Of a stretch of DNA of 64,000 bases, positions 1 to 64,000 are shown one piece after another (positions within the stretch are counted from its first letter, which is position 1; every line of letters starts with the position of its first letter). The DNA lies in NCBI RefSeq assembly GCF_004010195.1, contig NC_057718.1:59268485-59332484 (forward strand). The letters are read 5' to 3'. The notes under the pieces are model-generated. The model saw only the letters and a program-made list of their open reading frames with translations, was not told the origin of the DNA and made no database searches. The stretch comes from Chiloscyllium plagiosum (taxonomy: Eukaryota). The position numbers and the translations under genes are program-made.

Positions 1-207
1 CCACCTATCGCATTTCCAACGCCCCTCCCCCAAGTCCCTCCTTCCTACCTTTTATCTTAGGCTGCTGGACACACTTTCCTCATTCCTGAAGAAGGGCTCA
101 TGCCCGAAACGTCGATTCTCCTGCTCCTTGGATGCTGCCTGACCTGCGCTTTTCCAGCAACACATTTTCAGCTCTGATCTCTAGCATCTGCAGTCCTCAC
201 TTTCTCT
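1..207 (+). mobile_element. 3' end of a Penelope-like element, truncated by the window edge; contains an HHR motif
   Basis: Near-identical to the reverse complement of 38935-39110, which is attached to a PLE ORF. Confidence 0.85.
82..117 (+). ncRNA. Minimal type I hammerhead ribozyme motif
   Basis: CTGAAGA (86-92), extra A, stem II GGGC-TCAT-GCCC, GAAA (106-109), C-GTC; short imperfect stem I (attc/gatt). Confidence 0.7.
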
Positions 208-1729
208 CCATTCCTAAATGTCAACTCTAGAGTTCAAGACGCGAATCTTTGTTGTTCCACCTTCCTAACATCATCTGCAGGCAAAAGGTGAGAATTGACT
301 CTGATTCTCTGTTGTATCATTTCACCCCATGATTGCTTACTGAAGAAAAATAACTGAATGAAATATTTTCGATGATGTACTCTGTTCCTTGTCATCTCTT
401 GAGGAAAGTCTCATTTTACACAACTGAAATACATGTTGTCATGATGTTGCATTCTATGGACTATTAATCTTTAATTCCGTCAGCTGATTTATTACCCAGA
501 ACATTTGCATGGCATCTTAAATGAGCCAAGTCACTCTGCTTTAAAATGGCTGCAATAGCCATCTGACATAAAAGCTGCAAGGATTACAAAGAATTTCAAA
601 ATGGACGCCTAAACAACATTTAAGGAACTGGTTTGCATTAAAATGTTGGAACTGACAATAAACAAGAGAAATGTCCAGAGACTAAAGGAACCTTACCAAA
701 ATCCTTTAGGTATTAAACAGTTAAGAGGGCCTCACCATTTTGATGGCATCTTGATAGCTTTGATAATGAAAGATTGAAGCTCCTTTGCTAATATGGGTTT
801 TATCCATGATGTTCTAAGAGTCAGCTATCAAATAATCAAAACTCTTCCCTTGTGAAACGCTATAGTTAAAAATTTGTGTGTGGACTACAGAAGGCAATAA
901 CATTAAGACAACCTCCACGTGGGATAGAGAGCAGATGTCTGTTTCAGCATATTTGTGTTAAAAAGCTCTGAACATGTCACTATTACAAGTTGGAAAACAT
1001 CACAGGGATAGAGAATTAAACCACGTAAGAGGAATTTCAAGTATCACAGCACCCACTCTGGAAAAGGAATGATTGCAGTTTAAAAGAGACTATCGTTAGA
1101 TGACCGACTGGCTTGGCTGCCTCCCCAGCAAGTTCAAGACTAACAGCACAACATACTTATTATGGACTTTAACTTATTACTAATTCTACCTCACTTCACA
1201 TTCTGATTTCTGTTTGCTTTCATGTCTATATGCGTCTATGTTGTGGGATTCAGGATAGACTTCACCATTTAGTAATATTTATACTTCCAAACAAGTGACT
1301 TTTTTCAAAAAAAGAAACAAACTATTTGCTAATTCAAGAGACCGAGTCGGTTTGTTTCTTCATAGCTTCACAAATGGTCAAATATGTATTGAATTGAAAA
1401 AAAAATTAATAATTCAAACTGTTACACCAAACTTAGGAGTAAAGAGACAAGAATTTATTCACAACTTTACATATGTGACTTTCATCTTTACTGACTGGGC
1501 TGAATTCTGCCAGAACTAATTATCTGCCAACTTTAAGTGATTTGCAGATGACACACACTGTTAATTTTATATTAATTGGTGTTTAAATGTATACAAGTAG
1601 TTGAATTAACTGGAGATTAACCTGTTCCTTTAAAAAAAGAGGTATAAACTGGTTGTTTATTCTAAGAGATACAGGAATACAGGCCAACATTGTGATTGTG
1701 TGTATGTATAAAGATCAATTTTTTTTTAT

Positions 1730-2610
1730 TGTGAACTTAAATGGGAAAAGAACTTTTTTAACACCATGCCAAGAATTGCTAGACTTGTAAAAAAATTACT
1801 GGATCTCATTGTTAAGTTTGACAGCAATGGTGGAGAAGGGAAAAAAACAGCACAGAGCTGGGGTGGGTGCGCAGGGTAAGATTTGGCCAACAGCAGTTTG
1901 CTGATTAGTTTGTGCTAATTTTGACTAGTTGTGGATGCCAGAGGTCATCAGTCTGACAACAACTCTCTGATTGGCCCCTGGGTGACTGAACAGCTGGTGC
2001 CTGTGAGCGATACAGAAGCAGGTCTCCAGACCGGAACAATCAGTCTGTCAATTCTCTGCAGCAATGTAACCCAAGCCTGGAGACAGTCAGTTATTTTCTC
2101 CCACCAATTGCTATAAGCTGTTGCCTTGAAGCAGTAACTGAGACTCTTTACAATTAGAATACAAATCATGCTGTGCATCTTGTGAAGAATTGAAAGAATC
2201 CAGAAAGGTGATTGGAAAGGTCTTGGGAAGGAAGAACAACCAGCTCACCAACACATGTGAACTGATGCTCTTGAACTAAGATTCCCCTGTGTATTTTCCT
2301 TCACCCAAACCCCTTTCCTTTTGATTGGGTATGTGTGTAGGGATTTGAAAAGCAAAGTTAGAATTAGATATTTAACTATTAATTTATTGATAGTTCATAC
2401 TATTGTTTATCTGTAACCAGAAACTGCCTGTTTATATCAAACAATAGTTCTTCTTAAGTAAGGAGCCCAGTCAGTGGTTCCTGTTATCCTGATTCCATCA
2501 GACAGGTAATTTGGTGATTTTACATACTTTGATTAAATCTTAACTTTTGTGATGACACTGAGAATAGTAGGGATCAGGTGTCAGCGGAGTTTCCTAAGTG
2601 GGTCCATGCA
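1730..2610 (+). repeat. Putative old solo-LTR-like repeat
   Basis: Overall layout and 3' portion loosely resemble 33820-34600; no coding motif. Confidence 0.3.
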
Positions 2611-3640
2611 GGTAAAGTGCAAATCTGCAACTAAATGTTTATAAAAGTTATAAACATTTGCTCCAATTCTAACTTTCACATAAAAGATCCTCGAACATAC
2701 TAAATTTGGTGTGTGCTGTCTTCTCATTTGTTTCTATTTTAGATCGCCAGCATCTGCTGCACAGATGCCCATGAACTAACTTCCTTTCTATCGATTGTGC
2801 CTTGGAGTGTTCCTGCATCTCTTGGCAGATCTTGGAATGGCTCTACAGTCCCTAATGCCTCCCTGCTATGCTCTGGAATTATCATCTCAGGAAAGTAGCT
2901 GAATGGTATTCCTGCCTCTCAGTACAAACTGCCGTTTATTGTTAATCCACCATCTAAACTAGTTAGTCACCAGAAATTAAGAAGATTTGGCCCTGTCCTC
3001 AGTTGGGTCGGTTACAAGACATTGCCTGATGCCATCCTCTTGACTGAAAGCCTTTGATCATTCTGACCTGCATCAAATTTGCCATTCTATTCTTAAAGTC
3101 ATCTCTCAAAAATATGGGTCTGATTTTAATCTGCAAGACAGATAAGGGGAGTCAGGAAAATTTCAAGCTTTGTGCAACTACCTCAGAGGTCTAATCTTCT
3201 ATCTAAGGTTGAGGGTGAGCTGACACAGGAAACAAAATGTTTGGACACAGTCACAGGGGCTGCTGGCTGTTAGGAGGAGAGCTGGTTAAAAGGCCAGCAT
3301 TGATGCTGTTGGACTTCATCACAACTACAATAAAACAAAACTGCAGTCCTCACAGCCCCACCGCAGTATGTTGATTGTGCAGCCTCTTTCCCATCAGAAG
3401 TGCATCGGGAGCCAGAGCAATATAGAATAAGAACTCAGCAGTGCTAGGTTGATATAATTCTTCTCCCATAATGCCGTTACCATTCTCACTCACCTTTCAG
3501 CCTCGCTGTTAGGTGTGGATATCTCTCATAGGGACATGCCCATTGGATTTTGTGACCTACATGAAGCCTTCTTAGGCAAATTGTGGATCATTATCTGAAT
3601 GTCCAGGTTTGGAACTCCACAAGACAACAGTTTCAGATGT

Positions 3641-3741
3641 ATTCTGGATTAGTGGTGCTGGAAGAGCACAGCAGTTCAGGCAGCATCCGAGGAGCAGTAA
3701 AATCGACGTTACGGGCAAAAGCCTTTAATCAGGAATACAGG
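3641..3741 (-). mobile_element. Short PLE-derived element with a degraded HHR
   Basis: Reverse complement reads CTGATTA-AAGGCTTTTGCCC-GTAACGTC followed by the family tail gatgctgcctgaactgctgtgctcttccagca. Confidence 0.8.
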
Positions 3742-3769
3742 TGTATGACCATGCAGTCATTAGTCAACC

Positions 3770-4335
3770 GCTATCAGAAATGTCTTCTCTCTGAGTTCAA
3801 AAAGATCCATTGTCTGATATTCCCACAATCTGAATGGATATTAAGATATCCCTGACATTGGATAGCATGCATGCTGCATTTGGAAGTGTTTTTCTTCCAA
3901 TGATTTTGAGAACCCTGGTCACCAAACAGAATTTTGTGCTCTGGCAAGATACTTGCTGACATTTATATGACACTGGTGTAACTTCTGAGGTGTATCAATT
4001 CTCAGCAGGCTACATATGACCAATCTGCCAGCATAGAACAGCAAATCATCCTGAGATGTCTTCATTGCTTGAAATATTGTTCCAGAATAGGATAACATGA
4101 AATATATTCTGGTCATCCTTTGATGACGTACTCATAGATTTAAGCATATTTTTCGTCATATTTTCATGCCCTTTTACTCACATGTAAACATGATGTTGTT
4201 GCTCTCAAATATCTGATCATCAATGAGGTACAAGTCTCTATAGCTTTGGCAAACTTTATGTTACCTTGTTCAGATTTTGCTATAGAACTGTGTGATAATG
4301 TACCCAATCTTATTTGTATCTTTTCTCCCCCTTGG
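3770..4335 (-). pseudogene. Decayed Gypsy pol, integrase Zn-binding region
   Basis: ORF 3919-4116 DDLLFYAGRLVICSLLRIDTPQKLHQCHINVSKYLARAQNSVW(*PG) resembles the Gypsy R.VIP..LR..IL..LH.GH.G..K...RA..SVWWPG motif; MDLF follows downstream. Confidence 0.75.
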
Positions 4336-4337
4336 AC

Positions 4338-5335
4338 ATAGAGTCATACAGCATGGAAACAGGCCCTTCAGTCTAATCAGTCCATGTCAACCATAATCCC
4401 AAACTAAACCAGTCCCACCTGCCTGTGCTAGGCCCATATCCCTCCAAACATTTCTTATTCATGTACTAATCCAAATGTCTTTTAAATGTTGTATCTGTAC
4501 TCTCATCCACTACTTCCTCCGGCAGTTTGTTCCACACACAAGCCATACTCTGTCAAAAGAATTGCCCCTCATGTCTTTTTAAAAATATTACTCCTTTCCC
4601 CTTAAAAATATGCCCCTTATTCTTGAACTCTCCTGCAATAGGTAGAAGATCCTTGCTATTCAGCTCTTCATGATTTTATAAACCTTTATTCGGTCACCCC
4701 TCAACCTCCTATGCTCCAGTGAAAAAGTCCCAGCATCTCCTTGCCACTCAAATCCTCCATTTTGGACAACATCCTGGAAAATCTCTTCTGAAGCCTTTCC
4801 AGCTTAATAATATCCTTCCTGTAACAGGGTGACCAGAACTGGACACAGTACTACAGAAAAGGCTCTCAAATGTCCTGTACAACCTCAACATCCCAACTGC
4901 TATACTCAAAGGTCTGAGCAATGAAGACAAGCATATTAAACACCTTCTTAATCAACCTGTCTACATGTGCTGCAAACTTCAAAGAATTATGCATCTGAAC
5001 CCCTATGTCTCTCCATTCTACAATGCTGCCAAGGCCCTATTTTTAATTGTATAAGCCCTATCCTTGTTTGTTTTACCAAAATGCAGTACATCACATTTAA
5101 CTAAATTAACCTCTATTTGCCACTCTCAGCCCATTGACCCAATTGATCAAGAAGTCTTTGTACTCTAAGGTAAGCTTCTTCACCATCTACTATACCACCA
5201 ATATGGTGTCATCTGCAAACGTACTAACCATGCCTTCTATAATCTCATCTAAATAATTTATTATAAATGACAAAAGAGGACCTAGCACCAAACTCTGTGA
5301 AACACCAATGGTCACAAACCTCCAGTCCAAAAATT
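4338..5335 (-). mobile_element. CR1/HER1 LINE 3' fragment
   Basis: Reverse-strand CR1 RT C-terminus (VQFWSP-type) and a 3' tail resembling the HE1 SINE tail. Confidence 0.9.
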
Positions 5336-5359
5336 CATATTCATATTCAAATCAAATAT

Positions 5360-5520
5360 TATCCATCTCCAATTACATTTCTGCACTCTTGGTGGCATCT
5401 TTACTAACTCTTTTGCACTTAATAGATCATTGTTTTCTCTACATTGTTGCTTGTGGCCTGTCTCAGTTGCGAGCAGAAAATCTGAGACATGGTTTACAAA
5501 TTATTCACAAGCCTAAGTAG
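5360..5520 (-). pseudogene. Gypsy RNase H C-terminal remnant, continuing the 3770-4335 element across the CR1 insertion
   Basis: Minus strand reads LLSAKELVKMPPRVQK, similar to the Gypsy RNase H tail L..K.L..MPPR.QR. Confidence 0.55.
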
Positions 5521-6024
5521 AAGTTAATGGCTCTTTTTCAACAACTATTTATGTGTGCTTTGGTTCAACAAATCAAACCCAATGACAAATCTGTTAATTT
5601 TTACCATATTTTCCTAATTCACTCACTGTTGCCCTCATTATTCAGGGCCCAGTAAAATTCCATTCTCTGTGTTCAAAACACTGTAGTAAAGGTAAGTTGT
5701 TCTCCATTGCATGTTTTTTACTGTAACAAAGCTCCAAGTGCTTTTTGAATCATTGGTCATTGTTTTCTCTACATTGTTGCTCTTTGTCATGCTCTCTTTT
5801 TACACACTGATGCCATCTGTTACCATTCACTCTGATTGCCATTTGGTTGTGTCTGGAATTGACATTGCTATAGGCTTGCTTGTCAGTAAACCTTAATTAT
5901 TATTGTGCATTGTCTTCTAATGAGAAACAGGACAAAAGACTACTTGATAGAACTATCTCTCAGCCGTTCTACCAGGTATGAGGTCTTATATCACTGATTA
6001 TTCACACATTAATGTTAACCCTCT

Positions 6025-6737
6025 GCAGTCTGGGGAGTGTTGCTGAACAAAGAGTCCTTGGAGTGCAGGTTCATAGTTCCTTGAATGTAGAGTCACAGGT
6101 AGATAGGATAATGAAGAAGGTGTTTGGTATGCATTCCTTTATTGTTCAGAGCATTGAGTGTAGGAGGTCATGTTGTAGCAGTACAGGACATTGGTTAGTC
6201 CACTTTTGGAATATTGTGTGCAATTCTGGTCTCCCTCCTAGCGGAAAGATGTGAAACTTGAATGAGTTCAGAAAAACATTTACAAGAATGTTGCCAGGGG
6301 TGGAGGATTTGAGCTACAGGGAGAGGTTGAATAGGCTGCTGCTGTTTTCCCTGGAGTGTCAGAGACTGAAGGGTGACCTTTTAGAGGTTTATAAAATCAT
6401 GGGGCACATGGATAGGGTAAATAGACAAGGTCTTTTCCCTGGGTTGGGAGAGTCCAGAACTTTGGGGCATAGATTTAGGATGGGAGGGGAAAAATTTAAA
6501 AGGGATCTAAGAGGCGACTTTTTCACGCAGAGGGTGGGGCGTGTAAGGAATGAGCTGCCAGAGGAAGTGGTGGAGGCTGGTACACTTACAACATTTAAAA
6601 GGCATCTAGATGGGAAGCGTTAAGAGGGATATGGGCGAAGTGCTGGCAAATGGGACTAGATTAGGTTAGAATATCTGGTCGGCTTGGACAAATTGGACTG
6701 AAGGGTCTGTTTCTGTGCTGTACATGTCTGTAATTCT
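6025..6737 (+). mobile_element. CR1/HER1 LINE 3' fragment
   Basis: ORF 6258-6623 FTRMLPG..LSYRERL..RLKGDLLEVYKIM..FFTQRV; HE1-like 3' tail. Confidence 0.95.
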
Positions 6738-6769
6738 ACTTGAAGGTGTCATAAAGGATTGCATTGGTC

Positions 6770-7505
6770 AGCAATGACTCCACATAAAATATTTTCTCTC
6801 CTAGAATGTATGCATTAGCTGTTAGAGCTAGTGTGGTTGGGGAAAAGCTGATGAGATGTACTGAATTAATGAGATGGAAGCACAGTGTCCATGCTGGGTT
6901 GGTAGAGTTGGGAAGGGGGATTTGCAGTAGCTGGGAGGTGATCACAACAGCAAGAAAATAGTATGGGTTAATCGACATTGGTACTTTGCCTGGCAGGGCA
7001 GAGAGGATAACTGACATTCTTACGGCATTGTTGTGTATTCGTCCAGACCATGGAGACTAGGCTTACCCAGGTGGCAACCTCAGACAAAGCTGGCCTGGTC
7101 TGATGGCATATTCTCCTTTGGCAGAATACTTGGAAGATGGCAGCACTCTGCTATATCATTCTGTCCACCAGGACCTCCTATCTGCAAAGTTGGGCACCAA
7201 TTTTCCCTTGTTTGTCATGGCAGAAAGAAAATTCCTTCAATTGTGCAGAGCAGCTCTGAATTGCCAGTGTTTGGCTGGGTGCAACACAACATTTTCAATA
7301 TGTAACTGGTGCCAGGCAAACCAGTCTATTGGGGGATATTTGGACAGTTGTGATCTCAAGTTGGAGAATTCGGCTAGCATTGGATGAGGGGACACCATAG
7401 GGGTATAGTGGATAGTTGATGAAGCGCGTTTGGTATGACAGCCTCATGGAGTAAACCCATCCAAGAAAAATAACAGATCGTCAAAATGTGGTAAAATTCA
7501 GCCCA
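6770..7505 (-). mobile_element. PIF/Harbinger remnant with a Myb/SANT-like gene start
   Basis: 7160-7218 (-) reads MTNKGKLVPNFADR..VLVDR, homologous to 59368-59431; ends at a TIR-like gtaaaattcagccc near 7491-7504. Confidence 0.5.
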
Positions 7506-9349
7506 TAGTATTATTAAGTATTGAGGGTGAAAATCACTTTGCAAACCTTGCTTTTAAATAACATAGTAATTATTTTAGCTGTTATGACTATTTTAATCTA
7601 AGTAACACTGAGAGGGATGGATCTTTGAGCAATAATGTGAAATTAGTGATATCAAGTGGGACCTTATGCTGTCCTCTATCATAAGTTTGGCAGTGGGGAG
7701 CAACAGGTGACACTATCATCTTCCACCTTCTCCCCCTGATCATGTCTGAAGTGGGGATGGGTTAGTGGGAAGGACCATTGTTGACAGTCAGCCTTCCCTG
7801 ACATGTTTGCTTGTGGCTCCCAGGGGGAGAAAGCCTCTTTCAGAATTTGAGAGCCAATCCCCCAATCCTCCTCCCAACTCACTCTCTGTCACTTTCCCAG
7901 GAACTTCTACCAACCCTTGCTCACTTGTGCCATAGTCATTCTCCTTGATCTGAGGCTTTGGATAGGTGTCATTCTTCTAGCAGCCACAGCCTCACCAGTG
8001 GCACTGCAGAGTACAGAAAAGCTGCCATCCTCTTATTGGGCAGCAACTACACAGAGCTGGGTCATCCATCCTGGAGTCCATGAAAGACACACACACTGTC
8101 GGCCAGTCAAGTACCAGAGTGGCACAGAATGCAGTGAATTGATGAGAAAACATGACACACAGCTCGTCAGTCCTGCAGCTAGCAGGCAAGCCTCCCACCG
8201 TCTCAACAAGACACTCCCATGTCTCCATTGACTAACATGGACTTTGCAACGAACTATGCTACAATAGGCTGTACCAGGATAAGTAGGGAATTTCTTTGAA
8301 CTGGAGAATGGCAATTTCTTTTAAACTGTTTAGTGGATAATTACTTTATTACGATCAACACATCTTTAGAAGGCAGAAGCAGCAGATTCCCCAGCTCATC
8401 ATTGTTGGAGTATTTTACACCCATTTTCTAAGGTTATAGCACTGTTATCTATAGCTGACCCTGTGAATGAGATAACACAATTGTAATAATTAGGCAAGCC
8501 ACCTTAGGAAATCATCAGTGACCCACCCAAATCCAAGCACATATGGTTTCAAGCAGATAATGAGCCAGTTAATGTGATATGTCCAGACCTAATGGATACC
8601 GGATCTGGATGGCAAGAATCTTTAATTTGCCAGGTTTTTAAATGATAACTTTTTTGCAACGTATACATGAGCTCTGTTACTTCAACACTGATAACGAGGT
8701 CAAAGTATTAGCAATCTTAATGTTTCAGAACAAGAAAAAGGAGGTGAAAGCTGACACCACTTAAAATGTTAACATTCAAGGAATAGAAATTTAAAGCTAT
8801 CCCAGGTATGAAAAGATGAGAACAAGAAGTATCTAAATGCCACAAAAAAATCATTTTTATATAACAAGCTATTCACTTCTAGATTGTGATTTCAGAATTC
8901 AGGACAGAGAGAGCTATTTCCAAGGTAGATTCCAGAATATCAATTTTTACCCACGAGTAGACATTGTTTTATGCTTTTATTGTACAGAATACAATTCTTG
9001 GCATTCATTTGATTTTGAATATTGTTCTTGATATTTGAGAAACATCAACAAGTACAGGTTATCTCAAAAAGGCTGTACATTGCAAATTGTTTTGAAATGG
9101 CTTCCACTTTGGGGGTCCTGTTCTTAAAAAGAAGCAACATTAATATTCTTCATTGAAATAGCAATAGCATACGCATGTGAATTTTTGTGTTTACTTCTCT
9201 CTATTACTGTTAAACACAAAATATATTAAGATAACATTTAACATGCTGGGTGAAATCTGTGTAGCTAGCATAATGGTTTGATTCAATTGTTAATAACTGC
9301 ATTTATGGGAACTTGAAACCTGAAAGAAAAGCTGTTTTATTTTGTTCTC

Positions 9350-9800
9350 TATAAGACTATAAAAAACAGAAACAGGAGAAGGCTATTTGGCTGCCTCAAT
9401 ACTGCTCCATCATTACAATCCAAAGATGTGCAGGTCAGGTGAATTGGCCATGCTAAATTGTCCATAGTGTTAGGTGCATTAGTCAGAGGGAAATGGGTCT
9501 GGGTGGGTTACTCTCCGGAGGGTCGGTGTGGACTGGTTGGGCCGAAGGGCCTGTTTCCACATTGTAGGGAATCTAATCTAATCTAATCATAAACAGGGTC
9601 ATGGTTGATTCAACACACCTCATGTCAATTTTCCTGTACTCTCCCCATAATCCTTGATTCCCCAATTGATTAAGAATCTATCTAATTCAGCCTTAAATAA
9701 CACAGGGAATCTGCCTTCACATCTTTCTATGGCAAGGAGTTCTAAAGATTCACAATCCTCTAAAAAAAATTCCTCCTCATCTCAGTCTTAAATTGCTTGC
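9350..9800 (-). mobile_element. Old CR1-type LINE 3' tail interrupted by a SINE
   Basis: Resembles the reverse complement of the CR1 3' UTR at 37400-37640. Confidence 0.65.
9415..9588 (+). mobile_element. HE1-type V-SINE, 5'-truncated
   Basis: V-domain tccaaagatgtgcagg..gaattggccatgctaaattg, HER1-like tail and (aatct)n end. Confidence 0.9.
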
Positions 9801-10477
9801 ATTAGAACATTTTATTAAACGTACATACTATACTTTTCATCAGCACCTATATTAATTGAATTAAGGGAGTCTGGTTTAATAGGCATCCATTTAGAAATGA
9901 GGCCTCGAGACTTTAAAAATCTTAAGCATAACTCTACAATATGAGAAGGTGAGGAAAATAAAAAAAGACTAGGAGATCACTGCCCATGTTGCAATCTCTG
10001 GGATGCATCATTAAGAAATTGCAGCAAGTCATCATGTGCAGGTGTTCACAACAGAGTTGTGCTTCCTTAACAAACTATACTTCATCAGCAATATTAAATA
10101 ACGTAAGCTCAGCTTTACAACTGACTAATCCTCAGTGGAGAAATCATTACTTTCATTATTCTGTTTTCTGTCCATTTTAATTATTGTGATTTTTTATTAG
10201 CCTTCTCTTACTGCTCTGTATAAAACATTTTATGTTTATTGATTTATATCGATCCAACTCGTTCAAATATGTTTCACATTTTGGACTACATTTTCACAAT
10301 CCAAGGTGGATAGAGTAACTGTGGAAACATGAGGAAATCAGGATAAGAGGTTTATCGGCATGATCAGAGGAACAGGAGTAAGCCGATCATCTTCTCCAGC
10401 TTGTTCTGGCAGTTCATTAGATCACAGCTAATCTCAGGCCTGACGTTTTTCTAGGTCTTGTGTTGCCTTAACTTAAA

Positions 10478-10765
10478 GTCATAGAGATGTACAGTACAGA
10501 AACACATCTTTCAGTCCAACTCGCCCATGCTGACCAGATATCCTAAATTAATCAAGTCCCATTCACCAGCATTTGGCTGATACCCCGTTAAACCTTTCCT
10601 ATTCATATACCCATCCAGATACCTTTTAAACGTTGGAATTGTACTAGCCTCCACCACTTCCTCTGGCAGCTCATTCCATACACACACCACCCTCTACATG
10701 AAAAAGTTGCCCCTTAATTTCCTTATGAATCGTTCCCCTCTCTTTAAATCCTCTTTCCAACATTT
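10478..10765 (-). mobile_element. CR1/HER1 3' end
   Basis: Reverse complement of sequence similar to 6480-6737. Confidence 0.85.
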
Positions 10766-11683
10766 CCTATGATTCAGTATCTGTTAGTCTATGGGGGTGC
10801 AAATTGACATTCTCACACCCCTGCATGAAAATGTGCTCCCTAGTTTGATTTCTGAAAGGTACATCTGATGTTTAATTGTCTTTTCCCACTTGGATAGAAT
10901 TTTACACAAAATTACGTCTGTCTGTCTCCCCCACCCACCACTTCAACCCTGCTGGCTTAAAAATACAGAGGGGAGTCCACCTCTGCTTTGCCAATCTGAC
11001 CCACACGAATTTTCTTGCTATATAACCATTAATAGGCTCAGGGTGAGATTTCTGCCACCGTAAGGGGGAAGTGCCCACCCTCTGAAAGCTGCAGGTCACA
11101 TGACATGAGCCAGCAGCTGCCTAAAGCTGGCATCACCTTTGGGAACAAGGGCTACTATTGGGATTCATGGGGAACATGAGGAACCATGGGGCTGCTGAGT
11201 CAGATAAATCCTCGGTTTCTGCTTGGTTGGCAGACCCCAATAAAGGTGGGAGTTGCCATCAGGAGGAACATGTAACTTGAGAAGTTAGCAGTGGTGGGTA
11301 GAAGACCTGGTATAATGCTGGTGAAGTTGTGCTGAACTACGTTAAGGCCAATGTACCCCCCTAGACATCTGATGTCAAAAACTGAACACAAAGTAGGATA
11401 TGACCAAATACAACCGAAGGAGCTCTTTCTCCTCTTTGCTATCCAGCCTCTACTGGATAAAGGACATGAATCCAATAGTATTTTTTGATTATATTTTTAA
11501 ATATTCTGTAAGTTTTGGAGGTTGGTGAATATGGTCATCAGGAATCCTTTGCTCCTCCAGAATTTCTAGCCTGTCACATTTATAATATTGTTTTGTGATT
11601 GGTTCGGCTTGGATTAAAAATAGATCACCTCACCTTTCTCTACACTAAGTTACATTTGCAATAATTGTGCCCAACATGTAATC

Positions 11684-11807
11684 CTGATGAAGGGCTTTTG
11701 CCCGAAACTTCGATTTTCCTGCTTCTCGGATGCTGCCTGACCTGCTGTGCTTTTCCAGCACCACTCTAATTTTGACTCTGATCTCCAGCATCTGCAGTCC
11801 TCACTTA
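11684..11807 (+). mobile_element. Short PLE-derived HHR element with a 16-bp TSD
   Basis: Starts at CTGATGA-A-GGGCTTTTGCCC-GAAA-CTTC; flanked by tgcccaacatgtaatc (11668-11683) and tgcccaatgtgtaatc (11808-11823). Confidence 0.85.
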
Positions 11808-13033
11808 TGCCCAATGTGTAATCTGCCTGCCATCCTTTGTAACTTAGTGCTTCACTGTACAGTGTCCCTTAATTGAGTACTATTTGCAAACTTTTACTTG
11901 GAACTTTCTATTCTTCATCTGAATCGTTGACATATATACAGTCCGAACCGATCGGCCTAGATCTCAGGGAACACCATTTATCGCATCCTGTCTAATAATA
12001 TATTTTTGCCTTTATCCTGCTCACAATCCCTATTAGAGATCCTATTGGTAGCTTGGCCTGCAGATTTAATGAGACCAATGGAAGAAACCAAGTATGGAGA
12101 CATGATGATATTGAGACAATAGTTTGAAGCTCCATCCAACCCTCCTTGGGGCAATTGCCAAAAAATGTAGCTCATTATCTAATGGCATACTTAAATGAAT
12201 CATCCTCATTTAAGTAACAAAATCATTGTCAGAACCTGTAAACACACAATAAATTCTCTCACAAATCCTGATATGAAAAATATTTGACCTAAATAAAGGA
12301 GAATCAAGTGCTGTGGCCTGAGGATTAAGGCCTCAAAAGAAACATTGAAAATAATTAAAAAGACAGAAAAGACTAACAATATCATGGAAGTAATCATTTA
12401 GCTATTGTGGTTTATTTCCCTTTTAAGTTAATAATGTGGTCTGCAGTTAGGTTTACGACTGCAACTGCTGCCAAATGGTTGTGTATTCCTGTTCCAGATG
12501 AATGCCCACAGCACTTGGTCTTGCACATCAGGTTTCTGCAGCTCATTTGGTGTAGCCATTTGAGTTATTTTTCATGACGGTAAAAGCCATTGTCAGATAT
12601 AATAGAAAAATGTTGGCATCTTGTTTTCACAGATCCTGTAGAGTTTGTTATTTCTCATTATTCCCGAAGAATTCTACAGTTCAGCAGACTTACAACAAGA
12701 TGGAGAAAATCAGAGTCCTTGTTACAATCCAAGGTCAATTGATTTTATATTTCAACTCTTGGACAGTGTTTACTGGCATATAAAAGTTAACAGTTAAAAG
12801 CCATATAGAAGTTTTCTACAAGTGAAATAATATTTGAGACAATGACATCTGAAGTAATTAGAACACCAACAATGTCGGAAATATGTTTTTAGATTAGCTT
12901 TTCACATTAATTCATGAACAAGGTTACCTTGACGGTTTTGATAGCAATTGAAAATATTTGGATCAATTTAAGTGAATGGATTAAATTGCATTTTCACGTG
13001 GATAAATATAAACACTTTTTTGAGATTTTTGAA

Positions 13034-13877
13034 AAGATTTGAAGCTCAGATTGAGTTTCAGGTTGTAAGTTTGCTCACTGAGCTTGTTTTCAGACGTTTC
13101 ATCACCATACTAGGTAACATCATCAGTGAACCTCCGGTGAAGCGCTGGCATTCTGTCCCACTTTCTATTTAAGAGTCTTGGTCTCTGGAGGTGGGTGATA
13201 TCATTTCTGGTTCTTTTTCTCAGAGGTTGGTAAATGGGGTCCAAATCGATGTGTTTATTGATGGACTTCTGGTTTGAATGCCAGGCCTCTAGGAATTCCT
13301 GTGCAAGTCTCTGTTTAGCCTGTCCTAGTTTTCTCAAAGTCATGTCCTTCTTCATTCGTATATAAAGACAGTAGTGATAGTCGGTCATGTTTTTTGGTGG
13401 CCATTTGGTGTTCGTGTATCCTGGTGGCTAGTTTTCTGTCTGTCTGCCCGATGTAGTCTTTGTTACAGTCCCTGCAGGGTATTTTGTAAATGACATTCGT
13501 TTGGCTGTTTGTTGGTATAGGATCCTTTAGGTTCATCAGTAGCTGTTTCAGTGTGTTGGTAGGTTTGTCGGCTATCATGATGCCAAGGGTTCAGAGAAGT
13601 CTGGTAGTCATCTCTGAGATGTCTTCGATGTACTTTAGTGTGGCTAGAGTTTCAGGGCGTGTTGTGCATACTTGTTTGAGTTTGTTGTTTAAGAATTGGT
13701 AGACTGTGTTTATCGGGTAACTGTTCTTCCTGAATATGCTTTAGGCATTTTTCTTCTGTTGCTCCTAGTTCCTGGTTGCTGCAGTATGTTGTAGCCCATT
13801 AAGATAATGTTCTGATGCAGCTCCATTTGTGGGTCTTGCAATGATTGCTTCTGTAGTTAAATATCTGGTCTGTATGT
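13034..13877 (-). mobile_element. Penelope-like element 3' part with GIY-YIG endonuclease
   Basis: ORF 13315-13578 NVIYKIPCRDCNKDYIGQTDRKLATRIHEH; ORF 13110-13388 EFLEAWHS..SINKH. Confidence 0.95.
13089..13130 (-). ncRNA. Minimal type I hammerhead ribozyme motif
   Basis: Reverse complement TTCA-CTGATGA-T-GTTACC-TAGTAT-GGTGAT-GAAA-CGTC-TGAA; stem I TTCA/TGAA, stem II with G-U pairs. Confidence 0.8.
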
Positions 13878-14144
13878 GCTAAACAGGCTAAACAGAGACA
13901 CACACGGGAATTTCTAGAGGCCTGGCATTCAAACCAGAACTCTGTCAATGAACACATTGATTTGGACCCCACTTACCAACCTCTGAGAAAAAGAACCAGA
14001 AATGATATCACCCACCTTAACAGACCAAGACACATAAATAGAAAGTGGGACAGAACACCAGCGCTTTCCCGGAGACTCACTGATGATGTTGCCTAGCATG
14101 GTGATGAAATGTCTGGAACCAAACCTGCCAGCTCAGTGAGCAAA
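13878..14144 (+). repeat. Inverted partial pLTR of the Penelope element, with a second HHR at about 14077-14116
   Basis: Reverse complement of about 13069-13325; CTGATGA at 14080-14086 and GAAA-TGTC at 14106-14113. Confidence 0.9.
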
Positions 14145-14249
14145 TAGACACTTATACATTCGGGTGGGAATCATGACTTCAATACTTACATGTGTTTTCT
14201 GAGGAGACTTAAGTGGGAATAACTTCAGAATAAGATATTATAACATTTT

Positions 14250-14543
14250 GGGTGGCACAGTGGCTCAGTAGTTAGCACTGCTGCTTTACAGTGCTAGGGA
14301 CCTGGGTTCAATTCCACCTCTGGGTGACTGTATGTGTGGAGTTTGCACGTTCTCCCTGTATCTACATGAGTTTCCACTGAGTTCCTCTGAGTCTGCTCTG
14401 AGTTCTTGCCATAGTCGAAAGCTGTACAGCCTAGACGAACTGCCATGGGGAATGTAAAGTGATGGGTGGGATGCTGGTTAGAGAGCTGGCATGCACTCAA
14501 TAGGCCAAATTGCCTGCTTCCACACTATAGGGATTCTGTGATT
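14250..14543 (+). mobile_element. HE1-type V-SINE
   Basis: tRNA-like head (A box tggctcagtagtt, B box ggttcaattcc), V-domain, HER1-like tail. Confidence 0.9.
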
Positions 14544-15183
14544 TAAATTGAAAAGGAGTGAGTGAATTGATTCATGAATCAAATTTACAGATAGTAATAA
14601 TTCTGATCTGAATTGATCATATCCTCACATGTTAAAAGGTACAGTTTTGGTATTATACCTGTGAAAACTGACCAATCAGCTGAATAGAAATTTGGAAGAA
14701 CAACAGAAGAGTTTAGGATTAAAAGTTATGAAATTACACTAACAGTGCAAACTTTGTTTTTGCTGAAGGAAAACTAAAGATTGATATGATACAGTTCTTT
14801 AAAATGTTTAGATAAATAATGATTTAAGCAGGCCATGATCAGAGGACTGTAAAACATCAAGTAGGATCAAGCGAGGTCAGAGATTCGGAGATTAATTTTC
14901 ACCTCAAAGAATTACAAAATATGGAAAAGATTCCCAACAGGAAAGGTGAATGTTGCATTAATTCACAGACAGAGCTTGAAAATAACAGAAGATATTACGA
15001 TTATGGTAAAGATGCAGTTGCTCCCACTCATCTGTGGTTTGGTGGAAAAAAAACACATTTTGTTGCTAGCCAATGCAACATACTTTCTTTCTGAGCTTGA
15101 CTAATGCAATCCAATATTGCCAAATCTATTCCTTTCACATTTCTTTATCAGCAAACCACACTGCATTGATAAGTAATGTTTCT

Positions 15184-15460
15184 GTCAGCTTGATTCAGTG
15201 GTTGCTCTCTCACCTTTGAAATAGAATGTGGAGGGTTCAAGTCCCACTGCAGGCCTTGTCGACATAATCTGAACAGGAAGTGCAGTGTTGCCAGAGATAC
15301 TGTCTTTCAGGTGAGACATTAAGCCAAGGTCCACACTGCCTGTTTTGGTGGGAGTAAAAGATCAATTTGGACAGTTTATAAAGAAAGCAGTGGAGTTCTC
15401 CTGATGCATCCCAATTAACATTAGAAAAACAAATTGGGGATAGAGTCTTATCTGCCATCT
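15184..15460 (+). mobile_element. Deu-domain SINE (SacSINE1/AmnSINE-like), 5' part
   Basis: tRNA-like head (ggttcaagtccc) followed by Deu-like tgtctttcaggtgagacattaagccaagg..gtaaaagatc..ggagttctcc. Confidence 0.75.
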
Positions 15461-15832
15461 TGCAAGCCAGCACAAACCTGCCGTAATCTTTGCAAGAAAC
15501 TCTTGTATACCACTCACAAACTTAACAGAGCAGCATTCAAAGTCCCTCTCTTCAGGAACTACCAGTTAATCAGTGGCCAATAGCTCCTCTGTACTCAGCA
15601 GTGCCACTGGGGAAGCAGTAGCTGCTTCCAGGACAAGACCACCCAAGGCCCCGGATCAAGGAAGATTTTGAGAAAGAGGAATGCTCAGGGAAAGTTTGAC
15701 AGGGGGTACAGAGGAAGATGTTGGAAACAAGTGCAGGGGTTGTCACTTTCATTCCCTGCATCTCTCAGTCACTGCACCCCACATGACAAGAACCACCGCA
15801 CCCCCCCCCCCCCCCCCACAACTCCCTCATTT

Positions 15833-16212
15833 CATTAGATTAGATTCCCTACAGTGTGGAAACAGGCCCTTTGGCCCAACAAGTCTTACTGATGATGGGA
15901 TCTTGCCGTATACGGAGTAGCTGCCGCAATAACAATGACAACACTTCAAAAGTAATTAATTGGTGGTCACGTCCAAAGATTTGCAGATTATGTGGATTGG
16001 CCATGCTAAATTGCCCATAGTGACCAAGAATGTGTAGGTTGGGTGGATTAGCCCTGAGAAATGCGGGCTTATAGAGATGGTGCTGGTGGTGAGGGGCTGG
16101 GGATGGCGGGGTTGGAGGGTGCAGGTGCAGGGCGTCTGGGTGGGATGCTTTTTGGAGAGTCAGTGTGGACTTGTTGGGCCAAATGGCCTGATTCCACACT
16201 AGAGATTCTATA
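15833..16212. mobile_element. SINE cluster: HE1 tail (-, 15833-15885), Deu-SINE 3' part (+, about 15886-15963), HE1 3' half (+, about 15970-16212)
   Basis: Matches to the other HE1 copies; gggatcttgc..gctgccgc..acacttcaaaagta resembles the Deu-SINE 3' region. Confidence 0.7.
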
Positions 16213-17844
16213 AACAAAAGTAGTTTTGGGAAATCCTGAAAAAAACATATTCCATGTCTGCAAGTTTTTTTGTATTCTTTTCATGAAAGTATACTCACAT
16301 GATTTGTTAAATCTTGAATAAGCAACTAACATGTTTTTTAGATGGTTAAAATTATTTTGATTAAATTTTGAATTAAAATGTTTAGAGAGTATTAAAATTA
16401 TATATGAGCAATCATATTGAAACTCTAAATTATATAAAAGTCATTGATTTCCATTTTATAATTGTGCAATGCTTTTCTTAATTCAGTAGGTGCCAAATTA
16501 TTTTTGTTATGTTACAATCGAGTATGAATAGCAAACAGAAAATGTTATTACAGATGTATTATATGAATCCAATGAGCAATAACAAGCAACAGTTTTTTCA
16601 TTATTGAGGCAACTGCTAAGTGGTAATAAACATTCATTTTTGCCATTTGGAGAAATCGCTGAAAAGAATTCACTTTTTCTAGCCCTAAATGTACCCAAAA
16701 GCCTGAGGCAATAGAAACACAGGAACCCTGAGCCAAGTATTATTGAGACAGATTCATAAATGAATGACGACGGGATGCCTAGCTCCTACCAAGAAAACAA
16801 GATGCTGTGAGCAGTACTGAACACCCGCATCTAAAATGGCCCACCTCAGGGTACAAATTGCTTGTTTCTTAAGTCATGTTGTGCTGACCACCCAATTAGA
16901 TCAGCCAATCAACCAGAATAAGCTATACTTACACTGGAACTCTACAGTCATTCTGTGTGTATGTGCAATGAGTGGAGTCTGAGTCATTTGTATATAATTT
17001 CAGTTTAATATGAGAGCACAGAAAATGTTATTAGGAAGATGGAGTCACAATCTTAGTTGAGAAGTGTCTCATTTCTCATTTGTCATGGTTTGCTCTCACC
17101 TCTCACTTAAACTTTGAAGTAACATTGTTTGATATCAGTGTACATATGTCATTGAACTGTTTATTTTACACAGGTCAGCGCTTACACTATGATGGCAAAC
17201 AAGGGATTTTCATGTGAAGCCATAAAGCATTCATACACTAAACCCACACAACATGATATCAATTGTTAATTTGTTTTCAATTCCAGAATTCCCCTTAAAT
17301 TTTTATACGGTGGAATTAAAGCTAAATTAAAGTAAACAACATGATATCTGTGTTGCTCTTTTTTTACACACATTATTCCCCTTTTCATTTGATTACAAAT
17401 ATCTCCTTTGTGATTTCTGATTCAAAATGAATGAACTTATTTTCATTGCCAGTTAATAGGGCTAAAACACAAAGCAATTTTAAAAAGTGAAGCAGCATAC
17501 AAACTTAGATTTCTACCTTATTACCTTAACACAGTCTTAACATTAGTGCTGTTATAGAAATATTACATTCAGCTTTGCATTGTTCATGCTACCTATGACA
17601 ATTGTGTACACCACATTACAACACAGAAAGTATTTAGCTTCTGCAGACCATGTTACAATGATGGTCAGTGTATTTTTCTATTCTACATTTGGACATTTAG
17701 AAAAAAAAAACAAGACGTTTACTTTTATATCCATTATTACCCAGCACAAGAAAATGAATCTACACACGTTTGTAACAAGATCTAATGCCTCACAAAGTTG
17801 ATACCAGTTATAGATAAAAGTGTTTTAAAAAAAACTTGGAACAT

Positions 17845-18450
17845 TTGCACTCGAGAAGGTGCAGAGAACATTCAACAAGATGCTTCCTAGATTGGGGTGA
17901 TTCAGCTATGAGGGGAAACTAGATAGACTGGGGTTGTTTACCTTGAAGCAGAGAAGGCTGATTGAGATGTCCAGAGTTTTGACAGGCATAGACAGGGTAG
18001 ATAGGGAGAAACTTTAGCCTTTAAAAGAGGGATGAATAACCAGGGGGCACCGTTTTAAGGTAAGGAGCAGAACGTTTAGAGGAGATTTGAGGAAAAATAT
18101 CTTCACCTAGAGTGTGGTGGATATCTGGAATTCACTGCCTAAAGGATGGTAGAAGCAGGAACCCTCAAGACATTTAAGAAATATTTAGATGAGCAGTTGA
18201 AATGTCATTGCATACAAGACAATGGGAGGGTTCTTGTGGTGTAGTGGTAGTGCCCTATCTCTGAATAAGAGGCCTGGGTTCAAGTCCCACCTGCTGCCGA
18301 GGTGTGTCGTAACAATTCTGAACAGGTTGATGAAAAATATCTACAAGGCCATGGGCCAAGTGTTGGAAAAAGCAAGTAGAAAAGATAAATACTTGATAAG
18401 CAGTATAGAACCAGGGGCTAAAGGATCTTATTTCATGCTGTACACATTCT
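17845..18450 (+). mobile_element. CR1 3' fragment interrupted by a short SINE
   Basis: ALEKVQRTFNKML.. motif and CR1 3' region. Confidence 0.85.
18227..18341 (+). mobile_element. Short tRNA-derived SINE, about 115 bp
   Basis: A box tggtgtagtgg, B box ggttcaagtccc; flanked by tacaagacaatggg / tacaaggccatggg; related copies near 37905 and 61365. Confidence 0.75.
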
Positions 18451-18969
18451 ATGAGTTGATTAATAGTGGGGAAAACAGCCCGGCTCAGAGCTTTCCCTGA
18501 ATCTTGGTTTGCATCTATACTGTTACAACCAGCCAATACTCCATAAGGAATTTAAACATATTGAGAACATATGTGCCAGTTTAACACTCTCATTCTTTTA
18601 ATCACTCTCAGATTGATGAGCCACAAGGGTAGTTGTTATGCTCCTTTGTGGGAATGGAAGTCTAGTTCAAGTATTCGTAACTTTTCTGGTCTTGACTTTG
18701 TATTTACTAAGATAATAAAAGCAATTTTTAAGCAACATAAAAGTTCTTTCCATAATAATCCGTTACTTTACAATTTTGATTCAGACATTAAGAATAATTT
18801 AATGTGCATCAAAAAGACTTTCTATTTTGTGACAGACTGACATGACTGTGAGTGTTTTATACATTTTCCCTCAAAGTTAGAGGCAGATGGTTATATGATT
18901 GGGCAGGAAGATGGCAGATAGCAAGCCTGCCACCTTTCCCCCTGCTCTGATTAACTCCAGAACGTGATG

Positions 18970-19222
18970 ATGTGGAGCTGCTGGTGTTGGACTGGGGTGG
19001 GCAAAGCCCAAAATCACATTACACCAGATTATAGTCCTAAAGATTTATTTGAAATTTGGAGCGACATTCTTTCATCAGTGCAGTGAAAGAGGGCATCTTT
19101 GATCTCTCAGCTATAAACTCTATGCCGGTGTGCCCTCTCTCTCTGCACCTGCACTCCGAAAGCTTGTGAATTCAAATAAACCTATTGGGCAATAACTTGG
19201 TATTGCGTGATTTTTGACTTTG
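18970..19222. mobile_element. Palindromic PLE-end-like element with HHR relics
   Basis: Arms 19003-19055 and 19170-19221 are reverse complements; CTGATGA on the minus strand near 19072-19078, ctccGAAAgctt on the plus strand near 19154. Confidence 0.6.
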
Positions 19223-20023
19223 GCTCAAATGTGCTGGCTTATTGACAAACGTCCCACCCAGTCTCAAATGGAGGTCCTTTGATGGCTAATTAATATTCAT
19301 TAATAAATAATGTATGTAAACAGAGGACATACCATACAAAAAGTCCAAAAAGGCAAAGCCTCTTCAGGTTGCTTGTGGGCTTCTGCCAGTTTGGGGGAGG
19401 AATGGGGCCCTCAGTGTCTGATCAAAAGACACAGCATTAAGGAGTTTGAGTGCTTTCTGAGAGTTGTCCTCCTGGCCTTTTGCTGCTAAAACCCCCCTGC
19501 CCGGTGGTCCTCACCCTGTCCTCTTGATCCTGAGACTCTGGTAGGTGCATTACCAGGTAATGCCACTGCTCCTCCAATGGTACTGCTTTTCTCTATTGAC
19601 CAGCAGCTCTTGGGCAGCAAATTTCCCAAATGTGGTATGCCTTCTTGAAAGGAAAGGGCTCTTGGCATCTTTCCAGCTGGTGGGTAAGATTCCCATCACC
19701 TGCATTAAATATCAGTCCATTAGTGAATTTGATGGTCATCACTAGCAGGGCTAATATGTGAAACTATTGGGTCAAAAATTGTCATTTAATGCTGCCTTGG
19801 TCTCACAATGTTATAACTAAAACTAAATTGTTCTGTTTCAGAAAAGTTACTATTTTTATACATACTGTTCCTTTTTTGATAATGAAATTTGCTGCAGAAA
19901 GGCAATTCTTCAGGCTTAATAATATTTTGTGTCACGTGCTGCTCAAAATGTGAGCTGATAATCTCTCAGCAACAGTATCCAGGAATTTGTGAACTGTACA
20001 ATAATTAAAACTAGGTAGATCCT

Positions 20024-20118
20024 TAGTCAAGAGTGTGGTGCTGGAAAAGCACAGCAGGTCTGGCAGCATCTGAGGAGCAGGAGAACCAATGTTTCGGGCA
20101 AAGGCCCTTCATCAGCAA
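20024..20118 (-). mobile_element. Short PLE-derived HHR element
   Basis: Reverse complement CTGATGA-A-GGGCCTTTGCCC-GAAA-CATT plus the family tail. Confidence 0.85.
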
Positions 20119-20541
20119 TGAGCATATTATCTCCTTAACCAATCAGGTTGGAGGATTGTGAAATAAACCAGACAATGATTAACATGGAAGTCTATGTTAG
20201 AGCAAATTCAACATCAAATCTGGTACAGAATGAAAATGTTTCTTAATGAGTCTTTGTGGGGCATGTTAATAAAATTGAGTTCAAAACACTGCAACACATT
20301 CTATCAGAGATCAGGAAGCTATCTGAACATGCCCTGTGACTAAATATATCTTAATCGATCACACTAAGGAATCATGAATAAACAGTGCAGAATCTGAAAC
20401 AGGAAGTGTCCCAAGGAATATTGAACTCAATGTCAAATAAAGAACAAAAGAGAGGGAAAGGAAAATGGGAGCAAGAGAGACAACAGAAACAGAAGAGAAT
20501 AATATTCAACAATAATTAAAATCTGAATAAATAAATTGGAT

Positions 20542-20838
20542 TATCTACAGTGTGGAAACAGGCCATTCAGCCCAACAAGTCCACACCAACCCTCCGAAGG
20601 GTAGCCCACCCAGACCCATTTTCATCTGAATGATGCACCTAACACTATGGGAATTTAGCATGGCCAATTCACCTGACTTGCATATCTTTGAGTTGTGGGA
20701 GGATAGTGGAGCACCTGGAAGAAACCCACACAAACATGGGGAGAATGTGCAAACTCCACACAGTCATCCAAGGTGGGAATTGAACCTGGGTCCCAGGCGT
20801 TATGAGGCAGCAGTGCTAACCACTGAGCCACTGTGCCA
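20542..20838 (-). mobile_element. HE1-type V-SINE
   Basis: Full head, V-domain and tail; similar to 48121-48433. Confidence 0.92.
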
Positions 20839-21329
20839 ACATAATATGGGTTGATGTTTGATAAAATCATTTTTCAGTGTTAAAGATGTTGGTTGGTAGC
20901 ATATGGCTAAAATAATATTTGAACTGAAATGCCCAACACAACTTTGTGAGGCAAGGTTAGTCTGTAGTTACCATGCCAAGTACAGGAAGTCTACATTGTT
21001 TAATACTTTTAAATAGGGGACAGAAAGGTCTGATCAGTTTTGCACAGTTAATGTCAGAGCACAACATCTTGAACGACTTCTCAAATTTCATATTTAACTG
21101 CATTTATCTCAACTTGCTGTCTGATTTATGCATAAAACATGATGCGCACTATAGAATACACCTTATTTTTGCCTCAGATCCAGACTATTGAGAGGGAAAG
21201 GAAAAGTGTCTTAAGGGAAAGACAAAAAAAGGGAAAATGATAGATTTTGCATTTTTAAAACCTCCAACAACTATTATATTCTGAAGGCCAAAAACGACAC
21301 CTGCGATTATTAAGTTTCAGCGCCTTTTG

Positions 21330-22720
21330 TTTTTTATTGATTGATAGGATGTGGTCATTGCTGGCTTTGCTCCCTAATTGCCTTGAGTGGGTGCTGGGCA
21401 GCTACCTTCTTGAATTTCTGTAGTCCTTAGGATGTAGGGACACACACTGTGCTGTTGGGAGGGTAGTCCCAGGATTTTGACACAGTGACACTGAAGGAAC
21501 AGCAATTGATTATCAAATCAGGATGGTCTGTGTCATGGAAGGGAATCTGCAGGTGATGGTGTTCCCAAGCATCTGCTCTCTTTGTCTTCCTAGGTGATAG
21601 GGTCATAGGTTTGGAAGGTGCTGTCAAAGAAGCCTGTGAGGTATCTCAGTACATTTCATAAATGATACACACTGGTGCCCTTGTGTGTTGGTGGTGAATG
21701 GTGTGAGTGTCTAAGGTGGCAGACGGGGAGCCCATCCATTGGGCTGATTGGTTTCAGATGATGTCATGCCTTTTGAAGTTTATGACCTGCACCCATTCAG
21801 GAAATGGGAAGCATTCCTTCATATTCCTGACTTGTGCCTTGTGGAAAGGTTTGGGATTTAGGAAATGAGCTATTTGCTGCAGAATTCCTAGCCTCTGACA
21901 TATTCTTGTGCTCATGGTACTTATATGGCTAATCCAATTTAGTCTCTGGCCAGTATTAACTCCTAGGATATTCAGAGTAGCGGATTCAGTGATTGCACTG
22001 CTAAGAGAAGGTTAGATTCTTTCTTGTATGAAATGTTCATTGCGTCACGGTTATGTGGCATGAATCTTTTTGCCAATTACCGGCACAAGCCTTAATGTTG
22101 TCTTGGTCCTGTTGCACAACATACTTCTTTTGTGCCAGGTGTCATACCGACCAATGGAGACTTTTCTCCTGATTCTCTTTGACTGGAGTTTTATTAAGGT
22201 TCCTTGAGGTCATCTCATTCAAAGACTGCCTTGATCTCAAGGGCTGTCACTCACACTTCCTTTCTGAGTTCATCTCTTTTGTTAATTTGGAAGCCAAGCT
22301 TGTAATGAAGTCAGATGCTGAGTGGGCGCGGTGAAACTTAAACTGGGTGTCAGTGAGCAGATTGTTGTTCAGTAAGTGCACTTTGCAGCATTCTCAATGA
22401 TGACTTCCATTACATTGCCAATGGTTGAGAGTAGAGTGATGAGCAGTCATTGTCCAGTTTGAGTTCACCCTGCTTTTGTAGACAGAACATATTGAGGCAA
22501 TGTTTCTCATTGCTAGATAGATGCCAATGTTGTAACAATACTAAAATAGCTTAGCTAGGGGTGGGGCTAGATTTGGAATATATTTTCAGTACTGTTAGTT
22601 GAATATTGTAAGAGCCCACAGCTTTTACAGTATCCAGTGTTTTTAGCCATTTCTTGATATCTTGTGGAGTGTATTGAGTTGACTGTTGACTAGCAACTCT
22701 AATGCTACAGACCTCAATAG
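21330..22720 (-). mobile_element. Old LINE (CR1/L2 group) fragment
   Basis: Same family as 46195-46856 in the opposite orientation; decayed RT (LDIKAVF.. near 22215-22245). Confidence 0.7.
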
Positions 22721-23382
22721 CAGGTCAAATTGAATCAAGTACTCAACACTTCTGGTTTCACCATTAGCAGCAAATTGTAGACCAATTTGTCTTAAATTTG
22801 TGGTTAGCTTATAGCTATTAATACTTACAATATATGGCAAAAGCTATCATTTTTCAATGTAAAATGACAAACTATTTCTGAAACAGATGCACAACTAAGC
22901 CACCTTAAACCAATCCCATCCTGTTTCAGAAAGAAACTGTACTAGTAAATGCACTTCAATCTTCTCAGATGAAAAGGATGGTAGAATAATCTGTTGTAGA
23001 ACAATATCTCTCTTTGGAAAGAAACTTGGAAGTTATTTAGAAGTGTGCCATCATTCAGAACAAATGTAAATAAGACCAAGAATTCTGAATGTAAATATGG
23101 AGCTCGATTCTTGGTTCTAGGAATGCCAATAGCAATATTACTTGCAGCCATTTTATTACAGTAATCTTTCAGAGTTTCAAAGATGTAACAGAGGTAGCTA
23201 CTTTTAAATTGTTCTGAGACTCGGCAAGATGGCAGTGATTCTGTAGAACTGCTGTGAACAGCTCTGCCTAACAGCCAAGACATACTGGTGTTTTTTTACC
23301 ATCCCTGGCCAACTTATGTGGTGGAATTATTAGTTTAAAGCCTTACAATACACATATTTGATAATATTGGGGAGTGGGAAGG

Positions 23383-24244
23383 ATGCCAAAGAGAAAAGGA
23401 GCGAGCAAGCAGCAGCAGGGAGGACACTGCCCTGCAGCACCAGGCATACCAGAGACTGCAGCAGCAGCAGCCTCTCCTGAACCCCCCGGGGACCTGACAG
23501 ACTCACAGGAATTGGCAACGGCAATGAAGAGACTTACCTTGAAAGTTGGGGCTACGATTGAGGAGATCCGTGGGGAGGTTTGTGCCCAGGTCCAACCTAT
23601 CGCATCCATGCTGCAGAAGCCTGAGCAGGAGATCTAGGGCCTCGGAAAGTGGCTGGAGGAGGTGGAGAGTCGAACAAAGGCCTCGGAAGCTGCGATGGAG
23701 TCGGATCCAGGTGCTGGAGGGAGAGGTTCAGGCCTTGCGAGACCATATCTACCATCTCAAAAATTGAGGTTGGAGGATAAATCTCCGAATTTTCGAGCTC
23801 CCTGAAGGTGAGGAAGGTGAGCAGCCAGTGAGCTTCTTTGAAAGCTGGCTGCTGAAGGTTTTGGGCCTTCACATCAAGTCTAGCAGGCTTCAGATTGAAA
23901 GGGCGTATCGGGTTACAGTCAGGCCCAGTGCAGCATCCCCGCTCAGTCCTAGTGCACTTCCACTCATACAAGGACAAGCAAAAAGTCTTAGAAGCTTCCA
24001 GATCCCTGGGAAAAGATCTGCATGCACTGCTGTACAAGGGGTCAAAAATCATGTTTTTCCAGGATTTTTCAGTAGTGTAATTTGAAAGAGGAAGTCCTTC
24101 GATGAAGTTAAAAAGAGGCTGAGGAACCTGGGCATCCAGTACTCCATGAGATACCTCGCAGTGCTCTGTTTCAGCCACGAGGACTCAGTTTATACATTTA
24201 ACTCAGCGGATAAGGCTAAAAACTTTGTTGACACTTTAAAATAG
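23383..24244 (+). pseudogene. L1 ORF1 (Transposase_22-like RNA-binding protein), broken by stops and frameshifts
   Basis: Coiled-coil segment, NLRIF.LPEGEEG, IERAYR, PRSVLVHFHSYKDKQKVL, KIMFFQDFS. Confidence 0.85.
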
Positions 24245-24857
24245 ATGGATTGGCCTGGAGAATAAGGTTAATGTTTGTTCTCTTTTCTATCTTTCTCCAT
24301 GTTTACCCATCCTTTTTTTATTCCTTTCTTTCTCCCTAATAATTTCCTTTTTGGAAAGAGGGAAAAAGACCTTGGAATAAGTTGTTCTTTTTTTTAATAC
24401 CTGGATTTTCTGATGGAAAATTTTGTAGATGTTCTTTGTTGTCTCTTCCCCTTTTTTTTGATTGTTCTGCTTCTCTTTTAGTCACAAGTCGGGGTGACAT
24501 GAAGCCAGGGATGGGTGGAGTGCTCATCCTGACTTTGCCTTTTTTCTGTTGATTTCAGGATCATGTCCTTGTATTTTTTCTGGCCTAAGGCTGGGACACA
24601 GTCCAGGTTTGAAGGAGCTGTGAAGGAAGGGATGTGTAGGGTGAGTGCCCCCTCTGGGCAGATGGAAGAGTCTTCCATTCAAGGTTTTATAGTTGATTTT
24701 CTTTGTAGCTTTTTCTTAGTAATAGTCGTTTATAGTTATGACAGAGTTTTTTTTGTATATATAGTTCTTCGACTCTGTGAGTCTTTATTTACTTATGCTC
24801 GGCGCTTTGTAAGCAGGGTTCTCCCTCCAAGGGTTTCAAGGTTCTCTGAAAGGGGAT

Positions 24858-27287
24858 ATGGCTAAGTGTCTTATTAAATGGTGCACCTGGAACATTAAGG
24901 GAAGTCATTCACCTGTTAAAAGGACAAAAGTGCTTTCTAGCCTTAAGAGGGAAAGGGTTGATTTGCTTTGTTGCAGGAAACCCATCTTGATGATGGAGAA
25001 CACCTGAAGTTACAACAGGTGGGTTATGACGAGGAATTCTTTTCATCCTTTACTACTAAAAGTAGGGGAGTGGCGGTACTTATCCAGTAAAATCTTCCAT
25101 TCACATTATTAGAGCAGGTGAAAGATGAGCAGGATGGTTTGTGATACTGAAAGCCCTGATACATGGGGAGGAATATGGCATTTTAAATGTCGACTGTCCT
25201 CCGGCGCATCCCCTCAAATTTTTGATTAGTGCTTTCTCTAAGTTGAGTGCTTTTGGAACATAGAACATTATTATAGGGCGGAGATTTTAATTGTCTTTTG
25301 GATCCAACAGTGGACAGGATGTCTTGTGGGCCCCCAACTATTTCTTTGCAGGCCAAGCAGGTGGTTGACTTATGCAAGGATATGAGGCTCATTGATATTT
25401 GGAGATGTCTTCACCCTACCAGCAAGGACTTCACCTTTTTTTCCAACCCACATAAATGTCACATGAGGATTGACCTCTTTCTGACTCCCTCAGCCCTTCT
25501 GGATTCGATTATGAGTTGTAAAATTGGGAATGTAACTATCTCTGATCACGCGGCAGTATATTTGGAGGTTAAGGCCAAGAGTGAAGGGCTAGGTTTGCGG
25601 CACTGGCGTTTGGACCCTTTTCTTCTTAAGGATACTAAATTTGTGGAATACATTTTGAAGGAGTTTCAGGAATTCTTGACTATCAACTCAGGCACGGCTA
25701 GTGGTCTGTCCATGCTATGGGAGACTGCTAAGGCCTTTGCTGGGGGATTAGCTATTTCCTATTCAGCTAGCCGGAAACGACAGAGGAAGGAACAGCAGCA
25801 TCTACTTGAGACGCAGTTGAAAGCCGTCAAGGCAGCACATTTTGTGCGGTCTTCGCTGACTAAGCTATGGTGGATCTCGGCCCTCCTTGAATTTAATACT
25901 GACACAAAACGCAAAGAAAGAACTTGTTTTTGCTAGACAAAGGCTGTTCGAGTATGGGATATGCCAGGGAAGTATTTAGCGTACCTGACTCGGAAAAAGT
26001 GTGCTCCCCAATCCATTACTGCAATCAGACACAGCGCCGGGGTCCTTACATACGAGCGAAAAAAGATTAATGAATTGTATCGGTATGAAGGTTGCGAAGA
26101 CAGGAGGGCTAAAATGGAGACCTTTTTTAAGAACCTGGACCTCCCAGGGGTAACCTTGGAACAGGCCTCTTTCCTTAATGCCCCCTTGACAGTTCAGGAA
26201 ATACATGAGGCAGCATCAGCAACTTCAGAGTGGGAAAGCGCCTGGCCCTGATGGTCTCCCGGGTGAGTTTTATAAGGAATTTATAGGGATTCTGTCAGGG
26301 TTCTGTTGGAGATGTACAATCACTCCAAATGCATGAACGCCTACCACCATCTTTGAGAGAAGCTAATATTTCCTTAATTCTTAAGAAGGGGAAGGTTCCT
26401 GAGGATTGTGCCTCATACAGGCCCATCTCTCTATTAAATTCAGACTTCAAGATTCTGTCCAAGACCCTGGCACTGAGATTGGAAAGGGTGTTGCCCCATA
26501 TTGTCAAAGAGGACCAGACAGGTTTTATAAGGGGCCGTAGGTCCACGAATAATATTAGAAGGTTGCTGAATATGGTCCAAGTTTGTCAGCAACGATCGGT
26601 TCAGGGGTTGGTGATTTCCTTAGATGCAGAGAAAGCATTTGACTGGGTGGAATGGCCACATCTTTTTTATGTCTTAGAACAGTTCGGGTTGGGTGGAATC
26701 TTTGGTAGGTGGGTGGAGGTTTTATATCGCCACCCTCTGGCTGCAGTCATCACCAAAGGAATGGATTTTAGGATTGGTAGGGATAGTCGGCAAGGCTGCC
26801 CCCTCTCACCGTTGTTGTTTACGTTGGTGATAGAGCCGCTGGCAGAGGCTATTCGTCAGAACGTCCACATAACTGCTCCGGAAGTGGGATTGAGGGCACA
26901 CAAGACTACATTGTATGGGGATGACGTCCTTCTGTTTTTATCGAACCCAATGACCTCTGTACGCCATTTTATACAATGTATCAAGTCAATTGGGGCTATT
27001 TCAGGATATAAGATTAACTTTGCAAAATCAGAGGCTATGCCTTTGGGGAACATTAAGGATGTGCCAGAAGTTGAAGGAGGCTCTAAGTTCCCTTTTAAGT
27101 GGTCACGGGCAGGGTTCCAATACCTAGGCATTTTTATTACCCCCAAGTTTGATCTGTTATTTTGGACTAACTTTGCTCACTTGCTCGACAATATTAAGCG
27201 AGATCTCCAGAGATGGAAGGCTCTTCCAATGTCATGGCTGGGCCGAATATCTCTCATTAAATTAATGTTCTTCCTCGTTTGCTTTTC
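24858..27287 (+). pseudogene. L1 ORF2 (APE endonuclease plus RT), frameshifted
   Basis: TWNIKG, LQETHL, GDFN, RIDLFL, ISDHA; YRPISLLNSDFKILSK, QTGF, SLDAEKAFD, RQGCPLSPLLF, YGDD. Confidence 0.93.
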
Positions 27288-28374
27288 CCATCTCTTTTGT
27301 AATGGCAACCATACTCAACTCAGCCCCCTGACTCCCTTTAATTGTTGGGATATTACTCATGTCTTCCACTGTGAAGAGTGATGCAAAATACTTATTAAGT
27401 TCTCCAGCTATTTCCTTATCTCCCATCACTAGGCTTCCAGCATCAGTTTGAAGTGGCCCAATGTCTAATCCCTCCCCGGATAATCTTTCTTTTCTTGGGG
27501 ATGAACCTCTGTACAGTGTCCTCAATTATACCTACAAACTCCTGCCATTTTTGCTCTACTGTCTTCCCTGCTAGGCTCTGCTTCCAGTTGATTTTCGTCA
27601 GTTCCTCTCTCATGCCCTCATAATTACCTTTGTTTAACTGTAACACCATTACATCCAATTTTGCCTTCTCTCTTTCAAACTGCAGACTGAACTCTACCAT
27701 ATTATGATCGCTGCTTCCTAAATGTTCCCTTACTTTAAGATCTTTTATAAAGTCTGGTTCATTACACAGCACTCGGTCCAAAATAGCCTGCTTCCTTGTG
27801 GGCTCCATGACAAGCTGTTCCAAAAAGCCATCCTGTAACCATTCCAAGAATTCCCTTTCTTTGGATCCACTGGCAACATTATTTATCCAGTCTGCCTGCA
27901 TATTGAAGTCCCCCATGATCACCGTGACCTTGCCTTTCTGACATGCCTTTTCTATTTCCCGGTACATGTTGCGCCCCTGGTCCTGACCACTATTAGGAGA
28001 TCTGTACATAACTCCCATTATGGTTTTTTTGCCTTTGTGGTTCCTCAATTCCACCCACACAGACTCCACATCATCTGACCCTATGTCATTCAGTGCCATA
28101 GATTTAATTTTGTTCTTAACTAACAAGGCCACCCTGCCCCCTCTGCCCACCTCCCTGTCTTTTTGATAAGTTGTAAATCCTTGGATGTTTAACTGCCAGT
28201 CCTGAACCCCCTGCAACCATATCTCTGTGATGTCTACCACATCATAATCATTCACGGTGATCTGTGCCATTAGTTCATCTACTTTGTTACGAATGCTACA
28301 AGCATTCAGGTAAAGTGCCTTAATGCTAACATTCTTATCATTAGAGATATTGGAAGTCATAAGATGTCCTAAGT
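27288..28374 (-). mobile_element. CR1 ORF2 endonuclease fragment inserted into L1
   Basis: ORF 27443-28360 YLNACSIRNK, MGDFN, LGSSDHNM; internal deletion near 27478. Confidence 0.93.
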
Positions 28375-29849
28375 TTAATTATGGAGCACATTTAAACAAT
28401 CCTTAGATAAGCACATGGACTTTTTCACAAACATGGTGCATCATACAACAGACAATTTTTATAAGACATGGCAGCCCTACTGGAGTTATTTGGATATAGA
28501 TTTGTCAGTTATCTTAACTAGGGCATTTGTTTAACCAAGATGGTTATATTTGCCAAGCTCTGGAGGGGGTCTCCTGAGTTAATACGGGTATTTATACAAT
28601 GCCCCCGTTCTTTTGTTTGGGAGCTTTGCACAGAGCATAGCTGTTCTGTATTTTTTTTTGCTTTTCTATCTTTTTTTGATGTTGCTTTGCACAGTGTTAG
28701 GGTTTGTTTTGTATTATAGGATAGGTTAGTAGTTAGTAGACAGTAGTGTATTGTAATTTGTGTTTTTTTTCTTTTAATTATACTGATATTTGTTATTGAT
28801 TGTATTTTTCAATAATTTTATGTTTGTAAAGTTAAAAAAAATTGCTAATACATATACTTACAAAAAAAATTGTTCTGAAAATTGAAATTAAAGTAAACAG
28901 TATCACCAATGTAATTTCAAATATCCTTTTGTTCAAGAGTCCTTTTCTCCTCTATCAGATATTTCTGCTGAACTGGAATGGGAAAAGAGTTTAATTCAGT
29001 CTATGTGTTTGATTTAGTTTTCTCATATTCCAATCTTCCCAAGATATGCTTGGTCTGAACATCATAATCACACCTCAAGTCATAGTAATGTTTAACCACA
29101 TTTCCTATCAAAAGTAAGAATATTTTTGAAAGTGTTGAAATCCACTTATGAAAAAATAACAACTATTATCAGTTCGTTTCAAGTGTGAGGATTAAACAGA
29201 TTAGTCGATTTTAAGTCCCCACCTCTGCACATTAAACTGCCAGGAATGTCAATAGATGAATTGCTTTCAGGGATCTGTGGGCTCACTTATGCCTTTTCAT
29301 AATGGGAGCATAAGTGGAGATGACAAGCTTTGAGAGCTAAGAGTAATGAGCTCTAATTTGGCAAGTTAAAAGGAACTATTGTATTTACACTTTGTTTATC
29401 AGTAAGCAGTAGCTTATGTGAGCATGTGGTGAATGTTAGAGTTTTTATATTTTATCCACTTAACTGGGGCAGTATTTTAAACTGGCATTGGGAAGATATA
29501 AATCTTGCATGAAAGTTATAGCTTGATGGTTACATTATTTAACATAACTACAGATAACATTGGAGAGACATTTATGGAATTGAGACCTGATTTGTTAAAT
29601 AAAACACGAAGACTAGGCAATATATTTGTTGCAGCTATTGTATATCAGAACTGGTGGACATTCTTGTGATCCAAAATAAAACATCTGGAGTAAGTACCTG
29701 ATATTTGAGGGGCTTCAGCTAGGAGCTGATAAGCTGGTGTCTGAGTTACAGAAAATACAGTGCATAAAGGCGGGAGAAAGTTACCTGGACACTTTTTTTT
29801 TGTTTTCCAGAAGGTAGTAATCTCTGTGTCAGATGTGCGATTGAGGCAG

Positions 29850-32800
29850 GTGGACATGTCTGAGAGTGAAATACTTATGGGGACGCTCAAGGGTAATGAT
29901 GGAAGAGCCTCAGTCCTTGCAGTTGTCTAACAGGTTCAAGGTTCTTGTAGCTTGTATGAATGACAGTAGGGACCAAAGGGAAATTACTGATCGCAGAACT
30001 TTCATAAGGGACCATCCAAGTGCAAGGAGTAAAACTGAATGTAGCTGGGGGCTGTTGTCAGCAGCTGGGAGCACAGTGTAACTGTGTGGTGTTAGAAATG
30101 TATTGTTTTTGTTTGGAACTGAACTTGAAGTGGGAGGGGAAGGATCCAGTTTCATACTTCACTTAAGTCACCCAAAAAAGATGTTCTGCTGGGAGTGTCT
30201 GATTCACAAACATCCAACTTACAAAAGCTTATACTTACGAACGTGATCCAAACAGGGGTGGCACTTTGAAGATCTGATATATGAATGTTTCCTGCTCTTA
30301 CAAACTGCTAGTTTATATCATCCCACACTGTGTTCTGATTTGTGTACAAATTGACTTATGAACAGATAAAACAGTCTTTAGCAAATAGAATAAAAGAGAA
30401 CCCTAAAGCTTTCTATGGGTATATGAGGAATAAAAGGATGATTAGGGTAGGAATAGGGCCAATCAAAGACAGAAGTGGGAAGTTGAGTGTGGACCCTGTG
30501 GAGATTGGAGAGGTGCTAAATGAACATTTCTCATCAGTTTTCACTCAGGAAAAGGAGAATATTGTAGAGGAGAAGAACGAAGTACGGGATATTAGACTAG
30601 AAAGGATTGAGGTTAATTATGAACAGGTGTTATCAATTCTAGAAGGAGTGAAAGTAGACAAGTCCCCTGGGCCGGATGGGACTTATCTGAGAATTCTCTG
30701 GGATGCTAGGGAGGAGATAGCAGAGCCTTTGGCTTTGATATTTGAGTCGTCATTGTCTACAGGTTTGGTACCAGAGGACTGGAGGATTGCAAATGTTGTG
30801 CCCTTGTTGAAGAAGGGCAGTAAAGATGACCCAGGTAATTATAGACCAGTGAGCCTTACTTCTGTTGTATGAAAGGTTTTGGAAAGGATTATAAGAGATA
30901 AGATTTATAATCATCTAGCAAGCAACAATTTGATTTCAAATAGTCAACATGGTTTCGTCAAGGGCAGGTCGTGTCCCACAAACCTCACTGAGTTTTTTGA
31001 GAAGGTGACCAAGCATGTAGGTGAGGGTAGGGCAGTTGACGTGGTATGCATGGACTTCAGTAAAGCCTTTGATAAGGTTCCACATGGTAGGCTGTTGGAG
31101 AAAATGCCGAGGCATGGAATTGAGGGTGATTTGGCAGTTTGGATTAGAAACTGGCTTTCTGAAAGAAGGCAGCGAGTGGTGGTTGATGGAAAATATTCAG
31201 CCTGGAGTCCGGTTACTAGTGGTGTGCCACAAGGATCTGTTTTGGGACCACTGCTGTTTGTCATTTTTATAAATGACTTAGACGCAGTCATAGGTGGATG
31301 GATTAGTAAATCTGCAGACGACACTAAAGTCAGTGGAGTAGTGGACAGTGTGGAAGAATGTTACAGGTTGCTGGGGGACTTGGATAAACTGCAGAATTGG
31401 GCTGAGAGGTGGCAAATGGAGTTCAATGTAGTTAAATGTGAGATGATGCACTTTGGGAAGAATAACAGGAAGGCAGAGTACTGGGTCAATGGAAAGATTC
31501 TTGGTAGTGTGGATGTGCAGAGGAATCTTAGATTCCATGTACATAGATCCCTGAAAGTTGCCACCCAGGTGGATAGTGCTGTGAAGAAGGCATACGGTGT
31601 GTTAGGTTTCATTGTAGAGGGATTGAGTTCTGGAGCCGCAATATCATGCTGCAACTATACAAAACGTTGGTGCGGCCACACTTGAAATATTGTGTACAGT
31701 TCTGGTCCCCATATTTTGGGAAGGATGTGGAAGCATTGGAAAAGGTGCAGAGGAGATTTACCAGGATGTTGCCTGGTCTGCAGGGAAGGTCTTATGAGGA
31801 AAGGCTGAGAGACTTGAACCTGTTCTCATTGGCAAGAAGAAGGCTAAGAGGGGATTTGATAGAGACATACAAGAAGATCAGAGGATTAGATAGGGTAGAC
31901 AGTGAAAGTCTTTTTCTGAGGATGATGACATCAGCGTGTATGAGAGGGCATAACTACAAATTGAGGGGTTGATAGATTTAAGACAGATGTCAGAGGCAGG
32001 TTCTTTACGCAGAGAGTGGTAAGGCTGTGGAATGCCCTACCTGCTAACGTAGTCAACTCAGCCACATTAGGGAGATTTAAACAATCCTTAGATAAGCACA
32101 TGGATGATTTTGGGATAGTGTAGGGGAACGAGCTGAGAATAGTTCACAGATCGGTGCAACCTCGAGGGCCGAAGGGCCTGCTCTGTGCTGTATTGTTCTA
32201 TGTTGTATGTTCTAAAAGAAGAGAACCTGTTCACAAGCTGAGAACTGCCTGTATTTAGAAACATGCGGCTTCATTAGAAAGCAGGACCACAAAGATAGTG
32301 ATACGGTGATTACTAACCAAGCCACAAACAAATTTATATAAGGTGAATAATTTCAGAGAGTTGAATAAGATTTGTTCTGAGAGAAATGGATTTTCATTCA
32401 TTGGGTTTGGAATCAACATTGGATTAAGACAGAGTTGTACCACTGAGATAATCTTTACTCAAACTACACTGGGACCTGTGTCCTGGAAATTCTACAACCA
32501 GTGCTTTCGAGTGGGGTTTAAACTCAATATCAAAGGATGTGGAAGTAGGGTTCCATTGGGCAGATTTGGAAAGTTTAAACAGTAGTGATAATGCAATAGT
32601 GCAGGGTAACTGCACAGACAATGGAGACCAGATTGTAACAGGAAGAGAGAGAATTTGTTAAAGTTCACTAGCAACATGGTCATGCTTGGACAACATTGCT
32701 TCAAATAAATGAGGAGGAGAGTTCAAATGAAGGGAGATTTTAGAAGTCCAAAGATAATATTAGACCAGCAGAAAAGGTTATTGATGCAGATGAGGGCAGT

Positions 32801-33430
32801 TAGAAAAGAAGATACAGTGAGTTCTAATGATAAGACAGTTGAACTAGTGGCACAATTAGAAATACGTAATTTGGAACAAATCACCATTATAGACACATTT
32901 CTACAAGCTGACCAAGGTTAGGAAATAACTATTCCAGTATATACAATATTTAAAAAGGCAGAGAGAATGGGGGTGAGAAGGGTTAGTCATGATTATTAAG
33001 GATTTTGACTCAGAAAATCAGCAAGTAGAATCATTAAAAAGGTGGAAAATAGGATTGGCAAAACTCAGAGAATGCTAATGGGAAAAGGTTATATACTCCA
33101 GAGCAGTATTTATATATTGGTCAGAGCACTAAACAAGAATTTATTGGAACTTGTAATAGTTGCAGGGAATTTTAATTTTCATACTGACTGATTAATCAAA
33201 TTGGCAAGTGTAATCTGCAAGATGAATTTGTAGAATGCTTTTGTGATTGTTGCCACAACACATTCCACCAGGAGGCTAAGAATACATTTATTTTGGGGCT
33301 AGAATTGTGTAATGATGCAAAGTTAATTAGTAAAAACTCCAATAGGAAATAGTGATTATAATATAATTGAATATTGCATTAACTTTGAAAATGACACACT
33401 CTGATCAGAACCAAGAATGTTAAAAACTTA
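29850..33430 (+). mobile_element. Old CR1 5' part (ORF1 and EN remnants), interrupted
   Basis: LQLSNRFKVL near 29920; esterase-like ORF1 remnant near 32340-32520; decayed EN (AGNFN, SDYN) at 32800-33420. Confidence 0.6.
30372..32213 (+). mobile_element. Young 5'-truncated CR1/HER1 LINE
   Basis: ORFs 30342-31972: NYRPVSLTS, QHGF, DFSKAFD, GVPQGSVLGP, ADDTK; tandem ttctatg-like tail. Confidence 0.97.
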
Positions 33431-33454
33431 AGAAAAGAAACTGCTATCCTTACC

Positions 33455-33588
33455 TTGTTCTAGTTTACATGTAACTCCAGAGTCACAGCTAATGTGGTTG
33501 ACTCTTTACTGCTCTCTGGGCAATTAGAGATGGGCAATAAGTGCTGGCCTAGCCAGTGACGTCCACATCCTGCAAATGAAAAAAAAAA
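33455..33588 (+). mobile_element. SINE/LINE 3' tail
   Basis: gctggcctagccag..ccacatcc..poly(A) is shared with the end of 46195-46856. Confidence 0.65.
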
Positions 33589-33819
33589 CAAAGTGCAGTG
33601 TGGAACCTCAGAAGGAATGCATGGAGTCAAATATAAAATGAAAGATAAAAGAACAGTTAAAGAATGAATACTAAAAACATGTACCCAACTATGAACTCTG
33701 TAAAGATCATATATTTTTACTTTTCTATATTTTTGCTTGTGGACTGAGCTGGGAAAAGGAATGTTTATAAGCCAAGGATTGTTGAAGGATTGCTGCACTT
33801 TTTAAAAGCAATTTACCTG

Positions 33820-34600
33820 ATGTTTTATTTATACATCTGTTGTTTCAAGTAATGGGAAAGCATCATTACAGACAAGCTCAAGCCAAGGGGTGTGCATGAA
33901 TGGGGATTCTAGTATCAATTTATAGCTAATGGGTCTGTGAAATAGTTACCAGTTATTGATGGCAAGAGTTTCCTGCCTGCAAACAACAACGTGGTTGTTT
34001 CGCTGGTAGCTGAACAGCTTGTGGATGTGAATGTTCAGATCAAAGCCATCAGACCTTGAAGGCAAGAAGCTGTTTTCACTCTGCAGTAAAAAGTGTCACA
34101 AGTTTGAAGATAGCCAATTTATTTCCTGTTATTAGCTGTAATTTTTTAATTAGTAAGTCAGACGCCTTTATAAATGGGAACCAGTCACCCTGTACCCTCT
34201 GAAAACAACTGAAAGCACCTGGAGAAGGAAGATTGAGAAATCAGCTCAGCTGGGCCTGTGGACTGGCATTATTGAGCTGCCTTCCTCGTCTTCCTCTCTG
34301 CTGATTACATTCATTTTATTTTTGTATGTGTGTCTATGTGTGTGTGGAGGGGGACTTCTGGTTTTTAACTGGTAGATTATGAGCTGAAGTTTGACATTTG
34401 TTTATTTATAGTTAGAATTGATCTACTTGTAATTAATAGTAATGAAGTTCAAAATATGGTCTGTGCTTTCTGTAAACTTGGGTTTAAAAGATAGAATTTC
34501 CCAATTTGTCAGTGTACTTTTAAAAATGTTTCATCTATGTGACAATTCTCAGACTAGCAGGGCTTGATTTCTAGTGCACTTCTTGAGTGAGGGTTAACAA
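33820..34600 (+). repeat. Putative solo-LTR-like repeat
   Basis: TG..CA-like ends (tgtttt..gttaaca); loose similarity to 1730-2610. Confidence 0.35.
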
Positions 34601-35639
34601 CTGGAAAGCTACAGATCTACTACCCAAATTCAAAATGTTTAAACAAAGGATGCAAGTATACTTCCTGGAGTCAGTGCAGGTGCAGAATTGGTTAAACAAG
34701 TTGTGGAGATCCTAATTGTGGTCATTATTGAGGGGTGGCACAGAACCAAGATTGTGGCTTATTTGAAGAGTCCATAAAGATATTGCAAAGCTTTGTAAAA
34801 TCAGAGGAGGACCAGCTGCATGTAACAGTCAACTTTAGAATTAAAATTCTTCAAAGAAAACCCACAGGAATCAATGGATCAATTTGTTAGAAGATGGCAT
34901 GTCAAGGGAAAAATAATAAGACTTTGCAGAAGCTGACCTTTGGAGCACACAATGGCATTGGTGGTTGTGTCAACACTTGATGAAATGTTCCAAAAAGACC
35001 TGTTGGAAGCAAAGGAAGGTCACAGAATTGATTCACTGCTAGCGGATGGTAACAAATCATTACAGCTGGGACAACACCTACACTGCAAACATTATTGACT
35101 CTATTTTGGACACAGAAGAGAAACCAAACTGCTTGGCTTGTGCAATCTATCCCACTCAGTGTAAATCTGCCCTGCATGATTTGAACAAAAGGGCACTGTG
35201 CCCACCTTTGCAAAAGACCTGGCTCCTAAGATACAACCAAAGATTACCATAAATATGGCAAGATCATTATCAAACAAACGTGAGCAGAAACATTATCTTA
35301 CAGTACTACCAAACAAGGAAGACAGTCTTGAAAGTGAAGGTTTTGCAGAAAGGGCGAAGAGCATGCATCGTGTAAGATAGTAAGCCAATTGCATTTGGTT
35401 CAAAAATTCTCTTTTAAGCACAATTCAATCACTCCACCAAAATAAGTGAAACTTGCTTGAGTATTTGATTCGCAAGATTATGTATGCACAGTGAATTGCT
35501 TACCAATTACAAATCATTGGAAATGATTTAGTGCAAGCCAGTGACAATTGCACCACTGAACTACAAAAAGTATTGGTGAAAGTGTATTTCATCTGCTACA
35601 AGCCTAGTACCAAAATGATCACCTCAGAGAAACTGAACA

Positions 35640-37640
35640 AAACGTCACGAGGAAAAAGAAACATGGTACGGGGAGGATGAGGCAACCATGGCTGACTAGG
35701 AGAGTCAGGGATAGCATAAAAGCAAAAAAGAAGGCATGTAATGTGGCAAATGACAGTGGGAAACCAGAGGATTGGGAAGCTTACAAAGACCACAGAAGGC
35801 AACAGCAAAAAAAGGGAGAAGATTAAATATGCGGGTAAGCTATCAGTAATATACAAGAAGTCTGTAAGAGTTTTGTTAGATATATGAAGGACAAAAGAGA
35901 GGCAAAAGTGGTTATTGGGCCCTGGAAAATGATGCTGGAGAGTTGGTAGTGGGGAACAAGGAATTGGCTGAGGAACTGAATATTTTCTTCATGTCAGTCT
36001 TCACAGTGGAAGGCATGAGTAATATTCCCAAAATTCAAGAGAGTGAGGGGCAGAGCTGAGTATGGTAGTCATCCCCAAGGATAAGGAGCTAGAAAAACTG
36101 AACGGCCTGAAGGTGAATAAATAACTTGCTCCAGATGGTCTCCACCCCAGATTTCTAAGGGAGATAGCTGAAGAGTTAGTGGCGATCTTTCAGGAATCGC
36201 TAGAGTCAGGGAGGTCCCATAGGAAAACTGCTAATGTGTTTAAAAAGAGAATAAGGCAAAAGATGGAAAATTACAAACAGATTAGCCTAACCTCGGTTGT
36301 GGGTAAGATCCTATAATATATTTTGAAGGATGAGATTTCTGACTACTAGGAAGTGTATGGTATAATAGGGCAAAGTCAGCATGGTTTCATCAAGGGGATG
36401 TCATGCCTGACAAATCTGCTAGAATTCTTTGCAGAAGTAACAAGCAGGTTAGACCATGGAGAACCAATGGATGGTATCTACCTGGATTTCAAGAAGACCT
36501 TTAACAAGGAGCCACACAGGCTGCTGAGTAAGGTTAAGGCCCATAGTGTTAGAGGCAAGGTGCTAGCATGGATAGATCTTGCCTATCTGGCAGAAATCAG
36601 AGAGTGGGGAAAAAAGGGTCCTTCACAGGATGGCAGCCGGTAACAAGTGATGTTTCGCAAGGCTCAGTGTTGGGATCACAACCTTTTACTTTATACATGA
36701 ACAAACTAGACAAAGTAATTAAGGCCATTCTGGCTAGGTTTTCAGATGATACTAAGATAGGTAGAGGGACAGGTAGCATTGAGGATGCAGGGAGGCTGCA
36801 AAAAGATTTGGACAGGTTAGAAGAGTGGGAAAAGAAGTGACAGATGGAGTACAATGTGAGAAAGTGTGAGGTCATGCACTTTGGTAGGAAGAATAGAGGC
36901 ACGGATTGTTTTCTAAATGGGATAAAATTCAGAAGTCTGAAATGCAAAGAGACTTGGGAGTTCTAGTCCAGGATTCTCTGAAGGTAAATTTGCAGGTGGA
37001 GTCAGTAGTCAGGAAGGCAAAAGCAATGATAGCATTTATTTTGAGAAGGATGTAATTCTGAGGCTCTAACAGGGTATGGTCAGATCACATTTGGAATATT
37101 GTGCACAGTTTTGGACCTCTATCTCAAGAAGGATGTACTGGCCCTGGAGCATGTGCAGAGGAGGTTCATAAAATGGTCTCAGGAATGAAAAGCTTAACAT
37201 ATAGAAATGTTTGAGGACTCTGGGCCTGTACTCAATGGAGTTTATAAGGATAAGGGGGGGACCTAATTGAAACTTACAGAATACTGAATGGCCTGGACAG
37301 AGTGGATGTTGGAAAGATGTTTCCATTGATAGAGAGACTAGAACCCAAGGGTACAGCTTTAGAGTAAAAGGGAAGATCTTTTAGAATGGGGCTAAAGAGA
37401 ATCTTCTTCAGCCAGAGAGCGGTGAATCTATGGAATTCATCGCCATAGAAGGCTATGGAGGCCAGGTCTTTGAGTGTATTTAAGACTGAGATAGATAGGT
37501 TCTTGATTGTCAAGGGGATCAAAGATTATGGGCAGAAAACGGGAGAATGGGATAGAGAAACTTATCAGCCATGATTGAATGGCAGAGCACTTGATAGGCT
37601 GAATAGCCTAATTTCTGCTCCTATGTCAGTGGTCTTATGG
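35640..37640 (+). mobile_element. CR1 LINE, 5'-truncated, inside the Gypsy element
   Basis: QHGFIKG.SCLTNLLEFF, QGSVLG, FSDDTK, CR1 3' UTR. Confidence 0.95.
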
Positions 37641-37904
37641 AGCAGATGACAGAATCCAACACAATGTAGACACTCTACTGGATTTACAAGTCAATGGCAT
37701 GAACATTGATTTTGAACAGATTTTGTACCTCAATTTATTGTGTTTTGGTCAGCAAAAAAATAATCACTTTCACCTTCAACTGGAAACAGCTAACGATTCA
37801 CAACTGAAGACATTATGGAAAGTTATCATTGAAGGGTGGCCTGAGTGTAAATGCCACATAAGTCCTCCTGAAATACCATTGCTAGTCCTCACATCTTACA
37901 ATAA

Positions 37905-38014
37905 CTCTTGTGGCATAGTGTCAGTGGCCCTAAGTCTGAGCCAGGAGGCCCAAGTTTAAGCCCCACCTGCTCTATGTAATAATATCGCTGAACACTTTGA
38001 TTTTAAAAATATCT
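37905..38014 (+). mobile_element. Short tRNA-derived SINE, same family as 18227
   Basis: cttgtggcatagtg..ccccacctgct..ctgaaca..aaaaatatct. Confidence 0.65.
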
Positions 38015-38930
38015 TGGACGATGGCCTACTGTGATAAAAAATCTGCCACGTACATTCAGATGCTTATCGCCTTAAATGAATGAGTTCAGTGTCTCAAAAG
38101 GTGCCTTCTTCAAGTATTAGTGCCCACAGCTCTGTGCCAGGATATAGTGTCACAATTACCTCAGAACAAACATGGAATGGAGTTAATGAGACAATTTGCA
38201 TGTGGTATTGTCCATTGCCAGATATTAACTGTGACATCAGAATTAGTGAGAGTATGTGTGGAATTCCAGAGGCACCAGCAACAGCAAAGTAGAACCCCTC
38301 AATACCCACACCAGACTCCATCAGTCCCCTAGTCCAAAATCCCCAGGGAACTGTTTACTGTGAATTTCCAATTATCACAGAGGTAAAGAACACTTCAAGC
38401 ACATCTGTGGCAGACACACTGAGTGTCATAGTCATCTATTGGTACACCTGATGAAATCATTTTTAACAATGGGCAGATTCTCAGGGATAAGTGTGGCATG
38501 TGATTTCCTCACCCAGAGATCATTTGATCTGGATAATGGTCTGCACTGTTAAATTGCTCATCCTGAATGTAGGATGATAAATCCCAAGATTTTTGTGTTG
38601 CCTTGTTGACTCTTCTAGATATACAGTTACCATTGCCAGCAGAGAGCATGTCTGGAAGGCAATGAGAAAGACTTCTGCCAAGACACAAAATTGTGAGATA
38701 CACAATACACTTCTCAAAACAAGGGTAGACGAAGATGCATGACTGGCAAGGAAATGCCAAACTACTTCATTATGCATTGGACAATTGGGGAAAGTCAAAC
38801 ATGCCTGAAAGGGAAGCTAATTACCTGCAGAAATTTCCAACGTACACAATGAGACAGGTTTTATGAAGTCACAGCACCTAACAAAGCAACTCTTAGGAAT
38901 AGAAGCCAACTAAGGAAAGTGTACAGTATG

Positions 38931-39978
38931 ACCTGAAAATGTGTTGCTGGAAAAGCGCAGCAGGTCAGGCAGCATCCAAGGAGCAGGAGAATTGAAGTAT
39001 CGGGCATGAGCCCTTCTTCAGGAATGAGGAAATGTGCCAAGCAGGCTAAGATAAAAGGTAGGGAGGAGGGACTTGGGGGACGGGTGTTGGAAATGCGATA
39101 GGTGGAAGGAGGTTAAGGTGAGGGTGATAGGCCGGAGTGGGGGTGGGGGAGGAGAGGTCAGGAAGAAGATTGCAGGTTAGGAAAATGGTGCTGAGTTCCA
39201 GGGATTTGACTGAGACAAGGTGGGGGGGGGAGGGGAAATGAGGAAACTGGAGAAATCTGAGTTCNNNNNNNNNNNNNNNNNNNNNNNNNNNNNNNNNNNN
39301 NNNNNNNNNNNNNNNNNNNNNNNNNNNNNNNNNNNNNNNNNNNNNNNNNNNNNNNNNNNNNNNNNNNNNNNNNNNNNNNNNNNNNNNNNNNNNNNNNNNN
39401 NNNNNNNNNNNNNNNNNNNNNNNNNNNNNNNNNNNNNNNNNNNNNNNNNNNNNNNNNNNNNNNNNNNNNNNNNNNNNNNNNNNNNNNNNNNNNNNNNNNN
39501 NNNNNNNNNNNNNNNNNNNNNNNNNNNNNNNNNNNNNNNNNNNNNNNNNNNNNNNNNNNNNNNNNNNNNNNNNNNNNNNNNNNNNNNTGGTGGTGGGATC
39601 TGTTTGGAGGTGGCGGAAATGATGACGGATGATACGATGTAAATGGAGGTTGGTGGGGTGGTAGGTGAGGACCAGTGGGGTTCTGTCCTGGTGGCGATTA
39701 GAGGGGCGGGGCTCAAGGGCGGAGGAGCGGGAAGTGGAGGAGATGCGGTGGAGAGTATTGTCGATCACGCCTGGGGGGAAATTGTGGTCTTTGAAGAAGG
39801 AGGCCATCTGGGTTGTTCGGTATTGGAACTGGTCCTCCTGGGAGAAGATGCAGCGGAGATGAAGGAATTGGGAATATGGGATGGCGTTTTTACAGGGGGC
39901 AGGGTGGGAGGGAGTCGGTCGGTTTATAGTAAACGTCCGTGTTGATTCGGTCGCCCGAGATAGAAATGGAGAGGTCTA
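38931..39978 (-). mobile_element. Penelope-like element, 5'-truncated, with a 9-bp TSD
   Basis: ORF MASFFKDHNFP..DRTPLVLTYHP (PLE thumb/linker); HHR-type end near 38990-39025 with GAAA mutated; TSD tacagtatg at 38922-38930 and 39979-39987. Confidence 0.88.
39265..39587. other. Assembly gap, 323 N
   Basis: Run of n. Confidence 1.
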
Positions 39979-40275
39979 TACAGTATGCCAACTGTGTACA
40001 CCGAAAAAGAAAACATTCCCCTGAGGACAACAATCAACACACTGGCCTGTCTGCAGACCAAGAACAGACAAGGGCTAAATCAACATTTCCAGAAAGTTGC
40101 ACCGTAAGATCTGCTAAAGTTGTCAAATCACAGAATGGATAAATGGACCCACTTAGATTTATATACTTGTAAATTTTTACATCTATACATCTGTTTAATT
40201 AATTTTGCTATTGGCCAATATTTATTTGATTTTACTTGTAGCATGCAAGAGCTATTTTTGCAGTAAAAATGGGGA

Positions 40276-40493
40276 TGTTGTATTGCCAGCTTTGCTATGA
40301 TGTTCCTTTAAGAAATCAACATGCAAATGAGTCAAGGATGCCCACAGGCTATAAGTTATCTGCGCTGCAGTACCCAAGGCATAGACTATCTGGAGATTAA
40401 TCTGTGTATATCAGTTTACCTGTAAATAAACTTACCAGCGGTCTTCAAGTAAACAGAAGCAATATGTCTCATTTACATTACATTTAGATAACA
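40276..40493 (+). repeat. 3' LTR of the Gypsy element
   Basis: TG..CA ends, preceded by a PPT-like aaaaatgggga (40265-40275); AATAAA at 40425. Confidence 0.65.
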
Positions 40494-40499
40494 AAAGGA

Positions 40500-41950
40500 T
40501 CTCATTACACTTGGATGTGATTATGCCAGCATTTGACTTAAAGTTATGGTGTTAGATAAACAGTGGAAAAGATGATAAGAAATAATTCAAAATGTTCTAC
40601 AAAAATACATTCCATTGAAAACCAAAATCTATGATAAAGATCCATCTATGCATTACCAATGAGCTTAATGTTAGTATTAGGTCAAAAGAGAATTATAATG
40701 TTGCAAAGACTTGTATTAAATTAGAGGATTGGGAGTATTTTAGAAACTAGACAATAGTAACAAAAAAAAAGTTGGGAAAAGAAGGAAGTAGTCAGAAATA
40801 TAAGAGATTTTATGTATGTGTTTGTGTATAAAGGAAGCAAGTAGCTAAAATAAACATTGGTCTCTCAGAAGCAGAGGAAGGAGAAATTATCATGGGCATG
40901 AGTAACTAAGAGATTGAATAAATATTATTTTGCCTGTCTGGACTATAGAAGAGACAAGTTACATGCTCAAAAGAAAACCCCAAGGAGATCATAACAGTGA
41001 GTAAATTAAAATAATTGATATCTGCAGAGAAACTGGAGAAATTCAAGGGATTAAAATCCAACAAATCCCCAGAGCCTGATGATCTAAATCTTAGGAGCTG
41101 TAAAAGAAGAAACTGCAAAGTGATGTGCTAGATTTGACATTCCAAAATTCCTTAAATTCTGGAATGGTCCCTGAAAATAGCAATTTACAAATGTAAAATT
41201 TATTTAAAAAAGGGAACCTCACGCCAGTTAGTCTGACATCTGTGTCATCAGGCATGTACTGGAACTTATTATGAAGTATATATCTCAATGTCCCTGGAAA
41301 AGCATGATATATGCTGAAAAATGTGTTGCTGGAAAAGCGCAGCAGTTCAGGCCGCATCCAAGGAGCAGGAGAATCGATGTTTCGGGCATAAGCCCTTCTT
41401 CAGGAATCATGCTTATGCCCGAAACATCGATTCTCCTGCTCTTTGAATGCTGCCTGATCTGCTGAGATTTTCCTGCAACACATCTTTCAGCTCTGATCTC
41501 CAGCATCTGCAGTCCTCACTTTCTCAAAGCATGATATATTTAGAACAAGTGAACATGGTTTTATAAAATTAAATCCTCCTTGCCCAATTTATTCCATTGG
41601 TTTTCCGGATATAACCTGTAGGATAGATGAAGAGGAATCAGCAGATGTTGGATACTTGGAGTGCTGGAAGGCATTTGGTGAGTTAGCATATGAAACGTTA
41701 ATACGAATCATAAAGGCTAAGAAGTTGGAGGTGATATTTTTAGCATGTATAGAGGATTGGTTAATGGACTGGAAGCAGATGGCAGATAAATGTGACATTT
41801 TTAGATGGGCATGCTGTGAGTAGTGAAGAGCAGCAAGAGTCCATAATAAGGCCTTAGTTATTTACAATCTACATTAGTGGCTTGGGCTAAGAGACAGATT
41901 AATATATGTAAGTTTCTGATAATACAAAACTGAGTGGAAAGTTACAGATT
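40500..41950 (+). mobile_element. Old CR1 ORF2 remnant, probably continuing 29850-33430
   Basis: GLKSNKSP.PD, PVSLTSV, and decayed HGF and KAF motifs. Confidence 0.7.
41313..41525. mobile_element. Palindromic PLE-derived HHR element with a 14-bp TSD
   Basis: Inverted arms of about 85 bp; TSD aaagcatgatatat at 41299-41312 and 41526-41539; minus-strand CTGAAGA-A-GGGCTTATGCCC-GAAA-CATC. Confidence 0.9.
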
Positions 41951-42168
41951 AAGAAAACCACAGACTGTGATATTTTTGTGAAATAACCCAGTTTGTGTTG
42001 TTTTTGTTTTGGAATGTCTGTATTGGTAACAATGTACTTTTTTAAGAAAGAAAGACTTGCAATCACTCACTACCACTGTACGATGTCACAAAGTTCTTTA
42101 CAGACAATGAAGTACATTAGAGTTCAGATCACTGTTGTAACTAGCGATGCAAATTTCTTAGGGATGAA

Positions 42169-42366
42169 GTCAATTCTGATATAATGCGATAGTTCAATTC
42201 TCGTGTGGTCTCATGTTATAAGAAAATCGTGCAATAGCCGTGCCATTTAAACTAATGGGGCCGGAATCATGTCATTACCAAAACAGGTAAAGAAAGTTGC
42301 ATTGTACAAATAACGGTCTAAATTCTTCAATCATGTTGAAGAAACATGCATTATAGCAGAACTGAC
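42169..42366. mobile_element. MITE (Tc1/mariner-Tigger-like)
   Basis: 19-bp TIRs gtcaattctgatataatgc / gcattatagcagaactgac with 2 mismatches; about 200 bp non-coding. Confidence 0.7.
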
Positions 42367-42429
42367 CATACTATCATCTGTGTATGTGTATTATTGTAAC
42401 AGCAATGTCTTGGAGGGCTAATGGAAAAT

Positions 42430-42550
42430 AAAGTAATGCAGATGCTGGAAATCTGAAACAAAAACAGAAATTGCTGGAGAAACTCAGCAGGTCTAGCAGC
42501 ATCTCTGGAGAGAAAGTAGAGTTAATGTTTCAGGTCCAGTGACTTTTCTG
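42430..42550 (-). mobile_element. PLE-end fragment, second family
   Basis: tgcagatgctgga..gctggagaaactcagcaggtctagcagcatc, similar to the PLE tail. Confidence 0.7.
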
Positions 42551-44019
42551 TCTTTAGAAGTGGATTACTTAGTACAAATAATGCTGACATATCTATGCCT
42601 ACCTGCTGAGGGTCTGTTAGACATTTTAAGTATACAATTCAGTAACACTTACCCTATAAGTTACTGTTGGTGATCCATCGTGCTTATGAATTACTCTGTT
42701 CTATTTTAGTGGTGGCATTGGTCCAATTGCAAACCTATCAGTTAATATTTCCATTAAACCACAAAATAATGTGATACAAAGAGCTCAGCTAATATCACCA
42801 TCAATAATTTAGCATAGTTATGTATAAATATATATCGGGAGAAGATCTTTGGTCCATCTAATTTACCCTCCCATTTTATTTCCTGTGAGGTACCTTTATA
42901 TATCATTAAATTATAAAACATTTGTTAGGTATAAGAATTGGCCAATTCTTTTAAGTCAATTTAAATTTCAGTGTTCACAATTTCATGCAGGAATTTAAAA
43001 CGATAGTTCAGTTTCAAATGCTGAGAAAATGATGTATCTGTATATCTGGGCTTTCTAATAGCTCATTTGGCCAGAGTTCCTGTGTCTGAGTTTTATTCTG
43101 TGACTTCCAGTGAAGAGTGATTGAGCACACAAGATAATTGAGAACAGGCTCACAGTCAGCTGTGATGCTCCATCCAGTCAAATAGTTTGCTGATGTTCTC
43201 TACCTAAGGTCACACATTCAGCCACTTGGGTAAGGTGCTGGGAAGCTGGTGCTCTATCCAAATATGAATTATTGTCTTCAGAAGGAAACAAGAGAATGAA
43301 ATATGGGTTAGATTGTTTGCTATTTGTGGTGAAGTGATAAATTAGTTCATTAATAATAGCATACAGTGAAGATCAAGCCACATAGTGCTATTAATCTGGA
43401 AAACTTATTGCCACGCTTTGTATTGCTTGGAAGCCTGATATTTCTGATAGCAGTGCTTTTTTTTAAAGACAGATGAGTTTACCCTTGATCTCCATATATT
43501 AATTTACTGCAGATCTGAAAGGAGTCATTTAGAGTTACACTTTGAAAACATTTGATATGGATATTCTTTGGACTCATTTTAATTCAACAGGTTTGCACCA
43601 ATGGTGTTTCATCAGTTGCAAAAAAAAAAATTCTCTGATAATATTTTTTTCATATCTTTTAAAGTAGTTTCTTAAATTATGCTGTATGCCTTGTCATATA
43701 TTGCAAGATCTGAATATTTTGCTGTACAGTCGTCTGTTGGGGAGGTATTAGTAATAAAGTTAGCTCAGTCATGATTGACTACTGTGAAACCACATGGTGA
43801 GTTAATCTCAGTGCAACCTACAATAAAAATGCTGGTCACAAGGATGACATGGAATTATTACAAAACATTTGAGAAATTTAAGGACTGAAGAACATGATGA
43901 CACATTTTTGGAACCTGCAACTCCTGTTGATTTTGAGAAAGCTTGATTAATTTCGCAGTTCAGTGTATGTACCGCATTTCGGTATACGGCAAGTCAGCAG
44001 AGTATACAACTGAAACATG

Positions 44020-45045
44020 ACATTGACGACATAATTAGGGACAATGCGGAAGTTCAACATTAACAAGGAGCAGTGGGGTAATTATGTACATAGGTCGCCC
44101 ATTTGGCTGAAAGTGAATGAAATAGGCGATAAGGATAAAGTAAACATTTTCCTCCCGTTGATGGGGTCAGATGCTGTTTGGTGTCTAACTAGAGTTTTCC
44201 AGAAGGTCCCAGCATTATGAACTATCTGAAATTAGTGATTTTATGGATTCATTTTATGACACAACTATGAATGAGACTGCATACCCCATCAAAGGAAACA
44301 GTTACTAAGTCAGATTGCTGTAAATGTTTGCAGGTCTCAAATGACAAGAAATACTCCTGTCACTGTAGGTATGGCCTCAAAATGGAAAAAAAGCTTGGAT
44401 TCATGTTTGTAGGAGGCTAAAATAATAATAGAATCCAAACTAAGATTTTGATTAAAGGCTATAAGGTAATGTGTGGGGAGGCTATGGTGAGGCCACAGAC
44501 AAAGGAACTGACACATATGGAATTTTACGACTCACCAAGGGAGTCAGTTTAATGCCCATCAGATTTTAGTTGTCCAGGCTATAATGATTATAACAAGGTC
44601 AGCCAGATGGACTTCATAGAATATGACTCCCCTGTTTGGGGCTGTTTATCTGGTCCAATCAGGGACCCCTGGCTGATGGATGTAAATTTCACCCTGAGAG
44701 CTGGCTCTGAGGGAGCTGGATTAGTGTCAAGGACTCTCCATGTATAAATAATGGGTGGCTTAATGACAGGATACCGGCCTCTATGGAGTTATTTTACAGA
44801 TTATGGCAAAGTTCAGATATTCTGGAGTTGGAAATGTAGATGTTGTGATATGTAAAAGTGCTATGTCTGTAGCTAAGTTTGTCATGTCGTGATAGTATAC
44901 AGGCTGTGGTAAAGCCACAGATCACAGCCTTGTACCAGATCGAGATTGTGGCAGATTGAATGCTACTTTAGGAGCATAGAAATCCTCAAATGCACAAATG
45001 ACAGATGTGGAAAGCAAAGTCAATGCTATCAGTCAGGAAGTTTAA
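44020..45045 (+). pseudogene. Decayed Gypsy gag remnant; pol debris may continue to about 48900
   Basis: WLKVNEIGDKDKVNIFLPLMGSD gag-like segment near 44105-44175; Cys-rich relic near 44940-45030. Confidence 0.45.
44580..44798 (+). repeat. Solo LTR
   Basis: About 220 bp with CCAAT, a polyA-like signal and a CA end; resembles a common shark LTR family as I recall it. Confidence 0.55.
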
Positions 45046-45049
45046 GAGT

Positions 45050-45984
45050 TGTACTCATTCTTCTTTTGGGGTTGCCGACTTTGCCAAAGAGACTGTGTAA
45101 TATCCTTGCCCATTGCACGAGGAAGAACATTCTACTGAATTGGAGGTCAGAAAAACCACCAGGTCTTATGGGGTGGCGTAGGCTGGTGATGGAGCATCTC
45201 CCCCAAGATTACCTCACAAGTATGGTGCACCACAAAACGGAACAGTTTTATAGGATGTGGCAGCCCTTTCTAAATTATATTGAAACTGACTTGTCAGCAA
45301 TATTAATCAGGGCCGTGGTATAGCTGTGGGAATCTTTATGGGCACCCATAGGGCCCCGGGAGAAGGAGACTGGAAAGAAAAGAATATGGGTACTGTAGGG
45401 GATACTCCCAGGGATGGGAGCCTCAGTGGAGGTATGATGAGTAAGATAGAATAAAATATTGAGATATTATTTAATTTAAGTTATTTGAATGTAGTTTAAG
45501 CTAGTATATATTTAATATGTTTGTAGTTTAGTTTTAGTTAAGTAAATATATTTGCTTTGGTAGAATAATGGATTGTTTTATTAACAATAGTACTAGGAGG
45601 AGAAAGTGAGGACTGCAGATGCTGGAGATCAGAGCTGAAAATGTGTTGCTGGAAAAGCACAGCAGGTCAGGCAGCATCCAGGGAACAGGAGAATCGACGT
45701 TTCGGGCATAAGCCCTTCCTGAAGAAGGGCTTATGCCTGAAACGTCGATTCTCCTGTTTTCCTGAAGAAGGGCTTATGCCCGAAACGTCGATTTTCCTGT
45801 TCTCTGGATGCTGCCTGACCTGCTGCGCTTTTCCAGCAGCACATTTTCAGCTAAAAATAGTACTATGCTTTAGCCTTGTTCTTTGTGCTTTTTTTTCTGT
45901 TTTGAAGGGTTTTTTCTTTATATATAAATGTTTTGTAAAAGATTTTAAAAAGCTTTTCAATAAAAATATTTATACAAAAAAAAA
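45050..45984 (+). mobile_element. L1-clade 3' fragment
   Basis: ORF 44946-45323 RKNILLNW..MEHLP..FYRMWQPFLNY is homologous to 28378-28530; AATAAA and poly(A). Confidence 0.88.
45596..45855. mobile_element. Palindromic PLE-derived element with tandem HHRs and a 10-bp TSD
   Basis: TSD aatagtacta at 45586-45595 and 45856-45865; HHR cores at 45719 and 45762. Confidence 0.9.
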
Positions 45985-46194
45985 GGATTGTACTCTGTCA
46001 GAAAACAAGAAAACTGCATATAGAAGAGAGTGAATGAGCTGCAGGTATAGTTCTACAACCCATGGTAAAAATGAATGTCAATGTTCACAGCTTACATTAT
46101 TGTGTTTGGGATTTCTTGTATTCTCCTGATATAACAAAGTCATTTATGAAAAACTGGTGCAAGTTATTCCAATAATAATATACCAGAGTGTGTA

Positions 46195-46856
46195 AAATAG
46201 CCCCACTATCAACATCCTTTGGATCACCATTGACCAGAAACTAAACTGCACCAGCTATATAAATACAGCGGCTATAACAAGAAGTCAAAGCCTCAGAGTC
46301 CTGCAGCGAGTTATATACCTCCTGATTCCCCAAAGTCTGTTCGTAATCGACGTGCCACAAGTCAAGATTGTGTTGGAATACTTTGCACTTTTCTGAATGA
46401 GTGCAATTCCGCCAACGTTCAAGAAGCTTGACACCATCCAGGACAAATGCTTGATTGACACCAAACCCACAAAATGCTATTCCCTCCACCACAGGCACTC
46501 AGTAGCAGCCATATTTGCTATTTAGAAATTCAAGTTTCCTTTGAATGCATCCATCAAGCACATGACCATTTTATCTGAAATACAAGGGTAGAAGGTATAT
46601 GCGAAAATCACCACTTGCAAGTTCCCCTCCAAGTCATTCTTACCATCCTTACTTTGAAATATATTGCCATTCCTTCATTGCTGCTGGGTCAAAATCCTGG
46701 AATTCCCTCCCTAAAGGCATTGTGGAGTTACCTACAACACATGGACTGCAGCAGTTCAGGAAGACAGCTCACCACCACCTTCTCAAAGGCAACTGGGGTG
46801 GGTAATAAATGCTGGCCCAGCCAGCAATGCCCACATCCCATGAATGAATAAAAAAA
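46195..46856 (+). mobile_element. Old LINE (CR1/L2 group) 3' fragment
   Basis: INIL.ITIDQKLN and KLDTIQDK motifs; tail gcccacatcccatgaatgaataaaaaa. Confidence 0.75.
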
Positions 46857-48120
46857 GTATGATTATCCCATTACTTGTCATTGGTGGAAGCAAGGAGGCA
46901 ACTAAGTCATCTTGTGAAGAAGTTGTCTTGAGGAATTGCAGTTAATCTTATTTACAGTAAAGATTGCTAAAGGTAGATCTGTTGAAGTGCTGAGACAGCA
47001 CAAAATAGTCTTCTAAATAAAGAGCATGAAGTGATCCTGTTTGTTACCAGTATAATACTAAATATCAAGGCAGAAAATCATGCATATGTGGACGACTTTT
47101 CTTTTTTGAGTTTGCTCATGAAAACTGGATTCATTTCTAGCCACCTGATTACCTGTACATTATTTTACAAACAAAAGGGATAGTCGAGTATCTACCAGAA
47201 AAATTAGTAATGACACACACAAGAATGTGGTACACTGCAAAATGATCAATTTTATCCTAAACGGCTAACCTAAAGAGTGTGACAATGAGAATTTGGAGGT
47301 GCATATATAACAGAAATTATTAGAGCGTAGACCAACGCTGTCTCCTATGGGGTTAGATAGTCATTATTCAGTCAGTGTTTAGAAAGAGATTGTCAGAGGA
47401 CCTTCATCATCAAGAAAACACAGAGATTGTCTGTATGAAAGCAGTCGTAAGAGTCATTTTTAAAATTGAAAATTAGGTAGAGATATTAAAGAGTTGGTGA
47501 TAAGTTGTAAAGTGTTTCACAGTATGAGAAATAATTTAACCAACATTCTATTCAATCTTTGGTCAAACACAAGAAAACTTGGGAACAAGTACATGGTTAT
47601 TTCCTTGAACTGGAAGGAACATGTGTACTTTAGTCAACAGCACATGAATAAATGTTATTTCAATGCGGAATACGATTAACTACTGCAGTTCTGAGAAGTC
47701 GGTTTGCAATTTGTAGGTTATCATTCTACGTTTTACCTCAGATTTTGAAATATTTCTGAATATGAATGGAGTCATACAAACTCTCTCATGCCACCATATT
47801 ACTCAGCAACAAACCAACAACAGCACTGAATGAAGGGACAGATTTCTGGAAGTATTTACTAGGGAACAAACTAAGTATTTTTTTGGGGCGCCGGTCAGGG
47901 TGCTCACCTTACAAGTTACAGACTTAAACTGCTAGGACAAGGTTTAGTTTGTTTAAAACCTAACATTAAAAGTCAGAAAAATCAAGACGAAGTGAAAATG
48001 GGTTACAGTACACCAGATATTAAACTTCAAGGTCATGGTTCAGAAGATCATGGTGAGAAACCAGGGATGATAAGGAGATGTATGTGTTTGAAGTTGTTGC
48101 GAAGACTCTAGAAACATTCG

Positions 48121-48433
48121 ATTAGATTAGATTACTTACAGTGTGGAAACAGGCCCATCGGCCCAACAAGTCCACACCGACCAGCCGAAGCGAAACCCAC
48201 CCATACCCCTACATTTACCCCCTACCTAACACTATGGGCAATTTAGCATGGCCAATTCACCTGACCTGCACATTTTTGGACTGTGGGAGGAAACCGGAGC
48301 ACCCGGAGGAAACCCACGCAGACACGGGGAGAACGTGCAAACTCCACACAGTCAGTCGCCTGAGGCGGGAATTGAACCCAGGTCTCTGGCGCTGTGAGGC
48401 AGCAGTGCTAACCACTGTGCCACCGTGCCGCCC
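48121..48433 (-). mobile_element. HE1 V-SINE, young and full length
   Basis: CpG-rich, intact A and B boxes, (aatct)n tail. Confidence 0.95.
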
Positions 48434-49494
48434 ATCTAGATAAGATTGTGGAAGGACTTCATCAGTGTCAAGTAGATCATTGGCTTAAAAGAGAGGACAT
48501 GGCAAAAAGAGAGCACAAGAAATCATCTATAGAACTGCAATTCTTTCCGACAGTCCCAAGAGCATCAGAGCAATAAATTAAAATCAAAAATAATTGAAAT
48601 TTTCCCGGTATCATCAAACTCACTTGTTATTCAAAGTAAGTCAGGCTACTCAAGCAACATCCCAGTCCCAACCACTGAGTGGTATTGAGAGTCAAAGTCA
48701 AAGTTCAGCGTTGACACAGTCGGATATCAACAGAACAATTTCAAGCTAATGGGAATGGAGAGAGACACACTGACAGAAAGAGAGAGAAGCCACTCTAACT
48801 GAAAGATGTGAAGGCATTAATAGGTACATAAGAGACTTGACGTAAATGGAAGGGAATCTGAAAGTTCATGGGGTGCACAAGCGCAGCAATAGAAAAAGGA
48901 ACATGAAGGATGCGAAACCAACCCGCGTCTCAGGCGGAGTCTGAAACTCACTCTCAAAAATGCACAGTTGAAGCCATGCTTTCGCTGAAGCTCATCTGCA
49001 TTAAATGGCTGACACAGTACGTGTTGCAGAGTATTTCTTATAATTAGGGATACAGTAAAACATTTGTAAGTTCAGGCTCCACAAGGATCGATTTTATAAT
49101 AATCATAATTGCAATGATCCAATAGTGCCACCATCTCACTTTAATTTGCACTTCAGCAAATCATTTTTCAAGACTGCACAATAAGAACTGTAGTCTCAAG
49201 CAACTCACAGCTTTACATTGTGTGCACTAATTGCTTCCTTGTCATGTCACCCAAGCAGATATAATCAGACAAACATCCTTAAAAGCATATCTGAATGTTT
49301 TGCATTAGAACATTGCATTGGAATTGGAAGACAATGTTTTGTAGCTGCCACATTTGCACACTGAGCTGTAAGCATGCAAGATCAAGTTTATGATGTGCAA
49401 GGACATTTTTGTCTTTTAACTGGAGTTCTAGCTTGTTGGTTTACAGGTAGAATTCAACTCCCTCACTGAAGCATGAAAACTTTATTGTTCAGTA

Positions 49495-51988
49495 TACAAA
49501 GAACAAAGGACAAAGAAAATTTACAGCCCAGGAACAAGCCCTTCGGCCCTCCAAGCCTGAGCCGATCCAAATCTACTGTCTAAACCTGTCGCCCACTTCC
49601 TAAGCATCTGTCCAGATGCATCTTAAATGAATCTACTGTGCCTGCCTCTAACACCTCTTCTGGCAATGCGTTCCAAACGCCCACCACCCTCTGTGTAAAG
49701 TACTTGCTGCATGTATCCCCCTTAAACTTTCCACCTCTCACCTTGAAAGTGTGACCTCTCGTTGCTGAATCCTTCATCCCTGGGAAAAAACTTGTCTCTA
49801 TCTACCCTGTCTATACCCTTCATGATTTTGTAAACCTCAATCAGGTCCCCCCTCAATCTCCTTTTTTCTAATGAAAACAAACCTAACCTACTCAACCTCT
49901 CTTCATAGCTAGCACCTTCCATACCAGGCAACATCCTTGTAAACCTTCTCTGCACTCTCTCCAAAGTATCCACATCTTTTTGGTAATGTGGAGACCAGAA
50001 CTGTACACAGTATTCTAAATCCGGCTGAACCAATGTCTTGTACAATTTTAACATGACTTGCCAACTCTTATACTCATTGCTCTGTCCAATGAAGGCAAGC
50101 ATACCATATGCCTTCTTAACCACTTTATCCACCTCTGCAGCAAACTTCAGTGTACAAAGAGCCTGCACTCCCAGATCTCTCTGCCCATCAACTTTTCCCA
50201 AGGCTCAAAGTCTGTGAGAAGATTTGTAGCTCGGGTACTCATTGTGGTTCTGTTCGCCAAGCTGGGAATTTGTATTGCAGACGTTTCGTCCCCTGTTTAG
50301 GTGACATCCTCAGTGCTTGGGAGCCTCCTGTGAAGCGCTTCTGTGATCTTTCCTCCGGCATTTGTAGTGGTTTGAATCTGCCGCTTCCGGTTGTCAGTTC
50401 CAGCTGTCCGCTGCAGTGGCCGGTATATTGGGTCCAGGTCGATGTGCTTATTGATTGAATCTGTGGATGAGTGCCATGCCTCTAGGAATTCCCTGGCTGT
50501 TCTCTGTTTGGCTTGTCCTATAATAGTAGTGTTGCCCCAGTCAAATTCATGTTGCTTGTCATCTGCGTGTGTGGCTACTAAGAATAGCTGGTCGTGTTCA
50601 ATTTTCCCAAGGCTCTTCCGTTCATTGTATAATTCGCTTTACAATTAATCTTGCCTAAATGCAACACCTCACATTTGCCTGGATTGAAATCTATCTGTCA
50701 CTTTTCCACCCAACTCTCCAGTCTATCTATATCCTCCTGTATTCCTTGACAGTCCCTTATGCTTTCTGCTACTCCACCAATCTTCGGGTCACCTGCAAAC
50801 TTTCTGATCATATTAACAGTGCCCTCTTCCAGATAATTTATGTATATCACAAACAACAGTGACCCCAACACTGACCCCTGTGGAACACCACTTTTCTCCA
50901 TTTTGAGAAACTCCGTTCAACTACTAGTCTCTGTCTCCTGTTGCTCAACCAGTTCTTTATCCACCTAGCTAGAACACTCTACACACCATGTAACTTCACT
51001 TTCTCCATTAATCTACCATTGGGAACCTTAGCATACACCATAGTAAAGTCCATATATATGACATCAACAGCCCCTCCTTCATCTATCAACTTGGTCACTT
51101 CCGCAAAGAATTCTATTAAATTGGTAGGGCACGATCTCCCCCGCATAAAACCATGTTGCCTATCTCTGATAAGCCCATTCTTTTCTAAATATTAATAGAT
51201 CCTATCCCTCAGTACACTCTCCAGCAACTTTTCCACTACTGCCGTCAGGCTCACTGGTCTGTAGTTACGCGGAATATCCCTACTACCCTTCTTGTACAGG
51301 AGGACAACATGAGCAACCCTCCAGTCCTCTGATACCACACCTGTACATAAGGATGCCACAAAGATATCTGTCAGGGCCCCAGCTATTTCCTCTCTCGCCT
51401 CCCTCAGCAACCTGGGATACACCCCATCTGATCCTGGGGATTTGTCCACCTTAATAACCTCTAGCCTACCCAACACCTCTTCCCTACTTATGTCAACGTG
51501 ATCTAGACTAACTAAACTTCTATCTCTAATCTCAAGATTCATCATGTTCCTCTCCGCAGTGAACACTGATGCAAAGTGATCATTCAGAATCTCACCCATT
51601 CTCTCAGGTTCGACACACAGCCTTCCTTCATTATCCTTTAGTGGACCAATCCTTTCTTTAGTTACCCACTTGCTTCTTATATAAGAATAAAATGCTTTGG
51701 GATTCTGCTTAATTCTGCTTGCTAAAGCTATTTTATGACCCCTTTTAGCCCACTTGATTCCTTGTTTAAGACTTGTCCTACTCTTCCGATATTCCTCCAG
51801 GGCCCATTCTGTTCTTAGCTGCCTAGACCTTATGTACACTTCCCTTTTCCTCTTGGCTAGTTGTACAATTTCTCCTGTCATCCACGGTTCATGAATCTTG
51901 CCCTTGCTAACCTTTGCCTTCAACGGACATGCCTATCCTGCACTATCTTTAACCTATCTTTGAAAGCCTTCCATATATCAAATGTGGC
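49495..51988 (-). mobile_element. CR1 LINE, 5'-truncated, interrupted by a PLE
   Basis: ORFs 51192-51923, 50698-50901 and 49722-50201 carry CR1 RT motifs. Confidence 0.96.
50207..50597 (-). mobile_element. Penelope 3' fragment with an HHR, inserted into CR1
   Basis: Homologous to 13034-13400; near-perfect TSD tcaa(c)ttttcccaaggctc on both sides; HHR GCA-CTGAGGA-T-GTCACC..GGGGAC-GAAA-CGTC-TGC near 50277-50317. Confidence 0.9.
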
Positions 51989-52062
51989 AACTGTACAATT
52001 GATGAAATCACATACTTCAGAACTCCTTTTGGAGGCATGGCATTGACTTCAGTGCCAAGCCA

Positions 52063-52412
52063 CTGGTGGAATGGTGGCTCAGTCCCTTACAGTGCTGCCT
52101 CACAGCTCCAGGCACCTGGGTTCAATGCACCCTCGGGTGTTGGTCTGTTTGGAGTTTGCATGTTCTTCCCCATGTCTGCGTGGGTTTTTCCAAATGTCCT
52201 GGTTTCCTCCCAAAGTCCAAAAATGTGAAGTTTAGGTGGATTGGCCATGCTGAATTGGCAATAGTATCCAGGGATGTGTGGGTTAGTCATGGGAAATGCA
52301 AACTTACAGGAATGAGGGCAGAGTTTGGTCTGGGGTGGAATGCTCTTCGGAGTGTCGATGTAGACTCGATGGGCTGAATGATCTACTTCCACACTATAGG
52401 GATTCTATGATG
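52063..52412 (+). mobile_element. HE1-type V-SINE
   Basis: Head, V-domain and tail present. Confidence 0.88.
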
Positions 52413-52749
52413 CCAACATGCCATACTGTGAGGGCATTATACAACACTTCTTTTGTGATAGCTGTAAATGTCAATGAATTCCTTCATAAGATCCCGCTAT
52501 CTTTCTGGCCTCTACAGATTATCTGCTCATACATCTAATGGTCAGATGTCAAAAGTAGACTATGCTGTAACTGGAATCCTTGTGCCCTTAGTTCAAATGC
52601 AAAGACAGTGCAGGGAGAGACAGCAACTACAATTTTGTCAGCAAATCTGGCAAGAACAGCAATCTCCAGCAGCAGCCACACAATGTCCAGAGGAAGAAGT
52701 ACCAGGTGAGGATCCACCAAATGAGTTGGATAATGAGATCTCTTATTCC

Positions 52750-53560
52750 TGCTGTCATTTTCTTCAATCCTTTGGAAGACAGCACAAGCACTGATTTTTA
52801 ATGGTGTATTAGGCCATTATTTGTGAACGGTCTCACCAACTAGAAGAGGGCTTGTGCTTGGTAGAAATGTGTGGCAATCCCACTCTGTGGCCACCCAGCT
52901 AACAGCTATTACCCTGTATCATTATACCAGTGGCACATTTCAGGGAGCAGCTGGGGCCTATGTGGCATCCCCCAATCCTCCAAGTCAAATGCATCTGGGA
53001 GATCATTGAAGTCATTTTCTCCTAAGCACAACTCTTTATTTCCTTCCACTGTCATGTGAGTTGAACAGCCTGGCTACTGAGACTCTGCATCAATACAGGT
53101 TTCCCCTGGGTCCAGGGCACTGCCAACTTCACCCACATTCCTTTGAGAGTGGCCTATCACCAAATTGCAAAGTTTCTTGAAACAACAAACTTGCCCTTCT
53201 TCAGTCTCCACTTATCTATCACTGATGAAGCTATGTCTTAAAAGTCTGTGGCAGATATCTTGCAAACTGACAGAACTCTTACAGACCTGAACTTGCTGAT
53301 TACTTCATCCTTCCAGGTCCTCAGACCAGGGCTACCCCCTTCAAACGTGGCTCTTGCAAAACCCCCAAACTGTGTACATGGTGCACCTTAGGCTTCATTC
53401 AGATGATGTTTCAATACCTGACCCACTCCAGCAAGTGAAGAGTCTGAAAGGTGTACCACCTCAATGCAGCATGCTGTGCCTTTCACAACTGGAGCCTGGA
53501 CAAAAGAGAAATGAGGAATTGACAGCAATCCTCTCAAAATGAAGATACGGATGAGGATCA
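52750..53560 (+). pseudogene. PIF/Harbinger DDE transposase remnant
   Basis: LCGIPQS near 52960; GFPWVQGTANFTHI (53098-53139) versus the family GFP.V.GAIDCTHI; ACCAFHN near 53470. Confidence 0.75.
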
Positions 53561-54379
53561 GGGCATTGTAGAGGACAACAGAGCATAATGGAAAAATGCA
53601 TTGTCGAACCTAAGAAAGCAGAGAGAACCTCATTGCACTTTACATCCCCAGAGTGAGTCAGCTGGGTATGGACCTGCCCATATTACCAACAGAATTTTAG
53701 ACAATTAAACAGCTAACCTCTGCTTAGTGCAAAGAAAATTTAGGCTGTTATTTTTGCAGATCTTGATCGTTTACAGTGCTGAATAAATGCCTTATTATCC
53801 ATGACATTGTACGCTTGATATCCTTGTATCACCTCATTTTCAAATATCTACACAATATATGTCTTACTGAATGTTAGGGGAAAAAAGCAGTAAGTGAAAC
53901 AGAGTAGCAATATCACATGGTGCAAATGTTAGTTGATCGGAAGGCTTCTGTCAGGATTTCATACCAGAGTATTATACAGTGAAGTCACTCCCAACAGTTA
54001 GCAGATTGAGAGGAGTTCTGAGAATTACCTTTTCATCTTTCCATCATTGGTAAGCCTTGATGTTTTAGAGGATATGCAGATTGCTAAGTTGCTCTGAAGT
54101 GTTTGAGAATCATTTAGGACATTGTCGAACCAGTGAGAATTACTGGAAAAAGCACTGCTGTTTGGTATGTGTCTGAGCTATGGGGGAGAATGGACATGTG
54201 AACTGCCTATTATACATCTTGCAACTTTGAATGGCAGTGTGTTGCCTTGACAGGCTGATAGAATGGAATTTCCCTGCAGAGATGCAGAAATCATCACTAA
54301 TTCTTGAAGAATGTAACAAAGGATAGCAAAACTTTCAACAGGACATTAAAAAGAGAAACTAAAGTGGTCCTCTGCAAAG

Positions 54380-56230
54380 TGAGTATCGGGAGTTAATAGT
54401 ACAATAAAAGGAAATAGTGGATAAAATGAGCAAATATTTCCTTTTGTCCTCAAAACAAAGGGTACATGGAATGTTTGGTATTAACTGTAAATTAGAGGTG
54501 GACATGAGAGAGAAACTTGGTGAAATGACCAGCACAAGAGAAGTGGTGCTGCAGGAACTGATGGAGCTATTTGTGTTATTTTTTCAAAAATTGTTATATT
54601 CCAGAATGGTTGGATAACACTGGAAATTAAGAAGTATAACCCTTCTATTCAAGGTGGGGGAGAGGCAGAAACCATGAAACTTCAGGCAAGTTAGCTTGAT
54701 GTCTATTTTTGGGAAGGTGTTAGAATTGATGGTGAAAGAAATTGCATATCCAGAAAAATTCAAGGTCATTGAAAAGTTTAACAGAATTGAAGAGTGTGGT
54801 GCTGGAAAAACTCAGTCAATCAGGCAGCATTCAAGGAACAGGAGAATCAATGTTTTGGGCATAAAGATTCCTGATGAAGGGTTTATGCCCAAAGCATCTA
54901 TTCTCCTGCTCCTCAGATGCTGTCTGACTGGCTGTGCTTTTCCAGCACCACACTTTTTGACTCTGATCTCCAGCATCTTTGGTGCTCACTTTCTCCCTAA
55001 CATTTAACAGAGTTTGATAAAGGGAAATCATGCTTAATCAATTGTTGGAGTTCCTTGAAGAAGCAACAAATGCCTGAAATAAAGATGAGTCTGTAGAATG
55101 TACTATACTTGGTTTTATAGAAGGCATTTTATAAGGCGGCACATCACAGCTTATTGTAGAAACTGAAAGCTCCTGGTGTAGATGGTAACATATCAGCTTC
55201 ACAGAAGATCGGCCGACTGGCAGAACAAAGTACACAATGTGCCGTTGGCAGATTGGCAGAATATGATGAGTGGAGGAGTTCCATAGGGGTTTGTAAGTTG
55301 TAGGAGCCTCAAGCTTCTACAACTTACATCAATGCTTAGATGAGGGAAGCAAAGAACAGCACCAAGACAGACAAGAAAGTATAGTGTGAAGAACAAATAA
55401 AGTTGCAGATGGATAACTTCACATTTTACTACATTATACTCCATCTGTTGGCAAAAGTCTGGCAGATGGAGGATAATATGTTCAAATGTCAAGTTGTTCA
55501 CTTTGGCAGAAAGAATTAAAAAAACTGAGGATTATTTAACTAGAGAATGACTGCAGAATTCTGCAGAGGTATTTAGGGGTTCTGGTGTATGAATCACCAA
55601 ACACTAGTAAGTACAGCATATAATCATGAAGGTTATTGTGAGCTATCCCTTCATTATTAGAAAGATTGAACATTAAAGTAATGATGTTATACTTAATTTA
55701 TACAGGGCATTGATGATATTGCATCTTGAATACTGTTTGAAATTTCACTTTCCATATTTAAGAAAGAATGGGAATACGTTGGTGGTGATTCAGAAAAGGC
55801 TTAATACATGGATGAGTGAGTTCTTTTATGAGGTTAGGGCTGGTTTCTACTGGAATTTAGAGTGAGGGGCAACTTGCTTGAAGTGGATAATAACCTGAAT
55901 GTTCTTCTTAGGATGGACACAGTAAGGATGTTTATATTTGTGGGTGAATCCACAACAAGGGGACACTACTTTTACTCCAGGGTAGAAATGGGGAGAAATC
56001 TTTTGTCTCAGAGAGTTGTGCAAATCTGGACTGCTACATCACAAGGTGGTGGAAATGGGGGTCAGTATTTTTTAAATATTCAGGGGTGAAGAAATCCTTG
56101 TTAGGTAAGGGAATGAAGAGTTGTTGGGAGTAATGGGAATGTTGAATTTGAAACACAAGCTCATAAACAGCAATCTTATTGTAAAATGTTGAAGCAGACC
56201 GAATGATCTACTCCTGCTCCTATTTTGTGT
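54380..56230 (+). mobile_element. Old CR1 fragment
   Basis: Decayed RT (KGKSCL.N.LEF, WQM..N..KC.VVHFG) and 3' UTR. Confidence 0.8.
54790..54997. mobile_element. Palindromic PLE-derived HHR element
   Basis: Inverted arms; CTGATGA-A-GGGTTTATGCCC with GAAA decayed; flanked by tttaacaga (54777, 55003). Confidence 0.85.
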
Positions 56231-57479
56231 ATTCATATGTTCATAGGGGGAGCCAAGCCTCCCAAGAGGGTCCTGCCCAGATCTAGGCACATCCTCCTCA
56301 AGCTTGGACAACTGCAGACTTTGACATCATGGGCAGGAGTGAGGAGGTGGAGGTCTGGAGCACATCTGCAGTGTCCTCAGAAGAAGCTGCTGGGAGGTGG
56401 GGCATATCTGCCATTCTTCCACCCTGTCTTCCTGAGAGGAAAGAAACCTGGAGTAAGGTTGAGGTCATTTGTCTCCCTCTCACTTTGCTATAGATAGCTA
56501 GACCAATGGTTTATAGGTCAATAAACATATATCCAGCAGACATTAAGCTTTCTGGAGCTGGGTCTCCACAGCAGTCTCCAATCTCTCCAGGACACAGCCA
56601 AACGCATGCATGCAAGACTCAGCAGAGTACTGATAATATTGATAGACCCCCCCCTCTATCCTTTGATCCAGTTTATCAACAGCCTCTGATAAACCTATCT
56701 GCTATTTATGAACTCCTCTGTGCATTTTGATGACATCATTGATGGCCAAGTTTATGTGATCATCATCTTCTGCCAGGAGCTGAGCTGATGCCTGGTCTCT
56801 GGTAGGGTGAGGCACCTGAGGAAGTTTCTTCCTCAGCCAGCTGTAGTGTTGTGTCAGTGAGGTGGTCACAAACATGTGCTCCCAAATCTAATCTAGAAAG
56901 AGTACACACTGAGGTGAAAGTCTCTGAGCTGGTGACTTGTGAAGGATGCAGCTTAAAGTCTTGCCAATGCATTCCCTGAGAGTTCAGTCGTTTCCTCCTT
57001 GAGTTAGAGGTGGAGTTAAGAGTCTCCAATACTAGCTTCCACTTGCTAAAGGTTTACTAAATGTTGTTGGTACCTGCATTAGAGAACAGAGGGAATTAGT
57101 TGTCTAAGAGGGATCAAAATCTGTGTACAGTTACAATGAGATAATACTGGTGATAATGGAAGAACATTGCAGCTCAATGAAGCAAGCTGGAGTCCTTGAG
57201 GTCACTTCAAACCCCCATGAGCAGTTGTGCTGTACTCTGGCTAGATGGACCATTTCTGCTCGCATAGGAGTGAGTTCCCTGATGTCTGCAATTCCCTGTC
57301 AGTCTTGGTCCTCTCAATCTAATTTTGGGACAACTGTTCCTACAATGAGACAAAGCAAGGGACTGAGGATGATCCAAATGGACGGCAGAGCACTCCGTGG
57401 TGATGCAGAAGCAGAAGGTGAAGTGTCCCCAGTGAATTTGTGGGAAGTGCAATGAGCTGTCGGTGTTAGTATGAAAAAT

Positions 57480-59035
57480 TTGGAAGATCTGGCATCACCA
57501 ATGGGAAGAAAGCGGAGCTAATGTTTTGAGTCCGGTGACCCATCAACAGAAATATTAGCAGCTTGGAAAAGCTTGAAGCCAAAATTGGGGGAATGGGTGA
57601 AGGGGAGAGGTGAGTGGATCGATGGAGATGCAGCTCAGAGAAAGAGAGGTAAGAAAGGAGTGGGTAAACATGGAAATTATGGTTAGCAGGCCAGGCCAGA
57701 AGCAAAACTGAATAAGGGATATAAGACCTAAGAGTGAGAAAATGGGTGAGTTGTACTGAATGCAACACATTTCATGTGCTAATGGGCATTGGAGTATGTG
57801 TGGATGAGTGACTGCGCTAAAAGCATGTCATAACAGGACTGGGTGTGGGGGTGGGTAAAAACATGGAAGGGTAGAATCAGGCTCGAAAGTTATCAAACTC
57901 AATGCTGAGTCCTAACGGAAAATAAGATATTGTTCTTCGAGCTTACACTGCAGCAGGTCTGCAACAGAAATGTTGCCATAGGAACATGGTGGTGTGTTGA
58001 AGTGATAGGAAACTTAGGGTCATTTTTGCAGACAGAGTATAGGTGTCCTGCAAAGTGGTCATCCAGCATACACGATGTTGAGGAGATCACATTGTGAACA
58101 ACAAATACAGTACACTAAATTGAATGAAGTGCAGGCAATTAATGCTTCACCTGAAAGGTATGACTGAGGCCTTGGATGGTGAAGAGGGAGGAGGTAAATG
58201 GGCAGGTATTGCACCTTCTGTGATTGCATGGGAAGGTCCTGTGGGAATGTGAGGAGATGTTGTGAATGGAGGAGGAATGGAGGAAGAGAGTGTCCTGACG
58301 GAATGGTCCCTGAAGAATGCTGACAAAGGAGGGGAGGGGAGTAGAATATGTGTCTGGTTGTGGCATCCCACAGGAGCTGATGGAAATGGCTGCTTACAAT
58401 CTTTTGGACATGGGTATTGGGGGGTGGTAAGTGAGGAGGACCAGAGGGACCCTATCTTTGTTGTGGAAGAGATGGGAAAGGGTAAAGTCAGAAGTGTGGG
58501 AGATACATTGAACAGGGCTAAGGGATCTTTTGACCACAATGGCAAGGAATCCTTGATTGAAGAAAAATGAGAAATTTGGACATTTCTGACCCTCCTCCCC
58601 CCCCCCCCCCCCCCCCCCCCCATCACATGGTCCCTCCCCCTGCTGAAGGTGGCTTCATTACAACAGATATGACAGAGGTGGAGAAACTGGGAGAATAGGA
58701 TGGCGTCAAACAGGAAGCAAGGTGTGAGGATGTACTGTTGAGATAACTGTGGGAGTTGTGCATTTGTAATAGAAACAGAGATATCAAGGAAGAGAAGGGA
58801 GGATTTGGAGATGGACCAGGTGAAGGTGAGGCTAGGGTGGAAATTGGAAGCAAAATTTATAAGTTTTTCCAGTTTAGAACAAGAGTAAGGGAAGCAGCAC
58901 CAAAGATGTAATTGATGTATGAGAGAAAGATTTGTGCGGAGGGACCCAAGTAGGAATGGACAATGTTCCACAGGCCCCATTAAGAAACAGGTATAACTGG
59001 GGCCCATGCAGGTACCCATGACTATCCCTTTGATC
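57480..59035 (-). mobile_element. Old Penelope-like element (RT to endonuclease)
   Basis: MGTCMGPSYTCFLMG, INFASNFHPSLTFTWSIS..FLDISV, TFPCNHRRCNTCP linker. Confidence 0.9.
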
Positions 59036-59239
59036 TGAGGCTATGTTAGTGGTTTGGGAGGAAAATGTGAGAGAGAGCCATTGAGTAGACATTGATGCAT
59101 GTAATATTGGGAATTGTAGTTCATGAATCTTGGTGAGAGGCTTGTGCGGTGGCAGAGCGAGAGTGAATGGCAGCCTTGTAAAATGTGACATAGCTGAGAG
59201 AAAATGGTGGCACTTATAATTGCAAAGCACAGAAGATCA

Positions 59240-59431
59240 TTAACCTTCATCCTTCTCTGCAGTGCATTCTGCTTACTGTGGAGCACAACACTGACCCGAG
59301 TTGCTATGATTGTCCAGGGTCCTTTTGGTGGTCCAGAGAAAAAGGTACATTCCTTCTCTCCCCGGCCTGTCCACCAACACCTTCAGCTTCCTATCTGCAA
59401 AGTGGGGAGTAAACTTGCTTTTCTGGGCCAT
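59240..59431 (-). pseudogene. Harbinger-type Myb/SANT-like gene remnant
   Basis: MAQKSKFTPHFADRKLKVLVD resembles the ..P.F.D.EL..LV. start of Myb/SANT-like proteins; paralogue at 7160-7218. Confidence 0.55.
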
Positions 59432-59992
59432 GTCCTCAGTAACAGTGATCATGTGCCACTTGTGCGTAGCATCTGAGGAGCTGTGCAGCTCGGGTGAACA
59501 GCAGGGTGAGCAGTGGCCCATCCCAGCAGTACTGAACATGTCAGCCTTCTCTGCCACATGACTCAACAAAAAGGAGCGGAAGAGACCGTTTGCATAATTG
59601 ATGAGGGAAAGAGTGGAAGCTTGTGAGAGAGAAGTTGCTCTGAGCTACGCTGGGCCAGCTGCTATGAATTGCACTCACTAAAACACATTGACTACAAATG
59701 AGAAAATGCGTCAGTGAGTTTTTCTTTGTGTAATACACAATGCATCTCAAAAACGCCACTCTCTTTTCTCTTTTTTTTTCAATATACTTCAGAACAGGAG
59801 TAAAAAAGAATATGTTTGCTTCATAATGACTTCATGTTGTCACACTAAACGATGTAATCTTACAGCAATGTCAGCTTACATTTATGCAGCATCTTTAATA
59901 TTGTAAAATATATTCAGAAGAACTCTGAAGAAGTTTGGCACTGAGGATCTAAGGCAATATTAGTGGATGCGATCCAATTCTTGGTCAAAGAA

Positions 59993-60126
59993 AAGCAAAA
60001 TACTGCAGATGCTGAAAACCTGAAACAAACTTTCAGAATACTAGTGAACTGAAGAACAGTCACAATGGATTCAAAATAGTAACTCTTTTTCTCCCTTCAC
60101 AGATGATGCCAAACTCTGTGTTTGTC
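59993..60126. mobile_element. Short PLE-end-derived element with a 14-bp TSD
   Basis: TSD tcttggtcaaagaa at 59979-59992 and 60127-60140; CTGAAGA relic near 60049. Confidence 0.7.
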
Positions 60127-60295
60127 TCTTGGTCAAAGAAGTAAGTTTTAAGGAGCATCTTAAATGAGGAGAGGTGTAAAAGTAAAGAGTTTAGGGATAT
60201 GGATGATTGCTGAATTACAGAAATGCACTGTTCCTGGAAAGGTCTGGGACCAGTGGAGATTATAAATATGGAAGACCCACAAAGACATTAGAACG

Positions 60296-60611
60296 CATGG
60301 TGGCTCAGTGGTTAGCACTGCTGCCTCACAGCACCAGGGATCAGGGTTTGATTCCAACCTTGGACTGTCTGTATGGAGTCTGCACATTCTTTCCATGTCT
60401 GCATGGTTTCCTCCGGGTGCTCCGGTTTCCTCTCACAATCCAAAGGCGTGCAGCTTAGGTGAATTGGCCATGCTAAATTGCTCATATTGTTGGGTGCATT
60501 AGGCAGGGGTAAATGTAGGGGAATGGGTCAGGGTGGGTTACTCTTCGGAGTGTTGGTGTGCACTTGTTGGGCCGAAGAGGCTGTTTCTACACTGCAGGAA
60601 GTCTAATCTAA
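60296..60611 (+). mobile_element. HE1 V-SINE
   Basis: Head, V-domain and tail present. Confidence 0.92.
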
Positions 60612-61364
60612 AAAAAAAGATAATTTTAAAATTAATGTCGAACTAAGAGCCAGTGCAATAGAGGGGTGATCAGTGAAAGGGACTTAATGTGATTTAGGAT
60701 ATGGCAAACCGCGCTATGCATAGGCTGAAGCATTTGCAGGGTACAAGTTGAGAGACCGACAAGGTAAACTTTAGAAAAGTTCAATCCATAACCAAGGGCA
60801 CAGGTGAATGTTTATAATGTTCCTCTGTGTCTGATGATTATCACTCAGCAAGGTAATTCTAATGTAATTTGTTCTATTCTTTATTTTAAACAAGCCTTGC
60901 ATTTTTTTTCAGTCCGCTAGACATCTGTGCACAATTTTCTAATTGATTACTGCTCCCCACCCCCCATGGGCAGCAAAGGAACAGGGGAGTAGTTAAAATG
61001 GAGCAGCTTCGTTTCTCACTCTGTTCCTGCTGATTCGCCATTTTAATGCTGCTGGCTTTGGCAGAAAACAAGGGACGAAGTCTCATTATTAAATGTAAAT
61101 AAGGCTTTGATGTAAATGGGACTTTGATAGCAATTTAACCTGTTCCTAACACCTCCATTGACAGTTCACCCAATATGGTTGTCAGGAAACAAGCAAGGCC
61201 TCTTTGATATGTTGAAGGACTGTTTTTAGGGGCATGAGGACTTGCAAAGATTTCCCTTTACAACCTGTAAGGAAAGTGCAGACTACTGCAGACCCTATTC
61301 TCTTCCACATCTACGATGTCTGGATAAAACTTCCACTTCTCAGTGTAGCTTACTGCTATGTTCA

Positions 61365-61478
61365 TGTTTTCTAGTCTATCTGTTCAGAGGTGTTATTACA
61401 CATCTCCAGGAGCAAGTGGTGCTTAAACCTGGGACTCCTGGTCTACAGATAGAGACATTACCACTGCCCCACAAGACC
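61365..61478 (-). mobile_element. Short tRNA-derived SINE, same family as 18227
   Basis: Reverse complement ggtcttgtggggcagtggtaatg..ggtttaagcaccacttgct..ctgaaca. Confidence 0.65.
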
Positions 61479-61757
61479 CTATCAATTATATTAACAAGTC
61501 CCAGCAGTTAATGAAGAGTCCTGAATGGAATTAACTGTTCCTCTTGCCAACCTCACCATCACCAGTTAAAATCCATCCTATTGCTTCATGTTCCTTTTGA
61601 TTCCAGTGGGTCAACTACAAAACCAATATTTTAAAGAATATTACTTGGTTATTATATGTGAGAACGTAGAAATAGTTAATTTCATTAGCTAAAAACAAAC
61701 CATTAACCAGACAGTTAACCATTTTTTAGCTTTAAATTTTGTTAGAATTTCTTTTAC

Positions 61758-62270
61758 AATCATAGAATGGTACAGAACAGGAAGTGGCCACTCGGCCTGT
61801 TGTGTACATCCTAACTCTCTTGAAGACCTACTTAACTAATCACACTCCCCTTCCCATTTCCTGTAGTCCTCTAGTTTTCTTTCTCTTTACTTTATTATTC
61901 AATTCCCTTATTCCCAGGCTGTGTATTTCAGATCCTAATTATTCACTTCAAAGAAGATCTTTACTCATGTCAACTCTGATTCTTTTGTCACTCCCCTTTA
62001 AATTGGTGTCCACTTATTCGCAAACCTTCTGTCAATGGAAACATTTTCTCCACACTTACTCTGTCCACACCCCTCATCATTTTGTACATTTCTATCCCAT
62101 CTCTCTCCACCATCTCCTCTAAAGAAATCAGTCCCAATTTTACCAAAATGCACTCATGATCCATGTCCAATGGTTTTGCAATACCTCACAGCATCCCTGC
62201 TAAAGCCGAGTGTCAAGAATTAAGTATTGTAATCGAGTTAAGGTGAACCATTGTTTTGTAAAGATTCACA
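61758..62270 (-). mobile_element. Old CR1 3' fragment
   Basis: ORF 61988-62170 IEMYKMMRGVDRV..GHQFK. Confidence 0.75.
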
Positions 62271-62897
62271 TGGGTTGGGGGTGACCAATGCCAATTAAGG
62301 CACGTAAGTAGGAAATTAATGTCCACTTAATGGCCTCATCCCATCACTGCTGATATTGAACCAGGAGCAGGAGGGAATTTGCCATACAGGAAGCCAAGAA
62401 AACAAACCTTACCAGCTCATGGGGGCGTTGCTCCATTTATTTGGGCTTGGTACGTGATTGGGAAGGGGGAGTCTATTAAGTGCTACCTGCCCTGATCTGC
62501 CCACCAACCCCTGCCCATCACACCCTCCTCTTTCCACTCACCCCTCCACCTCCAAGGCCCTGGAACTCACATTCTAATTTCATTTAATTACGATTTGTGT
62601 CCCTTGCTGTTCTTGAGACTCGGGTAAATGCATTGCCGGCAATTATCACTGCTTCTGCTGATATAGGTTTTAATGGCCTCCGATTAGCTCTGGGGTTGTG
62701 AATTTATGGATTATTGTCCTGGGATCCTTGGTTCAGGAGAAGGCCCACTGCTTGTCATAATATGTCAGCCCGTCCCGAAAGGAAGAAACATGGGGCTTTT
62801 GCTAATTCTCTAGCTGATAGGGAAGACACTCATCACCAAGATTAAATGTTGCCCTACATATCTATAATGTTCAGAATCTCAGAAGCTTAATGAGTTG

Positions 62898-63165
62898 TGT
62901 TATAGCTCACAGTCAGTACGTCAATATACTTTTAAGAGACAAGCTCATGATGTCATTATGATATCAAAGCATGTTATTTGGAGGTATAAAGATCTCATGC
63001 TCCACCCTGTCCTGGGATTATTTGAAACATGACATGTTATAGGAGTCATGCTGCTCAATTGTAGTTTAACGTGTATGTTTAATAGTTACTTCTAATAAAC
63101 ATCTGTTGGATTCATCAATACCCATGATATCTATGCTCAGTTTCTTTAGGTTATGACAGATAACA
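62898..63165 (+). repeat. Putative LTR
   Basis: TG..CA ends, TATAAA, AATAAA at 63094; ends in agataaca like the LTR at 40276-40493. Confidence 0.5.
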
Positions 63166-63309
63166 TAAGCACTGCCACATCACATAAAATCCCCTTTTGG
63201 AGGCAAACTCACCTCATGATTAGCAGCAATGGATGTCTGTTAAAAAATGCCAATATCTTGAAGTTGGATATTCTAAAAAACTAATCACTAACTAATTGCT
63301 AACCAACTA

Positions 63310-63600
63310 CACAACAACTTTGGGCATTAATATGTTCAGATAGTCAGCAGCATCATTTTCCCAGAAAACATTCCATCCAGCAGCACATGGATAAGATTAC
63401 TGAGAATGTACCTGATTGCAATATTGTCAGCTATGATGCAGTCATGGGTAAGACAAAGAGATATCAAGACAATTAAATTTCATAGGCAAACAGGTCTTAA
63501 TACTAAAAGCATCATGGCAAGCTATCATGTCCATACCAGGTTAGGAACTCATCTGTACTGGATGCACATGACAGGGAGTATTTGAATCTGTCAGGGATGA
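63310..63600 (+). pseudogene. Decayed Gypsy RT remnant
   Basis: IQQHMDKITENVPDCNIVSYDAVMGKT from 63375, versus the family FQ..MD.I....PG....ADDI.V.G.T. Confidence 0.6.
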
Positions 63601-64000
63601 ATCAGAAGCTTGAACAGCTTGTGAATGAAGGTGAAGCATGTCAAATGTAACAGCATGGGAGCGTCCCCGTACCCACAATATGCAAGTATTAGAATAATGT
63701 CTCATAGGAAATATGTTAGTGTAGCTCCACTCAGTTACGTGAATTTCTTCAATTGCAATATGTTTAGTCTTATTTTCAACAGCAAGTATTTAATTTGTCC
63801 CACTTCCACTCTATCGTGGAAAAACTATTTCACCTGTCGTACAGTCTGCCTAAAATGTTCATATGTGGCAAATAATGGACATAAATCTCCAGCCACCAAC
63901 AATGATTAACAAGGTATTCACATGCAATTTACTTAATATTACATATTTATATTCAACCGATCAGTATTCTAGGCTGAATACTGATGATTCACTTGGGTGG

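Follow-up and report, generated by a model that had tools for sequence, protein, structure and literature searches.

The small hammerhead-bearing units of the Chiloscyllium plagiosum genome are probably TSD-flanked insertions of PLE ends, made by internally primed reverse transcription that ran off the capped 5' end of uncut RNA. The hammerhead ribozyme (HHR) motifs of the window, i.e. the whole stretch of 64,000 nucleotides analysed, sit in the terminal repeats of four PLE families, A to D. The units are of PLE origin, carry TSDs and have two alternative 3' ends; their 5' ends pile up at the HHR front edge in families A and C and are scarce at the ribozyme cut site, a G is in excess at the 5' edge, and the ribozyme helices covary. 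Most of the tiny units are 5'-truncated PLE insertions with TSDs and the PLE tail, not retrozymes, and the HHR motifs themselves are of a known kind, published PLE end pieces.

Hammerhead motifs in the ends of four PLE families

The initial annotation listed eight intact HHR motifs (86+, 11684+, 13126-, 14080+, 41403-, 45719+, 45762+ and 50313-) and all eight are present, each comprising CUGANGA, a single additional nucleotide, helix II, GAAA and NUH. A descriptor (CUGANGA, an optional extra nucleotide, helix II of at least 4 bp, GAAA-NN-UH) gave 8 matches in the window vs a mean of 0.05 (maximum 1) in 60 order-1 Markov controls; it accepts 20115- and fails on 50313-, where a single A.G mismatch interrupts helix II. 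The ACGU palindrome of helix III is retained in 5 of the 8 intact motifs (86, 13126, 45719, 45762 and 50313) and gone from 11684, 14080 and 41403, while a G.U pair closes helix II in 13126, 14080 and 45719. The six decayed copies that had been proposed (3732-, 19078-, 20115-, 39021-, 54871+ and 60049+) are genuine homologues, and two further ones, at ~42553- and 57549-, had been overlooked. Distinct helix II types with covarying pairing were also correctly recognised, but we find four of them instead of three. The loci are given below with their strand (a dot where no single strand applies).

1..206 (+): 3' end of family A (Neptune-like PLE); the 3' UTR is rich in pyrimidines, the min-HHR is complete (C3 at 86, cut predicted after 113) and the long end has the tail
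3651..3741 (-): older subfamily of A with a short end, its HHR (C3 at 3732) decayed
11682..11806 (+): solo stub of family A that spans HHR front edge to tail, with an imperfect TSD and without the helix III palindrome, which it has lost
13070..13512 (-): left arm of an inverted pair of family B (Poseidon-like), in which a GIY-YIG remnant leads into the HHR at 13126
13869..14144 (+): the right arm belonging to that family B pair, with a CpG-decayed HHR at 14080; the two arms are 240 nt and 89% complementary
18967..19226 (.): decayed inverted pair of family C; C3 is at 19078 on -, the + arm has no CUGANGA, and one of the arms bears the tail
20025..20122 (-): solo stub of family A with a short end and a partly decayed HHR at 20115
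38930..39975 (-): longer copy of family A with RT C-terminal remnant (76% identity to the RT piece of genomic copy L027), N gap, 3' UTR, decayed HHR (C3 at 39021) and short end
41313..41525 (.): palindromic insertion of family A whose arms meet at the HHR front edge; one arm bears the tail, the 14-bp TSD is perfect and a G stands at -5 of the HHR at 41403-
42437..42548 (-): family D decayed arm, absent from the initial annotation
45599..45852 (.): family A palindromic insertion, tail on left arm, 14-bp TSD with one mismatch; a 43-bp partial tandem yields its two HHR motifs (45719 and 45762)
50190..50596 (-): family B copy, endonuclease C-terminus reading through the HHR (C3 at 50313); A9, extra U and G10.1 together read AUG
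54782..54996 (.): older palindromic insertion of family A; its HHR at 54871 is decayed and has a G at -5, and its 12-bp TSD contains one mismatch
57472..57550 (-): another decayed arm of family D, likewise newly found
59987..60129 (.): decayed insertion of family D, in which an inverted remnant of the tail is followed by an HHR remnant at 60049 on +

A run of N lies upstream of the window, before the copy at 1..206.

The Rfam scan that had been suggested as a check returned 8 matches at E <=10 in the window, none of them to a hammerhead family. The best ones, to miRNA models, are far below threshold and their fit reflects the palindromes. Minimum-energy folding of three window copies, a method uninformative for the core geometry, gave no hammerhead dimer.

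Families A to C are linked to GIY-YIG sequence, and family D was placed by homology to A, without an ORF link of its own. Long family A copies carry RT motifs (recognised by eye), a C-x4-C-x2-C linker and a GIY-YIG domain (Pfam PF01541, E 2.7e-5, above cutoff); the ORF starts ~170 bases after C3. In L003 and L004 the linker lies between RT and endonuclease and is of the Neptune type, CX2-5CxxC; the Neptune placement of family A rests on this motif as given in the accessible text of PMC8557442, and is compatible with Nematis too. Family C has a GIY-YIG-like frame upstream (pairwise E 1e-5) and endonuclease C-termini are present in the arms of family B (from motif or pairwise similarity), while the RT fragments, the family B piece and the family C piece had no Pfam match. 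The A subfamilies, B, C and D each have longer copies extending into common upstream sequence. All the hallmarks of endonuclease-positive PLEs were found: 5' truncation, inverted 5' copy, optional tail, partial tandems and TSD.

[quoted passage not shown] That HHR motifs are present in very high copy number and moved by PLE machinery, as had been proposed, is supported by this extrapolation and by the homology to PLE ends. In the same accessible text, metazoan PLE pseudo-LTR min-HHRs share with the present motifs the lack of a real helix III, a palindromic 15.2-16.2, the extra nucleotide after A9, G10.1-C11.1 and a U3-A8 variant, and likewise form many consensus families, mostly as single motifs from truncated PLEs, with opposite-strand pairs; neither sharks nor 5'-end positions are mentioned there. 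Our literature search, with Repbase/Dfam and most subscription papers outside its scope, retrieved no report of PLE hammerheads in sharks, nor of a strong-stop or cap signature for PLEs. Retrozymes and PLEs in one chondrichthyan species are reported in the accessible text of a recent preprint (Li, Clavereau and Pollet 2026, bioRxiv 10.64898/2026.07.22.740005), the supplements of which may list the same shark families.

Insertion structure and 5' ends

TSDs flank 18 of 52 non-palindromic stubs vs 4 of 259 controls, and 36 of 56 tight inverted pairs. The insertions end at either of two 3' ends, with or without the tail. In inverted pairs the tail is on exactly one arm (38/44 for A, 13/13 for C), and the association of one long with one short end in each palindrome is far above its chance frequency. 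The joint is unique in 59 of 78 tight palindromes. Three joint types recur, and we considered them as replicated lineages; as they have no common arm-specific changes and are spread over several subfamilies, this was rejected and they are treated as recurrent microhomology joins.

The 5' ends were located relative to C3 (position 0). Among young family A arms of the evenly spaced stretches, 37/60 end in -14..+9 and 2/60 in +10..+28. The pile-up is broad and not at a single base; per base, ends are 5-fold more frequent in it than in -15..-120 (Poisson P 7e-15). For family C, 26/32 ends lie at the HHR front edge, while family B has no pile-up (2/25). The cut site accounts for 1/60 ends of young A arms, and for 0-1 starts per 100 among the copies listed (hand count). 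An apparent second peak at +28..+34 proved on inspection to consist mostly of deletions and inverted joints.

Genome-wide, copies that lack the element's own C at -5 have a G there in 4,442 of 7,468 A2 cases (59%) and in 838 of 1,426 A1 cases (59%), vs 26% from composition; for family D the base is G in 42 of 100 among the matches listed (hand count). At distant truncation points a G precedes the end in only 4/15. Of 8 cases resolved by their TSD, four have the G outside the target sequence; in the other four, as in several inverted joints, it may derive from the target or from the other arm. A jump to the 5' end of the cleaved RNA was rejected as the source of the G because A1 has the same excess despite different post-cut bases. 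In L1 an untemplated 5' G has been interpreted as a copied cap (PMC9341517, accessible text).

The A at -4 lies within an initiator-like YYANWY in families A and D, and families A, C and D have an A/T-rich box ~30 bases upstream. Of the raw-read runs, X21 (single-cell poly-A) alone was informative: in its 2,408 and 3,609 reads, obtained at two stringencies, neither starts nor ends accumulate at -4 or at the cut site, 94-95% of the reads continuing into unlike flank; X22 gave 0 reads, and Logan contigs (X2, X6) cannot show ends.

We propose that reverse transcription is primed inside the RNA, ~90 or 130 bases from its start, and would run off the capped 5' end of the uncut transcript, which likely begins with the first base of ribozyme helix I. 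The extra G at the 5' edge of the stubs is likely the mark of the copied cap. Palindromes would join two short cDNAs, or one folded back, with one from each priming site. In vitro, an anole PLE has two internal priming sites, uses uncut RNA as its main substrate and nicks both strands (PMC11167929). The HHR would be under selection in active source elements, and its cleavage, if it occurs as a protein-assisted dimer, would remove the first ~32 capped bases and withdraw that RNA from the insertion pool; according to the accessible text of bioRxiv 2026.07.22.740005, 8 of the 9 frog dimers tested did not cleave. A few composites have replicated, and may have been transcribed later and reinserted in trans, as mini elements without coding capacity. 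Composite lineages 1 and 2 extend upstream of -4, thus their RNA cannot start at -4.

A wider reading, which we put forward only tentatively, would make the HHR of Neptune-like PLEs the capped transcript's first 35 bases and a self-decapping switch, the several hundred thousand stubs fossil strong-stop cDNAs with the cap as extra G, and the palindromic joins the founders of MITE-like RNA-mobilised mini elements. The open questions addressed here are the role of the PLE hammerhead and the origin of inverted and tandem PLE insertions. With about a million arms in the genome, template ends become readable from DNA alone, and base-level predictions follow for CAGE, cleavage and in vitro priming.

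The 5' boundary could also be made at the DNA level, if the PLE endonuclease cuts at an ATT-like site just before the HHR, either in the new cDNA or in a resident copy, or else if the RT stalls after it has unwound the ribozyme. The breadth of the pile-up fits such a boundary, composites demonstrate that fixed ends need no start site, and the anole PLE endonuclease favours 5'-ATT-3' beside the ORF-pLTR junction (PMC11167929), family A having ATT at -4..-2. We nevertheless consider this unlikely: families C and D have a pile-up or G excess at the same place without ATT, a DNA cut leaves the untemplated G unexplained, and a structural stall is expected 3' of helix II (+20..+28), where ends are rarest.

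The insertions resemble those of the green anole Poseidon element PAc (Frangieh et al. 2024, PMC11167929), which likewise has two 3' ends ~40 bases apart (the tail) and insertions from uncut RNA; its start codon within the HHR, at the start of helix II, has its counterpart in family B, whereas families A, C and D have no AUG there. The main text of that paper reports no 5'-end pile-up with an extra G.

Covariation of the ribozyme fold

The initial annotation described the PLE ends as carriers of minimal type I HHRs whose helix III is palindromic, and descriptor matches and family consensuses confirm this. The extra nucleotide follows A9 in 73 of 73 descriptor matches, and the 15.2-16.2 palindrome pairs in 57 of them. 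The palindrome is ACGU in A, B and D2, and AGCU in C; D1 copies mostly have ACAU, probably by CpG decay. Helix II of family A has 4 bp. Helix I has 4 bp in A1, D1 and D2 (D2 from 2 non-palindromic copies) and 3-4 bp in B and C; in A2 and A3 its third pair is a U.U mismatch, and the commonest young subfamily has a U.U mismatch within a 4-bp helix I.

Consensus building, which had also been recommended, agrees with a constrained ribozyme: in nine subfamily groups the core is preserved, with compensatory changes in helix I, in helix II and in the palindrome of helix III. In one subfamily (4 loci) U3-A8 replaces C3-G8, a swap known from Schistosoma PLEs (PMC4209133, accessible text). The compensating changes and this swap point to selection on the fold among source elements. 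We do not claim selection on single copies, since the advantage of the core over the rest is confined to A/T sites once bases are matched (9/525 vs 46/954 mismatched, P 0.002; G/C sites 11/225 vs 41/742, P 0.87); a first test (2.7% vs 8.4% mismatch) was confounded by indels and base type.

The same compensating changes around a kept core, together with the U3-A8 swap, make it improbable that the motifs are inert passengers conserved by promoter or protein-binding constraints and not by self-cleavage, even though helix I is weak, no cut-site ends are seen in DNA or reads beyond the counts above, insertion in vitro needs no cleavage (PMC11167929) and Naiad PLEs spread without canonical HHRs (PMC8557442, accessible text).

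Arrays and replicated composites

The initial annotation had seen in the motifs a retrozyme-like system. For most units this does not hold: the sampled stretches contain no arrays, copies do not start at the cut site and longer copies exist. It stands for a minority, two replicated composites and two short arrays.

As a general account, small HHR units self-cleaved out, circularised and reverse-transcribed as independent non-coding replicons are very improbable, the more so as 118 evenly spaced 10-kb stretches yielded no HHR tandem array (the sole array-like match being an HHR-like match within an unrelated 30-bp satellite), the window has none except the 43-bp partial repeat, copies scarcely begin at the cut site and palindrome joints are mostly unique. 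In its favour, retrozymes homologous to PLE terminal repeats are reported, the chondrichthyan included (accessible text of the preprint), and the head-to-tail arrays L134 and L161, found through a junction pattern outside the evenly spaced sample, have 3-4 units with a period of 205-224, one of them with an identical joint twice; but successive units of L161 have differing joints. Animal non-LTR retrozymes, as the accessible text describes them, share with the present units the type I HHR, homology to PLE terminal repeats and dependence on PLE proteins, but are tandem units each with an HHR, and such arrays are rare here.

As in the PLE pLTR insertions of the accessible texts of Arkhipova et al. 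2013 (PMC3846280) and Craig et al. 2021 (PMC8557442), the ends are inverted head-to-head, with a single-end tail and TSDs, and TATA and Inr-like motifs in the pLTR and non-autonomous derivatives (MRC1, Chlamydomonas) are common to these systems, pLTR-framed units being mobilised in trans in those texts. Unlike there, most insertions here are little more than ends, and two inverted composites have spread as units. These two, seen at 13 and 4 loci, form a non-autonomous minority copied as non-coding units; they are ~165-255 bp long and purely inverted, not tandem.

Hammerhead motifs in the window and across the genome

Positions in the elements are counted from C3 of the hammerhead ribozyme (HHR; the C of CUGA is 0), the predicted cut of family A lying between +27 and +28, and an arm is a single copy of the HHR-bearing end on one strand. 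The eight motifs called intact and the six called decayed in the initial annotation are all present in the window, where the minimal-HHR descriptor has 8 matches vs an average of 0.05 over 60 Markov controls. In five of the eight motifs called intact, helix III retains its ACGU palindrome, which is gone from the other three. A search of the window with Rfam found no matching hammerhead model. The HHR motifs are real and abundant. The retrozyme label, also proposed at the outset, suits a small minority only (replicated composites and the arrays of loci L134 and L161) and not the rest, the evenly spaced sample of the genome containing no arrays of HHR units.

Two palindromes of the window have sub-threshold Rfam scores as miRNA precursors:
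41352-41452, palindrome
45694-45792, palindrome
Such hairpins could give double-stranded or small RNAs within host transcripts, or false miRNA annotations.

The abundance estimate is based on 99 stretches of 10 kb each, evenly spaced and with 951,718 non-N bases in total; the one next to the window was excluded. The descriptor matched 73 times, always with the extra nucleotide (73/73), and profile searches found 333 arms (184 of family A, 75 of D, 48 of C and 26 of B), which occur in 88 of the 99 stretches and occupy 3.3% of the bases. Roughly extrapolated to the 3.56-Gb genome, this gives some 1.2 million arms and some 270,000 descriptor matches; a single exact young core pattern has at least 55,871 genome matches.

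Carrier elements and conservation of the fold

Going upstream, long family A copies show a pyrimidine-rich 3' UTR, a GIY-YIG domain (PF01541, E 2.7e-5), a C-x4-C-x2-C linker and RT motifs; the linker, as described in parts of PMC8557442, suggests a Neptune-like Penelope-like element (PLE). Downstream of the tail, the optional extra 3' end, the element runs on into the 5' body (702 exact junction matches), in which, judged by eye, the reading frame opens some 170 bases past C3. In family B the arms contain endonuclease C-termini whose frame is open through the HHR, and an AUG composed of A9, the extra U and G10.1 stands where helix II begins, like in the anole Poseidon element (PMC11167929). 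Family C is marked by a GIY-YIG-like frame, for which no Pfam match was found, by a (CA)n tract and by a long UTR rich in A/T. In two family C loci (L303 and L304) the (CA)n-rich tract separates the endonuclease frame from the 3' UTR, upstream of the end; microsatellites may arise from it. Downstream of the cut, family D shows homology to family A, and its longer copies reach no ORF. Because N runs are frequent in long young PLE copies (L003, L004, L005, L012, L027, L030 and window 38930-39975), full-length elements are poorly represented in the assembly. The window also contains an old remnant:
58147-59040, minus strand, PLE-type RT, 36% identical to a family A RT piece, no HHR end assigned

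Nine subfamily groups, chosen by non-core motifs, were compared. CUGANGA, GAAA and UH are kept in all of them while the helices covary, so that the refuting outcome named in the initial annotation, a core no more conserved than its flanks across family consensuses, does not apply. Helix I is AUUC/GAAU in subfamily A1, AGUU/AACU in D1, AGCU/AGCU in D2, CAC/GUG in family C, and GCA/UGC and UCA/UGA in family B, with a U.U mismatch in A2 and A3. Helix II differs in sequence in every family with its pairing preserved, the family C comparison being blurred by about 24 of 70 rows that show the palindromic helix II from the wrong strand; helix III carries an ACGU or AGCU palindrome. At four D2 loci (L052, L069, L086, L120), whose 4-bp helix I matches, U3-A8 replaces C3-G8, a swap reported for Schistosoma PLEs in PMC4209133. 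Inside individual copies, preservation of the core does not clearly exceed that of the matched flank, and therefore selection acts on the source elements.

The 5' boundary and the origin of small units

The small units have two 3' end positions, about +86 and about +126, which are those of the PLE tail and correspond to two RT start sites seen in vitro (PMC11167929). Target-site duplications (TSDs), mostly 12-17 bp, frame 18 of 52 non-palindromic stubs (vs 4/259 in the control) and, among tight inverted pairs, 36/56. One long and one short arm are combined in 38/44 A pairs and 13/13 C pairs, where about half would be expected if ends were chosen independently; in 59 of 78 tight palindromes the joint was seen once only.

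For the 5' side we took 118 evenly spaced stretches and used the 60 young family A arms in them that are anchored 3' of the cut. Ends fall in -14 to +9 for 37 of the 60, in +10 to +28 for two (one of them at the cut), and in -30 to -15 for none. Per base, ends are 5 times as frequent in -14 to +9 as further upstream, and 23 times as frequent as between the HHR and the cut. The boundary accounts for 26/32 ends in family C and 2/25 in family B. Hand counts among the genome matches listed point the same way: element sequence is lost within 15 bases before C3 in 59/100 and, in a separate listing, within 15 bases before the cut in 7/100, at most one being at the cut. Insertion of cut RNA would hardly ever be the source of these copies.

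Copies that lack the element's C at -5 have a G there in 4,442/7,468 cases for A2, in 838/1,426 for A1 and, by hand count among the matches listed, in 42/100 for D; composition predicts 26%. The columns flanking -5 average near 28% G over 30 loci (one column up to 48%), and distant truncations have G in 4/15 cases where the element has C. Among eight TSD-resolved cases the target copy is without the G in four; in the other four the G is possibly target-derived. The A at -4, first base of helix I, sits in families A and D within an initiator-like YYANWY. About 30 bases upstream lies an A/T-rich box, TATA-like in D and C and a non-canonical TTTATC in A. PMC2377424 and PMC3846280 place a start site or TATA/Inr-like motifs within the terminal repeats of fly and rotifer PLEs, and PMC9341517 reads the untemplated 5' G of L1 insertions as a copied cap.

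Most likely, small units arise by copying from a capped transcript whose first base is that of helix I. The target would be nicked by the PLE protein, priming would occur at +86 or +126, and reverse copying would proceed for some 90 or 130 bases before running off the RNA 5' end, a C often being added opposite the cap. Joining of the cDNA to the target would leave a solo stub, and joining to a second cDNA or to its own fold-back copy a palindrome. A jump to another RNA position may yield partial tandems, e.g. L145, L151, L154 and L160, with a junction between the 5' body and G-ATTCC; longer copies would come from priming within the downstream repeat. The HHR, if it cuts, would strip the cap and the first 32 bases from the transcript.

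Among the sequencing runs listed as containing the stretch, none is recorded as RNA. In one raw single-cell poly-A run, which carries the species label of a DNA run of that list, 2,408 reads match, on both strands, 94% of them continuing into unlike flank; starts and ends form no pile-up in these reads, and loose read ends coincide with genomic boundaries of copies, -4 included. These reads are copies inside host transcripts, silent on start site and cleavage.

Replicated composites, arrays and neighbouring repeats

By hand count, two joints recur among the first 100 of 1,426 A1 matches, and two loci hold arrays:
L348-L360, composite lineage 1, 13 loci at different sites, one inverted arm in common (74 bases to -4)
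L361-L364, composite lineage 2, 4 loci with different flanks, palindrome plus extra HHR, at least 7 private changes
L134:1400-2250 (approximate), array of 3-4 terminal-repeat units joined to 5' body pieces, framed by one TSD
L161:3280-3900 (approximate), array of 3-4 terminal-repeat units joined to 5' body pieces

Lineage 1 has its own TSD at 9/13 loci, a left-arm variant common to 6/13 and found in 0/41 other A1 arms, and a right flank common to two of the 13; lineage 2 has a TSD at 2/4. In both inverted composites the left end is fixed at the tail end and the right end is variable. Each lineage was copied from a single composite source; in proportion to all 1,426 matches, about 185 and 57 copies would be expected. 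The arrays fit the definition of a retrozyme given in bioRxiv 2026.07.22.740005.

PMC4209133 describes minimal HHRs in PLE ends, their high numbers as single motifs left by truncated elements, and pairs on opposite strands; tail, inversion and TSD are covered by PMC3846280 and PMC8557442. The preprint's available part presents retrozymes as PLE derivatives, one chondrichthyan included; in the part of PMC6155905 at hand sharks are mentioned only for the name. The literature searched, with part of the preprint's main text and without its supplements, holds no report of the 5' boundary with extra G, nor of replicated palindromic composites. What is added is a base-level, testable view of the 5' end of the PLE template.

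Other repeats of the window are:
9415-9587, 14249-14542, 15828-16211, 20532-20838, 48115-48434, 52065-52411 and 60295-60611, dispersed repeat of about 310 bp
25277-27381, 27443-28378, 30339-32020 and 49611-51932, broken LINE frames
The former is probably a tRNA-derived SINE, presumably HE1/V-SINE-like; the latter we take, from their translations, to be L1/Tx1-like endonuclease-RT and CR1-like pieces. Elsewhere in the genome, L082:2860-8251 consists of about 182 tandem copies of a 30-bp unit.

Follow-up and report, generated by a model that had tools for sequence, protein, structure and literature searches.

How did a hammerhead ribozyme motif come to be doubled within a single small insertion, and does the pair act as a ribozyme where it lies? 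The motif occurs twice, 43 nt apart, inside a 260-base insertion in the Chiloscyllium plagiosum stretch analyzed here (the window, 64 kb in its entirety). Our analysis favors the account in which this insertion is a head-to-head end module of a Penelope-like element (PLE), the hammerhead was doubled by a single stutter of the reverse transcriptase (RT) during insertion, and the resulting pair is predicted to remain uncut where it lies in the genome. We hold this account to be probable, with a substantial share of doubt left to the alternatives weighed below.

The insertion interrupts the 3' UTR of an L1 element

The host locus has the following features.

45048-45323, plus strand: C-terminal end of the ORF2 of an L1-clade LINE, with its stop codon (protein comparison: 58% to P0001, 39% to P0002)
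45324-45983, plus strand: 3' UTR of the L1 copy with an A-run at its end, broken by the PLE insertion (from the sequence)
45586-45595, no strand: left target-site duplication, AATAGTACTA (exact repeat; empty-site contig)
45856-45865, no strand: right target-site duplication, AATAGTACTA (exact repeat of the left copy)

An earlier reading of this DNA, made from the sequence alone, had placed the insertion between 10-bp target-site duplications in an L1 3' UTR, and protein comparison together with the exact repeat bears this placement out. The upstream piece matches P0002 over 45048-45320 (E 4e-11) up to the ORF2 stop codon at 45321-45323, and human L1 ORF2p in turn matches P0002 (E 5e-100). The L1 piece was named through this homologue route, and neither Pfam nor the Atlas gave a name for 45048-45320. 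The A-run of the L1 copy lies near 45974-45983, and from 46013 on contig depth drops from multi-copy to single-copy level.

The 10-bp duplication is exact (chance of about 3e-6 at a fixed place), short and situated in AT-rich DNA, as is usual for PLE end modules. Judged by its letters, its true length may be 13-14 bp with one mismatch (45582-45595 and 45852-45865). An organism B contig (run X6, record 19) passes directly from 45474-45585 to 45856-45939 and thus presents an empty site; because its identity is only ~94-95%, this contig may be a paralogous L1 copy rather than the orthologous site.

The insertion is a palindrome with unequal arms and a tandem at its center

The insertion itself (45596-45855) is palindromic, with its parts head to head, and is composed as follows.

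45596-45632, minus strand: 37-nt PLE tail, present in the left arm only and the presumed distal start of reverse transcription (alignment of family copies; tail as defined in PMC8557442 and PMC11167929)
45633-45718, minus strand: left arm, a pLTR end module 5'-truncated inside the hammerhead, which starts GAAGGGC and has no CUGA box (family alignment, motif scan)
45716-45718, no strand: 3-nt overlap TTC at the inversion junction, common to the left arm and unit 1 (from the sequence)
45716-45758, plus strand: tandem unit 1, a minimal hammerhead with C3 at 45719, G10.1-U11.1 (C>T at 45738, a CpG) and a notional cut after 45746 (sequence, TRF)
45759-45801, plus strand: tandem unit 2, a minimal hammerhead with an intact core, C3 at 45762, a notional cut after 45789 and a private C>T at 45794 (sequence, TRF)
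45802-45852, plus strand: remainder of the right arm, to the proximal family 3' end TTTTCAGCT (family alignment)

The inverted arms (45633-45726 and 45759-45852) are 94 nt long and 93% complementary, and as a whole the 260-mer forms a single long hairpin (-182.6 kcal/mol, z -21, with 0 of 200 shuffles as good), in agreement with the earlier description of a tandem lying between inverted arms. The long right arm includes unit 2 only, while unit 1 loops out, and a perfect 35-bp hairpin spans 45684-45758. The arms are unequal: the left one has 37 extra nt (45596-45632), and the right part stops at 45852, the nearer of the two family ends. We rejected fold-back copying of the right arm as the source of the left arm, which contains these 37 nt absent from the right arm and does not contain the tandem.

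The tandem is as the sequence-only reading had it. Two head-to-tail copies of 43 nt (45716-45758 and 45759-45801) agree at 41 of 43 positions (95%), and TRF reported a period of 43, 2.0 copies and a score of 158, under parameters that differ from those of a retrozyme preprint (10.64898/2026.07.22.740005). Both units read CTGAAGA-A-GGGC-TTAT-GCCY-GAAACGTC, with GTC at 45744-45746 and 45787-45789, and the ACGT of unit 1 can pair with the ACGT of unit 2 (A-U, C-G, G-C, U-A). Compared with the published PLE minimal hammerhead consensus, both units have the core CUGANGAH ... GAAAN palindrome UH. The G10.1-C11.1 pair that closes helix II is kept in unit 2 and is G-U in unit 1. Stem I is weak, as had been suspected: helix I consists of 2 bp (C-G, U-A) in both dimer cores, and several other copies in the window have a third pair. 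Helix I is short by one pair here because the family A at the fourth upstream position was lost at both junctions. The minus strand has no CUGANGA box, and a third hammerhead on that strand was discarded as a candidate since the sequence there reads CAGGAAG.

The module belongs to an abundant PLE family

The same module occurs at 7 other insertion sites in the window, and contig run X1 yielded 107,669 records on a 901-base stretch, with the highest summed depth over the element. The family was identified through a sibling copy at 38930-39975 (minus strand) that runs upstream into an ORF remnant 80% identical to P0003, a Chiloscyllium punctatum protein. Relatives of P0003, from C. punctatum and Rhincodon typus, have RT and GIY-YIG matches: P0004 matches RVT_1 (E 7e-8), and P0005 matches GIY-YIG above the cut-off (E 9e-5) and RVT_1 below it (E 9e-5). 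Pfam gave no relevant match on the PLE ORF remnants themselves. Since the sibling copy continues into this RT/GIY-YIG-related remnant, the module is a PLE end; by sequence comparison, and by way of the sibling rather than of the present locus, the 260-nt module is the terminal repeat of a PLE encoding an RT and a GIY-YIG domain. The sibling copy is itself interrupted by a 323-N gap at 39265-39587.

With its inverted arm, one-end tail and target-site duplication, the insertion is an ordinary PLE stub. PLE insertions are described as combining a partial tandem with a copy that is inverted and 5'-truncated, a tail of 30-40 nt at one end and a target-site duplication (PMC3846280; PMC8557442). An inverted 5'-truncated copy adjoins the 5' end here, and the 37-nt tail, at one end only, falls within the published range. 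In its head-to-head end modules, one-end tail, 10-14-bp duplication in AT-rich DNA and two family 3' ends, the insertion resembles those of endonuclease-bearing PLEs (PMC3846280, PMC8557442 and PMC11167929); it differs from those elements in having no ORF. At 260 nt it lacks the RT-EN ORF of its own that an autonomous PLE has, and Pfam found no match on the open frame 45569-46030. It also departs from the canonical partial tandem, as these sources depict it: there the cut falls at the 5' end of the upstream copy, whereas here that copy keeps its 5' start and the cut falls at its 3' end.

Further copies were noted in the window. Those at 41313-41525 and 54782-54996 are palindromic and of the same family, each with one long-tailed and one short arm; they have an apparent target-site duplication and keep the CUGA box in just one arm each. 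The segment 42437-42503 (minus strand) is a distant relative (75%) of the end module. A multi-copy joint in run X5, from 45818 to 45759, might mark a direct tandem of 60 nt in another member of the family but agrees equally well with a head-to-head palindrome, and we gave it no weight.

The doubling coincides with the family's usual 5' edge

We propose that doubling and insertion were one process. The PLE protein would nick both strands of the AT-rich site, and cDNA would be primed from both target ends, with a distal start at 45596 (with the tail) and a proximal start at 45852. The right-hand cDNA would reach the 5' edge usual in the family, which lies 3 nt before C3, then prime anew 43 nt back, on RNA of the same kind, and run to that edge a second time, before joining the left-hand cDNA via the TTC/GAA overlap. 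Neutral decay would have followed insertion. With purified Anolis PLE protein, both strands are nicked and extended, and two internal starts define the tail (PMC11167929). Extension of both strands would explain the pair of arms, provided that cDNA was primed at each target end. The jump of the template to an internal site is a step that we infer; our literature search turned up R2 work on such jumping and no PLE case.

Both units start at C3-3. The window has 7 other copies that bear a hammerhead: 4 of them start between C3-2 and C3-4, one aligns to 19 nt before C3 and the remaining 2 reach further into the repeat. In the contigs, 11 of 15 joints among the matches listed (666 joints further) fall at 45758-45767. 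The timing can be gauged from divergence: the units differ at 2 of 43 positions and the arms at 4 of 86, both 4.7%, which suggests, on these small numbers of differences (2 and 4), that doubling and insertion are of about the same age. As each unit has one private C>T, the duplication preceded both changes.

Rare variants bear on the template. CCTGTT is common to all three of the left arm and the two right-part units and occurs in 1 of 9 other aligned rows, and the C at 45804/45681 occurs in 0 of 9. Because the left arm shares these rare variants of the right part yet has a single motif, the source template was probably without the tandem, as judged from these letters. Ribozyme cleavage was rejected as the origin of the junction: unit 1 ends 12 nt past its notional cut site. 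With its frequency known from one 64-kb window, in which 0 of 7 other same-family insertions has the tandem, a one-off doubling is most likely; such an isolated event, which the sequence-only reading had itself set against its proposal, is the best fit.

The main rival of re-priming is early slippage at the palindrome center. Here the insertion would have landed with one hammerhead, and a 43-nt doubling by DNA slippage or repair at that center would have followed soon after, leaving an equally inert pair. Hairpins and long palindromes can promote slippage, and the locus has both in its perfect 35-bp hairpin and its long palindrome. Slippage after insertion is also conceivable because of a near-homology between the two edges, TTCCCTG following the end of the unit (in the left arm's letters) and TTCCTG where the unit starts; this near-homology, however, predicts a unit of 41 nt and not 43, and the duplication edges have no exact homology. 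The coincidence of the left edge with the family's 5' stop also speaks against slippage, as does the equality of unit and arm divergence, which requires the event to have been early. We regard slippage as unlikely, though far from negligible. An artefact of assembly or consensus at a palindrome that is hard to sequence, the other way in which a second unit might appear, is improbable. It would fit the finding that no contig crosses the tandem junction 45758/45759 among the matches listed (24 pieces; 204,846 further), the presence of one 323-N gap in the window inside another family copy, and the report that PLE inverted structures are hard for assemblers (PMC8557442). But the two C>T transitions away from the family letter, one per unit and one of them in a CpG, look like decay and unlike a copied read, and a run X1 contig is identical over 45515-45611, of which just 16 letters lie within the element. 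Re-priming during insertion thus remains our preferred reading.

The left arm is predicted to mask both hammerheads

One further segment is needed to discuss cleavage.

45747-45789, plus strand: the 43-nt piece that double cleavage would free (hypothetical), without both family 3' ends (family alignment, motif scan)

The two units had been thought able to supply each other's helix III. As a matter of topology this holds, since the reciprocal double-hammerhead fold is nested and its helix III is fully paired in the model, as the published model for PLE minimal hammerheads has it (PMC4209133); with the left arm present, however, the probability of helix III falls to 0.000. The double hammerhead costs +11.0 kcal/mol in 45716-45801 and +12.5 kcal/mol in 45716-45855, both without the left arm, and this rises to +29.2 kcal/mol with 16 nt of that arm and to +46.7 kcal/mol with the whole of it, so the competition from the long hairpin that had been anticipated is apparent in the model. 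Forcing only the core that cuts after 45746 costs ~+7 kcal/mol without the arm and +17.4 kcal/mol with it. In a control, cofolding two molecules of one natural family copy likewise cost +11 to +14 kcal/mol; the fold model penalizes any such junction, and therefore only the effect of the left arm discriminates.

The effect of the arm is large. For plus-strand transcripts starting at 45596 (4 lengths), the probability of helix III was 0.000, and pairing between unit 1 and the arm was 1.000 until the right arm was complete, at which point unit 2 took over (0.992). With starts at 45700-45716, the helix III probability climbed to 0.05-0.15 when the transcript ended at 45790 and never exceeded 0.004 when it ran further. 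The minus strand, which has no core, folds into the long hairpin too. The model therefore predicts that in a read-through transcript the left arm pairs with unit 1 and then with unit 2, hiding both motifs in the long hairpin, and the doubled hammerhead is predicted to be inert in place. A transcript that lacks the arm might cut weakly, since helix I can be 2 bp in published cases. RNA run X22 (polyA single-cell, ~6% read) had 0 of 8.3 million reads on the stretch and counts as no expression test.

These results weigh on the idea that the locus is a working double hammerhead, in which both cores would fold in a transcript from about 45716 and cuts after 45746 and 45789 would free a 43-nt RNA that a ligase could close, making the locus a micro-retrozyme. 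The nested fold with a fully paired helix III, the agreement of the unit 2 core with the published consensus and the 0.05-0.15 helix III probability of arm-less transcripts ending at 45790 are in its favor. The locus also nominally satisfies an operational definition of retrozyme dimers, and families as short as 51 bp are reported (10.64898/2026.07.22.740005). Yet both cuts are required from cores that each have a 2-bp helix I, one of them with G-U at 10.1-11.1, at a cost of +46.7 kcal/mol with the arm. There is no sibling among the 7 window insertions, and only 2.0 units are present, running on into normal pLTR, with no rolling-circle multimer. The freed 43-mer would be without both family 3' ends, and the PLE protein probably would not copy it; even in Anolis, no read ends at the hammerhead cut site (PMC11167929). 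Release of a 43-nt RNA, as the sequence-only reading had envisaged it, is thus not borne out, and a working pair is the least likely of the readings considered.

Relation to minimal hammerheads and retrozymes

The units resemble the minimal hammerheads of PLE pLTRs that Cervera & De la Pena described in 2014 (PMC4209133). These have a palindromic, loop-less helix III and were proposed to act as dimers, a principle that the paper credits to Forster et al. 1988; there was no cleavage by a lone motif and weak cleavage by dimer and trimer constructs, and helix I was as short as 2 bp. The units share with them CUGANGAH, an extra base after A9, G10.1-C11.1 (in unit 2), the palindromic GAAAC-GUC without a helix III, and a short helix I. 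They differ in spacing, which is 43 nt here, ~3 kb in intact PLEs and ~87 nt in the tested multimers (inferred from the 147- and 234-nt labels of that paper). The locus also differs from these minimal hammerheads in its 2-bp helix I and one decayed unit. In Anolis the PLE hammerhead needs the PLE protein and is dispensable for insertion in vitro (PMC11167929).

Tandem hammerhead repeats in animals are non-LTR retrozymes, which have canonical hammerheads and give rise to RNAs, in both linear and circular form, that are 170-400 nt long (PMC7229834). According to the retrozyme preprint (10.64898/2026.07.22.740005), retrozymes derive from PLE ends, have family consensus lengths of 51-972 bp, include one sampled chondrichthyan, and are recognized operationally as at least 2 consecutive tandem units each with a hammerhead motif; Xenopus dimers cleaved in 1 of 9 cases and did not in the other 8. 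Like these retrozymes, the locus has tandem type I hammerhead units from PLE pLTRs, and dimers are a recognized class. Unlike them, as these two sources present them, it has a 43-nt unit in 2.0 copies, no sibling in the window and a hairpin that masks itself. Two tandem units with a hammerhead motif each are present, as the operational rule asks, whereas the unit is not of the 170-400-nt, canonical-hammerhead kind. We therefore assign the locus to the PLE stubs: it is nominally within the dimer rule and outside the size of expressed retrozymes. In the literature that we covered, which is partial, neither core-only micro-tandems nor shark PLE hammerheads were the subject of any paper, and no counterpart was found of a core-only tandem so short with an upstream unit cut at its 3' end.

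As found, the locus carries little weight: it is one decaying insertion, its family is very abundant, and the kind is already in print. What small value it has lies in mechanism: two cDNA runs stop at the same base just before the hammerhead core and not at the cut site. Such ends fit a stop of the template or of copying at the front edge of the ribozyme, with cleavage not having shaped the insertion. Should micro-tandems prove recurrent, they would give PLE ends a direct path to retrozymes, and the dimer model of minimal hammerheads could be tested on a natural series of spacings. A bolder version would have the PLE RT regularly stall at the 5' edge of the hammerhead, re-prime a few dozen bases back and so mint micro-dimers, with this locus a snapshot of retrozyme birth; pairs without arms would then self-cleave in cis and free 43-nt RNAs or circles. 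We consider this very unlikely. Were it true, these RNAs or circles would be shorter than the retrozyme families in the literature compared.

Wider searches and other elements in the window

Pattern searches outside the window gave 0 matches for the tandem core in metagenome contigs. The single core had 0 matches in metagenome contigs, 0 in viral contigs and 1 in prokaryote genomes (L001), which we dismissed as chance because it has no flanking element sequence and its genome has no match to the module. Rfam returned 7 matches at E<=5, none of them to a hammerhead family, and the match to MIR6136 (44 bits against a gathering threshold of 99) was set aside as merely reflecting the hairpin.

The window holds other mobile-element remnants. 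Another hammerhead family, whose helix II is longer (CTGAKGATG...GAAAYGTCTG), occurs at 13126 (minus strand), 14080 (plus strand) and 50313 (minus strand), the first two facing apart at a distance of ~950 nt. The third lies between ORF pieces at 49725-50204 and 51195-51932 (minus strand), which we take to be CR1-like. LINE pieces at 26287-27381 (plus strand), 30873-31685 (plus strand) and 27443-28378 (minus strand) comprise two RT fragments and one endonuclease fragment. Finally, 58150-59040 (minus strand) is a decayed RT-like frame (GIVMGTCMGPSY) with no Pfam match, presumably of another PLE family.
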